33,259 bases of DNA from Bacteroidota bacterium (GTDB lineage Bacteria > Bacteroidota > Bacteroidia > Bacteroidales > CAYTAU01): positions 1 to 33,259 of the forward strand of contig JBDRPR010000197.1 in the NCBI GenBank assembly GCA_043826845.1. The letters are read 5' to 3'. Numbering within the stretch: position 1 is the first letter of the stretch; each line of letters begins with the position of its first letter. The notes under the pieces are model-generated. The model was not told the DNA's origin. It saw only the letters and a list, made by a program, of their open reading frames with translations, and did no database searches. The translations under genes were made by a program, and so were the position numbers. Shown here one piece after another: positions 1 to 33,259 of this stretch.

Positions 1-3000
1 AATGGAGGTTTCCCTGAATTTCAATCAACAATGATGCGCGATGGTTTAGGACAGTCACTTCTTACTGGCAAAATGGATATTGATGGCCAATCATACAGAC
101 CTTGCGTTGTCTATCTTAATGGAGAATATTGGGGCCTTTACAATATCAGAGAAAAACAAAATGAAGATTATCTTGCTTCGAATCACAACATTGATCCTGA
201 CAACGTAAACATTCTGGAAAATTCTGGCGTCAGCATTGTTGAAGGTTCTGACGCTGATTATACTATACTAAATAATTTCATTGAAAACAATGATATTAAT
301 AATTCTACAAATTATGAGTTTGTAAAAAATGAAGTTGATATTGATGAATATATAGATTATCTAATATCAGAAATATATTTGTGTAATACTGATTGGCCGA
401 TGATAAATATTAAATATTGGAAACCAAATACTGAAAATGGAAAATGGAGATGGATTCTATTTGATTTAGATGCTGGATTGGGTATGTGGGGTGTAGTGTA
501 TTACAACTCTATACAACATGCTACCGAGACTGATGCCCCGGGTTGGCCAAACCCTCCTGAATCTACTCTGTTTTTCAGAAATATGCTAGTAAGTACAGAA
601 TTTAAAAATGAATTTATTCAAAGATTTGCAGCACATTCAAACATTACATTTTCTTCTCAAAGAATAATCCATTTTGTTGATAGTTTACAATCTAATATTG
701 AATCAGAAATGCCATATCATATTGCAAGGTGGAAAGATTATAATTCAAACGATGGTGTTTGTGTTCAATCAGTTGCTGAATGGGAAAATGAAGTTGAAGT
801 AATAAGAAATTTTGCGAATAATCGACAAGATTATATTTTTCAATATATAATAGATAATTTCAGTTTATCTGGAACAATAGATTTTACTACGAATGCATCA
901 AACGGCCATATTGAAATTAACACAGTTGAAATTCCTAAAGGAAGTCAAACTGGAACTTATTTTAAAAATGTTCCTTTAAAATTAAAAGCTGTACATGATT
1001 TAGGATATCAATTTGTTGGATGGACAGGTTGTTCTTCAGCAACATCTTCAAGTATTTCAATTAATTTATTTGATAATAATTCAATTACAGCATTATTTTC
1101 TCCAACAAACCAAACAATTATTCCTGCCCAAATTGATACTAATACAACATTGCTTTTATCAGAATCTCCTTATATATCTCTTGGAGATATTGTTGTAGAT
1201 TCCAACAAAACTCTGAGTATTGAGCCTGGTGTTGAAATACTTATGCCCGATTCTGCTTGTTTTATTGTTTATGGAGAACTTATTATTGATGGAACAAATT
1301 CAAATCCTGTTACTATTGATGCTAATACTGATATAAATGCTACGAAATGGGGAGCTATCTGTTTTTATAATGCTACTGATACAGGAAGAATTAGTAATTT
1401 AATCATCAATAATGCTTCTATTGGAAGAAATAAAGACCTTCAGATTGGAGCAATTTCTGCTTATAATTCCAATGTTATTATTGATAATACATATATCGAT
1501 AATGTAATTCAACCTTTTTACTCACAGTATGGAAGTATTATGATCAAAAACTCTGAATTCAGATCAGAAAGAACTTGTGATCTTATTAATATTAAATATG
1601 CAAACTCTGCCATTGTTGAAAACTGCAATTTACGTGGTAATGAATCACCAGATACCGATGCAATTGATTATGACCAAATAAATAATGGTATAATTAGAAA
1701 TAATAAAATATATGGTTTCTTTGGTTTTAACAGCGATGGAATTGATATTGGAGAAGCAGCATCTAATGTCCTGATAGAAAATAATATTATTTTTAATTGT
1801 AGTGATAAGGGAATATCTGTTGGACAAGCTTCTTCTGCAATAGTTAAACGAAATCTTATATACAATTGTAATATGGGTGTAGGTGTTAAAGACAGTTTAT
1901 CTTTTACCGATATTAATCAGAACACTTTTTATAATAATAATTATGCTGTTGCTTGTTTTGAGAAAAATTATAATGATGGTGGAGGAAATGCAATTGTTAC
2001 AAATTCAATTTTGTCAAGTTGTAATGTCAACCCTTTGTTTATTGATGAATTCTCCTCTATTATAACTTCTTATTCATTATCTGATACTGAAGAATTACAG
2101 GGCACAGGAAATTATCTGGATAATCCATTATTTACCGATACTTTAATAATGAATTTTGAATTATTACCAATCTCTCCTTGTATTGATGCAGGAGACCCAT
2201 CTTCTCCTCCCGATCCGGATTTAAGTAATGCTGATATAGGCGCATATTATACTTATTCTGGTAATAGTGATACTTTAATTGTTATTAATGAAATAAATTA
2301 TCATTCTAGCTTAATTGAAGATTCTGACGATTGGATAGAATTTTATAATAATAGTGATGAAGATAAAGATATGTCAGGATGGATTTTAATGGATAGTAAA
2401 AACGATAATATATACAATTTTCCCGAAGGATTTAAACTTAATGCAAGAGAGTTAATTGTTGTTTGTAGTGATATAATAAAATTTAACAGTATTCATACTT
2501 CAGTTACTAATTTCAGAGGAAATTTGGGCTTCGGATTAAATAATGACGGTGAATTTATTCGCTTATTTGATGCTGAAATGAATTTTGCAGACATAGTGGA
2601 ATATGACAACGTAAGTCCATGGCCAATAGAACCCGATGGTCTTGGCCCTACTTTAGAATTAATAGACCCTGATTTTAATAATATACTTGCATCAAGTTGG
2701 AGACCAAGTGCAAATATAGGGGGGTCACCAGGATTACAAAATAATGTTGATATTATAGAAGTATATACGCATTCTAATAAATTCCTTATTTATCCAAATC
2801 CAGCTAATGATTTTATTAATATTGAAATTGAAAATGCAACTAATGAACTATCCTTTGTTAATATGAACATATATAATATTTATGGGCAGTTAATTTTTGA
2901 AGAAAAATATGAAAATGTGCAAAATCAATTTTTTCAAAAAGTAAATGTTTCTAATTTTAGCAACGGGGTTTATATTATTATGATTTCAACTAATTTATCT

Positions 3001-3033
3001 CAAAATAAAATTAAAATTGTAAAAGGATATTAA
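1..3033 (+). CDS. Secreted CotH-family protein (5'-partial) with beta-helix, lamin-tail-like and T9SS C-terminal sorting domains
   Basis: The frame is open from nt 1 (NGGFPEFQST precedes the first Met), so the 5' end lies outside the window. The N-terminal part is CotH-like (YRPCVVYLNGEYWGLYNIREKQNEDYL, WILFDLDAGLG). There is an LGYQFVGWTG Listeria/Bacteroides-type repeat. PbH1-like parallel beta-helix repeats are present (NNIIFNCSDKGISVGQAS, RNLIYNCNMGVGV). A lamin-tail-like segment follows (VINEINYHS...DWIEFYNNS...GWIL). The T9SS-type C-terminus reads FLIYPNPANDFINIEI...GVYIIMIST...KIKIVKGY. Confidence 0.8.
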   Translation, partial: NGGFPEFQSTMMRDGLGQSLLTGKMDIDGQSYRPCVVYLNGEYWGLYNIREKQNEDYLASNHNIDPDNVNILENSGVSIVEGSDADYTILNNFIENNDINNSTNYEFVKNEVDIDEYIDYLISEIYLCNTDWPMINIKYWKPNTENGKWRWILFDLDAGLGMWGVVYYNSIQHATETDAPGWPNPPESTLFFRNMLVSTEFKNEFIQRFAAHSNITFSSQRIIHFVDSLQSNIESEMPYHIARWKDYNSNDGVCVQSVAEWENEVEVIRNFANNRQDYIFQYIIDNFSLSGTIDFTTNASNGHIEINTVEIPKGSQTGTYFKNVPLKLKAVHDLGYQFVGWTGCSSATSSSISINLFDNNSITALFSPTNQTIIPAQIDTNTTLLLSESPYISLGDIVVDSNKTLSIEPGVEILMPDSACFIVYGELIIDGTNSNPVTIDANTDINATKWGAICFYNATDTGRISNLIINNASIGRNKDLQIGAISAYNSNVIIDNTYIDNVIQPFYSQYGSIMIKNSEFRSERTCDLINIKYANSAIVENCNLRGNESPDTDAIDYDQINNGIIRNNKIYGFFGFNSDGIDIGEAASNVLIENNIIFNCSDKGISVGQASSAIVKRNLIYNCNMGVGVKDSLSFTDINQNTFYNNNYAVACFEKNYNDGGGNAIVTNSILSSCNVNPLFIDEFSSIITSYSLSDTEELQGTGNYLDNPLFTDTLIMNFELLPISPCIDAGDPSSPPDPDLSNADIGAYYTYSGNSDTLIVINEINYHSSLIEDSDDWIEFYNNSDEDKDMSGWILMDSKNDNIYNFPEGFKLNARELIVVCSDIIKFNSIHTSVTNFRGNLGFGLNNDGEFIRLFDAEMNFADIVEYDNVSPWPIEPDGLGPTLELIDPDFNNILASSWRPSANIGGSPGLQNNVDIIEVYTHSNKFLIYPNPANDFINIEIENATNELSFVNMNIYNIYGQLIFEEKYENVQNQFFQKVNVSNFSNGVYIIMISTNLSQNKIKIVKGY

Positions 3034-3160
3034 ACGAAAACCTTAAAAAACTTTTTTGCATAATAAAATTCCCAACATAAATAAAATGTAATGGATTTAT
3101 AACAATCACACATAATAAAAAGAGAATTTCGTATACGTAGTGTAACGGTTAAAATATTTC

Positions 3161-3856
3161 TTATCCGTGATTACTGATTCTTTGAAGCATGTTTTTGTTA
3201 AGAATTTCAATATTCTTTCCATTAATTCTTATTATTCCATCTTTTCTGAATTCGGAAAAAGTTCTGATTACATTTTCAGTTGTCATTTCAATTAACTGAG
3301 CTATTTCCTTTCTTGATACAGGTAAATCGAATGAATCACTTTTATATATTTCATCGGTAAACAATAATAAAATATATGCAATTCTCCCCCTCAGATTTTT
3401 CTTGCCAAGATTGATGCTTGTGAGTATAATCCTATCAGCATTTTTACTCATTTTCTCCAATATACGCAATCCAAAAAGTCCATTATGTATGATCAGATTT
3501 TTTATGATTTCAAGATCAATATAGCAAACACTGGTTTCATCCAATGCTGATATTGAATAATTGTAATGTGTTTCTGAAAAAACAGACAAAAGACTCACGA
3601 ACTCGAATGGTGTAGCTATATGTATTATCTGGTCTCTTCCATTATCTCCTTTCCTGAAAATTTTTATCAGACCACTTTTCAGATACATAAATTCTTTAAT
3701 TTCATGACCTTCTTCAACAATTACGTCTCCCTTTTTAAATGATTTTTCAGTTTTTGTACTGCAAATCTGATTAACTTCATCAGAAGACAGATTATCAAAA
3801 ACTACTGTCCTGAAACCACACTCTTCACAATTACATGATATTTTCGATTCGCTCAT
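3161..3856 (-). CDS. Crp/Fnr-family transcriptional regulator, FNR-like (candidate Fe-S oxygen/redox sensor)
   Basis: 231 aa with a cNMP-binding-like beta-roll and a C-terminal HTH (SRKEIAQLIEMTTENVIRTFSEFRKDG). An N-terminal Cys cluster is present (C8-x-C10-x2-C13, plus C32). C111 lies in ALDETSVCYID, which resembles the E. coli FNR Cys122 context ALETSMVCEIP (from memory). Confidence 0.85.
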   Translation of the reverse strand: MSESKISCNCEECGFRTVVFDNLSSDEVNQICSTKTEKSFKKGDVIVEEGHEIKEFMYLKSGLIKIFRKGDNGRDQIIHIATPFEFVSLLSVFSETHYNYSISALDETSVCYIDLEIIKNLIIHNGLFGLRILEKMSKNADRIILTSINLGKKNLRGRIAYILLLFTDEIYKSDSFDLPVSRKEIAQLIEMTTENVIRTFSEFRKDGIIRINGKNIEILNKNMLQRISNHG

Positions 3857-3865
3857 TTTTTTTAA

Positions 3866-3885
3866 TTTATGATATATATCATAAA
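3866..3885. promoter_or_regulatory. Perfect 20-bp palindrome containing an FNR/CRP-type box (TGAT-ATAT-ATCA at 3870-3881)
   Basis: TTTATGATATATATCATAAA equals its own reverse complement. Its core matches the TTGAT-N4-ATCAA class of sites. It lies 10 nt upstream of the regulator's start codon (3856). Confidence 0.5.
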
Positions 3886-3886
3886 C

Positions 3887-3898
3887 TGATACTTATCA
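3887..3898. promoter_or_regulatory. Second FNR/CRP-type box, TGAT-ACTT-ATCA
   Basis: cTGATACTTATCAt, with its centre 17 bp from the centre of the first box. Both boxes lie in the divergent intergenic region 3857-3995. Confidence 0.45.
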
Positions 3899-3932
3899 TA
3901 TCAAATTTTAAATCAGATCAATAATTCGGGTC

Positions 3933-3940
3933 TAACTTTG
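3933..3940 (+). promoter_or_regulatory. Candidate Bacteroidota -7 promoter box (TAACTTTG = TAnnTTTG) for the sulfur-relay operon
   Basis: Exact match to TAnnTTTG, 56 nt upstream of the ATG at 3996 and about 40-60 bp downstream of the two TGAT-N4-ATCA boxes. Confidence 0.35.
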
Positions 3941-3995
3941 TTCAATAATAATCAACAAGTTTTAGAAGCATAAAATTATTAAAATTATTAATATA

Positions 3996-5228
3996 ATGAA
4001 AAAAATAGTAATACTAGGCGCAGGCACTGCCGGCACAATGATGGCCAACAAACTCAGAAAAGAACTGGAAAAAGAAGTATGGGACATAACCATTGTTGAT
4101 CAGATAAAAACTCATTATTATCAACCAGGATTCCTGTTTATTCCTTTTGGGATATATAAAAAAGAAGATGTTGTAAAACCAAAAAGTGATTTCTTCCCTG
4201 TTGGAGTTAATGTAATTTATTCACAGATTGACAGGGTAGCTCCTGATGAGAATAAAGTATATCTGGATCAAGGATCACAGGTTTTAAACTATGACTTTCT
4301 GATAATTGCAACAGGTGCACGAACAGCTCCTGAAGAAACCGAAGGATTGAAAGGAGAATTATGGTATAAAGAAATTTTTGATTTTTATACAATAGATGGA
4401 GCTGTAGCATTGGCTGATTATCTTAAAACGTGGAAAGGCGGTAGATTGGTTGTAAATATTTCAGAAGTTCCTTATAAATGCCCTGTAGCTCCTCTTGAGT
4501 TTGTATTTCTGGCTGATGCTTTTTTTACTGAAAGAGGAATGCGTGATAAAGTCGATATTACCCTTGTGACGCCTCTTTCCGGAGCTTTCACAAAACCAAA
4601 AGCAACAAAACTTCTAAGCAATTTGCTTGAGGAAAAGAACATAAAAATAATACCTGATTTTAGTATTGCAAGTGTCGATAATGCTGAGAAAAAAATAGTG
4701 GATTACGGTGGGGTTGAAGTGCCTTTTGATCTGCTCGTTTCTGTTCCAACAAACAAAGGAGACGATATGATTGAAAGAAGCAGTATGGGCGATGATCTGA
4801 ATTTTATACCAACAGATAAACATACTATGCTAGCTGAAGGTTATGAAAATATTTTTGTTCTTGGTGATGCAAGCAATATCCCAACTTCCAAAGCTGGATC
4901 AGTTGCACATTTTGCCGGCGAAATCCTGACCGAAAACCTGATGTGTGCAATAGAAGGCAGGCCAATGACTGCAAGTTTTGATGGACATGCCAATTGTTAT
5001 ATAGTTACCGGTCACGGAATGGGAACTCTAATTGACTTTAACTATGAAACAGAACCTCTGCCTGGAACTTTTCCGTTGCCTGGAGTAGGTCCTTTCGGAC
5101 TTTTGAAAGTGACCAGAATGAATCATTACGGAAAAATGATATTCCGTTGGATTTACTGGCATGTTCTTTTAAAAGGAAAAGAAATGCCAATATCATCACA
5201 AATGTCAATGGCTGGTAAAAAACAATAA
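3996..5228 (+). CDS. FAD-dependent pyridine nucleotide-disulfide oxidoreductase, sulfide:quinone oxidoreductase (SQR)-like
   Basis: Rossmann N-terminus MKKIVILGAGTAGTMMA. PYKCPVAPLEF (C162) and HANCYIVTG (C334) are placed like the SQR redox cysteines as I remember them. LGDASNIPTSKAGSVAHFAGE resembles a second FAD/quinone-face motif. Confidence 0.7.
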   Translation: MKKIVILGAGTAGTMMANKLRKELEKEVWDITIVDQIKTHYYQPGFLFIPFGIYKKEDVVKPKSDFFPVGVNVIYSQIDRVAPDENKVYLDQGSQVLNYDFLIIATGARTAPEETEGLKGELWYKEIFDFYTIDGAVALADYLKTWKGGRLVVNISEVPYKCPVAPLEFVFLADAFFTERGMRDKVDITLVTPLSGAFTKPKATKLLSNLLEEKNIKIIPDFSIASVDNAEKKIVDYGGVEVPFDLLVSVPTNKGDDMIERSSMGDDLNFIPTDKHTMLAEGYENIFVLGDASNIPTSKAGSVAHFAGEILTENLMCAIEGRPMTASFDGHANCYIVTGHGMGTLIDFNYETEPLPGTFPLPGVGPFGLLKVTRMNHYGKMIFRWIYWHVLLKGKEMPISSQMSMAGKKQ

Positions 5229-5240
5229 AAATTAGAAAAA

Positions 5241-5858
5241 ATGGCTGAACAGGAAATAAATAATCAGATACAGGAGGTCAACTCAAAACTTGACCTTTTA
5301 CTGCAATATGTGGATCAACAGCGTCTCAAAACACAGGAAATCGAAGACCTAGTAAAAGATTTTTCAATTGTCGGAAATGATATATTCAAAGCAACTGTTG
5401 ATGAGCTTGATAACAAAAACGTAGAACTTGACACTGAAGAATTTAAAATGTTGATCATTAGACTTATTAAGAATGTGGGAAATATAAATATGGCGGTTGG
5501 TATGTTTGAAAGTCTGAACGATTTTTTAAAAGACATGGGGCCTGTAGTAAGAGAAATAAGTTTTGACCTTATTGCAAAAATAGAAGAATTTGAAAAAAAA
5601 GGGTATTTCAGCATCATTAAAAACCTTACTGCCAATCTGGACAAGATGCTGAATGTACTTGTGCAATTATCACAACCTGAAATAATTGATTCGTTCAGTA
5701 AAATGATAAATGTGGCAACAACACTGAAAATGGATGATAAACTGGATAATAAGTCACTGTTTGGTTTGTACAGAGAATTGAAAAAGCCTGAAGTAAGAAA
5801 GACTATTTCATATTCTCTAAGGCTGGTTCAGGAATTACATAAAGAAATTAGAAATTAA
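5241..5858 (+). CDS. Helical protein, probably DUF1641-like oxidoreductase accessory protein
   Basis: 205 aa, helical and acidic, with no TM segment. It lies 12 nt after the SQR-like gene. DUF1641 proteins commonly follow SQR/NDH-2-like flavoproteins. The family name comes from context and general resemblance only. Confidence 0.5.
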   Translation: MAEQEINNQIQEVNSKLDLLLQYVDQQRLKTQEIEDLVKDFSIVGNDIFKATVDELDNKNVELDTEEFKMLIIRLIKNVGNINMAVGMFESLNDFLKDMGPVVREISFDLIAKIEEFEKKGYFSIIKNLTANLDKMLNVLVQLSQPEIIDSFSKMINVATTLKMDDKLDNKSLFGLYRELKKPEVRKTISYSLRLVQELHKEIRN

Positions 5859-5887
5859 AATAACAAATAATTAAAAAACTAAATATT

Positions 5888-6199
5888 ATGGCACAAAAAG
5901 AATATGCAGGAAAGATGATCGATCTGAACGAAGAGGGATACCTCATCAACCATGATCAATGGGACATTGAAGTAGCAAAATCAATAGCTGCAGAAGATGG
6001 TCTGGTACTAACCCAAAAACACATAGACGTTTTGAACTATATCAGAGAAAAAACAGCATCCGGAATCGGGCTGACTATCAGGGCAATTGGTAAATCAGGT
6101 ATAGTGGATATCAAAGAGTTTTATCAACTATTTCCGGGAGCTCCATTGAAAAAAGCCACAAAAATTGCCGGAGTTGCAAAACCAACAAGTTGTATTTAA
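5888..6199 (+). CDS. TusE/DsrC/DsvC-family sulfur-relay protein (single C-terminal Cys type)
   Basis: 103 aa. The C-terminus LFPGAPLKKATKIAGVAKPTSCI closely parallels E. coli TusE ...[23 protein letters not shown]. Only the penultimate Cys is present; there is no second Cys about 10-11 residues upstream as in bona fide DsrC. Confidence 0.85.
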   Translation: MAQKEYAGKMIDLNEEGYLINHDQWDIEVAKSIAAEDGLVLTQKHIDVLNYIREKTASGIGLTIRAIGKSGIVDIKEFYQLFPGAPLKKATKIAGVAKPTSCI

Positions 6200-6217
6200 C
6201 TATTAAAAATAAATTTT

Positions 6218-6721
6218 ATGAATGACAAGAAAGAATTTCCCTTGAAAAAGGTTTGTATCATATGCGCTAAAGGAGCAATCGAGGATGTATATGCCTCCCT
6301 GGTGATGACAAATGGTGCAGTAATGGAAGGTATTGAGGCAAAATTGTTTTTTACATTTTTTGGTCTTGATGCAATTACAAAAAAGCAAATGAAAAAACTG
6401 AAAACTGGAACAGTTGGAAATCCTGCTATGAGAATGCCCGGGAATGTACCATTCCCGACATTGCTTGGGGCTCTCCCTTTCGTTGAAATGGGTGTGTCTG
6501 CAATGATGAAAAGCCAGATGGCAAAACTCGATATCCCGCCAGTTGATGAATTCCTGGAAATGATTACCGCCGGAGGTGGTGAAATATATGCCTGTAAATT
6601 AGCAATGGATATGTTCAAATTGAAAAAAGAAGACCTGAGCGAACATGTTAGTGATGTCCTGACTATTGGTGATTTTTACGGAATGTGTGGAGGCGAAGGT
6701 ACTCAGATTATTTTCACCTGA
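6218..6721 (+). CDS. DsrE/DsrF-like (COG2210-type) sulfur-transfer protein
   Basis: KKVCIICAKGAIEDVYASLVMTNGAVMEGIEAKLFFTFFGLDAI and GGEIYACKLAMDMFKLKKEDL match the DsrE-like 'peroxiredoxin family' pattern, including the conserved YAC cysteine. Confidence 0.8.
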   Translation: MNDKKEFPLKKVCIICAKGAIEDVYASLVMTNGAVMEGIEAKLFFTFFGLDAITKKQMKKLKTGTVGNPAMRMPGNVPFPTLLGALPFVEMGVSAMMKSQMAKLDIPPVDEFLEMITAGGGEIYACKLAMDMFKLKKEDLSEHVSDVLTIGDFYGMCGGEGTQIIFT

Positions 6722-6742
6722 TCTGGAGCAGCTTAAATAACT

Positions 6743-6778
6743 AAACATATATTTCGTAAAACTATGAAATATATGTTT
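6743..6778 (+). terminator. Perfect 13-bp-stem hairpin after the sulfur-relay operon (candidate terminator)
   Basis: AAACATATATTTC - gtaaaactat - GAAATATATGTTT, starting 22 nt after the DsrE-like stop. The stem is A/T-rich and only a short T-run follows. Confidence 0.5.
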
Positions 6779-6842
6779 CTATCCATTGCCTATTTTTGAG
6801 TCAGACATATTGCGTACAATAAAAGGATGGTGAATAAAATTA

Positions 6843-6850
6843 TATATTTG
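6843..6850 (+). promoter_or_regulatory. Candidate -7 promoter box (TATATTTG) for ccsBA
   Basis: Exact TAnnTTTG match, 35 nt upstream of the ATG at 6885. The same TATATTTG octamer recurs at 9032 and 17768. Confidence 0.4.
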
Positions 6851-6884
6851 CAGAAGTAAGTTGATACATTCAATAAAGTTAAAA

Positions 6885-8114
6885 ATGAGTGATAATATAG
6901 CAAAACGAAGGATGTGGGAATTCCCTTGGTCATTCAGGGAAAGTTTTGTTGTTGTGTTTTTTCTTTTGATTATTGGAATATTTCTGGAGTTTTTTATTCC
7001 GTTAAAAAACATGTTATTGTCTGAATATCCGGCAAATATTATAATAATCGGAGTATATTTTACATCTTTGATATTGACTTATTTGTTTGCCAAAAATCAG
7101 ATTATTGACTGGTTGGCATCAGTACCGGCTGCAGTCGCATCAATTAGTTTTTATACTTTACTTGTTCTGTTAATGGGTTTTATTCCTCAGACCAAAACCT
7201 CAGGATTTCTATCAGATATTGGTTTTAATCATATGCAAACCAGCAGAGCTTTTATTATTCTATCAATTTTTTTATTGACTGTTTTAGGATATACAATTCT
7301 AAAAAGAATTTCCGGAAAAATATCAATTAAAAACCTTGCATTTTTCTTAAATCATTTCGGTTTATTTATTATTCTGATTGCAGGTTCGCTGGGTTCTGGA
7401 GATATGGTTAAGGTTCAGTTATTAGTAAATAAAAATGATGAAAATAATCTGGCAATCAAAGACAAACAATCATATCAGTTGCCATTTACAGTCGAATTAA
7501 TAAATTTTTCAATAGAAGAATATTCTCCCGAATTGATATTTTATAGTAAAAAAACCGGATTTCCGGTCATTGAAAAAGGTGACTACCCAATAGATATACG
7601 CAAAGGTAACAAGGGAACATTTGCATGTTTTTCATACGAAATTATAGATTATCAGCCTAATTCTGTATATTCTGACCGATCATACAAAAGCTCTGATCAG
7701 TTCGGCTCGACTCATGCTGCTTATGTAAAAATTTCAGGAGTACAAATTTCAACTGAAGGTTGGATAAGTTGCAGAAACTATATGTTCCCGGAAAAACATC
7801 TTGAAATAAATGACGACTATGTTCTTGTAATGATCAGTCCAAAACCTAAAAAATACAGCTCTTTAGTAAATGTATACGATAAGGAGACAAAGTTGTCTGA
7901 AGTGCTTATTGAAGTCAATAAGCCTTGTAAATTTAAAGGCTGGACGATATATCAGTATGGTTTTGACAATGAAATGGGCAGGTGGTCACAAAAAAGTGTT
8001 TTTGAAGTAATTCGTGATCCATGGCTTCCGGTTGTTTATGTTGGTATTTTTATGATGTTACTGGGATCAATATATTTACTATGGACAGGAAGAATTCTTA
8101 AAACCAAAGCATAA
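6885..8114 (+). CDS. ccsB: Cytochrome c biogenesis protein CcsB/ResB (System II)
   Basis: N-terminal TM segments, a large soluble middle domain and a C-terminal TM (WLPVVYVGIFMMLLGSIYLL). It is coupled to ccsA by a TAATG overlap. I prefer the ATG at 6885 to the TTG at 6861 because the -7 box at 6843-6850 would place the transcription start inside the TTG extension. Confidence 0.7.
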   Translation: MSDNIAKRRMWEFPWSFRESFVVVFFLLIIGIFLEFFIPLKNMLLSEYPANIIIIGVYFTSLILTYLFAKNQIIDWLASVPAAVASISFYTLLVLLMGFIPQTKTSGFLSDIGFNHMQTSRAFIILSIFLLTVLGYTILKRISGKISIKNLAFFLNHFGLFIILIAGSLGSGDMVKVQLLVNKNDENNLAIKDKQSYQLPFTVELINFSIEEYSPELIFYSKKTGFPVIEKGDYPIDIRKGNKGTFACFSYEIIDYQPNSVYSDRSYKSSDQFGSTHAAYVKISGVQISTEGWISCRNYMFPEKHLEINDDYVLVMISPKPKKYSSLVNVYDKETKLSEVLIEVNKPCKFKGWTIYQYGFDNEMGRWSQKSVFEVIRDPWLPVVYVGIFMMLLGSIYLLWTGRILKTKA

Positions 8115-8911
8115 TGAACTGGCAATTTTATCAAATATATGTTTGTGTAATTATTGTTCTCTGGATATTGGGGAGTATTCTTTTGTATTCCGGAAAAAGA
8201 ACTTTTAAGTTTTTTTCTGATATATTTGTAGCTGCAGGAGTAATAACATTAATTGTATTCATAAGCAATCTCTGGACAAATCTTGACAGGCCACCTTTTC
8301 GTACTCTGGCTGAAACACGATTATGGTATGCATTTTTTCTTGCCTTTCTGGGATTATTACTATACTACCGCTGGAAAATAAAGTGGTTGCTTGTTTATAG
8401 TTTATTTCTGTCAATTGTCTTTTTGCTTATTAATTACTTTAAACCTGACACATTTGATCAGACTTTAATGCCGGCTTTACAAAGTCCGTGGTTTATTCCT
8501 CATGTTATTGTATATATGTTCGCTTATGCACTTTTAAGTGTTTCAGCGATTATTGCAACCAGGGATCTTTTTTTACTTTTGTTTCGCAACAAAGATGTCG
8601 GTAGCAGTTTGAACTATGCAGATAATCTGGTTTACATGGGTTTTGCTTTTTTAACATTTGGTTTATTGTTTGGAGCATTATGGGCAAAACAGGCATGGGG
8701 GCATTACTGGACTTGGGATCCTAAAGAAACATGGGCTTTTATTACCTGGCTGGTTTATCTCATCTATATCCATACCAGATACAGATATAGCACAATGACT
8801 AAACTGCCGTTGTGGATTCTGACATTTGCCATGATATTTTTACTTATTTGCTGGCTGGGAATAAACTATCTGGCTGTTGCACAAAACAGTGTGCATACAT
8901 ACACTCAATAA
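8114..8911 (+). CDS. ccsA: Cytochrome c biogenesis heme-handling protein CcsA/ResC
   Basis: Polytopic membrane protein with the Trp-rich WWD-type motif LWAKQAWGHYWTWDPKETWAFITWLVY. Its start overlaps the ccsB stop by 1 nt. Confidence 0.85.
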   Translation: MNWQFYQIYVCVIIVLWILGSILLYSGKRTFKFFSDIFVAAGVITLIVFISNLWTNLDRPPFRTLAETRLWYAFFLAFLGLLLYYRWKIKWLLVYSLFLSIVFLLINYFKPDTFDQTLMPALQSPWFIPHVIVYMFAYALLSVSAIIATRDLFLLLFRNKDVGSSLNYADNLVYMGFAFLTFGLLFGALWAKQAWGHYWTWDPKETWAFITWLVYLIYIHTRYRYSTMTKLPLWILTFAMIFLLICWLGINYLAVAQNSVHTYTQ

Positions 8912-9031
8912 GCATTAATTTTTTTTTCATTGCATTATTTTTACCTATTCTGTTAAGTTTTATCACTAAATAAAAAATTTATTTTTTTTGTAACTTTTAA
9001 AAATTCTCAGCGTATAAAAGCTCAGATTTTA

Positions 9032-9039
9032 TATATTTG
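9032..9039 (+). promoter_or_regulatory. Candidate -7 promoter box (TATATTTG) at the head of the catabolic cluster
   Basis: Exact TAnnTTTG match within the 384-bp AT-rich intergenic region. It lies 257 nt upstream of the ATG at 9296, which would imply a long leader. Confidence 0.3.
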
Positions 9040-9295
9040 CATATTACAATGATCTACCAGATTCACATAAAGCAATTATATCGCAATCTCAAAAACAGAG
9101 ACGGTTTTTGATCCTTACAGTCAATTCATTATTATTCTTATTTTTAAATAATTAAAATTTGTTAATTATATATCTGCTATTCGCAGAACTGTATATAATT
9201 AAGATAGTGGATTTACTAAACAAAATTCAATTTGTTTAATATCAGTGATGGCATATACAAAAGTTTTTAATTTTTAACTTTTAATTTTTAATATT

Positions 9296-11353
9296 ATGGT
9301 TACCGAACAACTTATTAATCCAAAAAGCATTGTTGTAATTGGGGGATCCAACACGGTTTCCAAACCGGGTGGCAAAGTCCTGTTCAATTTGAAAGATGGC
9401 CACTTTAAGGGGAACCTATATGTAGTTAATCCGAAAGAACCCGAAGTGCAAGGATTAAAAGCATTTGCAGATATCCGTGAACTACCTGAAGTTGATCTCG
9501 CGATATTGGCAATCGCAGCAAAATATTGTATAGAAACCGTTGAGGTTCTTGTAAAACAAAAAGGAACAAAAGCTTTCATCATTTTGTCAGCCGGTTTTAG
9601 CGAAGAAAATGAAGAAGGTGCTAAAATAGAAAAGCAAATTGTTGAGATTATTAATTCTGTCAATGGTTCCTTGATTGGCCCTAATTGTATAGGTTTCCTG
9701 AATCCCAATTATAGCGGTATTTTTACCACACCTATACCTAAACTTGATCCGATGGGATGTGATTTTATTTCCGGTTCAGGTGCTACTGCTGTATTTATTA
9801 TGGAATCAGGTATTCCCAAGGGTTTGACATTTTCAAGTGTTTATTCTGTTGGAAATTCGGCACAAATGGGAGTTGAGGAAGTCTTGAAATACATGGATGA
9901 GAGCTTTGATCCTGCCCGCAGTTCAAAAGTAAAATTACTGTATGTGGAAAATGTAAAAGACCCTGTCATGCTTTTAAAACATGCTTCTTCATTGATTCGC
10001 AAAGGTTGCCGAATTGCAGCAATAAAGTCCGGCTCATCAGAAGCCGGTAGCCGTGCTGCTTCATCGCACACAGGAGCACTGGCCTCCCCCGATGTGGCAG
10101 TTGACGCTTTATTCCGTAAAGCAGGAATTGTAAGATGTTACACAAGAGACGAACTTACAACTGTGGCTTCGGTATTTATGCATAAAGAACTTAAAGGAAA
10201 AAATATTGCAATTATTACTCATGCAGGCGGACCAGCAGTTATGCTTACCGATGCTTTGTCGAACGGCGGACTTGATGTCCCTCACATCGAAGGACCAAAA
10301 GCAAAAGAACTTCTTGAAAATTTATTTCCCGGATCTTCTGTAGCAAATCCTATAGATTTTCTTGCTACCGGAACTGCAGAGCAATTAGGAAAGATCATTG
10401 ATTCATGTGAAAAGGATTTTGATAACATCAATGCGATGATAGTGATATTTGGAAGTCCTGGATTATTTGATGTTTATGATGTTTACAGACTACTTGACGA
10501 AAAAATGAAAACCTGTAGAAAACCTGTTTTCCCTGTATTGCCATCAATTATTAATGCTGAAAAAGAAATTGCAGATTTTCTTTCAAAAGGAAGAATAAAC
10601 TTTCCTGAAGAAGGTTCGTTAGGTAATGCTTTGACAAAAATATTTTATACATCAAAACCTGCTCCTGAAAAAATTGAATTACCAGAAATAGATACAGACA
10701 GGATTCGTAGTGTGATAAACAATTCTCAGAATGGATATCTGTCGCCTGATGCTGTTCAGATATTGCTTGATTCAGCAGGGATACCAAGGGCAGGAGAGGC
10801 TGTTGTTAATACAAAGGACGATGCATTGAAAGTTGCAGAAAAATTAGGATACCCTGTTGTAATGAAAGTGGTTGGGCCTGTTCATAAATCAGATGTTGGA
10901 GGAGTTGTTCTTGATGTTAAAGACGCTTCTACAGTTGGAAATGAATTCGATAGGATGATTAAAATAAAAGATACAACTGCAATCCTTATTCAGCCAATGC
11001 TTTCCGGTATTGAATTATTTGCTGGTGCAAAAAAAGATGAAAAATTTGGACATATGGTACTTTGTGGGTTAGGCGGGATATTTATAGAAGTTCTGAAAGA
11101 TGTGAATTCAGGCCTTGCTCCGCTCACAAAGGATGAAGCTTTAAAGATGATACGTTCCTTAAAAAGTTATGGTATCATTAAAGGAGCCAGAGGAAAGGAA
11201 GGTGTAAACGAAGAAATATTTACTGATATTGTTTTTCGTTTATCTGCACTTGTTACAGTTGCTCCCGAAATATTTGAAATGGATTTGAATCCTTTGTTAG
11301 GGAAGAAAGATAAAGTTGTTGCCGTGGATGCAAGGATACGTATTGAAAAATAA
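9296..11353 (+). CDS. ADP-forming acyl-CoA synthetase (acetate--CoA ligase family, fused alpha/beta)
   Basis: CoA-binding N-terminus (NPKSIVVIGGSN), a phosphohistidine loop (SSHTGALAS) and a C-terminal ATP-grasp (GYPVVMKVVGPVHKSDVGGVVLDV). Confidence 0.85.
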   Translation: MVTEQLINPKSIVVIGGSNTVSKPGGKVLFNLKDGHFKGNLYVVNPKEPEVQGLKAFADIRELPEVDLAILAIAAKYCIETVEVLVKQKGTKAFIILSAGFSEENEEGAKIEKQIVEIINSVNGSLIGPNCIGFLNPNYSGIFTTPIPKLDPMGCDFISGSGATAVFIMESGIPKGLTFSSVYSVGNSAQMGVEEVLKYMDESFDPARSSKVKLLYVENVKDPVMLLKHASSLIRKGCRIAAIKSGSSEAGSRAASSHTGALASPDVAVDALFRKAGIVRCYTRDELTTVASVFMHKELKGKNIAIITHAGGPAVMLTDALSNGGLDVPHIEGPKAKELLENLFPGSSVANPIDFLATGTAEQLGKIIDSCEKDFDNINAMIVIFGSPGLFDVYDVYRLLDEKMKTCRKPVFPVLPSIINAEKEIADFLSKGRINFPEEGSLGNALTKIFYTSKPAPEKIELPEIDTDRIRSVINNSQNGYLSPDAVQILLDSAGIPRAGEAVVNTKDDALKVAEKLGYPVVMKVVGPVHKSDVGGVVLDVKDASTVGNEFDRMIKIKDTTAILIQPMLSGIELFAGAKKDEKFGHMVLCGLGGIFIEVLKDVNSGLAPLTKDEALKMIRSLKSYGIIKGARGKEGVNEEIFTDIVFRLSALVTVAPEIFEMDLNPLLGKKDKVVAVDARIRIEK

Positions 11354-11381
11354 AATAAGTTAAACCACAAACAATATTACT

Positions 11382-13889
11382 ATGGCACGTTTTAATGAGA
11401 TTGTAGAATCAATACCAGGTAGTAAATATATTTTACAGGGCAACGAGGCTTTTGCACTTGGAGTTATTCATGCAGGTTACCATGCTGCCGATGGATATCC
11501 TGGAACGCCTAGTACTGAGGTAATTGATAAATCTTTAAAATATGTTCAGGATAAAATTACAGTTGGCTGGTCAGTTAATGAAGCTGTTGCTGTGGGTGTT
11601 GCAATTGGACATTCTATTGCAGGTTCTGATACAGTGGTTACAATGAAGATTCCCGGCGTTTTCCAGGCAGGCGATCCTATTACTACTTCTGCTTTTTACA
11701 CAGCAGACGCAGGAGCATTGGTTATTTATGCAGCAACAGACTATATTCCCTCAAGTACTCAGCATGTTATTGATTCAAGATATTTTTTCAGTTCTTCACG
11801 AATACCTGTAATTGAACCAAGAAATCATCAGGAAATGTACGAAACAGCATGGATTGCTGCCGATATAAGCAGACAATTCAAAACTCCGGTAGTCATTCTA
11901 GCTTCAGGAATTTTAGCACATTCAGAAGGTCTTGTAATTACAAAAGAACCCAGAAAAATTGAACGACGCCCACTCCCTGAAAAACTTCATGCATGGATGT
12001 TGATGCCGGGAATTGCCCGTCAGAATTATAATAAAGCAACACAGGAACGTATTCCTCAAATTAGTGAATGGCTCGAAGATTCACATCTTATTTCCGAAGA
12101 AGAAGGAAGTGAAGACTGGGGCATTATCCTTTGTGGAGAAAGTGATATTATTGCAAGGGAGGCATTAAAAAACATTAAGAAAAAACCTTCTATACTTTCT
12201 CTTGGAATGACTTACCCATTACCAAAAGATAGAATTATAAAATTTGCTACAGGCATTAAAGGAAAAATATTCGTTATTGAAGATGGAGATCGATATCTCG
12301 AAAATCAAATCCGGCTTTTATCTATCCCTGTTATTGGCAAAGTAGAAAACAGCATTATTACTGACTGGACACCGGAAATGATCATCGAACAATTATCAAA
12401 ACATATTGATGTAAATTATAAAGTAAAAAAACAGGAAATTAATATTAAATCTGTCACCAGACCTCCATCTATTTGCCCCGGATGTCCTTACAGAGCATTT
12501 GCATTATCTGTAGATAAATTAAAAAAGAAGAAGAAAATTTATGCAGCATTTGGAGACATTGGATGCTCGACACTTTTATTCTTCCTTAACTCTTTAGATA
12601 CCGTTTGTTGTATGGGCGCTTCTGATTCCCTGCGACAGGGTTTTGTATTATCAAGGCCGGAATATGCTTCTAAAACCATTAGTATTATTGGTGATTCATG
12701 CGAATGCCATACAGGTCTTGATTCGACAAGAAATGCCATTTTCAGGCATACTCCTGGTATCAAAGTGATTCTTGACAATTCAATTACTGCGATGACAGGT
12801 GGACAACCTGCTCCAACCAGTAAAGTGAACCTGGCTGGTATTCCCAATATTTTTAATCTAAAACGTGCTGTTGAAGCAGAAGGTGGAAGAATGGTAGTTG
12901 TGGATTCATATAACTTAAAAGAAGTTGAAAATGCTCTTGTTGAATCTTTGGAAGAGGCTGAAAAAGGAATATTTACAACAATGATTCTGGAAGGTCAGTG
13001 CATTCAGGAGGTTGAAAATATAAAGAAAATCCGAAAAATTTCCCGTAATTATGATCTTTGTAAAAGATGTATGCGCTGCAATGTTTGTCCTGGGATTGAA
13101 TTTGATGCCGAAAAAAAACCAAACTTTACAAATCTTTGTACATTTTGCGGTGGAAGTACTCCAGTGTGTATGCAGCGTTGCCCTTTTGATGCAATAATCT
13201 ATGACGAGAATGCTACTGAAAAAATAAGTCCACCTACATTTGAAAAAGTCGGAGAAATAGAAATTCCGGTTACGGAAAAAGAAAAGTTGCCTGAATCACT
13301 AAGATTAGCAATAAGGGGTATTGGCGGACAAGGAAATTTATTCTTTGGTAAAGTTCTTTCAGAAGTTGTTTTAAGAACACCGTACGCAGAATCAAATATT
13401 GTAAAGGGCGATACTCATGGAATGGCTCAACTTGGCGGACCTGTCATTTCAACATTCAGTTGCGGTACTGTTTATTCTCCGGTATTGGCACCAGGTTCAG
13501 CAGATGTATTAATTGTAATGGAAGTTAGCGAAGTACTTCGCCCGGGATTCCTCGAACTTTTAAAACCAGACGGGACTATACTGTTCAATAATTTTTCGGT
13601 ATTACCAGTAGCGATAAAAAGGGAAGATTATCCCGATACAAATAATATTTTCGATGCGTTAAAAGAATATAGTCTGATCAAAATTGATGCAAACAAAATT
13701 GCTTACGGACTTGGTGATGTAAACGGGAAAACAGCGAATGTGGTTGTGCTTGGCTTGTTATCAACAATTGTTCCGTTCAACAGTATTCCGGAAAAAGTAT
13801 GGCTTAACGCATTGATGGCAATTTCACCGAATGATTTTATAAAAGCAACTAACAAATTGTCATTTGAGGCAGGCAGAAAACAGAATTAA
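11382..13889 (+). CDS. iorAB: Indolepyruvate/arylpyruvate:ferredoxin oxidoreductase, IorA-IorB fusion
   Basis: IorA-like N-terminus (GNEAFALGVIHAGYHAADGYPGTPSTEV). TPP-type motifs (GDIGCSTL, GDSCECHTGLDS). Two Cys clusters (CKRCMRCNVCPG, CTFCGGSTPVCMQRCPFD). The last ~190 aa (LAIRGIGGQGNLFFGKVLSE...GDTHGMAQLGGPV) look like IorB/gamma subunits, all in one uninterrupted ORF. Confidence 0.8.
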   Translation: MARFNEIVESIPGSKYILQGNEAFALGVIHAGYHAADGYPGTPSTEVIDKSLKYVQDKITVGWSVNEAVAVGVAIGHSIAGSDTVVTMKIPGVFQAGDPITTSAFYTADAGALVIYAATDYIPSSTQHVIDSRYFFSSSRIPVIEPRNHQEMYETAWIAADISRQFKTPVVILASGILAHSEGLVITKEPRKIERRPLPEKLHAWMLMPGIARQNYNKATQERIPQISEWLEDSHLISEEEGSEDWGIILCGESDIIAREALKNIKKKPSILSLGMTYPLPKDRIIKFATGIKGKIFVIEDGDRYLENQIRLLSIPVIGKVENSIITDWTPEMIIEQLSKHIDVNYKVKKQEINIKSVTRPPSICPGCPYRAFALSVDKLKKKKKIYAAFGDIGCSTLLFFLNSLDTVCCMGASDSLRQGFVLSRPEYASKTISIIGDSCECHTGLDSTRNAIFRHTPGIKVILDNSITAMTGGQPAPTSKVNLAGIPNIFNLKRAVEAEGGRMVVVDSYNLKEVENALVESLEEAEKGIFTTMILEGQCIQEVENIKKIRKISRNYDLCKRCMRCNVCPGIEFDAEKKPNFTNLCTFCGGSTPVCMQRCPFDAIIYDENATEKISPPTFEKVGEIEIPVTEKEKLPESLRLAIRGIGGQGNLFFGKVLSEVVLRTPYAESNIVKGDTHGMAQLGGPVISTFSCGTVYSPVLAPGSADVLIVMEVSEVLRPGFLELLKPDGTILFNNFSVLPVAIKREDYPDTNNIFDALKEYSLIKIDANKIAYGLGDVNGKTANVVVLGLLSTIVPFNSIPEKVWLNALMAISPNDFIKATNKLSFEAGRKQN

Positions 13890-13935
13890 TTATAAATTTT
13901 TTTTCATAAATATAATATTTGAAAAGTAAAAAATT

Positions 13936-15243
13936 ATGGAAACGCCAATTAAAAAAGAGTTTGTCGAACAGGCAATTAAAGAAAGTGGCTTGAAAGATGT
14001 AGGTCGTGCTTCGATCAGAGAATTGAAGTGGCTGATCAACAGGATAGAAAAATTAAGTGATACACTATTTATCAGAATGGAAATGGGTGTTCCCGGACTC
14101 CCTGCTCCAAGGATTGCTATTGAAGCAGAAAAAGCTGCATTGGATGCAGGCGTAGCATCCCTATATCCCGATCTTGACGGTTTACCTGCATTGAAAACAG
14201 AAGTTTCACGATTTGTAAAAAACTTTCTTAATGTTGATGTAACACCTCGCTCTTGTATTCCAACGGCCGGCAGTATCAATGCGGCATATGCTACATTGAT
14301 GGTGGCAGGAAGACGGGATGTAAAAAAGGATACTGTTCTGTTTATTGATCCGGGATTTCCTGTACATAAACAACTTGTTAAAATGATTGGTTTAAAACAG
14401 ACAGCTTTTGATGTATATAATTTCCGTGGCGAAAAACTGAGAGATAAATTAGAATCGATTCTTGAAAAAAGAAATATTTCTGTAATTTTATATTCCAATC
14501 CGAACAATCCTTCATGGATTTGTTTTAATGACGAAGAACTCGCTATAATAGCTGAACTTGCAGTGAAGTATGATGTTATTATTGCTGAAGATTTAGCTTA
14601 TTTTGCTATGGATTTCCGTAAAGATCTTTCGGTACCAGGTCAGCCACCATATCAACCTTCTATTGCGAAATTTATGGATAATTATGTGCTGCTCATTTCT
14701 GCATCCAAATCATTCAGCTATGCTGGACAACGTATTGCTATGATGGTAATTTCAGATAAATTATTCGAATCCAGTTATCCTGATCTCACACGTTTCTACT
14801 CATATCCCGATTTTGGGCATAGCATTGTTCACGGAACGGTATATACAACGACCGCAGGTGCATCACATTCTGCTCAATACGGCATTGCCGCCATGCTGAA
14901 AGCTGTTAATGACGGCACCTACAATTTTGTTGAAGCTATCAGCGAATATGGTGAAAGAGCAAAAATTCTGAAAAAAATGTTAATTAATAACGGATTTAAT
15001 ATTGTTTATGATAAAGACATTGATCAGCCGATTGGGGATGGTTTTTATTTTACGATTTCATATCCAGGGCTTTCAGGCGAGGATTTGCTCCTTGAATTAT
15101 TAGATTATGGAATAAGCGCCATATCTCTTTCAATTACCGGAAGCGAAAGAACTGAAGGTTTGCGTGCATGTGTGTCACTTATCCAACGAAATATGTTTGA
15201 AGAACTGGAGGACAGATTAAAAAAGTTCAATAAAAATCATTAA
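13936..15243 (+). CDS. PLP-dependent aminotransferase (class I/II)
   Basis: YSNPNNPSW and the Schiff-base lysine motif SASKSFSYAGQRIA. 435 aa. Confidence 0.85.
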   Translation: METPIKKEFVEQAIKESGLKDVGRASIRELKWLINRIEKLSDTLFIRMEMGVPGLPAPRIAIEAEKAALDAGVASLYPDLDGLPALKTEVSRFVKNFLNVDVTPRSCIPTAGSINAAYATLMVAGRRDVKKDTVLFIDPGFPVHKQLVKMIGLKQTAFDVYNFRGEKLRDKLESILEKRNISVILYSNPNNPSWICFNDEELAIIAELAVKYDVIIAEDLAYFAMDFRKDLSVPGQPPYQPSIAKFMDNYVLLISASKSFSYAGQRIAMMVISDKLFESSYPDLTRFYSYPDFGHSIVHGTVYTTTAGASHSAQYGIAAMLKAVNDGTYNFVEAISEYGERAKILKKMLINNGFNIVYDKDIDQPIGDGFYFTISYPGLSGEDLLLELLDYGISAISLSITGSERTEGLRACVSLIQRNMFEELEDRLKKFNKNH

Positions 15244-15262
15244 AAATATTTCCATAGCAAAA

Positions 15263-17728
15263 ATGAATAATAACGAGACCATAAAAGAAAGAGAAATTAA
15301 AGGCGTCCCATCCACCTTTCGGGTTGAAAAAAGATATTCCGAATTACTGAAACATGAACCTTACATCGATTCGGAACGGGCAGTTTTATATACCGATTAT
15401 ATCAGGAAACATTCGGATGATGATAATTATCTGAAAGCCGGTGGAGCATTAAAACATGTTTTTTCTAATCTTACTGCAAAAATTTGGGAAGATGAATTAT
15501 TAGTTGGTAATATTTCACGATATTTCAAGGGAACACAAGTATATCCTGAATATGAAGCATGGATGCTCGATGGATTTAAAAAAATAAACCGTGAAGAAGA
15601 ACGCTACATTGAAGGAACACTTCAGAAGAAAAAAGATGACAGACTTGGCATATATTTAATCAAACCTTCTGATAAAGAACAAATACTTGAGGTTGCAAAG
15701 TGCTGGGAAAAAACAAATTGGAGAATACTTTCTGAAAAAGTTCTCAGAGAAACAAAAAGTGATTTCACCCTTGTAGAAAAATGGATGCAACAACTAGTAT
15801 TTCTGCGGTTCATGTTCGATGTGCCGGAAGGAAGGGTGATTGTTGATTATCAAAAAATAATTGATGAAGGTGTAGATGGCTTGATATCATCTGTTGACAA
15901 AAAACTTTCCGGACTCTTAAATAATAGTTCAAAAGAAAAAACCGACAAGTATTATTTTTATTGCGGGATAAAACTTGCGCTTGAAGGAGTGATAAATTTT
16001 GCAGAAAATCATGCAAAAGAAGCAGAACGTCTTGCTGTTGATTGTGCTGATAAAAAACGCAGAGATGAATTATTAGAAATAGCACGGATTTGCAGAAAAG
16101 TCCCACGTAAATCTGCTGATACTTTTCGCGAAGCAATGCAATCGTTCTGGTTTGTGCATGTATGTCTTTTTATTGAACTGAACGGACGCGGGATTTCGCC
16201 AGGAAGGTTTGATCAGTACATGTACCGGCCTTTCAAAAATGATATTTCTTCAGGCAAGTTAACCAATAATAATGCATTGGAATTATTGGAATTGATGCGC
16301 ATAAAATGTGCAGAGATTACACGGGCTCACGCCACATTTACCGAGGCCTATCTTGGCGGAAGTGTTTATCAGAATTTAACTTTAGGTGGTGTTGATAAAT
16401 ACGGAAATGCCTGTAACAACGAGCTTTCAGAACTAGTTCTGCAATCAGGAATAAACGTCAAGACCTGGCAACCCACCATCTCAGTTCGCTGGACTGAAAA
16501 TATGAATGAAGAATTCAAACATAAAGTTGTTGATTGCATAAAAGCAGGGTCAGGATATCCTGCATTATTTAATGATGAAATTGCAATAGAACGATTTATA
16601 AAAAACACCAAAGCGTCTGTTGAAGATGCCCGTGACTGGGCTCCATGTGGTTGTGTTGATATGCAGATATGTGGAAAACGTATGCCTATGTATGCTGTTC
16701 CTCATACGAACAACCTAAAGATTTTTGAGTTGGTGATGAACAATGGAATTAATCCAGTTACAGGAGATAAACTTATTAATTGTAGTGTTGATATTGAAAA
16801 AGCAACTTATAATGAGATATTAAACGAATTTAAAAAAGCAACCGCATATATAATTAAAAAAGAAGAAGAATACTGGAATTCTATTATGATTGTCCATAAC
16901 GATATGGGCCTTGTACATCCTTTTATGACTTCTTTGCTTGAAGACTGTATTGAAAAAGGAATAGATTCTTATAAAGGTGGGTGTAGATACAGCGATTCTG
17001 CATATGTGATTTCATGCGGAATGGTGAACGTGGCTAACAGTCTTGCAGCTATTAAGAAAAATGTCTTTGATGAAAAAACCCTTACAATAAAAGATATTAG
17101 GGCTGCAATTAAAGATAATTTCGTTGGTCATGAAAAACTCAGAAAAAGTTTACTTGATGCTCCAAAATATGGAAATGACAACGATTATGTAGATAATATT
17201 CTTGCGGATCTTTATATCAATTGGTCAGAGGTAGCACAAAGTACTAAAAACTGGGTAGGTGAATCATGGCAACCCAGCACACTTTCAGTTACCACTCAGG
17301 TTCTTCATGGGAAAGCATGTGGTGCTTCACCTGATGGACGTTCTGCCGGCGAGTATGTTGGAGATGGCGCAATATCTGCTTTTCCGGGAACTGACACCTG
17401 TGGACCTACCAGCCTTATAAAATCTGCAGTAAAAATAAATGCGAAAGAACTTCAGTCAACTTTATTCAATATTAAATTCAATCCTGTTGCTATTGAAGGA
17501 AAAGCCGGTGCTGATAAGTTCATTAAGTTGAATGAAACCTATTTCAAAATGGGAGGTTATCAGGTGCAATACAACATTGTCGATAGCAAGATGCTTTCTG
17601 ATGCACAGAAAAATCCTGAAAAATATTCAGACCTCATGGTCAGGGTCGCTGGTTTCACAGCCCGCTTCATTGACCTTGGACCAGATGTTCAAAGACAAAT
17701 TATTGAAAGAACTCAGTTCGATGAATAA
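15263..17728 (+). CDS. Glycyl radical enzyme (PFL2/eliminase-decarboxylase-like), substrate unknown
   Basis: VYQNLTLGGVD, thiyl loop APCGCVDMQ (Cys464 by my codon count), APKYGNDNDYVD, GASPDGRSAG, and the glycyl-radical motif MVRVAGFTARF (Gly797). Confidence 0.9.
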   Translation: MNNNETIKEREIKGVPSTFRVEKRYSELLKHEPYIDSERAVLYTDYIRKHSDDDNYLKAGGALKHVFSNLTAKIWEDELLVGNISRYFKGTQVYPEYEAWMLDGFKKINREEERYIEGTLQKKKDDRLGIYLIKPSDKEQILEVAKCWEKTNWRILSEKVLRETKSDFTLVEKWMQQLVFLRFMFDVPEGRVIVDYQKIIDEGVDGLISSVDKKLSGLLNNSSKEKTDKYYFYCGIKLALEGVINFAENHAKEAERLAVDCADKKRRDELLEIARICRKVPRKSADTFREAMQSFWFVHVCLFIELNGRGISPGRFDQYMYRPFKNDISSGKLTNNNALELLELMRIKCAEITRAHATFTEAYLGGSVYQNLTLGGVDKYGNACNNELSELVLQSGINVKTWQPTISVRWTENMNEEFKHKVVDCIKAGSGYPALFNDEIAIERFIKNTKASVEDARDWAPCGCVDMQICGKRMPMYAVPHTNNLKIFELVMNNGINPVTGDKLINCSVDIEKATYNEILNEFKKATAYIIKKEEEYWNSIMIVHNDMGLVHPFMTSLLEDCIEKGIDSYKGGCRYSDSAYVISCGMVNVANSLAAIKKNVFDEKTLTIKDIRAAIKDNFVGHEKLRKSLLDAPKYGNDNDYVDNILADLYINWSEVAQSTKNWVGESWQPSTLSVTTQVLHGKACGASPDGRSAGEYVGDGAISAFPGTDTCGPTSLIKSAVKINAKELQSTLFNIKFNPVAIEGKAGADKFIKLNETYFKMGGYQVQYNIVDSKMLSDAQKNPEKYSDLMVRVAGFTARFIDLGPDVQRQIIERTQFDE

Positions 17729-17767
17729 ACACATTTTTTAAGAAAGAATAATTTGTTATTATTTTTG

Positions 17768-17775
17768 TATATTTG
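17768..17775 (+). promoter_or_regulatory. Candidate internal -7 promoter box (TATATTTG) upstream of the AOR genes
   Basis: Exact TAnnTTTG match, 30 nt upstream of the ATG at 17805, in the 76-nt gap after the GRE gene. Confidence 0.35.
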
Positions 17776-17804
17776 ATACTTTAAATTTTTTAGAAAAAAT
17801 CTAT

Positions 17805-18344
17805 ATGCAACAAAATTCACAAGCAAAATTAATTGTCATTGATCCCGACAAATGTACAGGTTGCCATAGTTGCGAAATGGCTTGTTCTATTAGACATTTT
17901 AATGTATGCGGAACAAACTATTCGCGAATCAGGGTACATGAATTCCGGGATGTAAACACGTTTATTCCGGTGATGTGTCAGGCATGCGAAGATCCGATTT
18001 GCGTTAAAATATGCCCTGTAAATGCACGAATGAGGCTCGAAAGCGGTGCCATGGTCACTGATGATCAAAAGTGCATTGGATGTAAAGCGTGTATTCACGC
18101 ATGTCCTTTCGGAGCATCAGTTATGAATCCTGTTACAGGAAAAACCATGAGTTGTGATCTTTGTAATGATGATGAACTTGGTCCCTGGTGCGTAAAAGCA
18201 TGTACTATGCAAAAAGCGTTAAATTATATAAGAGCCAGTGATGCCGCTAAAGCACGAGGAAGAGAATGGGCAAAAAACCTGATGAAAGACTATAAAGTTC
18301 CGGGTACTGAAGAAGAGGATTTTGGATTTAGTTTTAATGTTTAA
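17805..18344 (+). CDS. Four-cluster [4Fe-4S] electron-transfer subunit (AorA-like / DmsB-type ferredoxin)
   Basis: Four Cys groups: CTGCHSCEMAC, CQACEDPICVKICP, CIGCKACIHACP and CDLC...WCVKAC. Confidence 0.8.
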   Translation: MQQNSQAKLIVIDPDKCTGCHSCEMACSIRHFNVCGTNYSRIRVHEFRDVNTFIPVMCQACEDPICVKICPVNARMRLESGAMVTDDQKCIGCKACIHACPFGASVMNPVTGKTMSCDLCNDDELGPWCVKACTMQKALNYIRASDAAKARGREWAKNLMKDYKVPGTEEEDFGFSFNV

Positions 18345-18396
18345 CCAATCAATTTCGCCTTCGATGACTTGGAGAAAAGCGAAACCCAAATATAAA

Positions 18397-18455
18397 AAAC
18401 AACAACCATTATGTTTAAAAATAAACCACAAATAAAATAGTAAGGAGATACAATT
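18397..18455 (+). promoter_or_regulatory. Leader element copy A: (AAC)n tract, mini-uORF and AGGAGA SD upstream of the AOR gene
   Basis: aacaacaacc-attatgt...aaacca...aataaaat...aggaga-ta-caattATGA. The same ordered blocks occur at 21764-21811. Confidence 0.4.
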
Positions 18456-20441
18456 ATGAATGGCTGTACAGGACAAAGACTGCGAATAAATCTGACAAAT
18501 AAGACATACGAGATAGAAAAATTATCTGTAGAGTATTATAAAAAATGGATAGGCGGCAGAGGTATGAATTCAGAAGTAGTGTATCATGAAACAAAACAAG
18601 GTATGGATCCTTTCGATCCGCAAAATCCTCTTTGTTTTGGCTCAGGGCCCTTGGTGGGTTCATTTGCTCCGCTTTCAGGAAGAACAACTATCAGCACACG
18701 ATCACCGATGACATGTTCAAATATGGGAACTGATATTCACGGTCACGGTGATACCAACATGGGCGGTGGTTGGGGGCCTATGATGAAATATGCCGGTTAT
18801 GACCAGATTATTGTTAAAGGTAAATCAGAAAAACCTGTTTATGTTTTTGTTGACGATGGTAAAATTGAATTTCGTGATGCAAGCCACTTATGGGGAATTG
18901 CAACAAAAAAAGCTACCATGAAAATTCTTGAAGAGTTGGGAGATTCTGATATCCGCGTAGCGCTGATTGGGCCTGCCGGAGAAAAACTAGTCCGGTTTGC
19001 ATGCGTGATGAATTCTTTCAGTGCTTCCGGCGGAAGAACTGGTATGGGAGCTGTAATGGGTTCAAAAAATTTGAAAGCCATTGCTGTGAGAGGAACAAAT
19101 CCTATTAAAATAGCACATCCTGAAGAGTTTATGAAAGCTTCATGGACACTGCGCGATAAAATTCATGAATCTCCTTCGGCAATACGTAGGAGAGCAGAAG
19201 GATCGCTTGATCTTTTCGACGTAGGTAATGCCATTGGTATCAATGCACATAAAAATTGTTCCACAGGCTACATGAAAGATATTGAAACTTTATATGGTGG
19301 TATGGAATGGGCTAAAGAATTTCTTTTTAGAAGAAAAGCCTGTTGGTCGTGCCCGGTAGGATGCGGAAGATATACATATATCAAAGAAGGTAAATATGCG
19401 GGATTCAACTGCGGAGGTCCTGAAATGGAAAGTCTTTGTAACCTAGGACCAAGAATTGATTCTGTTGACATAGCTGGTGTTACAGTTATGTGTGGTATTG
19501 TTAACGAACTTGGAATGGACAGCGTTTCTGCCGGAGCTGCTTTATCATGGACAATGGAAGCTTTTGAGAAAGGTTATATTACTGAAAAGGAAACAGGGGG
19601 AATAAGGCTTGAATGGGGCGATGTTGATACTTCAATTAAAGTTCTTGATATGATAGCCAAACGTGAAGGCTTTGGAGATATTCTTGCGGAAGGAAACATT
19701 CGTGTTGCTGAAAAGTTAGGGGTTGGATTGGATATTGTTCCTCATTGCCGCGGACTGGAGCATATCAGCGTTGATCCTAGAATTGCTTTAGGATTCAGTC
19801 TTGGATATGCAATGTCCACCAGAGGTTCAGATCATCTTAAAAATTATTCCTGTCTTGAATTTCCTGGCTGTGCAAAAAGCCGTTCATATCAGGTTGATGA
19901 AGTTTTAAAACCAGAAACAGCAAAAAAATTCTGGGATAACTTTCCTTCGCAAATGACCAAGATTGATACCAAACCTGAACTATGCAACTGGTCTGAAAAA
20001 AATAAATGTATCGCTGATGCTGTTGGATGTTGTTGTCAGGCAATAGGTTCATGGGGTGGTGCTGGAACATGGAAAGAGGCATATGCTCCATTACTTCGTC
20101 TTGCCACAGGTTTTGATTTTACCGATGAAGAAATATTCAAATCTGCTGAAAGAATTATTAATATTGAAAGGGCACATTGGCTAAGGGACGGAAGTGCAGT
20201 TCAGGACGACATACATATTAATAGGTACTTTGACGAACCTGTTGCAGGCGGTCCTCATAAAGGATTGAAGCTTGACAGGAAAGAATGGGCCTGGGCACAA
20301 CAGGAATATTATTCACTTAAAGAATGGGACGAGGATGGTTTTATTACTCCGCAAAAAGCTACAGAATTAGATATTCCTGAAATTATACCTGACATGAAAA
20401 AAGGGAAAGAAATTTATATGAAATGGTTGGCAAAAAAATAG
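18456..20441 (+). CDS. aor: Tungsten/molybdopterin aldehyde:ferredoxin oxidoreductase family catalytic subunit (AorB-like)
   Basis: Typical AOR N-terminus (GQRLRINLTNKTYEIEKLSVEYYKKWIGGRGMN), a Cys-containing FeS region (CWSCPVGCGR) and 661 aa length. An AAGGAG SD lies 8 nt upstream. Confidence 0.85.
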   Translation: MNGCTGQRLRINLTNKTYEIEKLSVEYYKKWIGGRGMNSEVVYHETKQGMDPFDPQNPLCFGSGPLVGSFAPLSGRTTISTRSPMTCSNMGTDIHGHGDTNMGGGWGPMMKYAGYDQIIVKGKSEKPVYVFVDDGKIEFRDASHLWGIATKKATMKILEELGDSDIRVALIGPAGEKLVRFACVMNSFSASGGRTGMGAVMGSKNLKAIAVRGTNPIKIAHPEEFMKASWTLRDKIHESPSAIRRRAEGSLDLFDVGNAIGINAHKNCSTGYMKDIETLYGGMEWAKEFLFRRKACWSCPVGCGRYTYIKEGKYAGFNCGGPEMESLCNLGPRIDSVDIAGVTVMCGIVNELGMDSVSAGAALSWTMEAFEKGYITEKETGGIRLEWGDVDTSIKVLDMIAKREGFGDILAEGNIRVAEKLGVGLDIVPHCRGLEHISVDPRIALGFSLGYAMSTRGSDHLKNYSCLEFPGCAKSRSYQVDEVLKPETAKKFWDNFPSQMTKIDTKPELCNWSEKNKCIADAVGCCCQAIGSWGGAGTWKEAYAPLLRLATGFDFTDEEIFKSAERIINIERAHWLRDGSAVQDDIHINRYFDEPVAGGPHKGLKLDRKEWAWAQQEYYSLKEWDEDGFITPQKATELDIPEIIPDMKKGKEIYMKWLAKK

Positions 20442-20448
20442 TTCAACC

Positions 20449-21720
20449 ATGAAAATTGTTATTATTGGAAACGGAATCGCCGGCAATTATATTGCTTTTT
20501 CTCTGAGGCAATTCAATTATCCATGCGACATTACTATTATATCTAATGAAAAATTTCCTGAATACGATCCATGTTCTTTGCCGTATTTTATCGGAGGCGA
20601 AATTTCAAGAGATGCAATTTTTAAAAGACAAATAAGCGACTATAAAATAAATCAAATAAATCTGATTTCCGGCAACGGCGCTGTTTCAATTAACTCCATA
20701 ACTAAAACCATAATCCTTGAAAAAGGAGACATGATCGAATACGATAAACTTATACTTGCATACGGCGGAAAACTTTTTATTCCAAATATCGAAGGAATAG
20801 ATATAAAAGGTGTTTTTAGCTGCAAACAACTACACCATGCTGACAAACTTAGTGAATCTGATGGCAAAGTAGCTGTTGTTATTGGTTCCGGCGCAATTGG
20901 AATTGAGGTTGCGGAAGCTCTGAAAAGAAAAGGATATAATGTTAGTATCATCGAACTGCTTAGTTGGATCATACCTGCTATGTTCGACAAACCAGCCGCT
21001 GAAATACTTAAAAAAGCACTTAATAATTACGGGATAAATGTTTTTACAGGTGAAAAGGTAATCAGTATTGATGGCACTAATACCGTAAAGAGTGTCACAA
21101 CTGATAAACGCACTATATCGTGCGATACGGTTGTAGTTGCAACAGGTGTAGTAACTGATAAATCTCTTGCTGAATCAGCTGGAATATCTGTGGGAAGGGC
21201 AATTATTGTAAACAACAAAATGGAAACTAATATTAATGATATTTTTGCCTGCGGAGATTGTGCTGAAGCTTTTGATGCTTTCTCAGGAGAAAAATGCAAT
21301 TATCAGTTAAAACATAATGCTATAGAACAAGCTGAGATTATTGCACAGAATATTTCCGGTAAAGATCTTAATTATGTCGGTGCTTATCCCTTTGCAAGAG
21401 CACATTTTTTTAAAACTCATTCGTCATCCTTTGGGAAAACTGTGAGTTCTTTTAAAAACATGGACGACGTTGAAGTAATTGATAGAGAAGAAAATAATGA
21501 ATATCTCAGGGTGATTCTGAAATCCGGAAAAATTGTTGGAGCACAGGCAATAGGAAAATATGCTGATAACATGGGATTATTTTTAAGTGCAATGTGGCAG
21601 AAAAATGATATTCATGAAATAAAAAATAACTGGCAGAAAATTTTACAGATTGATTCCCCCTATCCCTGGACATACCGTAAATTAGGTAATTTACTGGGAT
21701 TCGGACAAAGTATTTCGTAA
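20449..21720 (+). CDS. FAD/NAD(P)-dependent pyridine nucleotide-disulfide oxidoreductase (AorC-like; Nox/CoADR-type with Cys42)
   Basis: MKIVIIGNGIAGNYIA Rossmann motif, a second dinucleotide fold VAVVIGSGAIGIEVAEAL, and YDPCSLPYFIGGEI with the Cys at residue 42, as in NADH oxidase/CoA-disulfide reductases. It starts 7 nt after the AOR gene. Confidence 0.75.
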   Translation: MKIVIIGNGIAGNYIAFSLRQFNYPCDITIISNEKFPEYDPCSLPYFIGGEISRDAIFKRQISDYKINQINLISGNGAVSINSITKTIILEKGDMIEYDKLILAYGGKLFIPNIEGIDIKGVFSCKQLHHADKLSESDGKVAVVIGSGAIGIEVAEALKRKGYNVSIIELLSWIIPAMFDKPAAEILKKALNNYGINVFTGEKVISIDGTNTVKSVTTDKRTISCDTVVVATGVVTDKSLAESAGISVGRAIIVNNKMETNINDIFACGDCAEAFDAFSGEKCNYQLKHNAIEQAEIIAQNISGKDLNYVGAYPFARAHFFKTHSSSFGKTVSSFKNMDDVEVIDREENNEYLRVILKSGKIVGAQAIGKYADNMGLFLSAMWQKNDIHEIKNNWQKILQIDSPYPWTYRKLGNLLGFGQSIS

Positions 21721-21763
21721 ATATTGAATTTTGTAAACAGAAATAAATAGTTAATATTAATAA

Positions 21764-21811
21764 TAACAACAAACAACCTATGTCAAACCAATAAAATCAG
21801 GAGAATCAATT
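21764..21811 (+). promoter_or_regulatory. Leader element copy B: (AAC)n tract, mini-uORF and AGGAGA SD upstream of the amidohydrolase-like gene
   Basis: aacaacaaacaacc-tatgt-c-aaacca-ataaaat-c-aggaga-at-caattATGA. The 3' 17 nt are 15/17 identical to copy A. Confidence 0.4.
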
Positions 21812-22867
21812 ATGAGCAAAGCTAGCGAAGAATGGGCAAAAAGACCTTATGGCAGAGTCATCACAGAAGAAGAAATGAAAAAACGTTCTCATCCTGCATG
21901 GCCATATATTTATTTTAACCCGGGTACACCCGTTGAACCTGAAAAGGTGGAAAGAATTCTGAAAGGTGTTATTGATGTCCATATTCATGGTGCACCACTT
22001 GGAGGCTGGCTTGCCGGCAGACCAACAATAGTTGAAACATGCATCGAAGCAAGCGAAGCAGGGATGAAAGCTCTTGTTTTCAAAGATCATAATACAATGG
22101 TGAATAACTGTGCTATTATTGTACAGGATTTTCTTGAAAGGATGGCAAAAGAAAAAGCCAAAGCCGGAATTGATTTTACACCAGTAGAAGTTTATGGTGG
22201 AATTACACTGAACGAGTCTGTTGGTGGAATGAATCTGAAAGCTGTTAAAACAGCTCTTGATTATGGAAGATGTAAAGAGATATGGTTGCCTTCACTTGAT
22301 GCAAAACATCAACGTCAGGCGATGGGTGCCCAAGGCGGAATATCTGTTACCTCAGGAGCCGACGAACTCACAAAGGAGATGATAGATATACTTGATCTGC
22401 TTGCTCAGTATAATAATAACTCAAAAGGCGAAAGAGTAGCTTTATCAACTTGTCATGTTTCAAATGAAGAAAAAGTTGCTGTTTTAAAATATGTGAAGAA
22501 AAAAAACATGGATGTGAAAATTCTGCTTGATCATGTAACTCAGGAAATGACTATTTTAAATCCAGATGAAGCAAAAGAAATGATAGACTTAGGCGGATAC
22601 CTCGAATTTGCTGAATGTTCATGTGTGCCTTGGGCTGGGATGCAGGACTGGATTATTGCCTTCGATTATTCTTTTGCTCTGATTAAAGAACTTATTAAAG
22701 AAAAAGGTCCTGAACAACTCGTTTTGATTACTGATGCAGGCCAACCAGGTAATAATCCTGTGCCAGGATGGAAAATGTTTATTAAAACATTATTAGCACA
22801 AGGAGTAAGTGAATCGGAAATTAATGTGATGGCAAAAGAAATACCGGCGAAGTTAATATATGGGTAA
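21812..22867 (+). CDS. Uncharacterised amidohydrolase/TIM-barrel metal-hydrolase-fold protein
   Basis: N-terminal HxH motif (VIDVHIHGAP), later His residues (CHVSNEE, LLDHVTQE) and a late Asp strand (LVLITDAGQPG), a pattern typical of the amidohydrolase superfamily. I did not recognise the specific family. Confidence 0.5.
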   Translation: MSKASEEWAKRPYGRVITEEEMKKRSHPAWPYIYFNPGTPVEPEKVERILKGVIDVHIHGAPLGGWLAGRPTIVETCIEASEAGMKALVFKDHNTMVNNCAIIVQDFLERMAKEKAKAGIDFTPVEVYGGITLNESVGGMNLKAVKTALDYGRCKEIWLPSLDAKHQRQAMGAQGGISVTSGADELTKEMIDILDLLAQYNNNSKGERVALSTCHVSNEEKVAVLKYVKKKNMDVKILLDHVTQEMTILNPDEAKEMIDLGGYLEFAECSCVPWAGMQDWIIAFDYSFALIKELIKEKGPEQLVLITDAGQPGNNPVPGWKMFIKTLLAQGVSESEINVMAKEIPAKLIYG

Positions 22868-23762
22868 TTCTGGTTTTATTACTGAAATTAAACGTTTCGC
22901 CACTCATGATGGACCGGGTATCAGAACTGCTGTTTTTTTAAAAGGCTGTCCGCTTGATTGTAAATGGTGTTCGAATCCTGAATCAAAGGCATTAAATCCC
23001 CAACTTTATTTTATTTCAAAACGGTGCAAAAATTTCGGTAATTGTATTAGCGTGTGTCCTGAAAAAATTATTAATCCTGATGTTAATAATAAAATAAACA
23101 GAGGTAAATGCACCAATTGTATGCTTTGTGCTGAAGAATGCATCAATGGTGCTTTTCAGATAGTCGGGAAAGAGTTTTCAGCAGATGAATTATTTAAAGA
23201 AATTGTAAAAGATGTACCTTTTTATGGTAGCGATGGTGGTTTGACATTAAGTGGAGGAGAGCCATTGTTTCAATTTGAATTTTCTCTTTCGATTTTAAAA
23301 AAATGCAAAGATGCTGGAATTTCAACAGTGGTAGATACTTCAGGCTACGCTAATTCAGAAATAGTAAAAGACATTATTAAATACACAGATTTGTTTCTAT
23401 ATGATATCAAACACATGGATTCTGAAAAACACATTACAGGAACAGGTGTGAATAATAAAAATATTTTAGAAAATGCAGCTGAAATTTCTTCAAAAACAAA
23501 TATCAGAATATCATTACCATTGATTCCAGGATTCAATGATGACAAAAAAAACATCGAAGAGACAGCAAGATTTGCAAATTCTTTAAAAATAAAATTTATT
23601 GATATTAATCCTTTTCATAATTTAGGAGCCGATAAATATAATTATCTTGGAATAGCAAATCCATCTCAATTATATGAACCAATAAAGAAAGAAGATATAA
23701 TTAGAATAAAAGAAATAATTGAAAAATTCGGTATTGCAATAACTATAGGCAGAATGATGTAG
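22860..23762 (+). CDS. Glycyl-radical enzyme activating protein (radical SAM, with auxiliary ferredoxin-like clusters)
   Basis: THDGPGIRTAVFLKGCPLDCKWCSNPES (CX3CX2C). Two extra clusters (CKNFGNCISVCP, CTNCMLCAEEC). SAM-binding GGEPL. The ATG overlaps the upstream stop by 8 nt. Confidence 0.9.
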   Translation: MGNSGFITEIKRFATHDGPGIRTAVFLKGCPLDCKWCSNPESKALNPQLYFISKRCKNFGNCISVCPEKIINPDVNNKINRGKCTNCMLCAEECINGAFQIVGKEFSADELFKEIVKDVPFYGSDGGLTLSGGEPLFQFEFSLSILKKCKDAGISTVVDTSGYANSEIVKDIIKYTDLFLYDIKHMDSEKHITGTGVNNKNILENAAEISSKTNIRISLPLIPGFNDDKKNIEETARFANSLKIKFIDINPFHNLGADKYNYLGIANPSQLYEPIKKEDIIRIKEIIEKFGIAITIGRMM

Positions 23763-23790
23763 TTTAATAAGAGTTATAAATTTATTTGCG

Positions 23791-24300
23791 ATGCAATTGC
23801 AATTAATACAAAGTAAGATTTATGAAGCAAGAGGGCAAAAAGTAATGCTTGATTTTGATCTTGCTGAATTATATGAAACTGAAACAAAAAGATTAAAAGA
23901 AGCTGTAAGGCGTAATATTGAACGCTTTCCTTCTGATTTTATGTTTGAACTTACAAGAGATGAATATAATTCTCTAAGGACGCAATTTGCGACCTTAGAA
24001 AAAGGCAGGAGTAAATACAGTAAATTCAATCCTTTTGCTTTTACTAAACAAGGTGTTGCTATGCTTGCAAGTGTTTTAAACAGCTTTAAAGCCATGCAGG
24101 TAAATATTTCAATCGTGCGTGCATTTGTTATGGTACGACAATATGCCCTTACTCATAAAGATTTAACAGAAAAATTAAAGAAACTGGAAGACAAGTACAA
24201 CAGGCAATTTTCCGATGTTTATGAAGCGCTGAATTATCTGCTCGAAAAAGACAAAATATTAATTGAACAAAAGCAACGTAGACCTATAGGTTATAAATGA
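23791..24300 (+). CDS. ORF6N-domain (KilA-N-related) DNA-binding protein
   Basis: IYEARGQKVMLDFDLAELYETETKRLKEAVRRNIERFPSDFMFELT...FAFTKQGVAMLASVL matches the ORF6N domain pattern common in Bacteroidota, as I recall it. Confidence 0.75.
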   Translation: MQLQLIQSKIYEARGQKVMLDFDLAELYETETKRLKEAVRRNIERFPSDFMFELTRDEYNSLRTQFATLEKGRSKYSKFNPFAFTKQGVAMLASVLNSFKAMQVNISIVRAFVMVRQYALTHKDLTEKLKKLEDKYNRQFSDVYEALNYLLEKDKILIEQKQRRPIGYK

Positions 24301-24412
24301 AAATTGTAAAATGTATAATATTATGAGACAAATACTTGATGCAAATTTTATTAATGTACATGCAAACGATAGAGACTTGAATAAAATATATCAATAACAA
24401 ATAATAAACTTT

Positions 24413-25690
24413 ATGGCAAATTTACAAACAGAATTTTGCGGATTGAAAATAAAAAATCCGATAGGGGTTACTTCCTGCGACTTTGGTGGTCATGAGCGAC
24501 TGCTCAGAAGATGTGCTGAACAAGGCGTTGGATGGATAATTGGAAAAACCGTACATAAAATTGACGGCCCCCACCGCTGGCCCCGGCCTTATTTTTATTC
24601 GCTCAGGAGATTTGGAAACGATCTTAAAGATGCATGGGTTTGCAGTCAGATGTTTCATAATATGCCTTATGAAAAATGGTTGAACGAAGAACTTCCAAAA
24701 TGTCTGAAAACCTGTGAGGAATTCGATATGCTCTATATAGGTTCCTGTTCGGGTATTGGCGCTGATCCGGAAACATGGATTCCTTTTCTGAAAGATATGG
24801 AAGCAGCCGGCGTGAAAATGGTAGAGCTTGATACAGGTGGTCCTCATGCAACATTTGGAGCTGTGGATGCACATAAAGACGTGGGTGCTCCTTTGGCAAT
24901 GGATCCAGAAACTGCTTACAAAGTAACTAAAGCCTGTGTTGATGCTGTGAAAATCCCTATCATGTTTAAAATGACTCCACAATGTGTGAATATGGCAGGT
25001 GTCGCTTTGGCAGTTGAAAAAGCAGGTGCTGCAGCCATTTCTGCAAACAATGCTTTTTATGGTTGCTGGATTGACCATGAAACAGGAAGCTTCTTTGGTG
25101 TCCCCTCATCAATGGGAGGATTGATAGGAAGGCCATGGCAATTATTTTCATTAGCTAAAGTGATGGAAATTACAGCAACAGTTAAAATCCCTGTTCTTGG
25201 CGGTGGTGGATCATATACCTATGATGATTGCGTTAGATATTTGATGGCCGGCAGCGGAATTGCAGGATTATGCTCATCAATATATTCCAGAGGTGTTGGT
25301 GTTTTAAAAGAATGTATTGATGGGTTGAACGAATTTATGGATAAAAAAGGATATAAATCGATAAATGATTTCAAGGGTTGTGTTGTTAAAGATTTTCAAT
25401 ATCTCAGAGAGTGGAAAAGAGAAGACCCTATGGCAGAACTAACACCGGTTGTACCAAAGTTTGACCAGACTAAATGTAATATGTGCGGAATCTGTGTAAC
25501 TGTATGCCCATATGGTGCACTGACCGGAGATAAAAAAACGCACAAAATTCCGGATTTAAAAAGAGAATATTGTTTCGGGTGCGGTTGGTGTGTGGGGCAT
25601 TGCAACAGGGATGCAATTCAATGTGTTAATGCTGAAACAGGTGAAGTGATTTGGGATGGTTACGGTACGATTAAAGATTGGGTAAAATAA
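24413..25690 (+). CDS. Dihydroorotate/dihydropyrimidine dehydrogenase (PreA)-like flavoprotein with a C-terminal 2x[4Fe-4S] domain
   Basis: FCGLKIKNPIGV start and IPVLGGGGSYTYDD phosphate-binding loop of DHOD/DPD TIM-barrels. C-terminal CNMCGICVTVCPYG and CFGCGWCVGHCNRD. Confidence 0.7.
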   Translation: MANLQTEFCGLKIKNPIGVTSCDFGGHERLLRRCAEQGVGWIIGKTVHKIDGPHRWPRPYFYSLRRFGNDLKDAWVCSQMFHNMPYEKWLNEELPKCLKTCEEFDMLYIGSCSGIGADPETWIPFLKDMEAAGVKMVELDTGGPHATFGAVDAHKDVGAPLAMDPETAYKVTKACVDAVKIPIMFKMTPQCVNMAGVALAVEKAGAAAISANNAFYGCWIDHETGSFFGVPSSMGGLIGRPWQLFSLAKVMEITATVKIPVLGGGGSYTYDDCVRYLMAGSGIAGLCSSIYSRGVGVLKECIDGLNEFMDKKGYKSINDFKGCVVKDFQYLREWKREDPMAELTPVVPKFDQTKCNMCGICVTVCPYGALTGDKKTHKIPDLKREYCFGCGWCVGHCNRDAIQCVNAETGEVIWDGYGTIKDWVK

Positions 25691-25748
25691 TTCGGGGGTT
25701 TAAAATCCTTTACTAAGCTCCGATAATGAGTCATTTTGAGGTTGAGTC

Positions 25749-25766
25749 AAACCTTCCGGTTTTTTT
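25749..25766 (+). terminator. Short hairpin plus T-run between convergent genes (candidate intrinsic terminator)
   Basis: AAACC-ttcc-GGTTT followed by TTTT, 59 nt after the PreA-like stop. The stem is only 5 bp. Confidence 0.35.
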
Positions 25767-25793
25767 GCCTTTATATCAGTAATATAATCATCA

Positions 25794-26168
25794 CTAACGT
25801 TCTGTCTTCTTAGGAACTACTACTAAGCTATCTGCCTTAATATTCATAAGGCGAGATTGATATACTGAATCAGCAATAGCATTATAGTGTTCGCATATAG
25901 AATCAAAATAACGACGACTATTGTCAATTATCATGTTTATGTGTTCAACATCTTTAGAATCGTTACAATTATTAACCAGCGATTCGAGCAATCCTTTTAC
26001 AAACAGGTCTGTAAAATCATTCTGTGTAATATCTCCTCCTTTACAAGTAACATATAGTATTTCCGTTTTTCTTTTTTCAATACTTTTTTTGTCCCAGGTT
26101 TGGGAAAAAACACTAATGCTGATAGTTATCAATAAAACTGACAGTGTAAAGGTTAATAGATTTTTCAT
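25794..26168 (-). CDS. Small secreted protein, unknown function
   Basis: 124 aa with a signal peptide (MKNLLTFTLSVLLITISISVFSQ) and four Cys. It is the last gene of the minus-strand cluster. Confidence 0.55.
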   Translation of the reverse strand: MKNLLTFTLSVLLITISISVFSQTWDKKSIEKRKTEILYVTCKGGDITQNDFTDLFVKGLLESLVNNCNDSKDVEHINMIIDNSRRYFDSICEHYNAIADSVYQSRLMNIKADSLVVVPKKTER

Positions 26169-26244
26169 GATTATTAATATTTTAAATGAGTGATATATTT
26201 ATGTTACTAACAAAATCCGTTTGAAAGATAATATTAATAATTAG

Positions 26245-26736
26245 TTATTGCAATGCAAATTTAATAGGTATAACAAACTGAACTGGAACTGCTTGCCCGT
26301 TTTGTTTGCCAGGATTCCATCTTGGCATTGATTTAATAACCCTGATAGCTTCTTCATCACACCCACCACCTATACTTCTAATTGCTTTCACATCTGCCAG
26401 ACTTCCGTTTTTAGTTACTACAAAAGACAAATAAACTGTCCCCATAATATTGTTTTCTTTTGCTGAATCTGGATATTGGATGTTTTCAGAAATAAATTTA
26501 AAAAGTTGCTCTTCTCCCCCGGGGAAAGTAGGCATATCATCAACTATCTGGAATGGCGTGCCATAATCAGGGATAGTATCAGTTGACTCCTCATTCAAAG
26601 TAATTATTTCAAATTCACTATTCTCTTCAATGGGCTGGTTAAGAGAATTTTTTGTTGACTCATTTTCCTGAGACCAGATATTAGTCACCTGAAAGATTAA
26701 ACAAATTGCTGCTAATGTAATTGTAAGTTTTTTCAT
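26245..26736 (-). CDS. TonB C-terminal-domain protein (signal/anchor plus acidic linker plus TonB_C)
   Basis: MPTFPGGEEQLFKFISENIQYPDSAKENNIMGTVYLSFVVTKNGSLADVKAIRSIGGGCDEEAIRVIKSMPRWNPGKQNG is a typical TonB_C domain. The N-terminal hydrophobic segment is MKKLTITLAAICLIFQV. There is no Pro-rich linker. Confidence 0.8.
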   Translation of the reverse strand: MKKLTITLAAICLIFQVTNIWSQENESTKNSLNQPIEENSEFEIITLNEESTDTIPDYGTPFQIVDDMPTFPGGEEQLFKFISENIQYPDSAKENNIMGTVYLSFVVTKNGSLADVKAIRSIGGGCDEEAIRVIKSMPRWNPGKQNGQAVPVQFVIPIKFALQ

Positions 26737-26741
26737 ATATA

Positions 26742-27464
26742 TCAGTGTTTTTTTAAAAGTTTTATTAATCCGGTAATAAACATTATTACTCCAACTGCCA
26801 TAAAAAAATGATGATAGTATGAATAATATTCATAACCATTGGTTAAAAATAATGTAAGGACAATGAATAACAGTCCGGCAAGCAAAAAAATTATATTGCT
26901 GACAGGATTTTTAGTTTTTTCATTTATCGCAACCTTATTTATTGAAATTTGCTTTTTTTCTTTAATTTGTTCATTATCCGGAATATTCTGATTCAATTTT
27001 TCAGAATTGCAATGTGGGCATCTGTTTCTGTTCCTGATAAAATCAAACTGATCGATTTCGCTGCCACAAAATGCACACTCTGCTCTTCCGGCACTATCAA
27101 AATGGCAAACAGGACAATCAGTATATATTTTATTAAATGGTTTTTTACATTTAAGACAAAGTACCAGACCATCGGTATAACTTATATTTGTATTGTTAGG
27201 ATACATCCTGATTACTTTGGATTCCTCTGCTTTATTTTCATGAAGTCTTTGATTTAATTTATATGAAGTATTACACTCCGAGCATGTCAAAACAAATTCC
27301 TTATCACCATTCTGAAAAAGAGGAATAAAAAATAATGTCCCGAAATTCTGTATTGTTTGCTCTGTCATTTGAGATTCATGATCGCATTTCTGACAATATT
27401 CCTTTACGACCATGCCATTTCTGACAGGAGTTTTTACATATCGGGTTCCGAAAATAATCAGCAT
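26742..27464 (-). CDS. Membrane-anchored triple zinc-ribbon protein
   Basis: Six CxxC pairs: CQKC/CSEC, CLKC/CPVC and CAFC/CPHC. Two C-terminal TM helices (IIFLLAGLLFIVLTLFL, FFMAVGVIMFITGLIKLL). The start codon directly abuts the upstream stop codon. Confidence 0.65.
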   Translation of the reverse strand: MLIIFGTRYVKTPVRNGMVVKEYCQKCDHESQMTEQTIQNFGTLFFIPLFQNGDKEFVLTCSECNTSYKLNQRLHENKAEESKVIRMYPNNTNISYTDGLVLCLKCKKPFNKIYTDCPVCHFDSAGRAECAFCGSEIDQFDFIRNRNRCPHCNSEKLNQNIPDNEQIKEKKQISINKVAINEKTKNPVSNIIFLLAGLLFIVLTLFLTNGYEYYSYYHHFFMAVGVIMFITGLIKLLKKH

Positions 27465-28121
27465 CTATTTCTGACAATAGTTGTTATATGGATACCAAAC
27501 ATCTCTGGTAAATAAATTCCCTCTTTCTGAATAAAAATTCAGCTGAAATATCTGTTCTGTCAATACTTTATCATTACACAGATTAAGTCCGTTTTCACGA
27601 AGTGCCTGAAAAACCTCATTGGATTTTATATTATTCAGATCAGAGAATTTTGACTTAATAAAATCAAGCGTGGCTTTATCAATTGTCTGACCGTGTTTCA
27701 GAATACCGTTAACTGCGAGATACGGCTTAAGAAGCAATGGAAATTCAAGTTTCTTTCCATCCTCAGAATAAAGACCGTTTTGGTTTCCTTCATAGTCAAT
27801 CGAAAACTGAGCCTCTTCTTTATAAGGATTTTCTATAATTTCAAACTTCACCAGATTTACTGAATCTTTTGTGTCATACTCCTGAGTCAATTGCATAATT
27901 TTAAACCTGAACTGCATCACCAGAACGTCAGGCGCTTCAGGATTGTTGGATTCAATTACTGAAGTCATATAGTTTGAAGTATCTTTGTCAATATAGATTT
28001 TCAGGAATTCCTGAACCTTAGTTTCAGAGATTTTATCTGACAGGAGAGAAGATGGGTTTTCGCATGATGTAAAAACCTGCAGCAAAATAAAAAACACACT
28101 GGTATAAATTATTGATTTCAT
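27465..28121 (-). CDS. Lipoprotein, unknown function
   Basis: Lipobox-like signal MKSIIYTSVFFILLQVFTSC followed by ENPSS. 218 aa with no recognisable domain. Confidence 0.6.
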   Translation of the reverse strand: MKSIIYTSVFFILLQVFTSCENPSSLLSDKISETKVQEFLKIYIDKDTSNYMTSVIESNNPEAPDVLVMQFRFKIMQLTQEYDTKDSVNLVKFEIIENPYKEEAQFSIDYEGNQNGLYSEDGKKLEFPLLLKPYLAVNGILKHGQTIDKATLDFIKSKFSDLNNIKSNEVFQALRENGLNLCNDKVLTEQIFQLNFYSERGNLFTRDVWYPYNNYCQK

Positions 28122-28179
28122 TTAATAATTGATTTAATGCTTGTAAAAATAATTAATAAAATATAAAGAAAAAGACATT

Positions 28180-29901
28180 TCATTTTTTTCTTTTCCAGAT
28201 TTTAATATTTCCACTATAATCTGAACTGATTATATATTTTTCATTCAAACTGATACATACAGAAGTCACTTTGTCATCTTCATGTTTTCTTAATGAACAA
28301 ACCTGTTTGCATGTTTTGGAATCCAAGATACGAACACTCGGATTTCCATCAGCAGCCGTATATATATATTTCCCGTCATTGCTGAATTTTACTGAATTAA
28401 AAGATTTAAATGTAATTATTGGGATACCCCAGTCAATATATTCACTCACTTTTTTGCCTGAATTGACATCCCATACAATTATGGAAGATTTTTCCCATCC
28501 ACCGGTGACAATATATTTGCCATCCGGACTATAGTCGAGGCATTGCACCAAAGCCTGATCTCCAATTAATGTTTTACATTCCCTTGTTTTCAAATCCCAT
28601 AAAATTATATTACTGCCACCTGTAGCAATTGATTTATTATCCGGACTGAATTCAAGGCAATTAAATGAATTATTATTATAATTAGTTGATGCTTCATGCT
28701 TTTCTTCACTGCTTAAATCTTTTAGGGATTTAACAAAGTCATTAAATTTTATTCCAATTGTATCTATTGGGATAAAGTCAGGCAACGAATACAGATATAT
28801 TCTGGAATCAATTCCAATTGCAAACATTTTATTATCGAAACTGAAATCAATTGCTTTCATTAACCCAGCAAATCCAAATGAACTGACTATTTCATTTGTT
28901 ATCATATCCCAAACAATAATTGTATTAAAGTCTGATGAAATATTATCTATTTTATAGTCGTATTTCCCTGACATATGACCGCTGATAGCAGAATAATCCT
29001 TTCCGCATGCTACAAAACGCCCATCTTTACTGTATTTCACAACATTAATATTAAATTCTCTATTATATAGGGTTTTCAGGCAATCACCAGTTTCTGCATC
29101 CCAAATTTTAATTGAACCATCACCACTGCCTGAAACAAAATGTCTGTTATCCGGACAGAAATCCAGATAAACATCACCGATATCATGTGCTTTTATTGAT
29201 TTATATTCTTCGTAATCATCAGATTGACCGCTATGAATATTTTGCGAAATATGAAATGCCGAAATTATTATTAAAGAAACAGTAATAAAAATACTGGTAT
29301 ATTTCCTTTTCTTATTGCCAATTTCCGGTTCAAAATTAAAATTGCTGAAATTTCTTCTGATGTTTATTATATATCCGATTGTTGTGCCAGCCATTCCCCA
29401 GTATAGAATAATAAAAACAATCAATCCGATAATTGTATATACAGAAAAGTTCCTGTCACCGATCAGCCACCCCAATAGAATATAAATCCATGCTCCGAAA
29501 AACAGAAACAACAGAATCGAAAAAAAGAACCTGAAAATATAAGAAACGCTGAAAACAACATAGCCCAGCACATTCTTAACATAATCTGCATAAGTCATTT
29601 TCGCATAGCTTTCTCCTCTTTGTGCAGCTTCTCTTGACCATGAATTTACAGTATTAAATAAATCATTGTACCTCTCACTTTTTACCTCATTAGCATAGCT
29701 GAACAACTTGTCATAATCGGCTCTTTTCTTGTTGTCACTCAATATCTCATATGCTTCATTAATTTCAATAAACTTTCGGTGAGCATCCGGTGACTTGTTT
29801 ATATCAGGATGCAATTGCTTGGCAAGTTTTCGGAAAGAAGATTTTATCTCGTTTTTGGTCGAGGAGGTTTGGAGGTTGAGGATTTGGTAGTAGTTTTTCA
29901 A
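28180..29901 (-). CDS. J-domain (DnaJ-like) / multi-TM / WD40 beta-propeller protein
   Basis: N-terminal J domain with an HPD motif (KNYYQILNL...[31 protein letters not shown]). 3-4 hydrophobic helices (residues ~110-215). About seven WD40-like blades follow ([39 protein letters not shown]). The gene starts with TTG. Confidence 0.8.
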
Positions 29902-29934
29902 GACAATAGATTATCAGATAATTCATCTGTTTAA

Positions 29935-30831
29935 TCAATACATTGAATCAGTATAAACTTTTGGTTGATAATATTTTGCTTTAATCGGAATATTTGGGAA
30001 AACACCAAACAATAATATGGGTTGATTTGAATACTTTTGGTTTACAAATTCTTTATCAAGTCCCCAATACTGTCTTATTTCTATATATGCATTTACATAT
30101 TTATACTGAATTGTAATTTTTCCACCTAAACCCCAATAGTTCTTTCCGAGATAGCTCGATTTTGTAACAGTTTTAAAACTATTTTGAAATTCATCAGCTT
30201 CATTAATCCCCATATAATGTATTTGTAATGCTCCACCCCAAAGAAAATTATCAATCCAACTCAAACCAGCTTTAAGTTGACCAACCTGATAGCCAACATT
30301 TGCGTTAAAAGTAATAAACCGATAATTTGTATCTTCCATTTCAATATAATATGGGTTTATATCCAAATCTAGAAAAGGACACTGAAAAAAGAACAAATCC
30401 TTTGTTCTTTTGTCTTGTTTTTTAATTATATAACGATAACCTAGATGAAAAACAGCATCTTCTGCAAATGGCATTTTTGCCAAATTAAAGCTATCTACTG
30501 ATAACTTTTTAAATGGATATCCAATTTCCTTTGAATTCCATCCAATCATTAGAGGGCTAATATTAGCCAAGAACTGAGAACTCGTGCATTTTCTTCCTCT
30601 TTTAACACTTTTTAATCCCACAATAATTCCAGTTTGAACCGTAGATGCTAAACCTATATCGGAACTATTATCCAATGATACACCAGGAGTAATGCCAATC
30701 TGAAGTGAATCAGAAAATATTATTAATTCAACCGGTTCGAGATATTGAGAATGAAGCCAATTAATATTAAATAATCCGATTACTAAAAGAAGGGCGATTT
30801 TATTATTTAAATTGAAATTATATAGTTTCAT
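29935..30831 (-). CDS. Secreted protein, possibly an outer-membrane beta-barrel
   Basis: Signal peptide (KIALLLVIGLFNINWLHSQ), alternating hydrophobic/aromatic-rich strand-like segments and an aromatic C-terminus. The fold call is a guess. Confidence 0.4.
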   Translation of the reverse strand: MKLYNFNLNNKIALLLVIGLFNINWLHSQYLEPVELIIFSDSLQIGITPGVSLDNSSDIGLASTVQTGIIVGLKSVKRGRKCTSSQFLANISPLMIGWNSKEIGYPFKKLSVDSFNLAKMPFAEDAVFHLGYRYIIKKQDKRTKDLFFFQCPFLDLDINPYYIEMEDTNYRFITFNANVGYQVGQLKAGLSWIDNFLWGGALQIHYMGINEADEFQNSFKTVTKSSYLGKNYWGLGGKITIQYKYVNAYIEIRQYWGLDKEFVNQKYSNQPILLFGVFPNIPIKAKYYQPKVYTDSMY

Positions 30832-30838
30832 ATTGTAG

Positions 30839-32176
30839 TTATTTTTGCATTGGTTTTAAAAATATATCTTCTCCATTAGCTTCAAATTTACAATTCATTG
30901 TTTCAGGTTTAAGTGAATTTAAAATTTTAATTAACTCATATTGAGATTTAACATAAACTTTATAAGGAATTGTCGTTCCAATATCATCGCCATTTTGATT
31001 ACGAAAGACTCCAGTTTGTTTTGGCATAAAATATTTACAGTTTTCAATATTCGTTTTAAATTCATTAAAAATATCATTATTTTGGGTACATTCATTGCAT
31101 ATTTTCAAATTGACTTCCCATCCATTAATAATAATTTGATAAAGCTTATCTGTAAATTCTTTCATAAAATGAGGAGTATTATTTTCAATTACTTTAATAG
31201 CCTGTGATCGAGCGTACATGGCATCATTAACAGTAACAATAGTATCATAGGTTTTTTGAAAAACTAAAGTTTGAGTATATAAATTCATAGCCTTTAAGGT
31301 CACCTTGACTTCATAATTATTCAATTTATTTGGATCTTCTTGAGCAGAAATATTATCAACAATAAAACCTAAACTAGCTTGTTCTTCTGAATGGTATTTC
31401 ATACATAGTAAAAAATCCCGATAATCGTTTTTAACTGGTGATTTATATACATCTGTATGATAGCACACATTAAACGTATCAGGTTTTTCAGGAAGATTAC
31501 ACTCTTGCATTGATGGTAATTCTTTAATCTGAGCAATTCGATATTGACTACTAATAAGTTCCTCAAGAAATGAATTTCTTGCATCTTCAAATTTATTTAT
31601 TATCAGACTAGTAGTACCAGCATTAATAGGATTATATCCAACAAGAGTGTTATTATTTATCAAGTAATCAACTCTTTCTTTTATATATTCATACAATCTT
31701 CTATTGGCTTTAGCTGAATATATTTCAAAAGTATATAATGTTTTATTGCTATTAGGCTTAATGTAAGGATCCCATTCCTCCATTTTTACTAAACTTCCTG
31801 CATGATCAATTAATATATTATAAAGAAATTTTGTATTTTCAGAAGCATCATCTAAAAACAAAGATTTAATAACTTCCTTTTTAATCAATAATCTTAATGA
31901 ATCCTTATTATTATGACTTAATTTAATACTTACTGGATATTCTATCCAATTTGCCTGATTATCTTTTAAATCATTTGGAGTTGGATCATTACATTGAATA
32001 GCATTAATATTTGTATTTGAATTACTCCCATTAGTTAATTGATTTGAATCTGGTTTTTGATTATTTGTGTTATAAACATTCTGTTGTCCACTTTGAATGT
32101 TTTGACAAAAGGCAGAAAAGGTTAATAAAAACGTAATAATTGTAAAACATAAAGGCAATTGTTTTTTTGTGTTCAT
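30839..32176 (-). CDS. Secreted protein with an N/Q/S-rich linker, unknown function
   Basis: Signal peptide MNTKKQLPLCFTIITFLLTFSAFCQ, then a low-complexity segment QNIQSGQQNVYNTNNQKPDSNQLTNGSNSNTN. A GGAGGA SD lies 9 nt upstream of the ATG. No domain recognised. Confidence 0.55.
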   Translation of the reverse strand: MNTKKQLPLCFTIITFLLTFSAFCQNIQSGQQNVYNTNNQKPDSNQLTNGSNSNTNINAIQCNDPTPNDLKDNQANWIEYPVSIKLSHNNKDSLRLLIKKEVIKSLFLDDASENTKFLYNILIDHAGSLVKMEEWDPYIKPNSNKTLYTFEIYSAKANRRLYEYIKERVDYLINNNTLVGYNPINAGTTSLIINKFEDARNSFLEELISSQYRIAQIKELPSMQECNLPEKPDTFNVCYHTDVYKSPVKNDYRDFLLCMKYHSEEQASLGFIVDNISAQEDPNKLNNYEVKVTLKAMNLYTQTLVFQKTYDTIVTVNDAMYARSQAIKVIENNTPHFMKEFTDKLYQIIINGWEVNLKICNECTQNNDIFNEFKTNIENCKYFMPKQTGVFRNQNGDDIGTTIPYKVYVKSQYELIKILNSLKPETMNCKFEANGEDIFLKPMQK

Positions 32177-32222
32177 AATTTAATCCTCCAATTTTAAATT
32201 TTGATTAATAATATTTTCATTT

Positions 32223-33257
32223 CTATTTTATAGGTTTATAAATCCTAAATCCAACATCTAAAGAACTACTCTCTTTTGTCATTTCCCTGTAACTTTTAAT
32301 AGTAATGTCATCTTCACAAGATAAATACGACCCTCCTTTTATGCGCATTTTTCCACTTGAAGATGGAGATGGACTGCTAGTCCACTCAGCAACATTGCCA
32401 CTCATATCATTTAAACCAAGTTTGTTTGGCTTGTTTAAGATTCCAACTTTATTTGGTAATAAGTTTTTTAAATTTGAATTTGAGTAATAAACTGCAACTT
32501 CATCAGGATTATGAGATCCGCTAAACCTACATCCAGTGACATCTTTGTCTGATGCAAGCCACTCCCATTCATTTTCAGTTGGTAATTTTGCATTCTTGGA
32601 TTTTGCATATTCTTCAGCCCCTAAATATGTTACATGGACAACTGGAATATTTTCGAAAGATCCCTTAAGCATAAATTTGTTATTTAATGAATCAAAGGTG
32701 ATTTTGCAATTTGGATACTCAGTATGAATCCATTTTTTATAATTTATAACTGCAGTATCTCCTTTATCTTCCAAGAATTTTAAATATTGAAAATTTGTTA
32801 TCTCGTTTATAGATAAACTAAAGAATTTTGAACTATCTATAGCATCCAATTTTATTCCTTTATCAACACTTTTGTACTTAGCAGAGTACCCCTTATAATT
32901 AAATGATATTCTATCATATGCTTTTTTATCATCAGAATAGTAATCAACTTCAATACAAACACTATCTGCACTTTTTTTATCAATTTGCCAATAAAGATTT
33001 AAAAGTCTATTCACTTCATTCTTAATTTTTTCTTTTTCAGCATCTTGTTTTTCAGGCTTATTTATTTTTTCTATATTTTCACTATTAATTTTAGTAAAAG
33101 TTATACTTACATTCGGTAAGTTTGCCCGACATTCAAACTCCTTAACAGCATACTCATACAAATCAGTTGCTTTTGTTATATCCGTCTCTTTAACAACCTC
33201 AGTATTTTCAAGTGAGTACAATGATGAATATTTAATATCTATTTTATCTATTTTCAT
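32223..33257 (-). CDS. FGE-sulfatase (SUMF1/GldK-like) domain protein with an unrecognised N-terminal half
   Basis: The C-terminal half carries EITNFQYLKFL, PVVHVTYLGAEEYAKSKNAKLPTENEWEWLA, GNVAEWTSS, IKGGSY and VGFRIYK, the FGE-sulfatase domain signature. The ATG lies 2 nt from the window edge, so the true start may be upstream. Confidence 0.75.
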   Translation of the reverse strand: MKIDKIDIKYSSLYSLENTEVVKETDITKATDLYEYAVKEFECRANLPNVSITFTKINSENIEKINKPEKQDAEKEKIKNEVNRLLNLYWQIDKKSADSVCIEVDYYSDDKKAYDRISFNYKGYSAKYKSVDKGIKLDAIDSSKFFSLSINEITNFQYLKFLEDKGDTAVINYKKWIHTEYPNCKITFDSLNNKFMLKGSFENIPVVHVTYLGAEEYAKSKNAKLPTENEWEWLASDKDVTGCRFSGSHNPDEVAVYYSNSNLKNLLPNKVGILNKPNKLGLNDMSGNVAEWTSSPSPSSSGKMRIKGGSYLSCEDDITIKSYREMTKESSSLDVGFRIYKPIK

Positions 33258-33259
33258 AT

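Follow-up and report, generated by a model that had tools for sequence, protein, structure and literature searches.

The locus analysed here raises the question of which reaction its glycyl radical enzyme (GRE) catalyses, and which of the surrounding genes take part in it. Within the window, the whole analysed stretch of 33,259 nucleotides, eleven ORFs lie on the + strand between positions 9296 and 25690 (Table 1), with intergenic distances of 28, 46, 19, 76, 111, 7, 91, -8, 28 and 112 nt. Upstream, the operon is set off by a 385-nt gap; downstream, it meets a convergent gene. None of its + strand intergenic gaps contains a terminator-like site. The ORF listing bears out the coordinates, gaps and common direction given in the initial annotation, and searches with Pfam, NCBIfam and motifs confirmed the identities of all eleven genes; its interpretation of the locus as a whole is partly supported.

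Table 1. Genes of the GRE locus, with positions in the window and the domains or motifs used for assignment.
Gene product	Position	Strand	Domains, motifs or model
ADP-forming (NDP-forming) acyl-CoA synthetase ACS1, fused alpha/beta	9296..11353	+	CoA_binding_2 + Succ_CoA_lig + ATP-grasp_5
Fused IorA-IorB-type 2-oxoacid:ferredoxin oxidoreductase (IorAB)	11382..13889	+	POR_N + TPP_enzyme_C + POR
Class I/II PLP aminotransferase	13936..15243	+	Aminotran_1_2
Glycyl radical enzyme (GRE)	15263..17728	+	PFL-like + Gly_radical, RVxG fingerprint
AorA-like four-[4Fe-4S] electron-transfer subunit of tungsten AOR	17805..18344	+	Fer4_11 and related domains
AorB-like tungstopterin aldehyde oxidoreductase, catalytic subunit	18456..20441	+	AFOR_N + AFOR_C
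AorC-like FAD/NAD(H) subunit of AOR	20449..21720	+	Pyr_redox_2; two GxGxxG motifs
DUF6282 metal-dependent hydrolase, amidohydrolase-superfamily TIM barrel	21812..22867	+	PF19799; AF2 model
GRE-activating radical-SAM enzyme (AE)	22860..23762	+	TIGR02494; CX3CX2C at residue 30 + ferredoxin-type motif
ORF6N-domain gene	23791..24300	+	PF10543
PreA-like DPD/DHODH-fold FMN protein, C-terminal 2x[4Fe-4S] domain	24413..25690	+	DHO_dh + Fer4; two ferredoxin motifs

The central genes occur together, at protein identities of 45-95%, in over 25 independent loci that span six or more bacterial phyla, and therefore the clustering is more than a chance arrangement. The best explanation of the locus is a catabolic operon that moves horizontally and centres on a new GRE family within the decarboxylase lineage. 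Family members share 56-88% identity, after which identity falls to about 35%, and the window GRE (AF2 model pLDDT 86.7) scores below every NCBIfam equivalog cut-off for the named families. The family does not appear in the June-2026 GRE review, and we found no publication on it or on the operon. On these sequence comparisons the window GRE founds an orphan family with sharp boundaries; the initial annotation had rightly called the enzyme an orphan and had not recognised the gene combination as a described pathway. The radical site is Gly797, with the fingerprint at 794, and the cysteine loop reads P-C462-G-C464-V-D466; C462-G-C464, R191, R309 and G573-C574-R575 are invariant across the family, and archaeal orthologues (57-60% identical) keep every motif. 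With an intact activase as well (TIGR02494, 329 bits, cut-off 174), the operon encodes a working GRE system.

The activase accompanies the GRE in all 26 covered loci, DUF6282 in 23 of 26 and the PreA-like protein in 22 of 25. The conserved unit thus consists of GRE and activase, joined in bacterial loci by DUF6282 and the PreA-like protein; the archaeal loci have neither of the latter two. These two proteins, which had been treated as passengers, are instead core partners of the GRE and may have pathway roles, as their gene context suggests. DUF6282 (AF2 model pLDDT 91.6) retains D55, H57, H59, K91, D92, C154, H215, H241 and D308 as invariant residues, and its leading Foldseek matches are PTE-like lactonases, PHP, PTER and renal dipeptidase, all at a TM of only about 0.5. 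The PreA-like gene follows the activase gene directly, or past one small inserted ORF, wherever both were recovered in bacterial loci. Identity within its family is 45-95%, then 29%, and many invariant residues surround the would-be substrate loop. The label "PreA-like" holds for the architecture of DHO_dh plus 2x[4Fe-4S] but not for the catalytic centre: the PreA model gives 156 bits (cut-off 335), and the DPD motif ELNLSCPH is replaced by ELDTGGPH, so that the catalytic Cys671 and Asn668 are missing.

The AOR is a three-subunit enzyme of the AorABC type, as proposed initially. Its FeS subunit, with 17 cysteines in four cluster motifs, best matches the corresponding subunit of the A. aromaticum AOR (8c0z_C, 3.8e-32), the catalytic subunit matches 1aor (1.6e-110) and 8c0z_A (1.4e-74), and the FAD subunit matches 8c0z_E over its full length (2.4e-41). 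Such an AOR is embedded in 13 of 26 family loci, most of which have GRE, FeS subunit and AOR directly side by side in the same order, and a catalytic subunit with 68-91% identity to that of the window is encoded in 13 further loci of the family. The AOR is nevertheless an optional module rather than the defining one it had been taken for. In five loci, including the closest relatives of the window, its slot is occupied by a second synthetase (ACS2) and an XDH-family Mo enzyme, with flanks 83-94% identical, and in archaea, Firmicutes and Actinobacteria no AOR lies near the family loci. For the Mo enzyme the highest scores come from 4-hydroxybenzoyl-CoA reductase and XDH and not from aldehyde oxidoreductases, so the swap may not be like-for-like.

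The linkage of ACS, IorAB and aminotransferase to the GRE, central to the initial annotation, was recovered in all five Bacteroidales loci with upstream coverage, but it is a Bacteroidales-specific accessory and not part of the conserved core. IorAB is 89% and 82% identical to its counterparts in the related loci L086 and L001, and the aminotransferase 83% and 73%; a gene of ACS1 domain architecture precedes IorAB, aminotransferase and GRE on contigs P0004 and P0007, and an ORF at the contig edge upstream of IorAB in L086 clusters with the ACS family. The best NCBIfam models for ACS1 are acetate/4-hydroxybutyrate-CoA ligases, all under cut-off; IorAB scores 373 bits with IOR_alpha (cut-off 651), and the aminotransferase 513 bits with PDB 3g0t, a "putative aminotransferase". 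ORF6N, which had been counted as part of the cluster, is an inserted hitch-hiker outside the pathway: it lies at the junction of activase and PreA-like genes only in the window and in L086 (69% identity), and not in L001, L023 or any non-Bacteroidales family locus.

Across the family, the lineage-specific add-ons are the aminotransferase, IorAB/ACS, IOR/PaaK, VOR/PTA/kinase and 2-hydroxyacid dehydrogenase, together with MCT/OFA-type MFS, an AceTr-like channel (c8) and TRAP transporters. The compounds they handle are in every case small monocarboxylates, acyl-CoAs, or acids with a 2-amino, 2-hydroxy or 2-oxo group. In Enterocloster aldenensis (L087), a canonical IOR and PaaK stand beside DUF6282-AE-PreA-GRE-MFS, and in Sedimentibacter (L088) DUF6282 occurs without a GRE next to 2-Hacid_dh, a VOR-type OFOR, PTA, kinases and TRAP genes. 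The nearest relatives of the MFS transporter are the L-lactate transporter SfMCT and the OFA family. In archaeal loci and a minimal Firmicutes operon, a transporter alone accompanies GRE and activase, as in IAD and HPAD clusters. Besides, PucR-type regulators are found in five Firmicutes/Actinobacteria loci, and an Ech/Hyc-type hydrogenase lies immediately downstream in L018 and L022.

As to the type of reaction, IAD is the best-scoring NCBIfam model for the GRE (623 bits, compared with about 445 for eliminase-like GREs), the motifs RVAGF, GCRY and PxGR are common to the GRE and the HPAD/IAD-side decarboxylases, and in an NJ tree built without bona fide IAD, PhdB, AAD or BSS sequences and with PflB as distant outgroup, 77% of the rooted bootstraps placed it beside HPAD/IAD-like decarboxylases and 0 of 500 placed it with eliminases. 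This decarboxylase-side affinity favours a decarboxylase-type reaction over 1,2-elimination. R191 takes the place of IAD R226, the residue stacking on the indole ring, and Y369 that of IAD F401. In contrast, CxE of HPAD and IAD is CxD in the GRE, and their substrate ligands are missing: HPAD Glu637 (L616 in IAD) aligns with I583, and HPAD Glu505 (Glu502 in IAD) with Asp. The Ile and Asp rule out HpdB or IAD itself. PhdB has Cys482/Gln484, as cited in the GRE review and not by alignment, where the GRE has CxD. With these mismatches, the proposed p-cresol, skatole and toluene are unsupported as specific products. The GRE also has R309 at the position computed for HPAD S344, and the arginine of the PflB GRGR motif aligns with R191. 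We take PFL R176 and HPAD S344 to be the residues touching the substrate carboxylate.

We tentatively favour the GRE as a radical decarboxylase at a 2-oxoacid hub, with an aldehyde product that is oxidised by the AOR. The 2-oxoacid, probably arylpyruvate-like, would come from an amino acid via the aminotransferase (in Bacteroidales only), or from an imported ester, lactone, amide or 2-hydroxyacid through putative hydrolysis by DUF6282 and putative dehydrogenation or reduction by the PreA-like flavoprotein. The Cys464 thiyl radical would decarboxylate the substrate, anchored by R191 and R309, to aldehyde and CO2. This step would be either Kolbe-type, the mechanism proposed for HPAD and IAD, or a carbonyl attack like that of PFL. 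The AOR would then form the carboxylate, with NAD+ receiving the electrons by way of the FeS and FAD subunits, and monocarboxylate transporters would export the product. In the window, IorAB and ACS would in parallel give the hub 2-oxoacid a second, ATP-yielding way out. The Sedimentibacter and E. aldenensis neighbourhoods and the transporter types count for such a hub. Against it, the GRE/AOR route yields no ATP and yet shares its operon with IorAB and ACS, the AOR is missing in Firmicutes, Actinobacteria and archaea, the NJ tree puts the GRE in the decarboxylase lineage with no more than 77% support, and all characterised members of the related GRE lineage act on arylacetates (GRE review). 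The evolutionary rationale is also weak, since TPP enzymes already decarboxylate 2-oxoacids. To our knowledge, no GRE decarboxylates 2-oxoacids.

The main alternative, only slightly less likely and the leading idea of the initial annotation, is a (hetero)arylacetate decarboxylase of new specificity, releasing a methyl-substituted product by Kolbe-type CO2 loss. Aminotransferase, IorAB and ACS would convert a (hetero)aromatic amino acid to the arylacetate-type acid plus ATP, in other lineages the acid would be imported via MFS, TRAP or ABC transporters, and the AOR would side-feed acid from the aldehyde. The IAD-side score, motifs and bootstraps, the counterparts of IAD R226, L616 and F401, and the transporter-only clusters all fit this reading, as do the linear ATP-yielding route in Bacteroidales, with the C. 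scatologenes Hpd cluster as precedent, the IOR/PaaK neighbourhood and the aromatic-specific closest relative of the Mo enzyme. However, it leaves the AOR straight after the GRE in 13 loci without aminotransferase or IOR unexplained and gives DUF6282 and the PreA-like protein, the most conserved partners, no role; HPAD Glu637, the ligand of the p-hydroxyl, and the CxE glutamate are not kept, R309 is an extra invariant arginine where HPAD has Ser, and transporters of AceTr-like and lactate type point to small carboxylates.

Improbable, but employing all core enzymes in one linear order, is the reductive opening of an unsaturated lactam/lactone-type heterocycle, similar to nicotinate fermentation or reductive pyrimidine/urate degradation. 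The PreA-like protein would reduce a C=C in conjugation with the ring carbonyl, DUF6282 would open the ring, giving an acid with an aldehyde group, the AOR would oxidise this aldehyde and the GRE would decarboxylate the resulting acid. The combination of an amidohydrolase fold and a DPD-like flavo-FeS protein mirrors PydA/PydB and YgfK/SsnA, and the Mo enzyme and the PucR-type regulators, each in five loci, are in line with it. This conflicts with the loss of the DPD catalytic residues, with a DUF6282 nearer to PTE-like lactonases/PHP than to dihydropyrimidinases and accompanied in Sedimentibacter by 2-hydroxyacid/2-oxoacid enzymes instead of an aldehyde dehydrogenase, and with archaeal GREs that have neither partner; no candidate heterocycle was identified.

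It is more improbable still that DUF6282 and the PreA-like protein are non-metabolic helpers, e.g. a repair/by-product hydrolase and an electron donor of the activase. Activase and PreA-like genes do stay together wherever the GRE sits, the PreA-like protein retains its FMN fold and the two FeS motifs without the DPD residues, and the three families are alike in size and all sharply bounded. Nevertheless, the archaeal systems manage with GRE and activase alone, DUF6282 occurs without any GRE in Sedimentibacter and has a complete metal-ligand set, the invariant residues of the PreA-like protein lie at a would-be substrate loop, and no other GRE family has such helpers (GRE review).

We consider two further reactions very unlikely. 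A 1,2-eliminase (dehydratase/lyase) like GDH, CutC or IslA, feeding an aldehyde from a vicinal hydroxy compound to the AOR, would resemble the use of aldehyde dehydrogenases in GRE microcompartments, and B12-independent glycerol dehydratase is the best PDB sequence and Foldseek match; but Foldseek does not discriminate subtypes, as every GRE gives a TM of about 0.9, Asp replaces the CxE glutamate kept in all eliminases and isomerases (GRE review), GDH H164, H281/S282 and D447 become R, R/G and A, and no bootstrap grouped the GRE with eliminases. A PFL-like 2-oxoacid formate-lyase, equally remote, would use C462 and C464 like PFL C418/C419 to form acyl-CoA and formate, with ATP from the ACS and formate export by OFA or AceTr-type transporters. 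The invariant C462-G-C464, the GRGR arginine, these transporters and the downstream hydrogenase agree with this, but the cysteines are not adjacent, the PFL model gives 128 bits against a cut-off of 994, PflB is a distant outgroup, the AOR stays unexplained and the core cluster has no CoA-dependent enzyme. Least probable of all is adjacency by chance or a set of unrelated operons: internal promoters would fit into the gaps of 76-112 nt, some lineages do without the amino-acid module and some without the AOR, and the ORF6N insertion shows tolerance of unrelated DNA, but the recurrent synteny across phyla, the constant Bacteroidales linkage, the terminator-free gaps and the co-directional genes, overlapping or closely spaced, disfavour it.

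The GRE family, so far uncharacterised, passes from one bacterial phylum to another together with its partner enzymes and is found without them in archaea; the operon thereby points to an undescribed oxygen-free decarboxylation pathway that is testable in cultured hosts.

The eleven plus-strand ORFs lie exactly where the initial annotation had placed them, with gaps of 28, 46, 19, 76, 111, 7, 91, -8, 28 and 112 nt, and Pfam, NCBIfam and motif checks upheld the label of every gene. This gene observation is thus confirmed, while the interpretation attached to it is only partly supported. The operon is bordered by a 385-nt gap upstream and a convergent gene downstream. No terminator-like sites were found in its plus-strand intergenic gaps, and no Rfam element reached the gathering threshold in the window or in five related loci. 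A sigma-70 scan returned 72 sites against 65.9 expected, using a promoter model that is probably unfit for a Bacteroidota host. Further upstream lies what looks like a sulfur-relay cluster: after the gene for a divergent Crp/Fnr-type regulator come those for a Pyr_redox_2 protein, an unassigned 205-aa protein, a DsrC/TusE-like protein with one C-terminal Cys (...TSCI) and a DsrE2-like protein, and finally ResB/CcsA genes for cytochrome c biogenesis. The DsrC/DsrE-like and ResB/CcsA genes were rejected as evidence for a sulfonate lyase, since none of them is kept beside the GRE in any relative. The T9SS sorting domain encoded by the first ORF of the window, together with its closest relatives, indicates a Bacteroidales host. 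The convergent block downstream is unrelated to the GRE operon.

Coordinates of the operon genes, their surroundings and features of related or comparator GRE loci
Feature	Sequence	Coordinates	Particulars
CotH-kinase-like protein	window	31-3033	1000 aa; beta-helix, lamin-tail and T9SS C-terminal sorting domains
Sulfur-relay-like cluster	window	3161-8911
NDP-forming acyl-CoA synthetase (ACS)	window, operon gene 1	within 9296-15243
Fused IorA-IorB-type oxidoreductase	window, operon gene 2	within 9296-15243
Class I/II aminotransferase	window, operon gene 3	within 9296-15243
PFL-like GRE	window, operon gene 4	15263-17728	complete glycyl fingerprint at residue 794
Four-cluster FeS protein	window, operon gene 5	within 17805-21720	17 Cys
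AFOR_N/AFOR_C enzyme	window, operon gene 6	within 17805-21720
FAD protein	window, operon gene 7	within 17805-21720	two Rossmann motifs
DUF6282 protein	window, operon gene 8	21812-22867
GRE activase	window, operon gene 9		TIGR02494 329 bits (cut-off 174); CX3CX2C
ORF6N protein	window, operon gene 10	23791-24300
DHO_dh + 2x[4Fe-4S] (PreA-like) protein	window, operon gene 11	24413-25690
Convergent block	window	25794-33257 (-)	TonB_C protein; zinc-ribbon membrane protein; 573-aa DnaJ + WD40 propeller protein
ORF6N genes	L086	1048-1596, 16047-16508	one at the activase/PreA-like junction, a second between ACS and IorAB
Ech/Hyc-type membrane hydrogenase genes	L022 (Syntrophomonas MAG)	12895-17591	directly downstream of the family GRE
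Homologues of two of these hydrogenase genes	L018 (Eggerthellaceae MAG)	14807-18122	~3 kb beyond the GRE
AroM-family (PF07302) genes	L013; L022	7009-7680; 1980-2642	flanking the operon, beside TRAP or GntP-like transporters
OYE + Pyr_redox_2 enoate-reductase-type genes	L017; L084	4480-6432; 2985-5045	adjoining the minimal operon
ThiF-like genes and small MoaD/ThiS-size ORFs	L020; L092	5230-5919 and neighbours; 9694-9930	AOR-bearing loci
GRE of a second orphan clade	L031, L044, L045, L053, L057, L064, L065, L076	~10001-12400 in most	GCLD Cys loop
GRE of an orphan clade sister to HPAD-like sequences	L027-L030	10001-12480	GGCTE loop
HPAD large subunit	L034 (Bacteroidales MAG)	10001-12607	1443 bits (HPAD cut-off 1150)

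The window GRE belongs to the superfamily by PF02901 (540 bits) and PF01228 (94 bits), and the glycyl fingerprint RVxG[FWY]x6-8[FL]x4Qx2[IV]x2R (PMC13232127) is present as RVAGFTARFIDLGPDVQRQIIER. Its C464 aligns with the catalytic cysteines C433 of GDH and C503 of HPAD, and the activase carries its cluster motif as CPLDCKWC. The enzyme is indeed an orphan, as initially proposed: it stays under every NCBIfam equivalog cut-off, the best score being 623 against 1100 on the IAD model with a match in two stretches, followed by 560 against 678 on the PFL2-3 subfamily model, and its closest solved relative is glycerol dehydratase at ~31% identity. The family is strongly conserved across domains and widespread, with homologues that are 56-88% identical, after which the next relatives drop abruptly to ~35%. 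Its hosts comprise Bacteroidales, Desulfobacterota-type MAGs, Coatesbacteria, Pelotomaculum, Syntrophomonas, Thermacetogeniaceae, Eggerthellaceae and Clostridia as well as the archaeal Nezhaarchaeota and Hecatellales, from peat, groundwater, digesters, hot springs, oil reservoirs and guts; cultured carriers are the human gut species Enterocloster aldenensis and Pelotomaculum schinkii. Nothing resembling the family appears in a review of all characterised GREs (June 2026), according to which whole GRE clades, including all archaeal ones, lack an assignment. Our literature search likewise brought up no account of this combination of genes, and DUF6282 is absent from the searchable literature. 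Judged from sequence, we are confident that the operon would encode a working GRE system of a new family; the family, its active-site signature and its set of partners are undescribed.

The active site separates the family from the known classes. The Cys loop P-C462-G-C464-V-D466 is invariant in 117 family members, and with C464-V-D466 it departs from the CxE that is retained in all eliminases and isomerases (GDH, PD, CutC, HypD, IslA, HpsG, HplG, YbiW), where the Glu hydrogen-bonds the substrate hydroxyl (June 2026 GRE review). The GDH residues H164, H281/S282 and D447 align to R191, R309/G310 and A478 of the window enzyme, and eliminase-like GREs reach ~445 bits on the IAD model compared with 623 for the window. 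RVAGF and GCRY are common to the family and HPAD-like sequences, and RVAGF and PxGR to the family and the L027-L030 clade, while eliminase-like sequences have RVAGYS and G-x-x-H/L instead. In an unrooted NJ tree, the family was recovered in 100% of replicates, and a group of the family, the L027-L030 clade and HPAD-like sequences split from the eliminase-like clades in 99.8%; this split leaves the position of the family unpolarised, as it attaches between the two superclades. Of 500 bootstraps rooted with E. coli PflB, 77% joined it to the decarboxylase-like clades and 21% left it basal, and grouping with eliminase-type sequences occurred in 0 of 500 bootstraps, unrooted and PflB-rooted alike. 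Foldseek with the AF2 model of the GRE (pLDDT 86.7) was discarded for lineage placement, because all solved PFL2-type GREs match at TM ~0.9. We firmly conclude that the chemistry of the window GRE is not 1,2-elimination.

The family is equally distinct from the characterised decarboxylases. On the HPAD model the window GRE scores 464.5 bits against 1150. Our HPAD mapping was validated by six published HPAD positions, which fall on L034 motif residues with a constant offset of 28, and it equates E637 (IAD L616) with Ile583, F405 (IAD F401) with Tyr369 and E505 with Asp466; HPAD H536 aligns with Pro480 and IAD H514 with Ala478, neither of them an obvious equivalent, and the adjacent His481 varies between H and N. 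Hence the HPAD ligands, Glu505 of CxE together with Glu637 and His536 for the p-hydroxyl, are not found in the family. For IAD, mapped indirectly, Arg226 corresponds to Arg191, and Phe401 and Leu616 to the similar Tyr369 and Ile583; by the same mapping Glu502 is replaced by Asp466 and His514 by Ala478 (counted as C+14). The family CxD also differs from Cys482/Gln484 of PhdB, as cited in the review. An invariant Arg309, specific to the family, occupies the position computed for HPAD Ser344. This serine presumably contacts the substrate carboxylate. The PxGR arginine is ancestral because PflB has GRGR, whose arginine we take to be PFL Arg176, the anchor of pyruvate's carboxylate. Its counterpart in IAD, Arg226, stacks on the indole ring. 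There is also no sign of an HpdC-type small subunit, as the gene after the GRE is AorA-type and the loci share no further small ORF next to the GRE. Alignments and trees thus argue for a lineage of its own that branches deeply on the side of the decarboxylases and is neither HPAD, IAD, eliminase nor PFL.

Several other GREs came to light among the comparator loci. CxD is not unique to the family, because an unrelated second orphan clade of Dehalococcoidia and Desulfobacterota-type MAGs (100% bootstrap) has GCLD, and CxD therefore arose more than once. The clade L027-L030 comes from Ignavibacteria, Brocadiaceae and Elusimicrobia; HPAD-like sequences are its sister group, and on the IAD model it scores 708-826 bits, short of the cut-off. 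In tblastn of the window proteins the activase was the only match beside its GRE. L034 encodes a bona fide HPAD, to which L035 aligns with identical motifs, implying p-cresol potential in environmental Bacteroidales.

The conserved surroundings of the GRE were surveyed by tblastn of all window proteins against the family loci, unbiased ORF clustering and Pfam-annotated contigs. Among loci with adequate coverage, the activase is present in 26 of 26, DUF6282 in 23 of 26 and the PreA-like protein in 22 of 25; the W-AOR trio occurs in 13, a 2-oxoacid module in six and a Mo-enzyme trio in five of 26. In every bacterial locus where both were recovered, activase and PreA-like genes adjoin with at most one small ORF inserted between them. 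Three loci, all archaeal, have GRE and activase only, without DUF6282 and the PreA-like protein; one such pair sits in a Liv-type ABC-transporter operon, and L083 has riboflavin genes as neighbours. Amidohydro_1 and RibD_C proteins as non-homologous archaeal substitutes for DUF6282 and the PreA-like protein were rejected, as RibD_C passes the archaeal riboflavin-reductase equivalog and both genes are missing from two other archaeal loci. A minimal operon of DUF6282, activase, PreA-like protein, GRE and MFS transporter with a divergent PucR regulator is found in Firmicutes, including cultured E. aldenensis, and cultured P. schinkii has the full AOR-bearing version, regulated by sigma54 and a histidine kinase. 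ORF6N at the activase/PreA-like junction is limited to the window and its relative L086 (69% identity) and is therefore an insertion. At the ACS/IorAB junction, where L086 has its second ORF6N, the related P0007 contig has a 23S_rRNA_IVP gene; both kinds are small hitch-hikers inside the Bacteroidales operon. The OYE + Pyr_redox_2 gene of two Firmicutes loci may point to a side pathway or to an enoate as intermediate.

The two constant partners are themselves orphan families. DUF6282 is small and sharply bounded (149 matches, 52-93% identity), and its AF2 model (pLDDT 91.6) is a TIM barrel with eight strands in the secondary structure, on which the invariant H57/H59, H215, H241 and D308 lie as expected for the amidohydrolase superfamily, where HxH is on strand 1, a His follows each of strands 5 and 6, and an Asp follows strand 8. 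The HxH...H...H...D spacing is presumably PTE-like, judged from PTE ligand numbering. Foldseek neighbours are PTE-like lactonases, PHP, PTER and renal dipeptidase (TM only ~0.5; ~15% identity for the first three; probability 1.0 to PLLs and PHP), PTER being an N-acetyltaurine amidohydrolase; sequence-level matches to the PDB are negligible, and PF02126 is found in only some homologues. In contrast to the lactonases, PHP and PTER, DUF6282 conserves neither Lys nor Glu on strand 4, but has an invariant Cys154 and Lys91/Asp92. From fold, metal-ligand residues and structural neighbours, the protein is therefore a predicted metal-dependent hydrolase that would act on an ester, lactone or amide bond. 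The PreA-like family (110 matches, 45-95% identity, next relatives 29%) retains the FMN barrel together with the two ferredoxin motifs. It resembles the ferredoxin-dependent dihydropyrimidine dehydrogenase PydAc/E. coli PreA (PMC7332683) in combining an FMN TIM barrel with 2x[4Fe-4S], in lacking a FAD/NADPH module and in having an amidohydrolase-fold neighbour gene. However, Gly and Asp take the places of DPD's catalytic Cys671 and Asn668 ('ELNLSCPH' reads as an invariant 'ELDTGGPH'), Asn609 is not conserved, the Asn736 equivalent alone is kept, and the PreA/PydA equivalog model gives 156 bits against 335. True pyrimidine or orotate catabolism was rejected on the missing DPD/DHODH catalytic Cys and Asn.

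As for the amino-acid module, its linkage to the GRE held in 5 of 5 Bacteroidales-type loci with upstream coverage (the window, L001, L086 and the P0004 and P0007 contigs, with ACS, IorAB and aminotransferase upstream of the GRE), but nowhere else. The window IorAB has the IOR domain architecture, as a fusion, and stays below the equivalog models (IOR_alpha 373 against 651; IOR_beta ~100 against 206-237). Immediately upstream of its operon, E. aldenensis has a canonical IOR that passes the equivalog (702 > 651), two PaaK-type ligases and an ACT protein. The three-subunit nature of the AOR was borne out, each subunit matching the corresponding chain of Aromatoleum aromaticum AorABC (PDB 8c0z): the FeS subunit (179 aa, Cys in four motifs) has 8c0z_C as best PDB match (3.8e-32), the FAD subunit aligns to 8c0z_E over its full length (2.4e-41; two GxGxxG motifs), and the catalytic subunit matches 8c0z_A (1.4e-74) but is nearer to P. 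furiosus AOR (1.6e-110) than to AorB of A. aromaticum. Whereas AorABC stands in a phenylalanine-catabolic context, the window AOR sits in a GRE operon; a tungsten cofactor and NAD+-linked aldehyde oxidation are predicted. In AOR-bearing loci, ThiF-like genes and small MoaD/ThiS-size ORFs, one of which lies between the activase and PreA-like genes of P. schinkii with ThiS and Ub-Mut7C Pfam matches, may be AorD/E-like tungsten-cofactor maturation factors. The nearest relatives of the window have a second ACS and a FAD/2Fe-2S/Mo-cofactor trio in the AOR slot, with flanks 83-94% identical. The highest scores of the Mo enzyme are with the models for 4-hydroxybenzoyl-CoA reductase and XdhA, ahead of those for aldehyde oxidoreductases, which makes it at most a plausible functional equivalent of the AOR.

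The MFS transporter beside the GRE is nearest to the L-lactate transporter SfMCT and the oxalate/formate-antiporter family. Between AOR and DUF6282, six clustered loci encode a 196-209-aa membrane protein, with a counterpart in P. schinkii, that is a distant full-length match to AceTr/SatP-type monocarboxylate channels (4.5e-11), and other loci have TRAP, GntP-like or Liv-type systems. From these transporter types, we read substrate and product as organic anions, probably monocarboxylates. Regulators range from PucR-type and sigma54-dependent proteins to a PAS histidine kinase.

Compared with known GRE systems, the family shares with HPAD/HpdB and IAD the PFL2-type fold, the Gly fingerprint, a cognate activase and, in some lineages, a transporter paired with the GRE, and HPAD-like sequences are its companions in the majority grouping of the rooted tree. 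In contrast, HPAD and IAD systems are without DUF6282, the PreA-like protein and the frequent W-AOR, and the family differs from them by CxD for CxE, the extra Arg309 and the lack of an HpdC-type subunit. The C. scatologenes p-cresol cluster combines HpdDEFG, a 2-oxoacid:ferredoxin oxidoreductase, with phosphotransacylase, kinase and HPAD (PMC13285125) and, like the window, places a GRE in one locus with an oxidative branch for aromatic amino acids, in which the 2-oxoacid is turned into acyl-CoA and this into acid plus ATP. However, it uses a VOR-type enzyme with PTA and kinase in place of fused IorAB and ADP-forming ACS, its GRE is of another family, and no AOR, DUF6282 or PreA-like protein is part of it as described. 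A module of cultured Sedimentibacter hydroxybenzoicus resembles this branch as well. There, the first gene of a GRE-free operon encodes a DUF6282 protein with 59% identity, and further genes specify a D-2-hydroxyacid dehydrogenase, a 2-oxoacid:ferredoxin oxidoreductase of VOR type, a phosphotransacylase and two acyl kinases, along with a TRAP transporter. Two further candidates were set aside: the benzene 'Magic' cluster of Desulfobacterota/Pelotomaculum (PMC13101534) overlaps in taxa, yet has no GRE, AOR or DUF6282, and the reductive uric-acid pathway (PMC12507026) has a similar XDH homologue, flavin reductase and amidohydrolases, but no GRE, and is an analogy only.

We also regard it as firm that all lineage-specific modules meet at 2-amino, 2-hydroxy or 2-oxo acids and their acyl-CoA or acid products. 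From gene context and alignment, we tentatively adopt a model in which a 2-oxoacid hub would be fed by the aminotransferase, or by DUF6282 and the PreA-like flavoprotein, the GRE would decarboxylate the 2-oxoacid to an aldehyde, and the AOR would oxidise the aldehyde to the acid; in half of the operons the W-AOR supplies this aldehyde-to-acid step directly after the GRE. The Sedimentibacter cluster would have the same skeleton, with 2-Hacid_dh for the PreA-like protein and OFOR, PTA and kinase for GRE and AOR. This model is the one that gives a place to every core enzyme and to the variant clusters. The initial annotation had instead favoured an arylacetate decarboxylase, a route that has the better precedent and is linear and ATP-yielding in Bacteroidales, but leaves the embedded AOR, DUF6282 and the PreA-like protein unexplained; we regard it as the main rival, little less likely than the model adopted. 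A nicotinate-like reductive ring-opening pathway is improbable, and that the PreA-like protein and DUF6282 act as helpers of the GRE, with which they are so regularly found in bacteria, is more doubtful still. We give very little credence to an eliminase, which is disfavoured by CxD and the bootstrap result. Just as little can be given to a PFL-like formate-lyase: PFL shares the GRE fold, the R191 counterpart and a second Cys near the catalytic one, but the family has PCGCVD where PflB has ACCVS, thus no Cys-Cys pair, scores 128 bits against 994 on TIGR01255, and PflB is a distant outgroup. Chance adjacency of the genes is the least credible explanation of all.

GRE decarboxylases yield host-active or volatile compounds, for example p-cresol, skatole and toluene, and, to our knowledge, every newly assigned GRE family brought a new anaerobic reaction. 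Preferring 2-oxoacid decarboxylation, we raise as a doubtful reading that this is the first GRE to decarboxylate 2-oxoacids to aldehydes, hard-wired in bacteria to a W-AOR and two orphan families, shared horizontally among at least six bacterial phyla and reaching archaea, there with GRE and activase alone. If true, it would be a thiamine-independent radical counterpart of Ehrlich-type decarboxylases, and the archaeal members would gain the first function assigned to any PFL-like GRE of archaea, none having one so far (GRE review). With its embedded tungsten AOR, the operon would also combine radical with tungsten enzymology in a new way. Owing to the fixed association with DUF6282 and the PreA-like protein, one solved substrate would annotate three families, and the system is testable in the cultured hosts E. 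aldenensis and P. schinkii.

Follow-up and report, generated by a model that had tools for sequence, protein, structure and literature searches.

To our knowledge only four decarboxylases are known among the glycyl radical enzymes (GREs). Their products, which include toluene, p-cresol and skatole, are of interest in gut toxicology, in odour and for bio-based aromatics. It is disputed whether they work by a Kolbe-type mechanism or by H-atom transfer, and what the second residue after the thiyl cysteine (Cys+2) does. A Kolbe-type one-electron oxidation was proposed for the 4-hydroxyphenylacetate decarboxylase (HPAD), and now also for the indoleacetate decarboxylase (IAD). IAD depends on Arg226, an essential residue that stacks against the indole (PMC13232127; PMC9248008), and its glutamate acts via a water molecule that is held by the backbone of the Cys loop (PMC13232127).

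At Cys+2 the characterised decarboxylases have Glu, Glu, Gln and Leu. PhdB has a C-x-Q loop with Gln484, where substitution by glutamate (Q484E) leads to an inactive enzyme and Tyr691 and Trp495 are further features of the protein; PFL and BSS have Ser at Cys+2 (PMC7079210). In AAD (7E7L) the loop reads GGCVLHQ, i.e. C-V-L, with Leu449. Thus the C-x-E arrangement that a first-pass annotation of the present locus took as the norm for characterised GREs is not universal. Here we analyse a window of 33,259 nucleotides from a Bacteroidota bacterium (i.e. the whole stretch of DNA presented), in which a GRE with Asp at Cys+2 is encoded within an operon.

The GRE and its thiyl loop

The open reading frame at 15263..17728 (+ strand) encodes an intact, complete GRE of 821 aa, with matches to the Pfam domains PFL-like (540 bits) and Gly_radical (94 bits). 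A groundwater-metagenome contig is identical to the assembly over 12761-22909, with a depth of ~11x. The AlphaFold model (pLDDT 91.8) is predicted to adopt the ten-stranded barrel, with TM scores of 0.87-0.92 against 50 solved GRE chains.

Bases 16628-16690 translate as ARDWAPCGCVDMQICGKRMPM. The thiyl loop C464-V465-D466 is encoded at 16652..16660 (+), with C464 (tgt) at 16652-16654 and D466 (gat) at 16658-16660, and the next residue is M467. In phmmer alignments with solved GREs the query CGCVDMQICGK is matched to CGCVETNLAGK (8ID1), CGCIEPQVLGK (HplG) and VGCVELSIPGR (PflD), and to GCVEPQKPGK (GDH) and GCVEPQKSGR (CutC). C464 is aligned with the catalytic cysteine of GDH, CutC, HplG, PflD, 8ID1 and 8IOF. 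On the basis of these alignments C464 is the thiyl cysteine, as originally annotated and not a residue elsewhere in the protein, and D466 stands in the place of glutamate. Cys+2 is Glu in each of the eliminases whose loops were compared (GDH, two PDHs, CutC, HplG, 8ID1 and 8IOF), and in PflD and YbiW too. The methionine that follows the acidic residue had been singled out as special, but this position is V in IAD and T in both HPAD and 8ID1. Note that 8ID1 and 8IOF are two N-methyl-hydroxyproline dehydratases.

The radical glycine Gly797 (codon 17651..17653, +) lies in the motif RVAGFTARF, as had been noted; this aligns with RVAGYSAQF of GDH and has the C-terminal RVxG[FWY] form. Arg191 (codon 15833..15835, +) is aligned with the position in β-strand 1 that contacts the substrate in the eliminases. 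It corresponds to Arg226 of IAD, His164 of GDH and Asp216 of CutC (His or Asp in PDH), and is invariant in the C-x-D subfamily described below. There is no gene for an HpdC-like small subunit: the gaps flanking the GRE gene are 19 and 76 bp, and when ORFs of 35-130 aa were screened over 8-27 kb the sole Cys-rich one was antisense, inside the DUF6282 gene. This absence, correctly observed at the outset, is nevertheless unremarkable because IAD, AAD and all the eliminases also lack a small subunit.

Among the 120 best homologues, which come from bacteria and archaea and are 56-87% identical, 119 share the sequence GC[VIL]D, and W459, P461, C462, G463, C464 and D466 are invariant in an alignment of 55 sequences, so that the replacement of Glu by Asp is real and family-wide. 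These proteins, which we call the C-x-D subfamily, form a single 50%-identity cluster (1418 bits); the next cluster scores 634 bits and is 40% identical. The subfamily is monophyletic in 100 of 100 neighbor-joining bootstrap replicates, and judged by sequence it is a sharply separate, uncharacterised cluster. The first-pass annotation had asked whether C-V-D-M is conserved in a distinct cluster, and whether CVD-type loops already occur in a characterised GRE family; for C-x-D the former holds, and this arrangement is absent from all the characterised or solved GREs inspected. Members are found in metagenomes from groundwater, landfill, activated sludge and human gut, and one named species from the gut, Enterocloster aldenensis, has a member too. 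JGI automatic annotation calls several of them indoleacetate decarboxylase.

The aspartate had been read as a sign of a new reaction class. However, across 133 related 50%-identity clusters Cys+2 is Glu in 83 and Asp in 8 others; non-Glu loops make up 38% of the clusters, in addition to those of PhdB, AAD, PFL and BSS. Because the position varies in this way, the substitution alone gives no signal of a new class. In the same clusters the β-strand-1 position is His in 70 and Arg in 13. The pairing of Arg191 with Asp466 is unique to the C-x-D subfamily among the clusters compared.

Relationship to the IAD and HPAD decarboxylases

The best solved match of the GRE is GDH, both by sequence (432 bits by phmmer) and by fold. 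Against TIGR01774 (the PFL2/glycerol dehydratase subfamily) it scores 560 bits, where the cut-off is 678. The best NCBIfam model is that of indoleacetate decarboxylase, NF033718 (623 bits), followed by PFL2-3 (560) and CutC (430). The score of 623 bits lies below the equivalog cut-off of 1100, and a bona fide IAD, P0125, scores 1188; against the HPAD model NF033715 the GRE scores 465 bits (cut-off 1150). A clade comprising the C-x-D subfamily, IAD P0125, HPAD-like proteins and a few unknowns is recovered in 96 of 100 neighbor-joining bootstrap replicates. On these comparisons the GRE belongs in the IAD/HPAD branch and outside the eliminases, which have His or Asp in place of its arginine, and the initial framing of the loop as that of an eliminase does not hold. 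The branch order inside the superclade is weakly supported, with the C-x-D subfamily grouping with P0121, P0123 and P0124 in just 22 of 100 replicates; the gene context of P0121, the nearest neighbor, is quite different.

Within the pocket I583 aligns with Leu616 of IAD, and Y369 with Phe/Tyr401. Other residues of IAD are unmatched; by sequence alignment only, Phe517 corresponds to T482, Trp392 to T360 and His514 to V479, with H481 two positions further along. Since the glutamate of IAD works through water, the shorter aspartate is mechanistically plausible.

The operon and related loci

The operon extends over 9296-25690, with all genes on the + strand. It begins with an ADP-forming acyl-CoA synthetase (ACS; 9296..11353, 685 aa) that has CoA_binding_2, Succ_CoA_lig and ATP-grasp_5 domains; it scores 312 bits against NCBIfam AcCoA-syn-alpha, below cut-off, and its position is kept in relatives. 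This is followed by a fused alpha+beta 2-oxoacid oxidoreductase like indolepyruvate:ferredoxin oxidoreductase (IOR; 11382..13889, 835 aa; POR_N, TPP_enzyme_C, POR), with scores for TIGR03336 IOR_alpha (373 bits) and IOR_beta (~100 bits) that are both below cut-offs. The third gene encodes a class I/II PLP aminotransferase (13936..15243, 435 aa; Pfam Aminotran_1_2), the nearest solved structure of which is the putative aminotransferase 3G0T (513 bits). These three genes are contiguous with that of the GRE, with gaps of 19-46 bp, and the order is repeated in three other Bacteroidales-type loci.

On the 3′ side of the GRE lie a poly-[4Fe-4S] ferredoxin-like, AorA-like subunit (17805..18344, 179 aa; Fer4_11 and related Pfam matches) that directly follows the GRE in many loci, a tungsten-type, AorB-like aldehyde:ferredoxin oxidoreductase (AOR; 18456..20441, 661 aa; AFOR_N, AFOR_C), and an AorC-like or PadH-like FAD/NAD(P) oxidoreductase (20449..21720, 423 aa; Pyr_redox_2; NF045765 PadH 228 bits, below cut-off). 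The composition of 17805-21720 is that of AorABC of Aromatoleum aromaticum (8C0Z), i.e. poly-ferredoxin, tungsten subunit and FAD/NAD subunit; that enzyme oxidizes phenylacetaldehyde in anaerobic phenylalanine degradation. Of the Pyrococcus furiosus AOR, 8C0Z and BamB, the AorB-like subunit is closest to the first (374 bits, against 255 and 193 bits), and by sequence it is a true AOR-type enzyme, not BamB-like.

The DUF6282 protein (21812..22867, 351 aa; PF19799) is PTE-like, with the motif pattern of a hydrolase with a binuclear metal center. Its putative metal ligands (HxH, Lys, His, His, Asp) are H57, which at least 90% of sequences retain, together with the invariant residues H59, K91, H215, H241 and D308. 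The best Foldseek matches of its AlphaFold model (pLDDT 90.7) are PTE-like lactonases and PTER. Its stop codon is overlapped, by 8 nt, by the start of the gene for the GRE-activating radical SAM enzyme (activase; 22860..23762, 300 aa; TIGR02494 329 bits, cut-off 174), that has the motif CPLDCKWC (CX3CX2C) and two ferredoxin-type Cys motifs. An ORF6N-domain protein identified by Pfam (23791..24300, 169 aa) is probably not catalytic; it is placed between the activase and the flavoprotein, and keeps that place in the closest relative, locus L094. The last member of the conserved block is a PreA-like FMN protein of DHOD/DPD fold with two [4Fe-4S] motifs (24413..25690, 425 aa; DHO_dh, Fer4). Compared with DPD (1H7X, 1GT8) it has Gly in place of Cys671, Asp in place of Asn668 and Cys in place of Asn609, and only Asn736 is retained.

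DUF6282, activase and flavoprotein form a near-invariant block in ~65 metagenomic loci, and this is exclusive to the C-x-D subfamily when compared with 80 other GRE loci. In the commonest architecture AorABC is directly 3′ of the GRE. A three-subunit Mo hydroxylase-family enzyme takes its place in some Bacteroidales loci, and no gene for handling an aldehyde is present in the clostridial clusters, which contain PucR-type regulators and MFS transporters, the latter only distantly related (36 bits) to those at IAD-like loci. Beside the block, IOR is found in E. aldenensis and at loci L125 and L128, in some loci together with PaaK-like ligases. Two related clusters are flanked by peptidase genes, and in one archaeal member the GRE is located within a LivHM/Peripla_BP_6 transporter. 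The archaeal members and locus L008 have GRE and activase without the DUF6282 and flavoprotein partners, and DUF6282 occurs without a GRE in Sedimentibacter-type loci, where a 2-oxoacid oxidoreductase, a phosphotransacylase and a kinase are clustered next to it. Genes for microcompartments are absent from the operon context of the GRE.

Possible reactions and comparison with known GREs

The best explanation, which we hold tentatively and at slightly less than even confidence, is that the GRE decarboxylates its substrate by radical chemistry as part of the anaerobic fermentation of amino acids. With the same reserve, the substrate would be an arylacetate-type acid derived from an amino acid, its decarboxylation would be of the Kolbe type, and Asp466 would relay the proton. 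The activase (22860-23762), four genes downstream, would put the radical on Gly797, leading to a thiyl radical at Cys464. This would take one electron from the carboxylate of the acid, whereupon CO2 would depart. Asp466, probably via a bound water, would reprotonate the Cys464 thiolate, and the thiol so formed would quench the product radical. The acid could be supplied by the aminotransferase, IOR and ACS, i.e. amino acid to 2-oxoacid to acyl-CoA to acid with formation of ATP, and the tungsten aldehyde oxidoreductase could provide a second route from aldehyde to acid. The HPAD cluster of C. scatologenes, which includes a 2-oxoacid:ferredoxin oxidoreductase and ATP-yielding steps, provides a precedent for a GRE decarboxylase beside enzymes of the oxidative branch (PMC13285125), and thus supports the decarboxylase reading. 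The placement in the IAD/HPAD branch, the match of Arg191 to Arg226, the variable Cys+2 residue of the known decarboxylases, the contiguity of ACS, IOR, aminotransferase and GRE, the IOR beside the block in other loci, the flanking peptidase genes, the archaeal transporter locus and the lack of microcompartment genes also speak for it. Against it, simple arylacetate decarboxylation leaves DUF6282 and the DHOD-like flavoprotein without a function, and an aldehyde oxidoreductase right after the GRE would equally fit a GRE that forms an aldehyde. The low scores with the IAD and HPAD models, the distance from IAD, and the replacement of Phe517 and Trp392 by T482 and T360 in the alignment also count against it, as do the weakly supported branch order and the different gene context of P0121.

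Because these two conserved accessory enzymes stay outside the decarboxylase model, real novelty is possible. The C-x-D subfamily may run an undescribed GRE reaction together with the PTE-like hydrolase and the DHOD-fold Fe-S flavoprotein, a possibility that we take seriously but do not expect; examples would be a radical decarboxylation by which a 2-oxoacid becomes an aldehyde for the tungsten AOR, or decarboxylation during the anaerobic ring-opening of a lactone or lactam. If so, the Arg191/Asp466 pair would be a new active-site solution. A pathway of heterocycle degradation set by the invariant partners is doubtful. In it the flavoprotein would act on a cyclic ester or amide by reducing a C=C bond, DUF6282 would open the ring and the GRE would decarboxylate or otherwise transform the resulting acid, the aldehyde oxidoreductase and amino-acid enzymes being lineage-specific additions. 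The constancy and exclusivity of the block are consistent with this, as are the amidohydrolase motif pattern and lactonase-like fold of DUF6282, the regulators and transporters of the clostridial clusters, and the exchange of AorABC for a Mo hydroxylase-family enzyme. Moreover, the flavoprotein and DUF6282 resemble the pairing of a reductase with a cyclic amidohydrolase that is seen for DPD with dihydropyrimidinase, and for 6-hydroxynicotinate reductase with enamidase. Yet neither the catalytic Cys of DPD/DHOD nor their pyrimidine-binding Asn residues are present in the flavoprotein, the archaeal members and L008 dispense with both partners, DUF6282 is found without a GRE near a 2-oxoacid oxidoreductase cluster, and the data name no candidate substrate.

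It is improbable that the 2-oxoacid from the adjacent aminotransferase is itself the substrate of a Kolbe-type decarboxylation by the GRE, where R-CO-COO- would give an acyl radical and CO2, and transfer of an H-atom from Cys464-SH would generate an aldehyde for oxidation to the acid by AOR. The order aminotransferase, GRE, AorABC in the window, the dominance of GRE followed by AorABC, the AOR-type AorB and the link of DUF6282 to 2-oxoacid metabolism in Sedimentibacter-type loci all agree with this, and oxidation of a carboxylate would be in keeping with the IAD/HPAD branch; but with IOR and ACS the operon already has a route for the 2-oxoacid that gains ATP, the clostridial clusters lack a gene for dealing with the aldehyde, and TPP enzymes manage the same reaction without radical chemistry. 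We know of no GRE that acts on 2-oxoacids with a single Cys. An aldehyde for AorABC could also arise from a 1,2-eliminase (dehydratase or lyase) with Asp466 as general base, and the GDH match in sequence and fold, the retained carboxylate at Cys+2 and the aldehyde oxidoreductase immediately downstream would be explained. This is about as improbable, given the branching outside the eliminases (96/100), the arginine in β-strand 1, the sub-threshold TIGR01774 score and the uniform Glu of the eliminase loops inspected, and of PflD and YbiW. In addition, genes for microcompartments or a CoA-acylating aldehyde dehydrogenase are lacking, the clostridial clusters have no aldehyde enzyme, and the rest of the operon is a module for oxidizing amino acids, next to which relatives have peptidase genes. 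Lastly, the best NCBIfam model, the retained equivalents of Arg226 and Leu616, the IOR-type oxidoreductase and the presence of MFS transporters in clostridial clusters, as in IAD clusters, would suit a plain indoleacetate decarboxylase (skatole synthase). We consider this very unlikely, since the score is far under the equivalog cut-off, identity to a true IAD is ~36% and the subfamily is a clade of its own, the essential Glu502 is Asp throughout the subfamily, Phe517, Trp392 and His514 are unmatched, the transporters are distant ones, and IAD clusters lack DUF6282, flavoprotein and AOR.

Returning to the decarboxylase reading, the C-x-D subfamily would appear from its sequences to be a fifth, deep-branching family in the decarboxylase clade with a natural swap of Glu to Asp, and its presence in E. 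aldenensis offers a route to probing the role of the Cys+2 residue. The fixed partners (PTE-like hydrolase, DHOD-like flavoprotein and often tungsten AOR) point to an undescribed anaerobic pathway, and the aminotransferase-IOR-ACS operon in Bacteroidales ties the GRE to amino-acid fermentation by uncultured anaerobes of sediment and groundwater.

Like the eliminases (glycerol/propanediol dehydratases, CutC, HypD), the GRE has a carboxylate at Cys+2 and an aldehyde-oxidizing enzyme encoded adjacently, and the overall fold is shared (TM 0.90-0.92). The phenylacetate decarboxylase PhdB and the arylacetate decarboxylase AAD are GREs without small subunits in which Cys+2 is not Glu, which shows that the residue can vary from one decarboxylase to the next; neither has Asp there. 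PhdB was not found among the 150 nearest clusters. AAD matches the GRE with 361 bits and 28% identity, and AAD-like clusters fall in another clade that has no Arg at the β-strand-1 position. HPAD (HpdBC/CsdBC; 2Y8N/2YAJ) shares with the GRE both the superclade and that Arg, but its phenol-binding Glu637 corresponds to Ile583 and its Glu505 to Asp, and the GRE lacks the gamma subunit and the Cys-loop insertion. IAD (Olsenella scatoligenes / O. uli) is likewise a single subunit with an acidic residue at Cys+2 and an activase with a ferredoxin-like insert. The GRE differs in being ~50 residues shorter, in having Asp466 for Glu502, and in its setting in the DUF6282-activase-flavoprotein block, often with AorABC.

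The C-x-D loop and its distribution

The open reading frame at 15263-17728 (plus strand) encodes a glycyl radical enzyme (GRE) of 821 amino acids, with Pfam matches to PFL-like at 540 bits and to Gly_radical at 94 bits. The translation of bases 16628-16690 is ARDWAPCGCVDMQICGKRMPM, in which the codons of C464 and D466 (gat) occupy 16652-16654 and 16658-16660, with M467 next. On comparison with PDB chains using phmmer, CGCVDMQICGK aligns with CGCVETNLAGK of 8ID1, CGCIEPQVLGK of HplG and VGCVELSIPGR of PflD, and the Cys loop with GCVEPQKPGK of glycerol dehydratase (GDH) and GCVEPQKSGR of CutC. This identifies C464 as the thiyl Cys and puts D466 in the position of the Glu, as the first-pass annotation had proposed by eye. 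It had also assigned G797, within RVAGFTARF, correctly, the alignment pairing this residue with the radical Gly in GDH. An AlphaFold model built from 55 homologues has a pLDDT of 91.8 and superimposes on solved GREs with a TM of ~0.9. The sequence over 12761-22909 is supported by a groundwater-metagenome contig (11x, zero differences).

Of the 120 top-scoring homologues in the database (56-87% identity), 119 share the motif GC[VIL]D. The bacterial sources are Bacteroidales, Deltaproteobacteria/Desulfomonilia, Thermoanaerobacterales, Clostridia and Coatesbacteria, and the archaeal ones Nezhaarchaeota and Hecatellales. W459, P461, C462, G463, C464 and D466 are invariant in an alignment of 55 sequences. 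The whole family forms a single cluster at 50% identity (representative 1418 bits); the best of the other clusters reaches 634 bits, with 40% identity. The family is sharply bounded and its C-x-D loop fixed.

The first-pass annotation held that characterised enzymes have Glu where this one has Asp. It is true that no C-x-D was found in a characterised or solved GRE among the loops displayed (GDH, two propanediol dehydratases (PDHs), CutC, HplG, PflD, 8ID0, 8ID1, 8IOF, the arylacetate decarboxylase AAD and YbiW; 2F3O and 6XS4 lie outside the comparison), which have Glu apart from the exceptions given below, and a term search of a 2026 review of the superfamily did not find the word aspartate. 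However, Glu is not universal at this position, which we term Cys+2. The phenylacetate decarboxylase PhdB has a C-x-Q loop, its Q484E variant being inactive, while PFL and BSS have Ser (PMC7079210). The loop of AAD (7E7L) is GGCVLHQ, i.e. C-x-L; that of Escherichia coli YbiW is GCIET. Of 133 related clusters at 50% identity, 83 have Glu at Cys+2, 8 have Asp, 8 Ser, 7 Gln and 27 some other residue. The AAD-like clade contains five of the other Asp clusters; no named NCBIfam equivalog was matched by any that were scanned. The C-x-D loop is less unusual than was assumed, and Asp at Cys+2 alone is no indication of the new reaction class that had been suggested as possible, although the distinct C-x-D subfamily stands.

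The operon and its counterparts in relatives

The genes of the operon all lie on the plus strand with short gaps between them. An ADP-forming acyl-CoA synthetase (ACS; 9296-11353), a fused alpha+beta indolepyruvate:ferredoxin oxidoreductase (IOR; 11382-13889) and an aminotransferase (13936-15243) precede the GRE. It is followed by a poly-ferredoxin (17805-18344), a tungsten aldehyde oxidoreductase (AOR; 18456-20441), an FAD/NAD oxidoreductase (20449-21720), a DUF6282 protein (21812-22867), an activase (22860-23762), an ORF6N protein (23791-24300) and an FMN protein of the DHOD fold with two [4Fe-4S] motifs (24413-25690). The activase, which is cognate to the GRE, scores 329 bits with TIGR02494 (cut-off 174) and contains CPLDCKWC and two ferredoxin-type Cys motifs. 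A scan for Cys-rich reading frames of 35-130 amino acids detected no HpdC-like small subunit in or near the operon, in agreement with the earlier observation, its sole match being an antisense frame within the DUF6282 gene. The tungsten subunit AorB is closest to the AOR of Pyrococcus furiosus (374 bits); it scores 193 bits with BamB, and its reading as a BamB-like aryl-CoA reductase was rejected. Aminotransferase, IOR, ADP-forming ACS and AOR are together the classical set of enzymes by which aromatic amino acids are used in peptide fermentation. There is a precedent for a GRE decarboxylase clustered with oxidative-branch enzymes in the 4-hydroxyphenylacetate decarboxylase (HPAD) cluster of C. 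scatologenes (PMC13285125).

No Rfam or tRNA match was found upstream of the operon, the counts of a promoter and terminator scan did not clearly exceed those of shuffled sequence, and the one metatranscriptome of the same study contained zero matching contigs. Numerous short contigs of high depth, drawn from DNA and RNA runs that are unrelated, match the AT-rich, low-complexity segment directly before the ACS start codon (9252-9300); the segment seems to be a simple-sequence artefact and not a conserved RNA.

We surveyed 13 loci with a family GRE and 65 metagenomic loci centred on DUF6282. DUF6282, activase and flavoprotein form an almost invariant block, and the family GRE is present in most block loci long enough to show it. 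Neither DUF6282 nor a close homologue of the flavoprotein occurs in any of ~74 loci of other GRE families. The commonest order is GRE-AorABC-(198-aa gene)-DUF6282-activase-flavoprotein. In most clusters of this type the gene between AorC and DUF6282 encodes a conserved protein of ~198 amino acids without a Pfam match (e.g. 16783-17379 in locus L001, 17815-18411 in L003, and many metagenomic loci); it is absent from the window. The ORF6N gene (KilA-N/antirepressor-like) is found between activase and flavoprotein here and in the closest relative, L094 (12061-12609), and is missing from the other architectures. Two loci (L106 and L150) have a duplicated DUF6282 and/or flavoprotein gene beside a single GRE. 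A scan of GTDB species representatives found at least seven family loci, all from MAGs among the matches listed.

Three Bacteroidales-type relatives retain ACS-IOR-aminotransferase-GRE (the L094 record begins within IOR). In these a second ADP-forming ACS and a three-subunit enzyme of the Mo hydroxylase family take the place of AorABC in the operon (L094, 6199-9951; also the JGI loci of P0004 and P0007). The large subunit of the Mo enzyme is most similar to 4-hydroxybenzoyl-CoA reductase (4-HBCR) alpha, with 530 bits against a cut-off of 995, and the medium subunit scores higher with XdhB than with the 4-HBCR beta subunit. Since the function of this enzyme is ambiguous, the argument that both it and AorABC are aldehyde oxidoreductases is only positional. 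AOR-family genes also lie a few kb downstream of GREs from other, unrelated families that are likewise uncharacterised (L036, L037, L046 and L047; 32-33% identical to the query), and the pairing of a GRE with a tungsten AOR may be a wider theme.

Clostridial genomes, including Enterocloster aldenensis, have the order DUF6282-activase-flavoprotein-GRE-MFS with a divergent PucR regulator. The E. aldenensis GRE is 66% identical to the query and retains CVD; genes for two PaaK-like ligases and iorAB are found 1-7 kb upstream. IOR adjoins the block in L125, with a PaaK-like ligase, and in L128. The clostridial MFS transporter is only weakly similar (36 bits) to that of indoleacetate decarboxylase (IAD)-type loci, and was not taken as its orthologue. 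Archaeal members have GRE and activase only, one of them inside a LivHM/Peripla_BP_6 transporter. The full cluster is present in E. aldenensis, a named gut species, which makes the family accessible to testing.

DUF6282 has the HxH/Lys/His/His/Asp pattern of binuclear amidohydrolases. With a pLDDT of 90.7, its model most resembles PTE-like lactonases, E. coli PHP and PTER, which is an N-acetyltaurine amidohydrolase (TM ~0.5). At the head of a cluster, without a GRE, it occurs in Sedimentibacter hydroxybenzoicus (L090) and two metagenomic loci (L139 and L140), beside a four-subunit 2-oxoacid:ferredoxin oxidoreductase, a D-2-hydroxyacid dehydrogenase, a phosphotransacylase, two acyl kinases and a TRAP transporter. 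In the flavoprotein, which is of the DPD/DHOD fold, the catalytic Cys671 of DPD is replaced by Gly and its two ring-binding residues Asn668 and Asn609 by Asp and Cys, so this PreA-like protein is not a dihydropyrimidine or dihydroorotate dehydrogenase, and a pyrimidine pathway was rejected with it. Fixed around the activase gene, the two proteins could act on the pathway substrate; alternatively they might serve activation, by electron supply or by-product removal. We found no relevant literature account of DUF6282, of GRE and AOR clusters, or of clusters of a GRE with an amidohydrolase and a DHOD protein.

Beyond the operon, ResB-like and CcsA-like (Cytochrom_C_asm) genes for cytochrome c biogenesis by system II adjoin it on the upstream side (6861-8911), preceded by a sulfur-relay-like set (3996-6721, plus strand) encoding an FAD oxidoreductase (410 aa), a 205-aa protein, and DsrC-like (103 aa) and DsrE/DrsE_2-like (167 aa) proteins. 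Genes for a TusA/DsrE fusion, a cysteine desulfurase-like protein and a Se_S_carrier protein are found near the Thermoanaerobacterales cluster L003; such genes may be coincidental, or may be connected with sulfur supply for the tungsten/molybdenum cofactor. A 1000-aa secreted protein (31-3033) has CotH kinase, beta-helix, lamin-tail and T9SS C-terminal sorting domains, the last pointing to a Bacteroidota host. At the other end, a 573-aa protein (28180-29901, minus strand) in which WD40 beta-propeller repeats follow an N-terminal DnaJ domain is flanked by three reading frames without a Pfam match (27465-28121, 29935-30831 and 30839-32176), and 32223-33257 encodes a protein with an FGE-sulfatase domain.

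Placement among GREs and the probable reaction

In a neighbour-joining tree of 39 sequences (100 bootstraps) the family is monophyletic (100/100) and joins a bona fide IAD (P0125, 1188 bits), three HPAD-like and five further clusters of no assigned function in a superclade (96/100), within which the branching order is poorly supported. All but one of the superclade members examined have an Arg on beta-strand 1. In the query this is R191 (in EGRVIVDY), aligned with Arg226 of IAD, an essential residue that the cryo-EM structure shows stacked on the indole ring (PMC13232127; PMC9248008). The position is His in GDH (His164) and the PDHs and Asp216 in CutC. Among 139 sequences compared, only this family combines the Arg with Asp at Cys+2. 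The relatives of the enzyme are the decarboxylases and not the eliminases, with which the first-pass annotation compared it, so that its interpretation is supported in part. We conclude that this is a distinct uncharacterised GRE subfamily, in which the Arg191/Asp466 active-site pair and the conserved gene block are both novel. The nearest neighbour cluster, P0121, is set among Mo hydroxylase, UbiD and flavoprotein genes; this context is unrelated to that of the family and was rejected as a functional clue. Arg309 aligns at or beside HPAD Ser344 and GDH His281/Ser282, the register being uncertain by one to three residues, and was dropped as a candidate carboxylate binder for that reason.

The most likely reading, held tentatively, is a Kolbe-type decarboxylase of an arylacetate-type acid derived from an amino acid. 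It is weakened by the tight adjacency of GRE and AOR, and by the two partners that it leaves unexplained, DUF6282 and the flavoprotein. Those partners could instead define a lactone or lactam pathway in which the GRE is one step, a distinctly less probable proposal. A radical 2-oxoacid decarboxylase would yield an aldehyde for the AOR; we consider this unlikely. It is quite unlikely that the enzyme is a 1,2-eliminase with Asp as base, given the clade placement, Arg191, a sub-threshold TIGR01774 score and the clostridial clusters that lack any aldehyde enzyme. IAD is the best of the NCBIfam models, at 623 bits against a cut-off of 1100 (PFL2-3 560, HypD 466, HPAD 465 and CutC 430 bits), and a plain IAD is very unlikely.

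In the Kolbe-type decarboxylase, Asp466 would relay a proton to the Cys464 thiolate, the role proposed for Glu505 of HPAD and, acting through water, for Glu502 of IAD. At other positions I583 aligns with IAD Leu616 and HPAD Glu637, Y369 with IAD Phe/Tyr401, T482 with IAD Phe517 and T360 with IAD Trp392, while H481 is two positions off IAD His514. The query therefore resembles IAD and HPAD in ancestry and in one key contact, but judged by the features that define IAD, HPAD, PhdB and AAD it is none of these four.

Follow-up and report, generated by a model that had tools for sequence, protein, structure and literature searches.

A J-domain/WD40 membrane protein and its possibly mosaic envelope gene cluster in an uncultured Bacteroidales bacterium

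DjlA is a membrane-localised J protein that acts via DnaK on the cytoplasmic domains of IgaA and RcsD in envelope signalling, and its function depends on its J domain as well as on its location at the membrane (PMC11709261). The protein designated p4 here resembles DjlA in being a class-III J protein tethered to the inner membrane, with its HPD J domain predicted to be cytoplasmic and without the client-binding domains of DnaJ. In DjlA of E. coli, however, a C-terminal J domain goes with a single transmembrane (TM) helix and a TerB-like domain, and almost nothing is periplasmic, whereas p4 has an N-terminal J domain, three helices and a predicted periplasmic WD40 propeller of 350 aa. Membership of p4 in the DjlA family was rejected with 18.6 bits against the NCBIfam cut-off of 162. 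Polytopic J-membrane proteins of about 400 aa from metagenomes (P0083, P0086, P0104 and P0105), of Bacteroidota type, match p4 in the J domain, in the 'REAAQR...Y..F' linker and in the first membrane helices (35% identity over the N-terminal 189 aa of p4), but continue polytopic and lack the WD40 domain. PkwA (PDB 5yzv) and G-beta have the same 7-bladed WD40 fold as p4; their propellers are cytoplasmic and kinase-fused, or free-standing, whereas that of p4 comes after three membrane helices, with a predicted position outside the cytoplasm.

The remaining likenesses concern the neighbours of p4. The T9SS/gliding lipoproteins PorK/GldK and GldJ share with p1 an FGE-sulfatase fold without the FGE catalytic cysteine pair and a Bacteroidota envelope context, but p1 scores far under the equivalog cut-offs, has no visible lipoprotein signal and has no gldLMN/porLMN neighbours. 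TolB-Pal-TolA is comparable by analogy only, in that the genes for a beta-propeller (periplasmic by prediction in p4), for a lipoprotein and for a TonB_C/TolA-C-like protein stand together; it differs from the cluster in the type of propeller, in the OmpA-like lipoprotein, in the TolQ/TolR motor and in the anchoring of the protein that corresponds to the secreted p7. Fib_succ_major and FGE-sulfatase domains are both classed as C-type-lectin-fold ligand-binding targets (PMC5758913). Fib_succ_major/DUF1566 lipoproteins (the 'CLec2' group) belong to this fold class and are encoded beside or near p5 homologues, but have no sequence similarity to p1 and no diversity-generating retroelement nearby. 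FGE-sulfatase (FGS) domains also serve as effector modules of vWA-MoxR/iSTAND ternary systems and of GTPase-centred ones, and one HSP70/GrpE-linked subtype has a DnaJ fusion (PMC7159879).

Layout and setting of the cluster

The window, that is the whole stretch of 33,259 nt that was analysed, is an entire contig. Eight tightly packed minus-strand ORFs are found at 25794-33257 (Table 1), with gaps from p1 to p8 of 46, 7, 33, 58, 0, 5 and 76 nt. All eight are real genes, each with a Pfam match or with homologues in other loci; the homologues are 26% identical for p2, 36% for p3, 51% for p4, up to 72% for p5, 44% for the first 50 aa of p6 and 53-63% for p8. The p1 start is 2 nt from the contig end, with no complete codon ahead of its ATG; p1 is therefore maybe N-terminally cut and the cluster may continue past the contig end with more than eight genes, which could alter the picture. 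No terminator-like site was found between genes inside the cluster, and the eight genes are probably a co-transcribed, co-directional array. A consensus promoter scan was uninformative (52 sites, 46.8 expected). GC3 divides the cluster into p1-p3 (0.15-0.21, with 0.21 for p1) and p4-p8 (0.26-0.34).

Table 1. Genes of the cluster, listed from the contig end inwards.
Gene	Position	Strand	Product
p1	32223-33257	-	344 aa visible; FGE-sulfatase PF03781 (1.7e-26, aa 141-339)
p2	30839-32176	-	445 aa, secreted; signal peptide, N/Q-rich stretch about 25-75
p3	29935-30831	-	298 aa, secreted; signal peptide
p4	28180-29901	-	573 aa, TTG start; J domain, three TM helices, WD40
p5	27465-28121	-	218-aa lipoprotein; lipobox ...FTSC
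p6	26742-27464	-	240 aa; three zinc ribbons, C-terminal helical hairpin
p7	26245-26736	-	163 aa, secreted TonB_C-domain protein; signal-peptide-like N-terminus
p8	25794-26168	-	124 aa, small secreted protein; signal peptide, 3 Cys

An earlier note on this DNA had listed the same ORFs and gaps, in exact agreement with the ORF listing, and its calls of an FGE-sulfatase domain, DnaJ with WD40, a triple zinc ribbon with two TM helices, TonB_C, a lipoprotein and signal peptides were borne out. It counted five proteins without a nameable domain; the number without a Pfam domain is four (p2, p3, p5 and p8). Its statement that the products span several compartments agrees with the predictions (J domain of p4 cytoplasmic, followed by TM helices and a propeller predicted to be periplasmic; p5 a lipoprotein; signal peptides in p2, p3, p7 and p8; p6 in the inner membrane). 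The view that this is not a described system was also upheld: a known-system match for the cluster is absent in Pfam, NCBIfam, PADLOC (zero matches), PHROGs (domain-level matches only), PDB and Rfam, and the NCBIfam scores for GldK, GldJ, EgtB, DjlA and TonB are far under the cut-offs. No dnaK or grpE gene is present nearby, and neither ExbB nor ExbD is encoded in the window. A Por_Secre_tail protein, a T9SS cargo of the host, is encoded at 31-3033.

The encoded proteins

The J domain of p4 (Pfam DnaJ 1.2e-23, aa 3-64, HPD motif at 31-33) occupies residues 1-65 and is followed by a helical linker, TM helices at about 111-138, 154-180 and 201-219, and a propeller at about 228-573 (Pfam WD40 2.5e-31, 107 bits). 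The AF2 model (pLDDT 84.8) has helices at 104-148, 154-187 and 192-223 and then 28 strands, which form a 7-bladed propeller with a helical insert at 386-409; the Foldseek matches are the PkwA WD40 domain (5yzv, TMt 0.92) and Gbeta (0.80). Hydropathy, the model and, for each of the two homologues, the positive-inside rule agree on three helices. In P0001 as well as P0002 the hydropathy segments coincide, the loop 181-200 reads RR...KKRK and the segment after TM3 is acidic. The best reading of p4 is a class-III J protein that three helices hold in the inner membrane, with the J domain on the cytoplasmic side and the propeller probably periplasmic, the latter placed there because the number of helices is odd. 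The first hydrophobic segment, of 39 residues, could in principle be a hairpin, which would leave the propeller in the cytoplasm. The WD40 region is most closely related to cytoplasmic multidomain proteins, TIR-, caspase- and kinase-fused ones among them. The architecture as a whole is rare, with one other example detected (P0002, full-length, 51% identity).

The AF2 model of p5 (pLDDT 72.5) is a beta-sandwich with two helices that has no significant PDB match and is not OmpA-like. The lipobox Cys of p5 hardly varies among 11 homologues, and a C-terminal PYNNYC motif is conserved. The zinc ribbons of p6 are seen as six CxxC pairs read directly from the sequence, with a Zn_ribbon_15 match (2e-6) whose score is exactly at the cut-off; hydrophobic TM helices at 185-212 and 218-239 predict that p6 is in the inner membrane and that its zinc-ribbon domain is cytoplasmic. 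p7 has a TonB_C domain at aa 85-162 (PF03544 1.6e-20; TIGR01352 44.7 bits, cut-off 27.1), but reaches 14.6 against 448 with the TonB system model, and the TonB membrane anchor is absent. No family match to p8 was found in Pfam or NCBIfam.

The visible part of p1 has neither a signal peptide nor a lipoprotein signal. Its best PDB matches are 5aoh_A (2.9e-9), SUMF2, EgtB, TvpA and PorK, and its NCBIfam scores are 29 bits for GldK (cut-off 350), 23 for GldJ (458) and 48 for EgtB (360). The FGE catalytic Cys pair is judged to be missing because a single Cys follows the GGSY motif. p2 has no match in Pfam, NCBIfam, PADLOC, PHROGs or PDB, and p3 none to a family or PDB entry. Alternating hydrophobic/polar strands are conserved in an alignment of three p3 relatives, which suggests that p3 is possibly an outer-membrane beta-barrel.

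Conservation in related loci and readings of the cluster

The reading preferred here, held with about even confidence, is that the cluster is a lineage-restricted mosaic of separately conserved modules (p2-p3, p4-p5-p6 and p5 with p8) with a DjlA-like core, and not a single conserved machine of eight genes. The p4-p5-p6 module is seen in n=2 loci, the window and the only other J-TM-WD40 locus (L001), which is cut 150 nt into p6. L001 retains p4 (51% identity), p5 directly downstream of it (50%) and the first 50 aa of p6 (44%), which come straight after p5 where the locus is cut, while everything upstream differs. The p3 and p2 homologues are adjacent in L003/L008, 8.5 kb from a 72% p5 homologue; that of p2 is a single homologue aligned over about 420 aa. 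In L005 and L010, p8 homologues (53% and 63%) are the immediate neighbours of p5 homologues.

No other member recurs as widely as p5, with eleven homologous clusters among 5.8e9 proteins, although the impression of p5 as a hub is partly ascertainment since it was the sole protein traceable into many contigs, many of them of 1-3 kb. J-WD40 is missing from 9 of its 11 contexts; in one of them, L009, the p5 copy shares 84% identity with that of L001. It follows that p5 can do without p4. Its partners in such contexts vary: p8, Fib_succ_major proteins (adjoining in L006 and L011/L012, 4.4 kb off in L003), p2 with p3, and Ocnus-like or unrelated genes.

Within the mosaic, p4-p5-p6 is the likeliest candidate for a working unit. 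On the pattern of E. coli DjlA, the HPD J domain of p4 would recruit DnaK-ATP to a membrane site and trigger DnaK clamping of a membrane-proximal client, the best candidate being the zinc-ribbon domain of p6 with roughly 180 cytoplasmic residues. The propeller may dock periplasmic partners; p5, whose gene is immediately downstream of p4 in both known loci, is the first candidate. Periplasmic events and cytoplasmic DnaK action would then be tied to one place. Gene order, domains, topology evidence, rarity and the co-occurrence pattern are observations, and we infer that DnaK is recruited, that p4 contacts p5 and p6, and any output; a coupling of the DnaK ATPase to periplasmic parts is purely conjectural. 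The other products, namely p1 with its non-enzymatic C-type-lectin-fold FGE-sulfatase domain, p2, p3, p7 and p8, would be lineage-variable accessory envelope proteins swapped between loci, possibly with ligand-binding or structural roles.

It is rather unlikely that there is no functional unit at all, only unrelated, fast-evolving, lineage-specific envelope genes on one strand with p4-p5-p6 synteny left from a common ancestor. The extreme variability of the p5 neighbourhoods, the four of eight proteins without a detectable family, the differing composition along the cluster and the origin of all relatives in one narrow group ('uncultured Bacteroidales') would fit such a view. At about 50% protein identity, however, the surroundings have been replaced and p4-p5-p6 are still adjacent with gaps of 0-58 nt, and p2-p3 and p5-p8 are likewise neighbours, in rearranged order. 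Retained adjacency of this kind is the pattern produced by selection for linkage.

A single trans-envelope machine or sensor of all eight proteins, in which the DnaK ATPase would be coupled to periplasmic and outer-membrane parts, with FGE as ligand sensor, p3 as outer-membrane barrel and TonB_C as outer-membrane contact, is improbable. The earlier note had proposed such a machine, with the J/WD40 and FGE proteins at its centre, and the genes are indeed tight and co-directional, without a predicted internal terminator, and their products cover cytoplasm, inner membrane and periplasm. The proposal does not hold on co-conservation, the check that the note itself had named: relatives of p1 (FGE) and p7 (TonB_C) were found in no related locus, p1 has no close relative in JGI metagenome contigs, and p5 mostly occurs without p4. 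L001 keeps p4-p5-p6 alone behind eight different upstream genes; its 8.7 kb upstream of p4 contain no FGE protein, no p2 and only a weak p3-like gene (279 aa; hhalign probability 59%, E 9.5e-5). A loose theme of C-type-lectin-fold, barrel-like and zinc-ribbon membrane proteins is repeated in L003, L006 and L011, but the proteins are non-homologous (nothing with BLAST; hhalign probability 0.9% for FGE against Fib_succ_major) and of types common in Bacteroidales. The p3 barrel is moreover putative, p7 has no TonB anchor and there is no ExbBD.

It is highly improbable that the cluster is the 3' part of a conflict or defence system of the kind known from comparative genomics, with FGE and WD40 as sensors and NTPase/effector genes upstream, off the contig. 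The contig does end at the FGE gene, and both the FGS effector modules and DnaJ fusion of described systems (PMC7159879) and the TIR-, caspase- and kinase-fused relatives of the WD40 region point in this direction. Against it, PADLOC was empty, no NTPase, vWA or effector domain is encoded in the 7.5 kb of the cluster, the products are for the most part secreted proteins or lipoproteins and not cytoplasmic, the 8.7 kb upstream of p4 in L001 encode secreted or OmpA-type proteins only, and no DGR-type template/variable repeat or reverse transcriptase was found. A divergent known apparatus, be it a T9SS/gliding ring (PorK/GldK/GldJ), Tol-Pal or a TonB system, is scarcely credible, having failed on those defining features that could be tested (GldK and GldJ scores; no GldL, GldM or GldN; a canonical WD40 propeller, not TolB-like; p5 not OmpA-like; no TolQR or ExbBD; p7 without anchor), although p1 has the FGE fold in common with PorK and GldK, the host has T9SS cargo, and a propeller, a lipoprotein and TonB_C loosely recall TolB, Pal and TolA.

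Gene content and genomic setting of the cluster

Recomputing the gene calls gave the eight minus-strand ORFs of the earlier note unchanged, with gaps of 46, 7, 33, 58, 0, 5 and 76 nt. Numbered p1 to p8 in their order of transcription, the genes encode an FGE-sulfatase-fold protein (p1, 32223-33257), two secreted proteins (p2, p3), a J-domain/transmembrane/WD40 protein (p4), a lipoprotein (p5), a zinc-ribbon membrane protein (p6), a TonB_C-domain protein (p7) and a small secreted protein (p8). Each has a domain or a homologue elsewhere and all eight are therefore regarded as real genes; the opposite strand carries only short ORFs nested inside them. Scans for Rfam RNA families, tRNA and tandem repeats were empty, and a sigma-70-type promoter scan, with a consensus unsuited to Bacteroidota, gave background level. 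Exact-sequence look-ups with p4 and p2 matched no record. The window spans the entire contig, at whose edge the ATG of p1 is the first full codon, so that p1 may lack its true N-terminus and further genes may lie upstream.

The GC content of the cluster is 30.3%, compared with 35.0% in the rest of the window, and GC3 is two-part along the cluster (0.15-0.21 in p1-p3 and 0.26-0.34 in p4-p8). Outside the cluster, the window is taken up by a plus-strand block of genes for anaerobic metabolism. The block is convergent with the cluster and encodes DsrE/DsrC-like proteins and cytochrome c biogenesis proteins in addition to the enzymes listed in the table. The CotH protein with its T9SS sorting domain points to Bacteroidota, and the named relatives of the cluster genes are all from 'uncultured Bacteroidales' MAGs.

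Positions of the cluster and of other features in the window and in contigs carrying homologues of cluster genes (L001, L003, L005, L010)
Sequence	Position	Strand	Feature
Window	31-3033	+	1000-aa protein with CotH kinase, right-handed beta-helix, lamin-tail and T9SS C-terminal sorting domains; predicted secreted CotH-type kinase
Window	9296-25690	+	Co-directional block: acyl-CoA synthetase (ADP-forming), fused POR-like 2-oxoacid:ferredoxin oxidoreductase, aminotransferase, PFL-like glycyl-radical enzyme (1.2e-161) with activase, aldehyde:ferredoxin oxidoreductase, ferredoxin, NAD(P)H oxidoreductase, DUF6282; resembles a pathway for the anaerobic fermentation of amino acids or aryl acids
Window	23791-24300	+	ORF6N (KilA-N-like) DNA-binding protein (9e-35), flanked by radical-SAM activase and DHODH-like Fe-S flavoprotein genes in an otherwise metabolic operon; may be a mobile-element remnant or a local regulator
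Window	25794-33257	-	Cluster p1-p8
Window	25794-26168	-	p8
L001	1289-7216		Large secreted paralogues of 573, 512 and 544 aa without known domain, preceded by an OmpA-domain protein; two are 36% identical, the third is linked by an hhalign probability of 72%
L003	10684-12337		Two 87%-identical 126-aa Janus/Ocnus (phosphohistidine-phosphatase-like) copies on either side of a membrane protein that ends in a zinc ribbon, directly downstream of the p5 homologue
L010	83-469		The same Janus/Ocnus gene, upstream of p5
L005	1728-4215 and 6908-9258		Two neighbouring genes whose N-terminal 204 aa are 96% identical, through recent duplication or as an artefact of assembly

Architecture of the J-domain/WD40 protein

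The p4 product has both features that define a J-domain protein, a J domain (PF00226, 83.4 bits against a cut-off of 27.8, aa 3-64; Pfam DnaJ 1.2e-23) and an intact HPD motif at 31-33, combined with WD40 repeats (Pfam 2.5e-31). The HPD motif is kept in P0002, the only other protein found with this architecture. By hydropathy the segments lie at about 111-149, 152-180 and 201-222, and an AlphaFold2 model (mean pLDDT 84.8) has three continuous helices at 104-148, 154-187 and 192-223. Behind them come 28 strands, which form seven blades and are interrupted by a helical insert at 386-409. A strongly basic loop corresponding to 181-200 (RR...KKRK in p4) and an acidic segment behind the last helix are seen in both proteins. 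P0002 has three glutamates in the second half of its first hydrophobic segment, which argues against a hairpin. Hydropathy, charge distribution and the model thus agree on an odd number of predicted helices, three, between J domain and propeller and, because a J domain meets DnaK only in the cytoplasm, the propeller is predicted to be periplasmic. It is a canonical WD40 propeller by Foldseek (PkwA 5yzv, TMt 0.92; G-beta about 0.8) and not TolB-like. Over its N-terminal 189 residues p4 shares 35% identity with polytopic J-domain membrane proteins of about 400 aa, and so has the appearance of their N-terminal module joined to a WD40 propeller.

At full length, a word-indexed search of 5.8 billion clustered proteins found one other J-TM-WD40 protein, P0002 (51% identical), as the one true homologue among 8000 scored candidates that were swamped by WD40 and DnaJ words. 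A scan of 241 million JGI metagenome-contig records with a motif from the linker and transmembrane part of p4 and P0002 gave no match. In a HMMER search against 1.84e9 representatives the list was filled by giant multi-WD40 proteins with summed scores and was uninformative about the architecture, so that its rarity is stated with a caveat on sensitivity. Full-text searching of an incomplete library gave no account of a J-domain protein with a periplasmic WD40 domain or beta-propeller. The architecture is new among membrane-anchored J proteins; its weight is limited by the two examples being metagenomic, both from uncultured Bacteroidales, and by a fluid neighbourhood in which the surrounding genes are not conserved.

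DjlA proteins are recognised by a single N-terminal TM helix, a TerB-like domain and a C-terminal J domain. In p4 the domain order is reversed and there are three helices, and the DjlA model NF006948 gives 18.6 bits against a cut-off of 162; p4 is not a DjlA. DnaJ proteins of types I and II (DnaJ, CbpA) are defined by a G/F region, a zinc-finger domain and C-terminal client-binding domains. On TIGR02349 p4 scores 83.6 against a cut-off of 377, over the J region (aa 3-80) only, and the Pfam domains DnaJ_C and DnaJ_CXXCXGXG were not found in it, so this class too is rejected. The closest working precedent for p4 is nevertheless DjlA. In E. coli this membrane-localised J protein acts with DnaK to loosen the interaction of IgaA with RcsD in the cytoplasm and turns on the Rcs envelope response, for which both J domain and membrane localisation are required (PMC11709261). 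Through membrane-anchored J proteins such as DjlA, bacteria are able to direct the general chaperone DnaK to particular envelope-signalling proteins, and a J protein ending in a large periplasmic propeller would be a natural candidate for a link from the periplasm to the cytoplasmic Hsp70.

Linkage of the genes in related loci

The earlier note had suggested one eight-gene trans-envelope machine centred on the J/WD40 and FGE-sulfatase proteins. That the predicted products span the envelope stood, but the single machine did not, failing on co-conservation, the test that the note itself had set: L001, the contig encoding P0002, is without an FGE gene, and p1 and p7 have no relative in the loci related through p5 or the J/WD40 protein. 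Directly downstream of P0002 in L001 lies a p5 homologue (50%), followed by a p6 homologue (44%) that is cut off by the contig end after 50 residues. The 8.7 kb upstream of the J/WD40 gene encode an OmpA-domain protein, three paralogous large secreted proteins, a lipoprotein and a DUF3592-like membrane protein, with no FGE protein and no p2 homologue; p2 was unrelated to the three large paralogues by hhalign. An upstream 279-aa protein is weakly related to p3 (hhalign probability 59%).

The p5 family comprises 11 clusters and was traced into 11 distinct contexts, many of them on contigs of 1-3 kb. A p4 gene immediately upstream of p5 was found in two of the 11, the window and L001; the p5 of L009 is 84% identical to that of L001, yet has no J/WD40 gene upstream. 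Homologues of p8 abut p5 in L005 and L010, and in the window p8 is two genes away. In L003/L008 homologues of p3 and p2 (36% and 26%) adjoin each other, 8.5 kb from p5. A Fib_succ_major protein abuts p5 in L006 and L011/L012 and lies 4.4 kb off in L003, a cytoplasmic Janus/Ocnus-like protein is near p5 in L003 and L010, and the remaining contexts, L009 included, have unrelated genes. As p5 is the only member that can be traced widely, its appearance as a hub is partly due to ascertainment. L005 also contains, near its duplicated segment, three related secreted proteins, one with a phage-tail-collar-like 'LPAHQHS' motif.

A C-type-lectin-fold protein (FGE-sulfatase or Fib_succ_major) is often found around p5, where zinc-ribbon membrane proteins and barrel-like secreted proteins recur too. 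The FGE-sulfatase and Fib_succ_major classes are both treated as C-type-lectin classes in a survey of diversity-generating retroelements (PMC5758913). No homology was detectable among these proteins of different p5 loci, and hhalign found no relation between p1 and Fib_succ_major. Since they are not detectably homologous and are common in Bacteroidales, the recurring theme is given little weight.

As a whole the eight genes do not form a conserved system, nor are they organised around the FGE protein; they fit a mosaic in which small sets are linked (p2-p3, p4-p5-p6, and p5 with p8). The p4, p5 and p6 genes are adjacent (gaps of 58 and 0 nt) and retained at about 50% identity with everything upstream replaced, which makes them the best candidate for a working unit; they are probably a conserved trio. 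The unit to test is these three genes, not the eight of the first reading. The lipobox cysteine of p5 is nearly invariant in 11 homologues, and a fold search with its model returned generic beta-sandwiches only (E>=0.012, TM<0.5). The p6 product has a Zn_ribbon_15 domain, six CxxC pairs and two C-terminal hydrophobic helices; with about 180 cytoplasmic zinc-ribbon residues on a two-helix anchor it is the obvious candidate for a client or adaptor.

By analogy with DjlA, p4 would bring DnaK to a defined site at the membrane, and its predicted periplasmic propeller may dock p5 or other periplasmic proteins. It is conceivable, though improbable, that p4-p5-p6 form an undescribed transmembrane coupling device, in which three helices hard-wire a lipoprotein-docking periplasmic propeller to a cytoplasmic J domain and periplasmic binding gates where and when the DnaK (Hsp70) ATPase acts on the zinc-ribbon membrane protein. 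If so, the trio would be an Hsp70-driven switch for envelope signalling or assembly, with exchangeable lectin-fold and secreted accessories.

Described systems and the remaining products

The earlier note had recognised no described system in the cluster, and this agrees with an empty PADLOC result and with the candidate systems compared here, none of which accommodates the cluster. The Tol-Pal system consists of a TolB-type propeller, the OmpA-like lipoprotein Pal and TolQ/TolR/TolA. The cluster is not of this type, since its propeller is canonical WD40 and TolQR genes are absent; unlike Pal, p5 carries no OmpA domain, and no significant match to its fold was found. Among NTP-dependent conflict systems, those with FGS/WD40 modules (the vWA-MoxR ternary, iSTAND and GTPase-centred types) combine a MoxR AAA+ with a vWA protein, or a STAND or GTPase protein, with an effector (PMC7159879); no such domains occur in 25794-33257 or in the rest of the window, to 33259. 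A phage origin is not supported, the PHROGs matches being at domain level only, and no relatives of p3 and p5 were found in viral contigs.

The p2, p3 and p8 products have signal-peptide-like N-termini, with an N/Q-rich stretch in p2. Neither PDB profile searches nor permissive Pfam scans gave a match for p2 or p3; a word search with p2 returned p2 alone and missed the 26% homologue that was caught by tblastn. An outer-membrane beta-barrel would show a closed barrel fold and a C-terminal beta-signal. For p3, called beta-barrel-like in the earlier note and at most a possible barrel, alternating strand-like patterns are conserved among its relatives, and it had no match among OMP families or PDB even at E<=5-10. 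A TonB energy transducer has an N-terminal membrane anchor working with ExbB/ExbD, a Pro-rich spacer and a TonB_C domain. The TonB_C domain of p7 is clear (1.6e-20; TIGR01352, 44.7 bits against a cut-off of 27.1), and the TonB system model gives 14.6 against 448. Its N-terminus resembles a cleavable signal peptide and no ExbB or ExbD is encoded in the window; being secreted without an anchor and without ExbBD, p7 cannot be a true TonB.

Formylglycine-generating enzymes use a cysteine pair (CxxxxC) right after GGS[YW], Cys336/Cys341 in human FGE. The FGE-sulfatase match of p1 is 1.7e-26 (Pfam), and at this motif p1 reads KGGSYLSCEDDITIKSY, with one Cys only; it is not an FGE (SUMF1), and its matches to PDB FGE chains are weak (6muj 2.7e-4, 2q17 6.1e-4). 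The sulfoxide synthases EgtB and SenA join an N-terminal DinB-like iron-binding domain to the FGE fold; p1 aligns over the C-terminal fold region only, with 48.4 bits against 360 (TIGR03440) and 28.5 against 420 (SenA). PorK/GldK and GldJ are likewise rejected (GldK 29.2 bits against 350, GldJ 23.3 against 458); the visible, possibly truncated, N-terminus of p1 has no lipobox and no GldLMN (porLMN) is present among the window ORFs. The missing cysteine pair and the scores far below the GldK, GldJ and EgtB cut-offs point to a non-enzymatic binding module. The target of a diversity-generating retroelement carries a 3' variable repeat in a C-type-lectin-fold gene, accompanied by a near-identical template repeat and a reverse transcriptase. 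No repeat of at least 20 nt involves the 3' end of p1, tandem repeats are absent, and no reverse transcriptase was found among the window ORFs, so p1 is not such a target. No close relative of p1 was found in JGI metagenome contigs. The protein is probably an interchangeable accessory. The top PDB match of its FGE-fold region is 5aoh_A (2.9e-9), deposited as 'Spore coat protein CotH', an odd name for an FGE-sulfatase-like fold; the entry may be mislabelled or multidomain.
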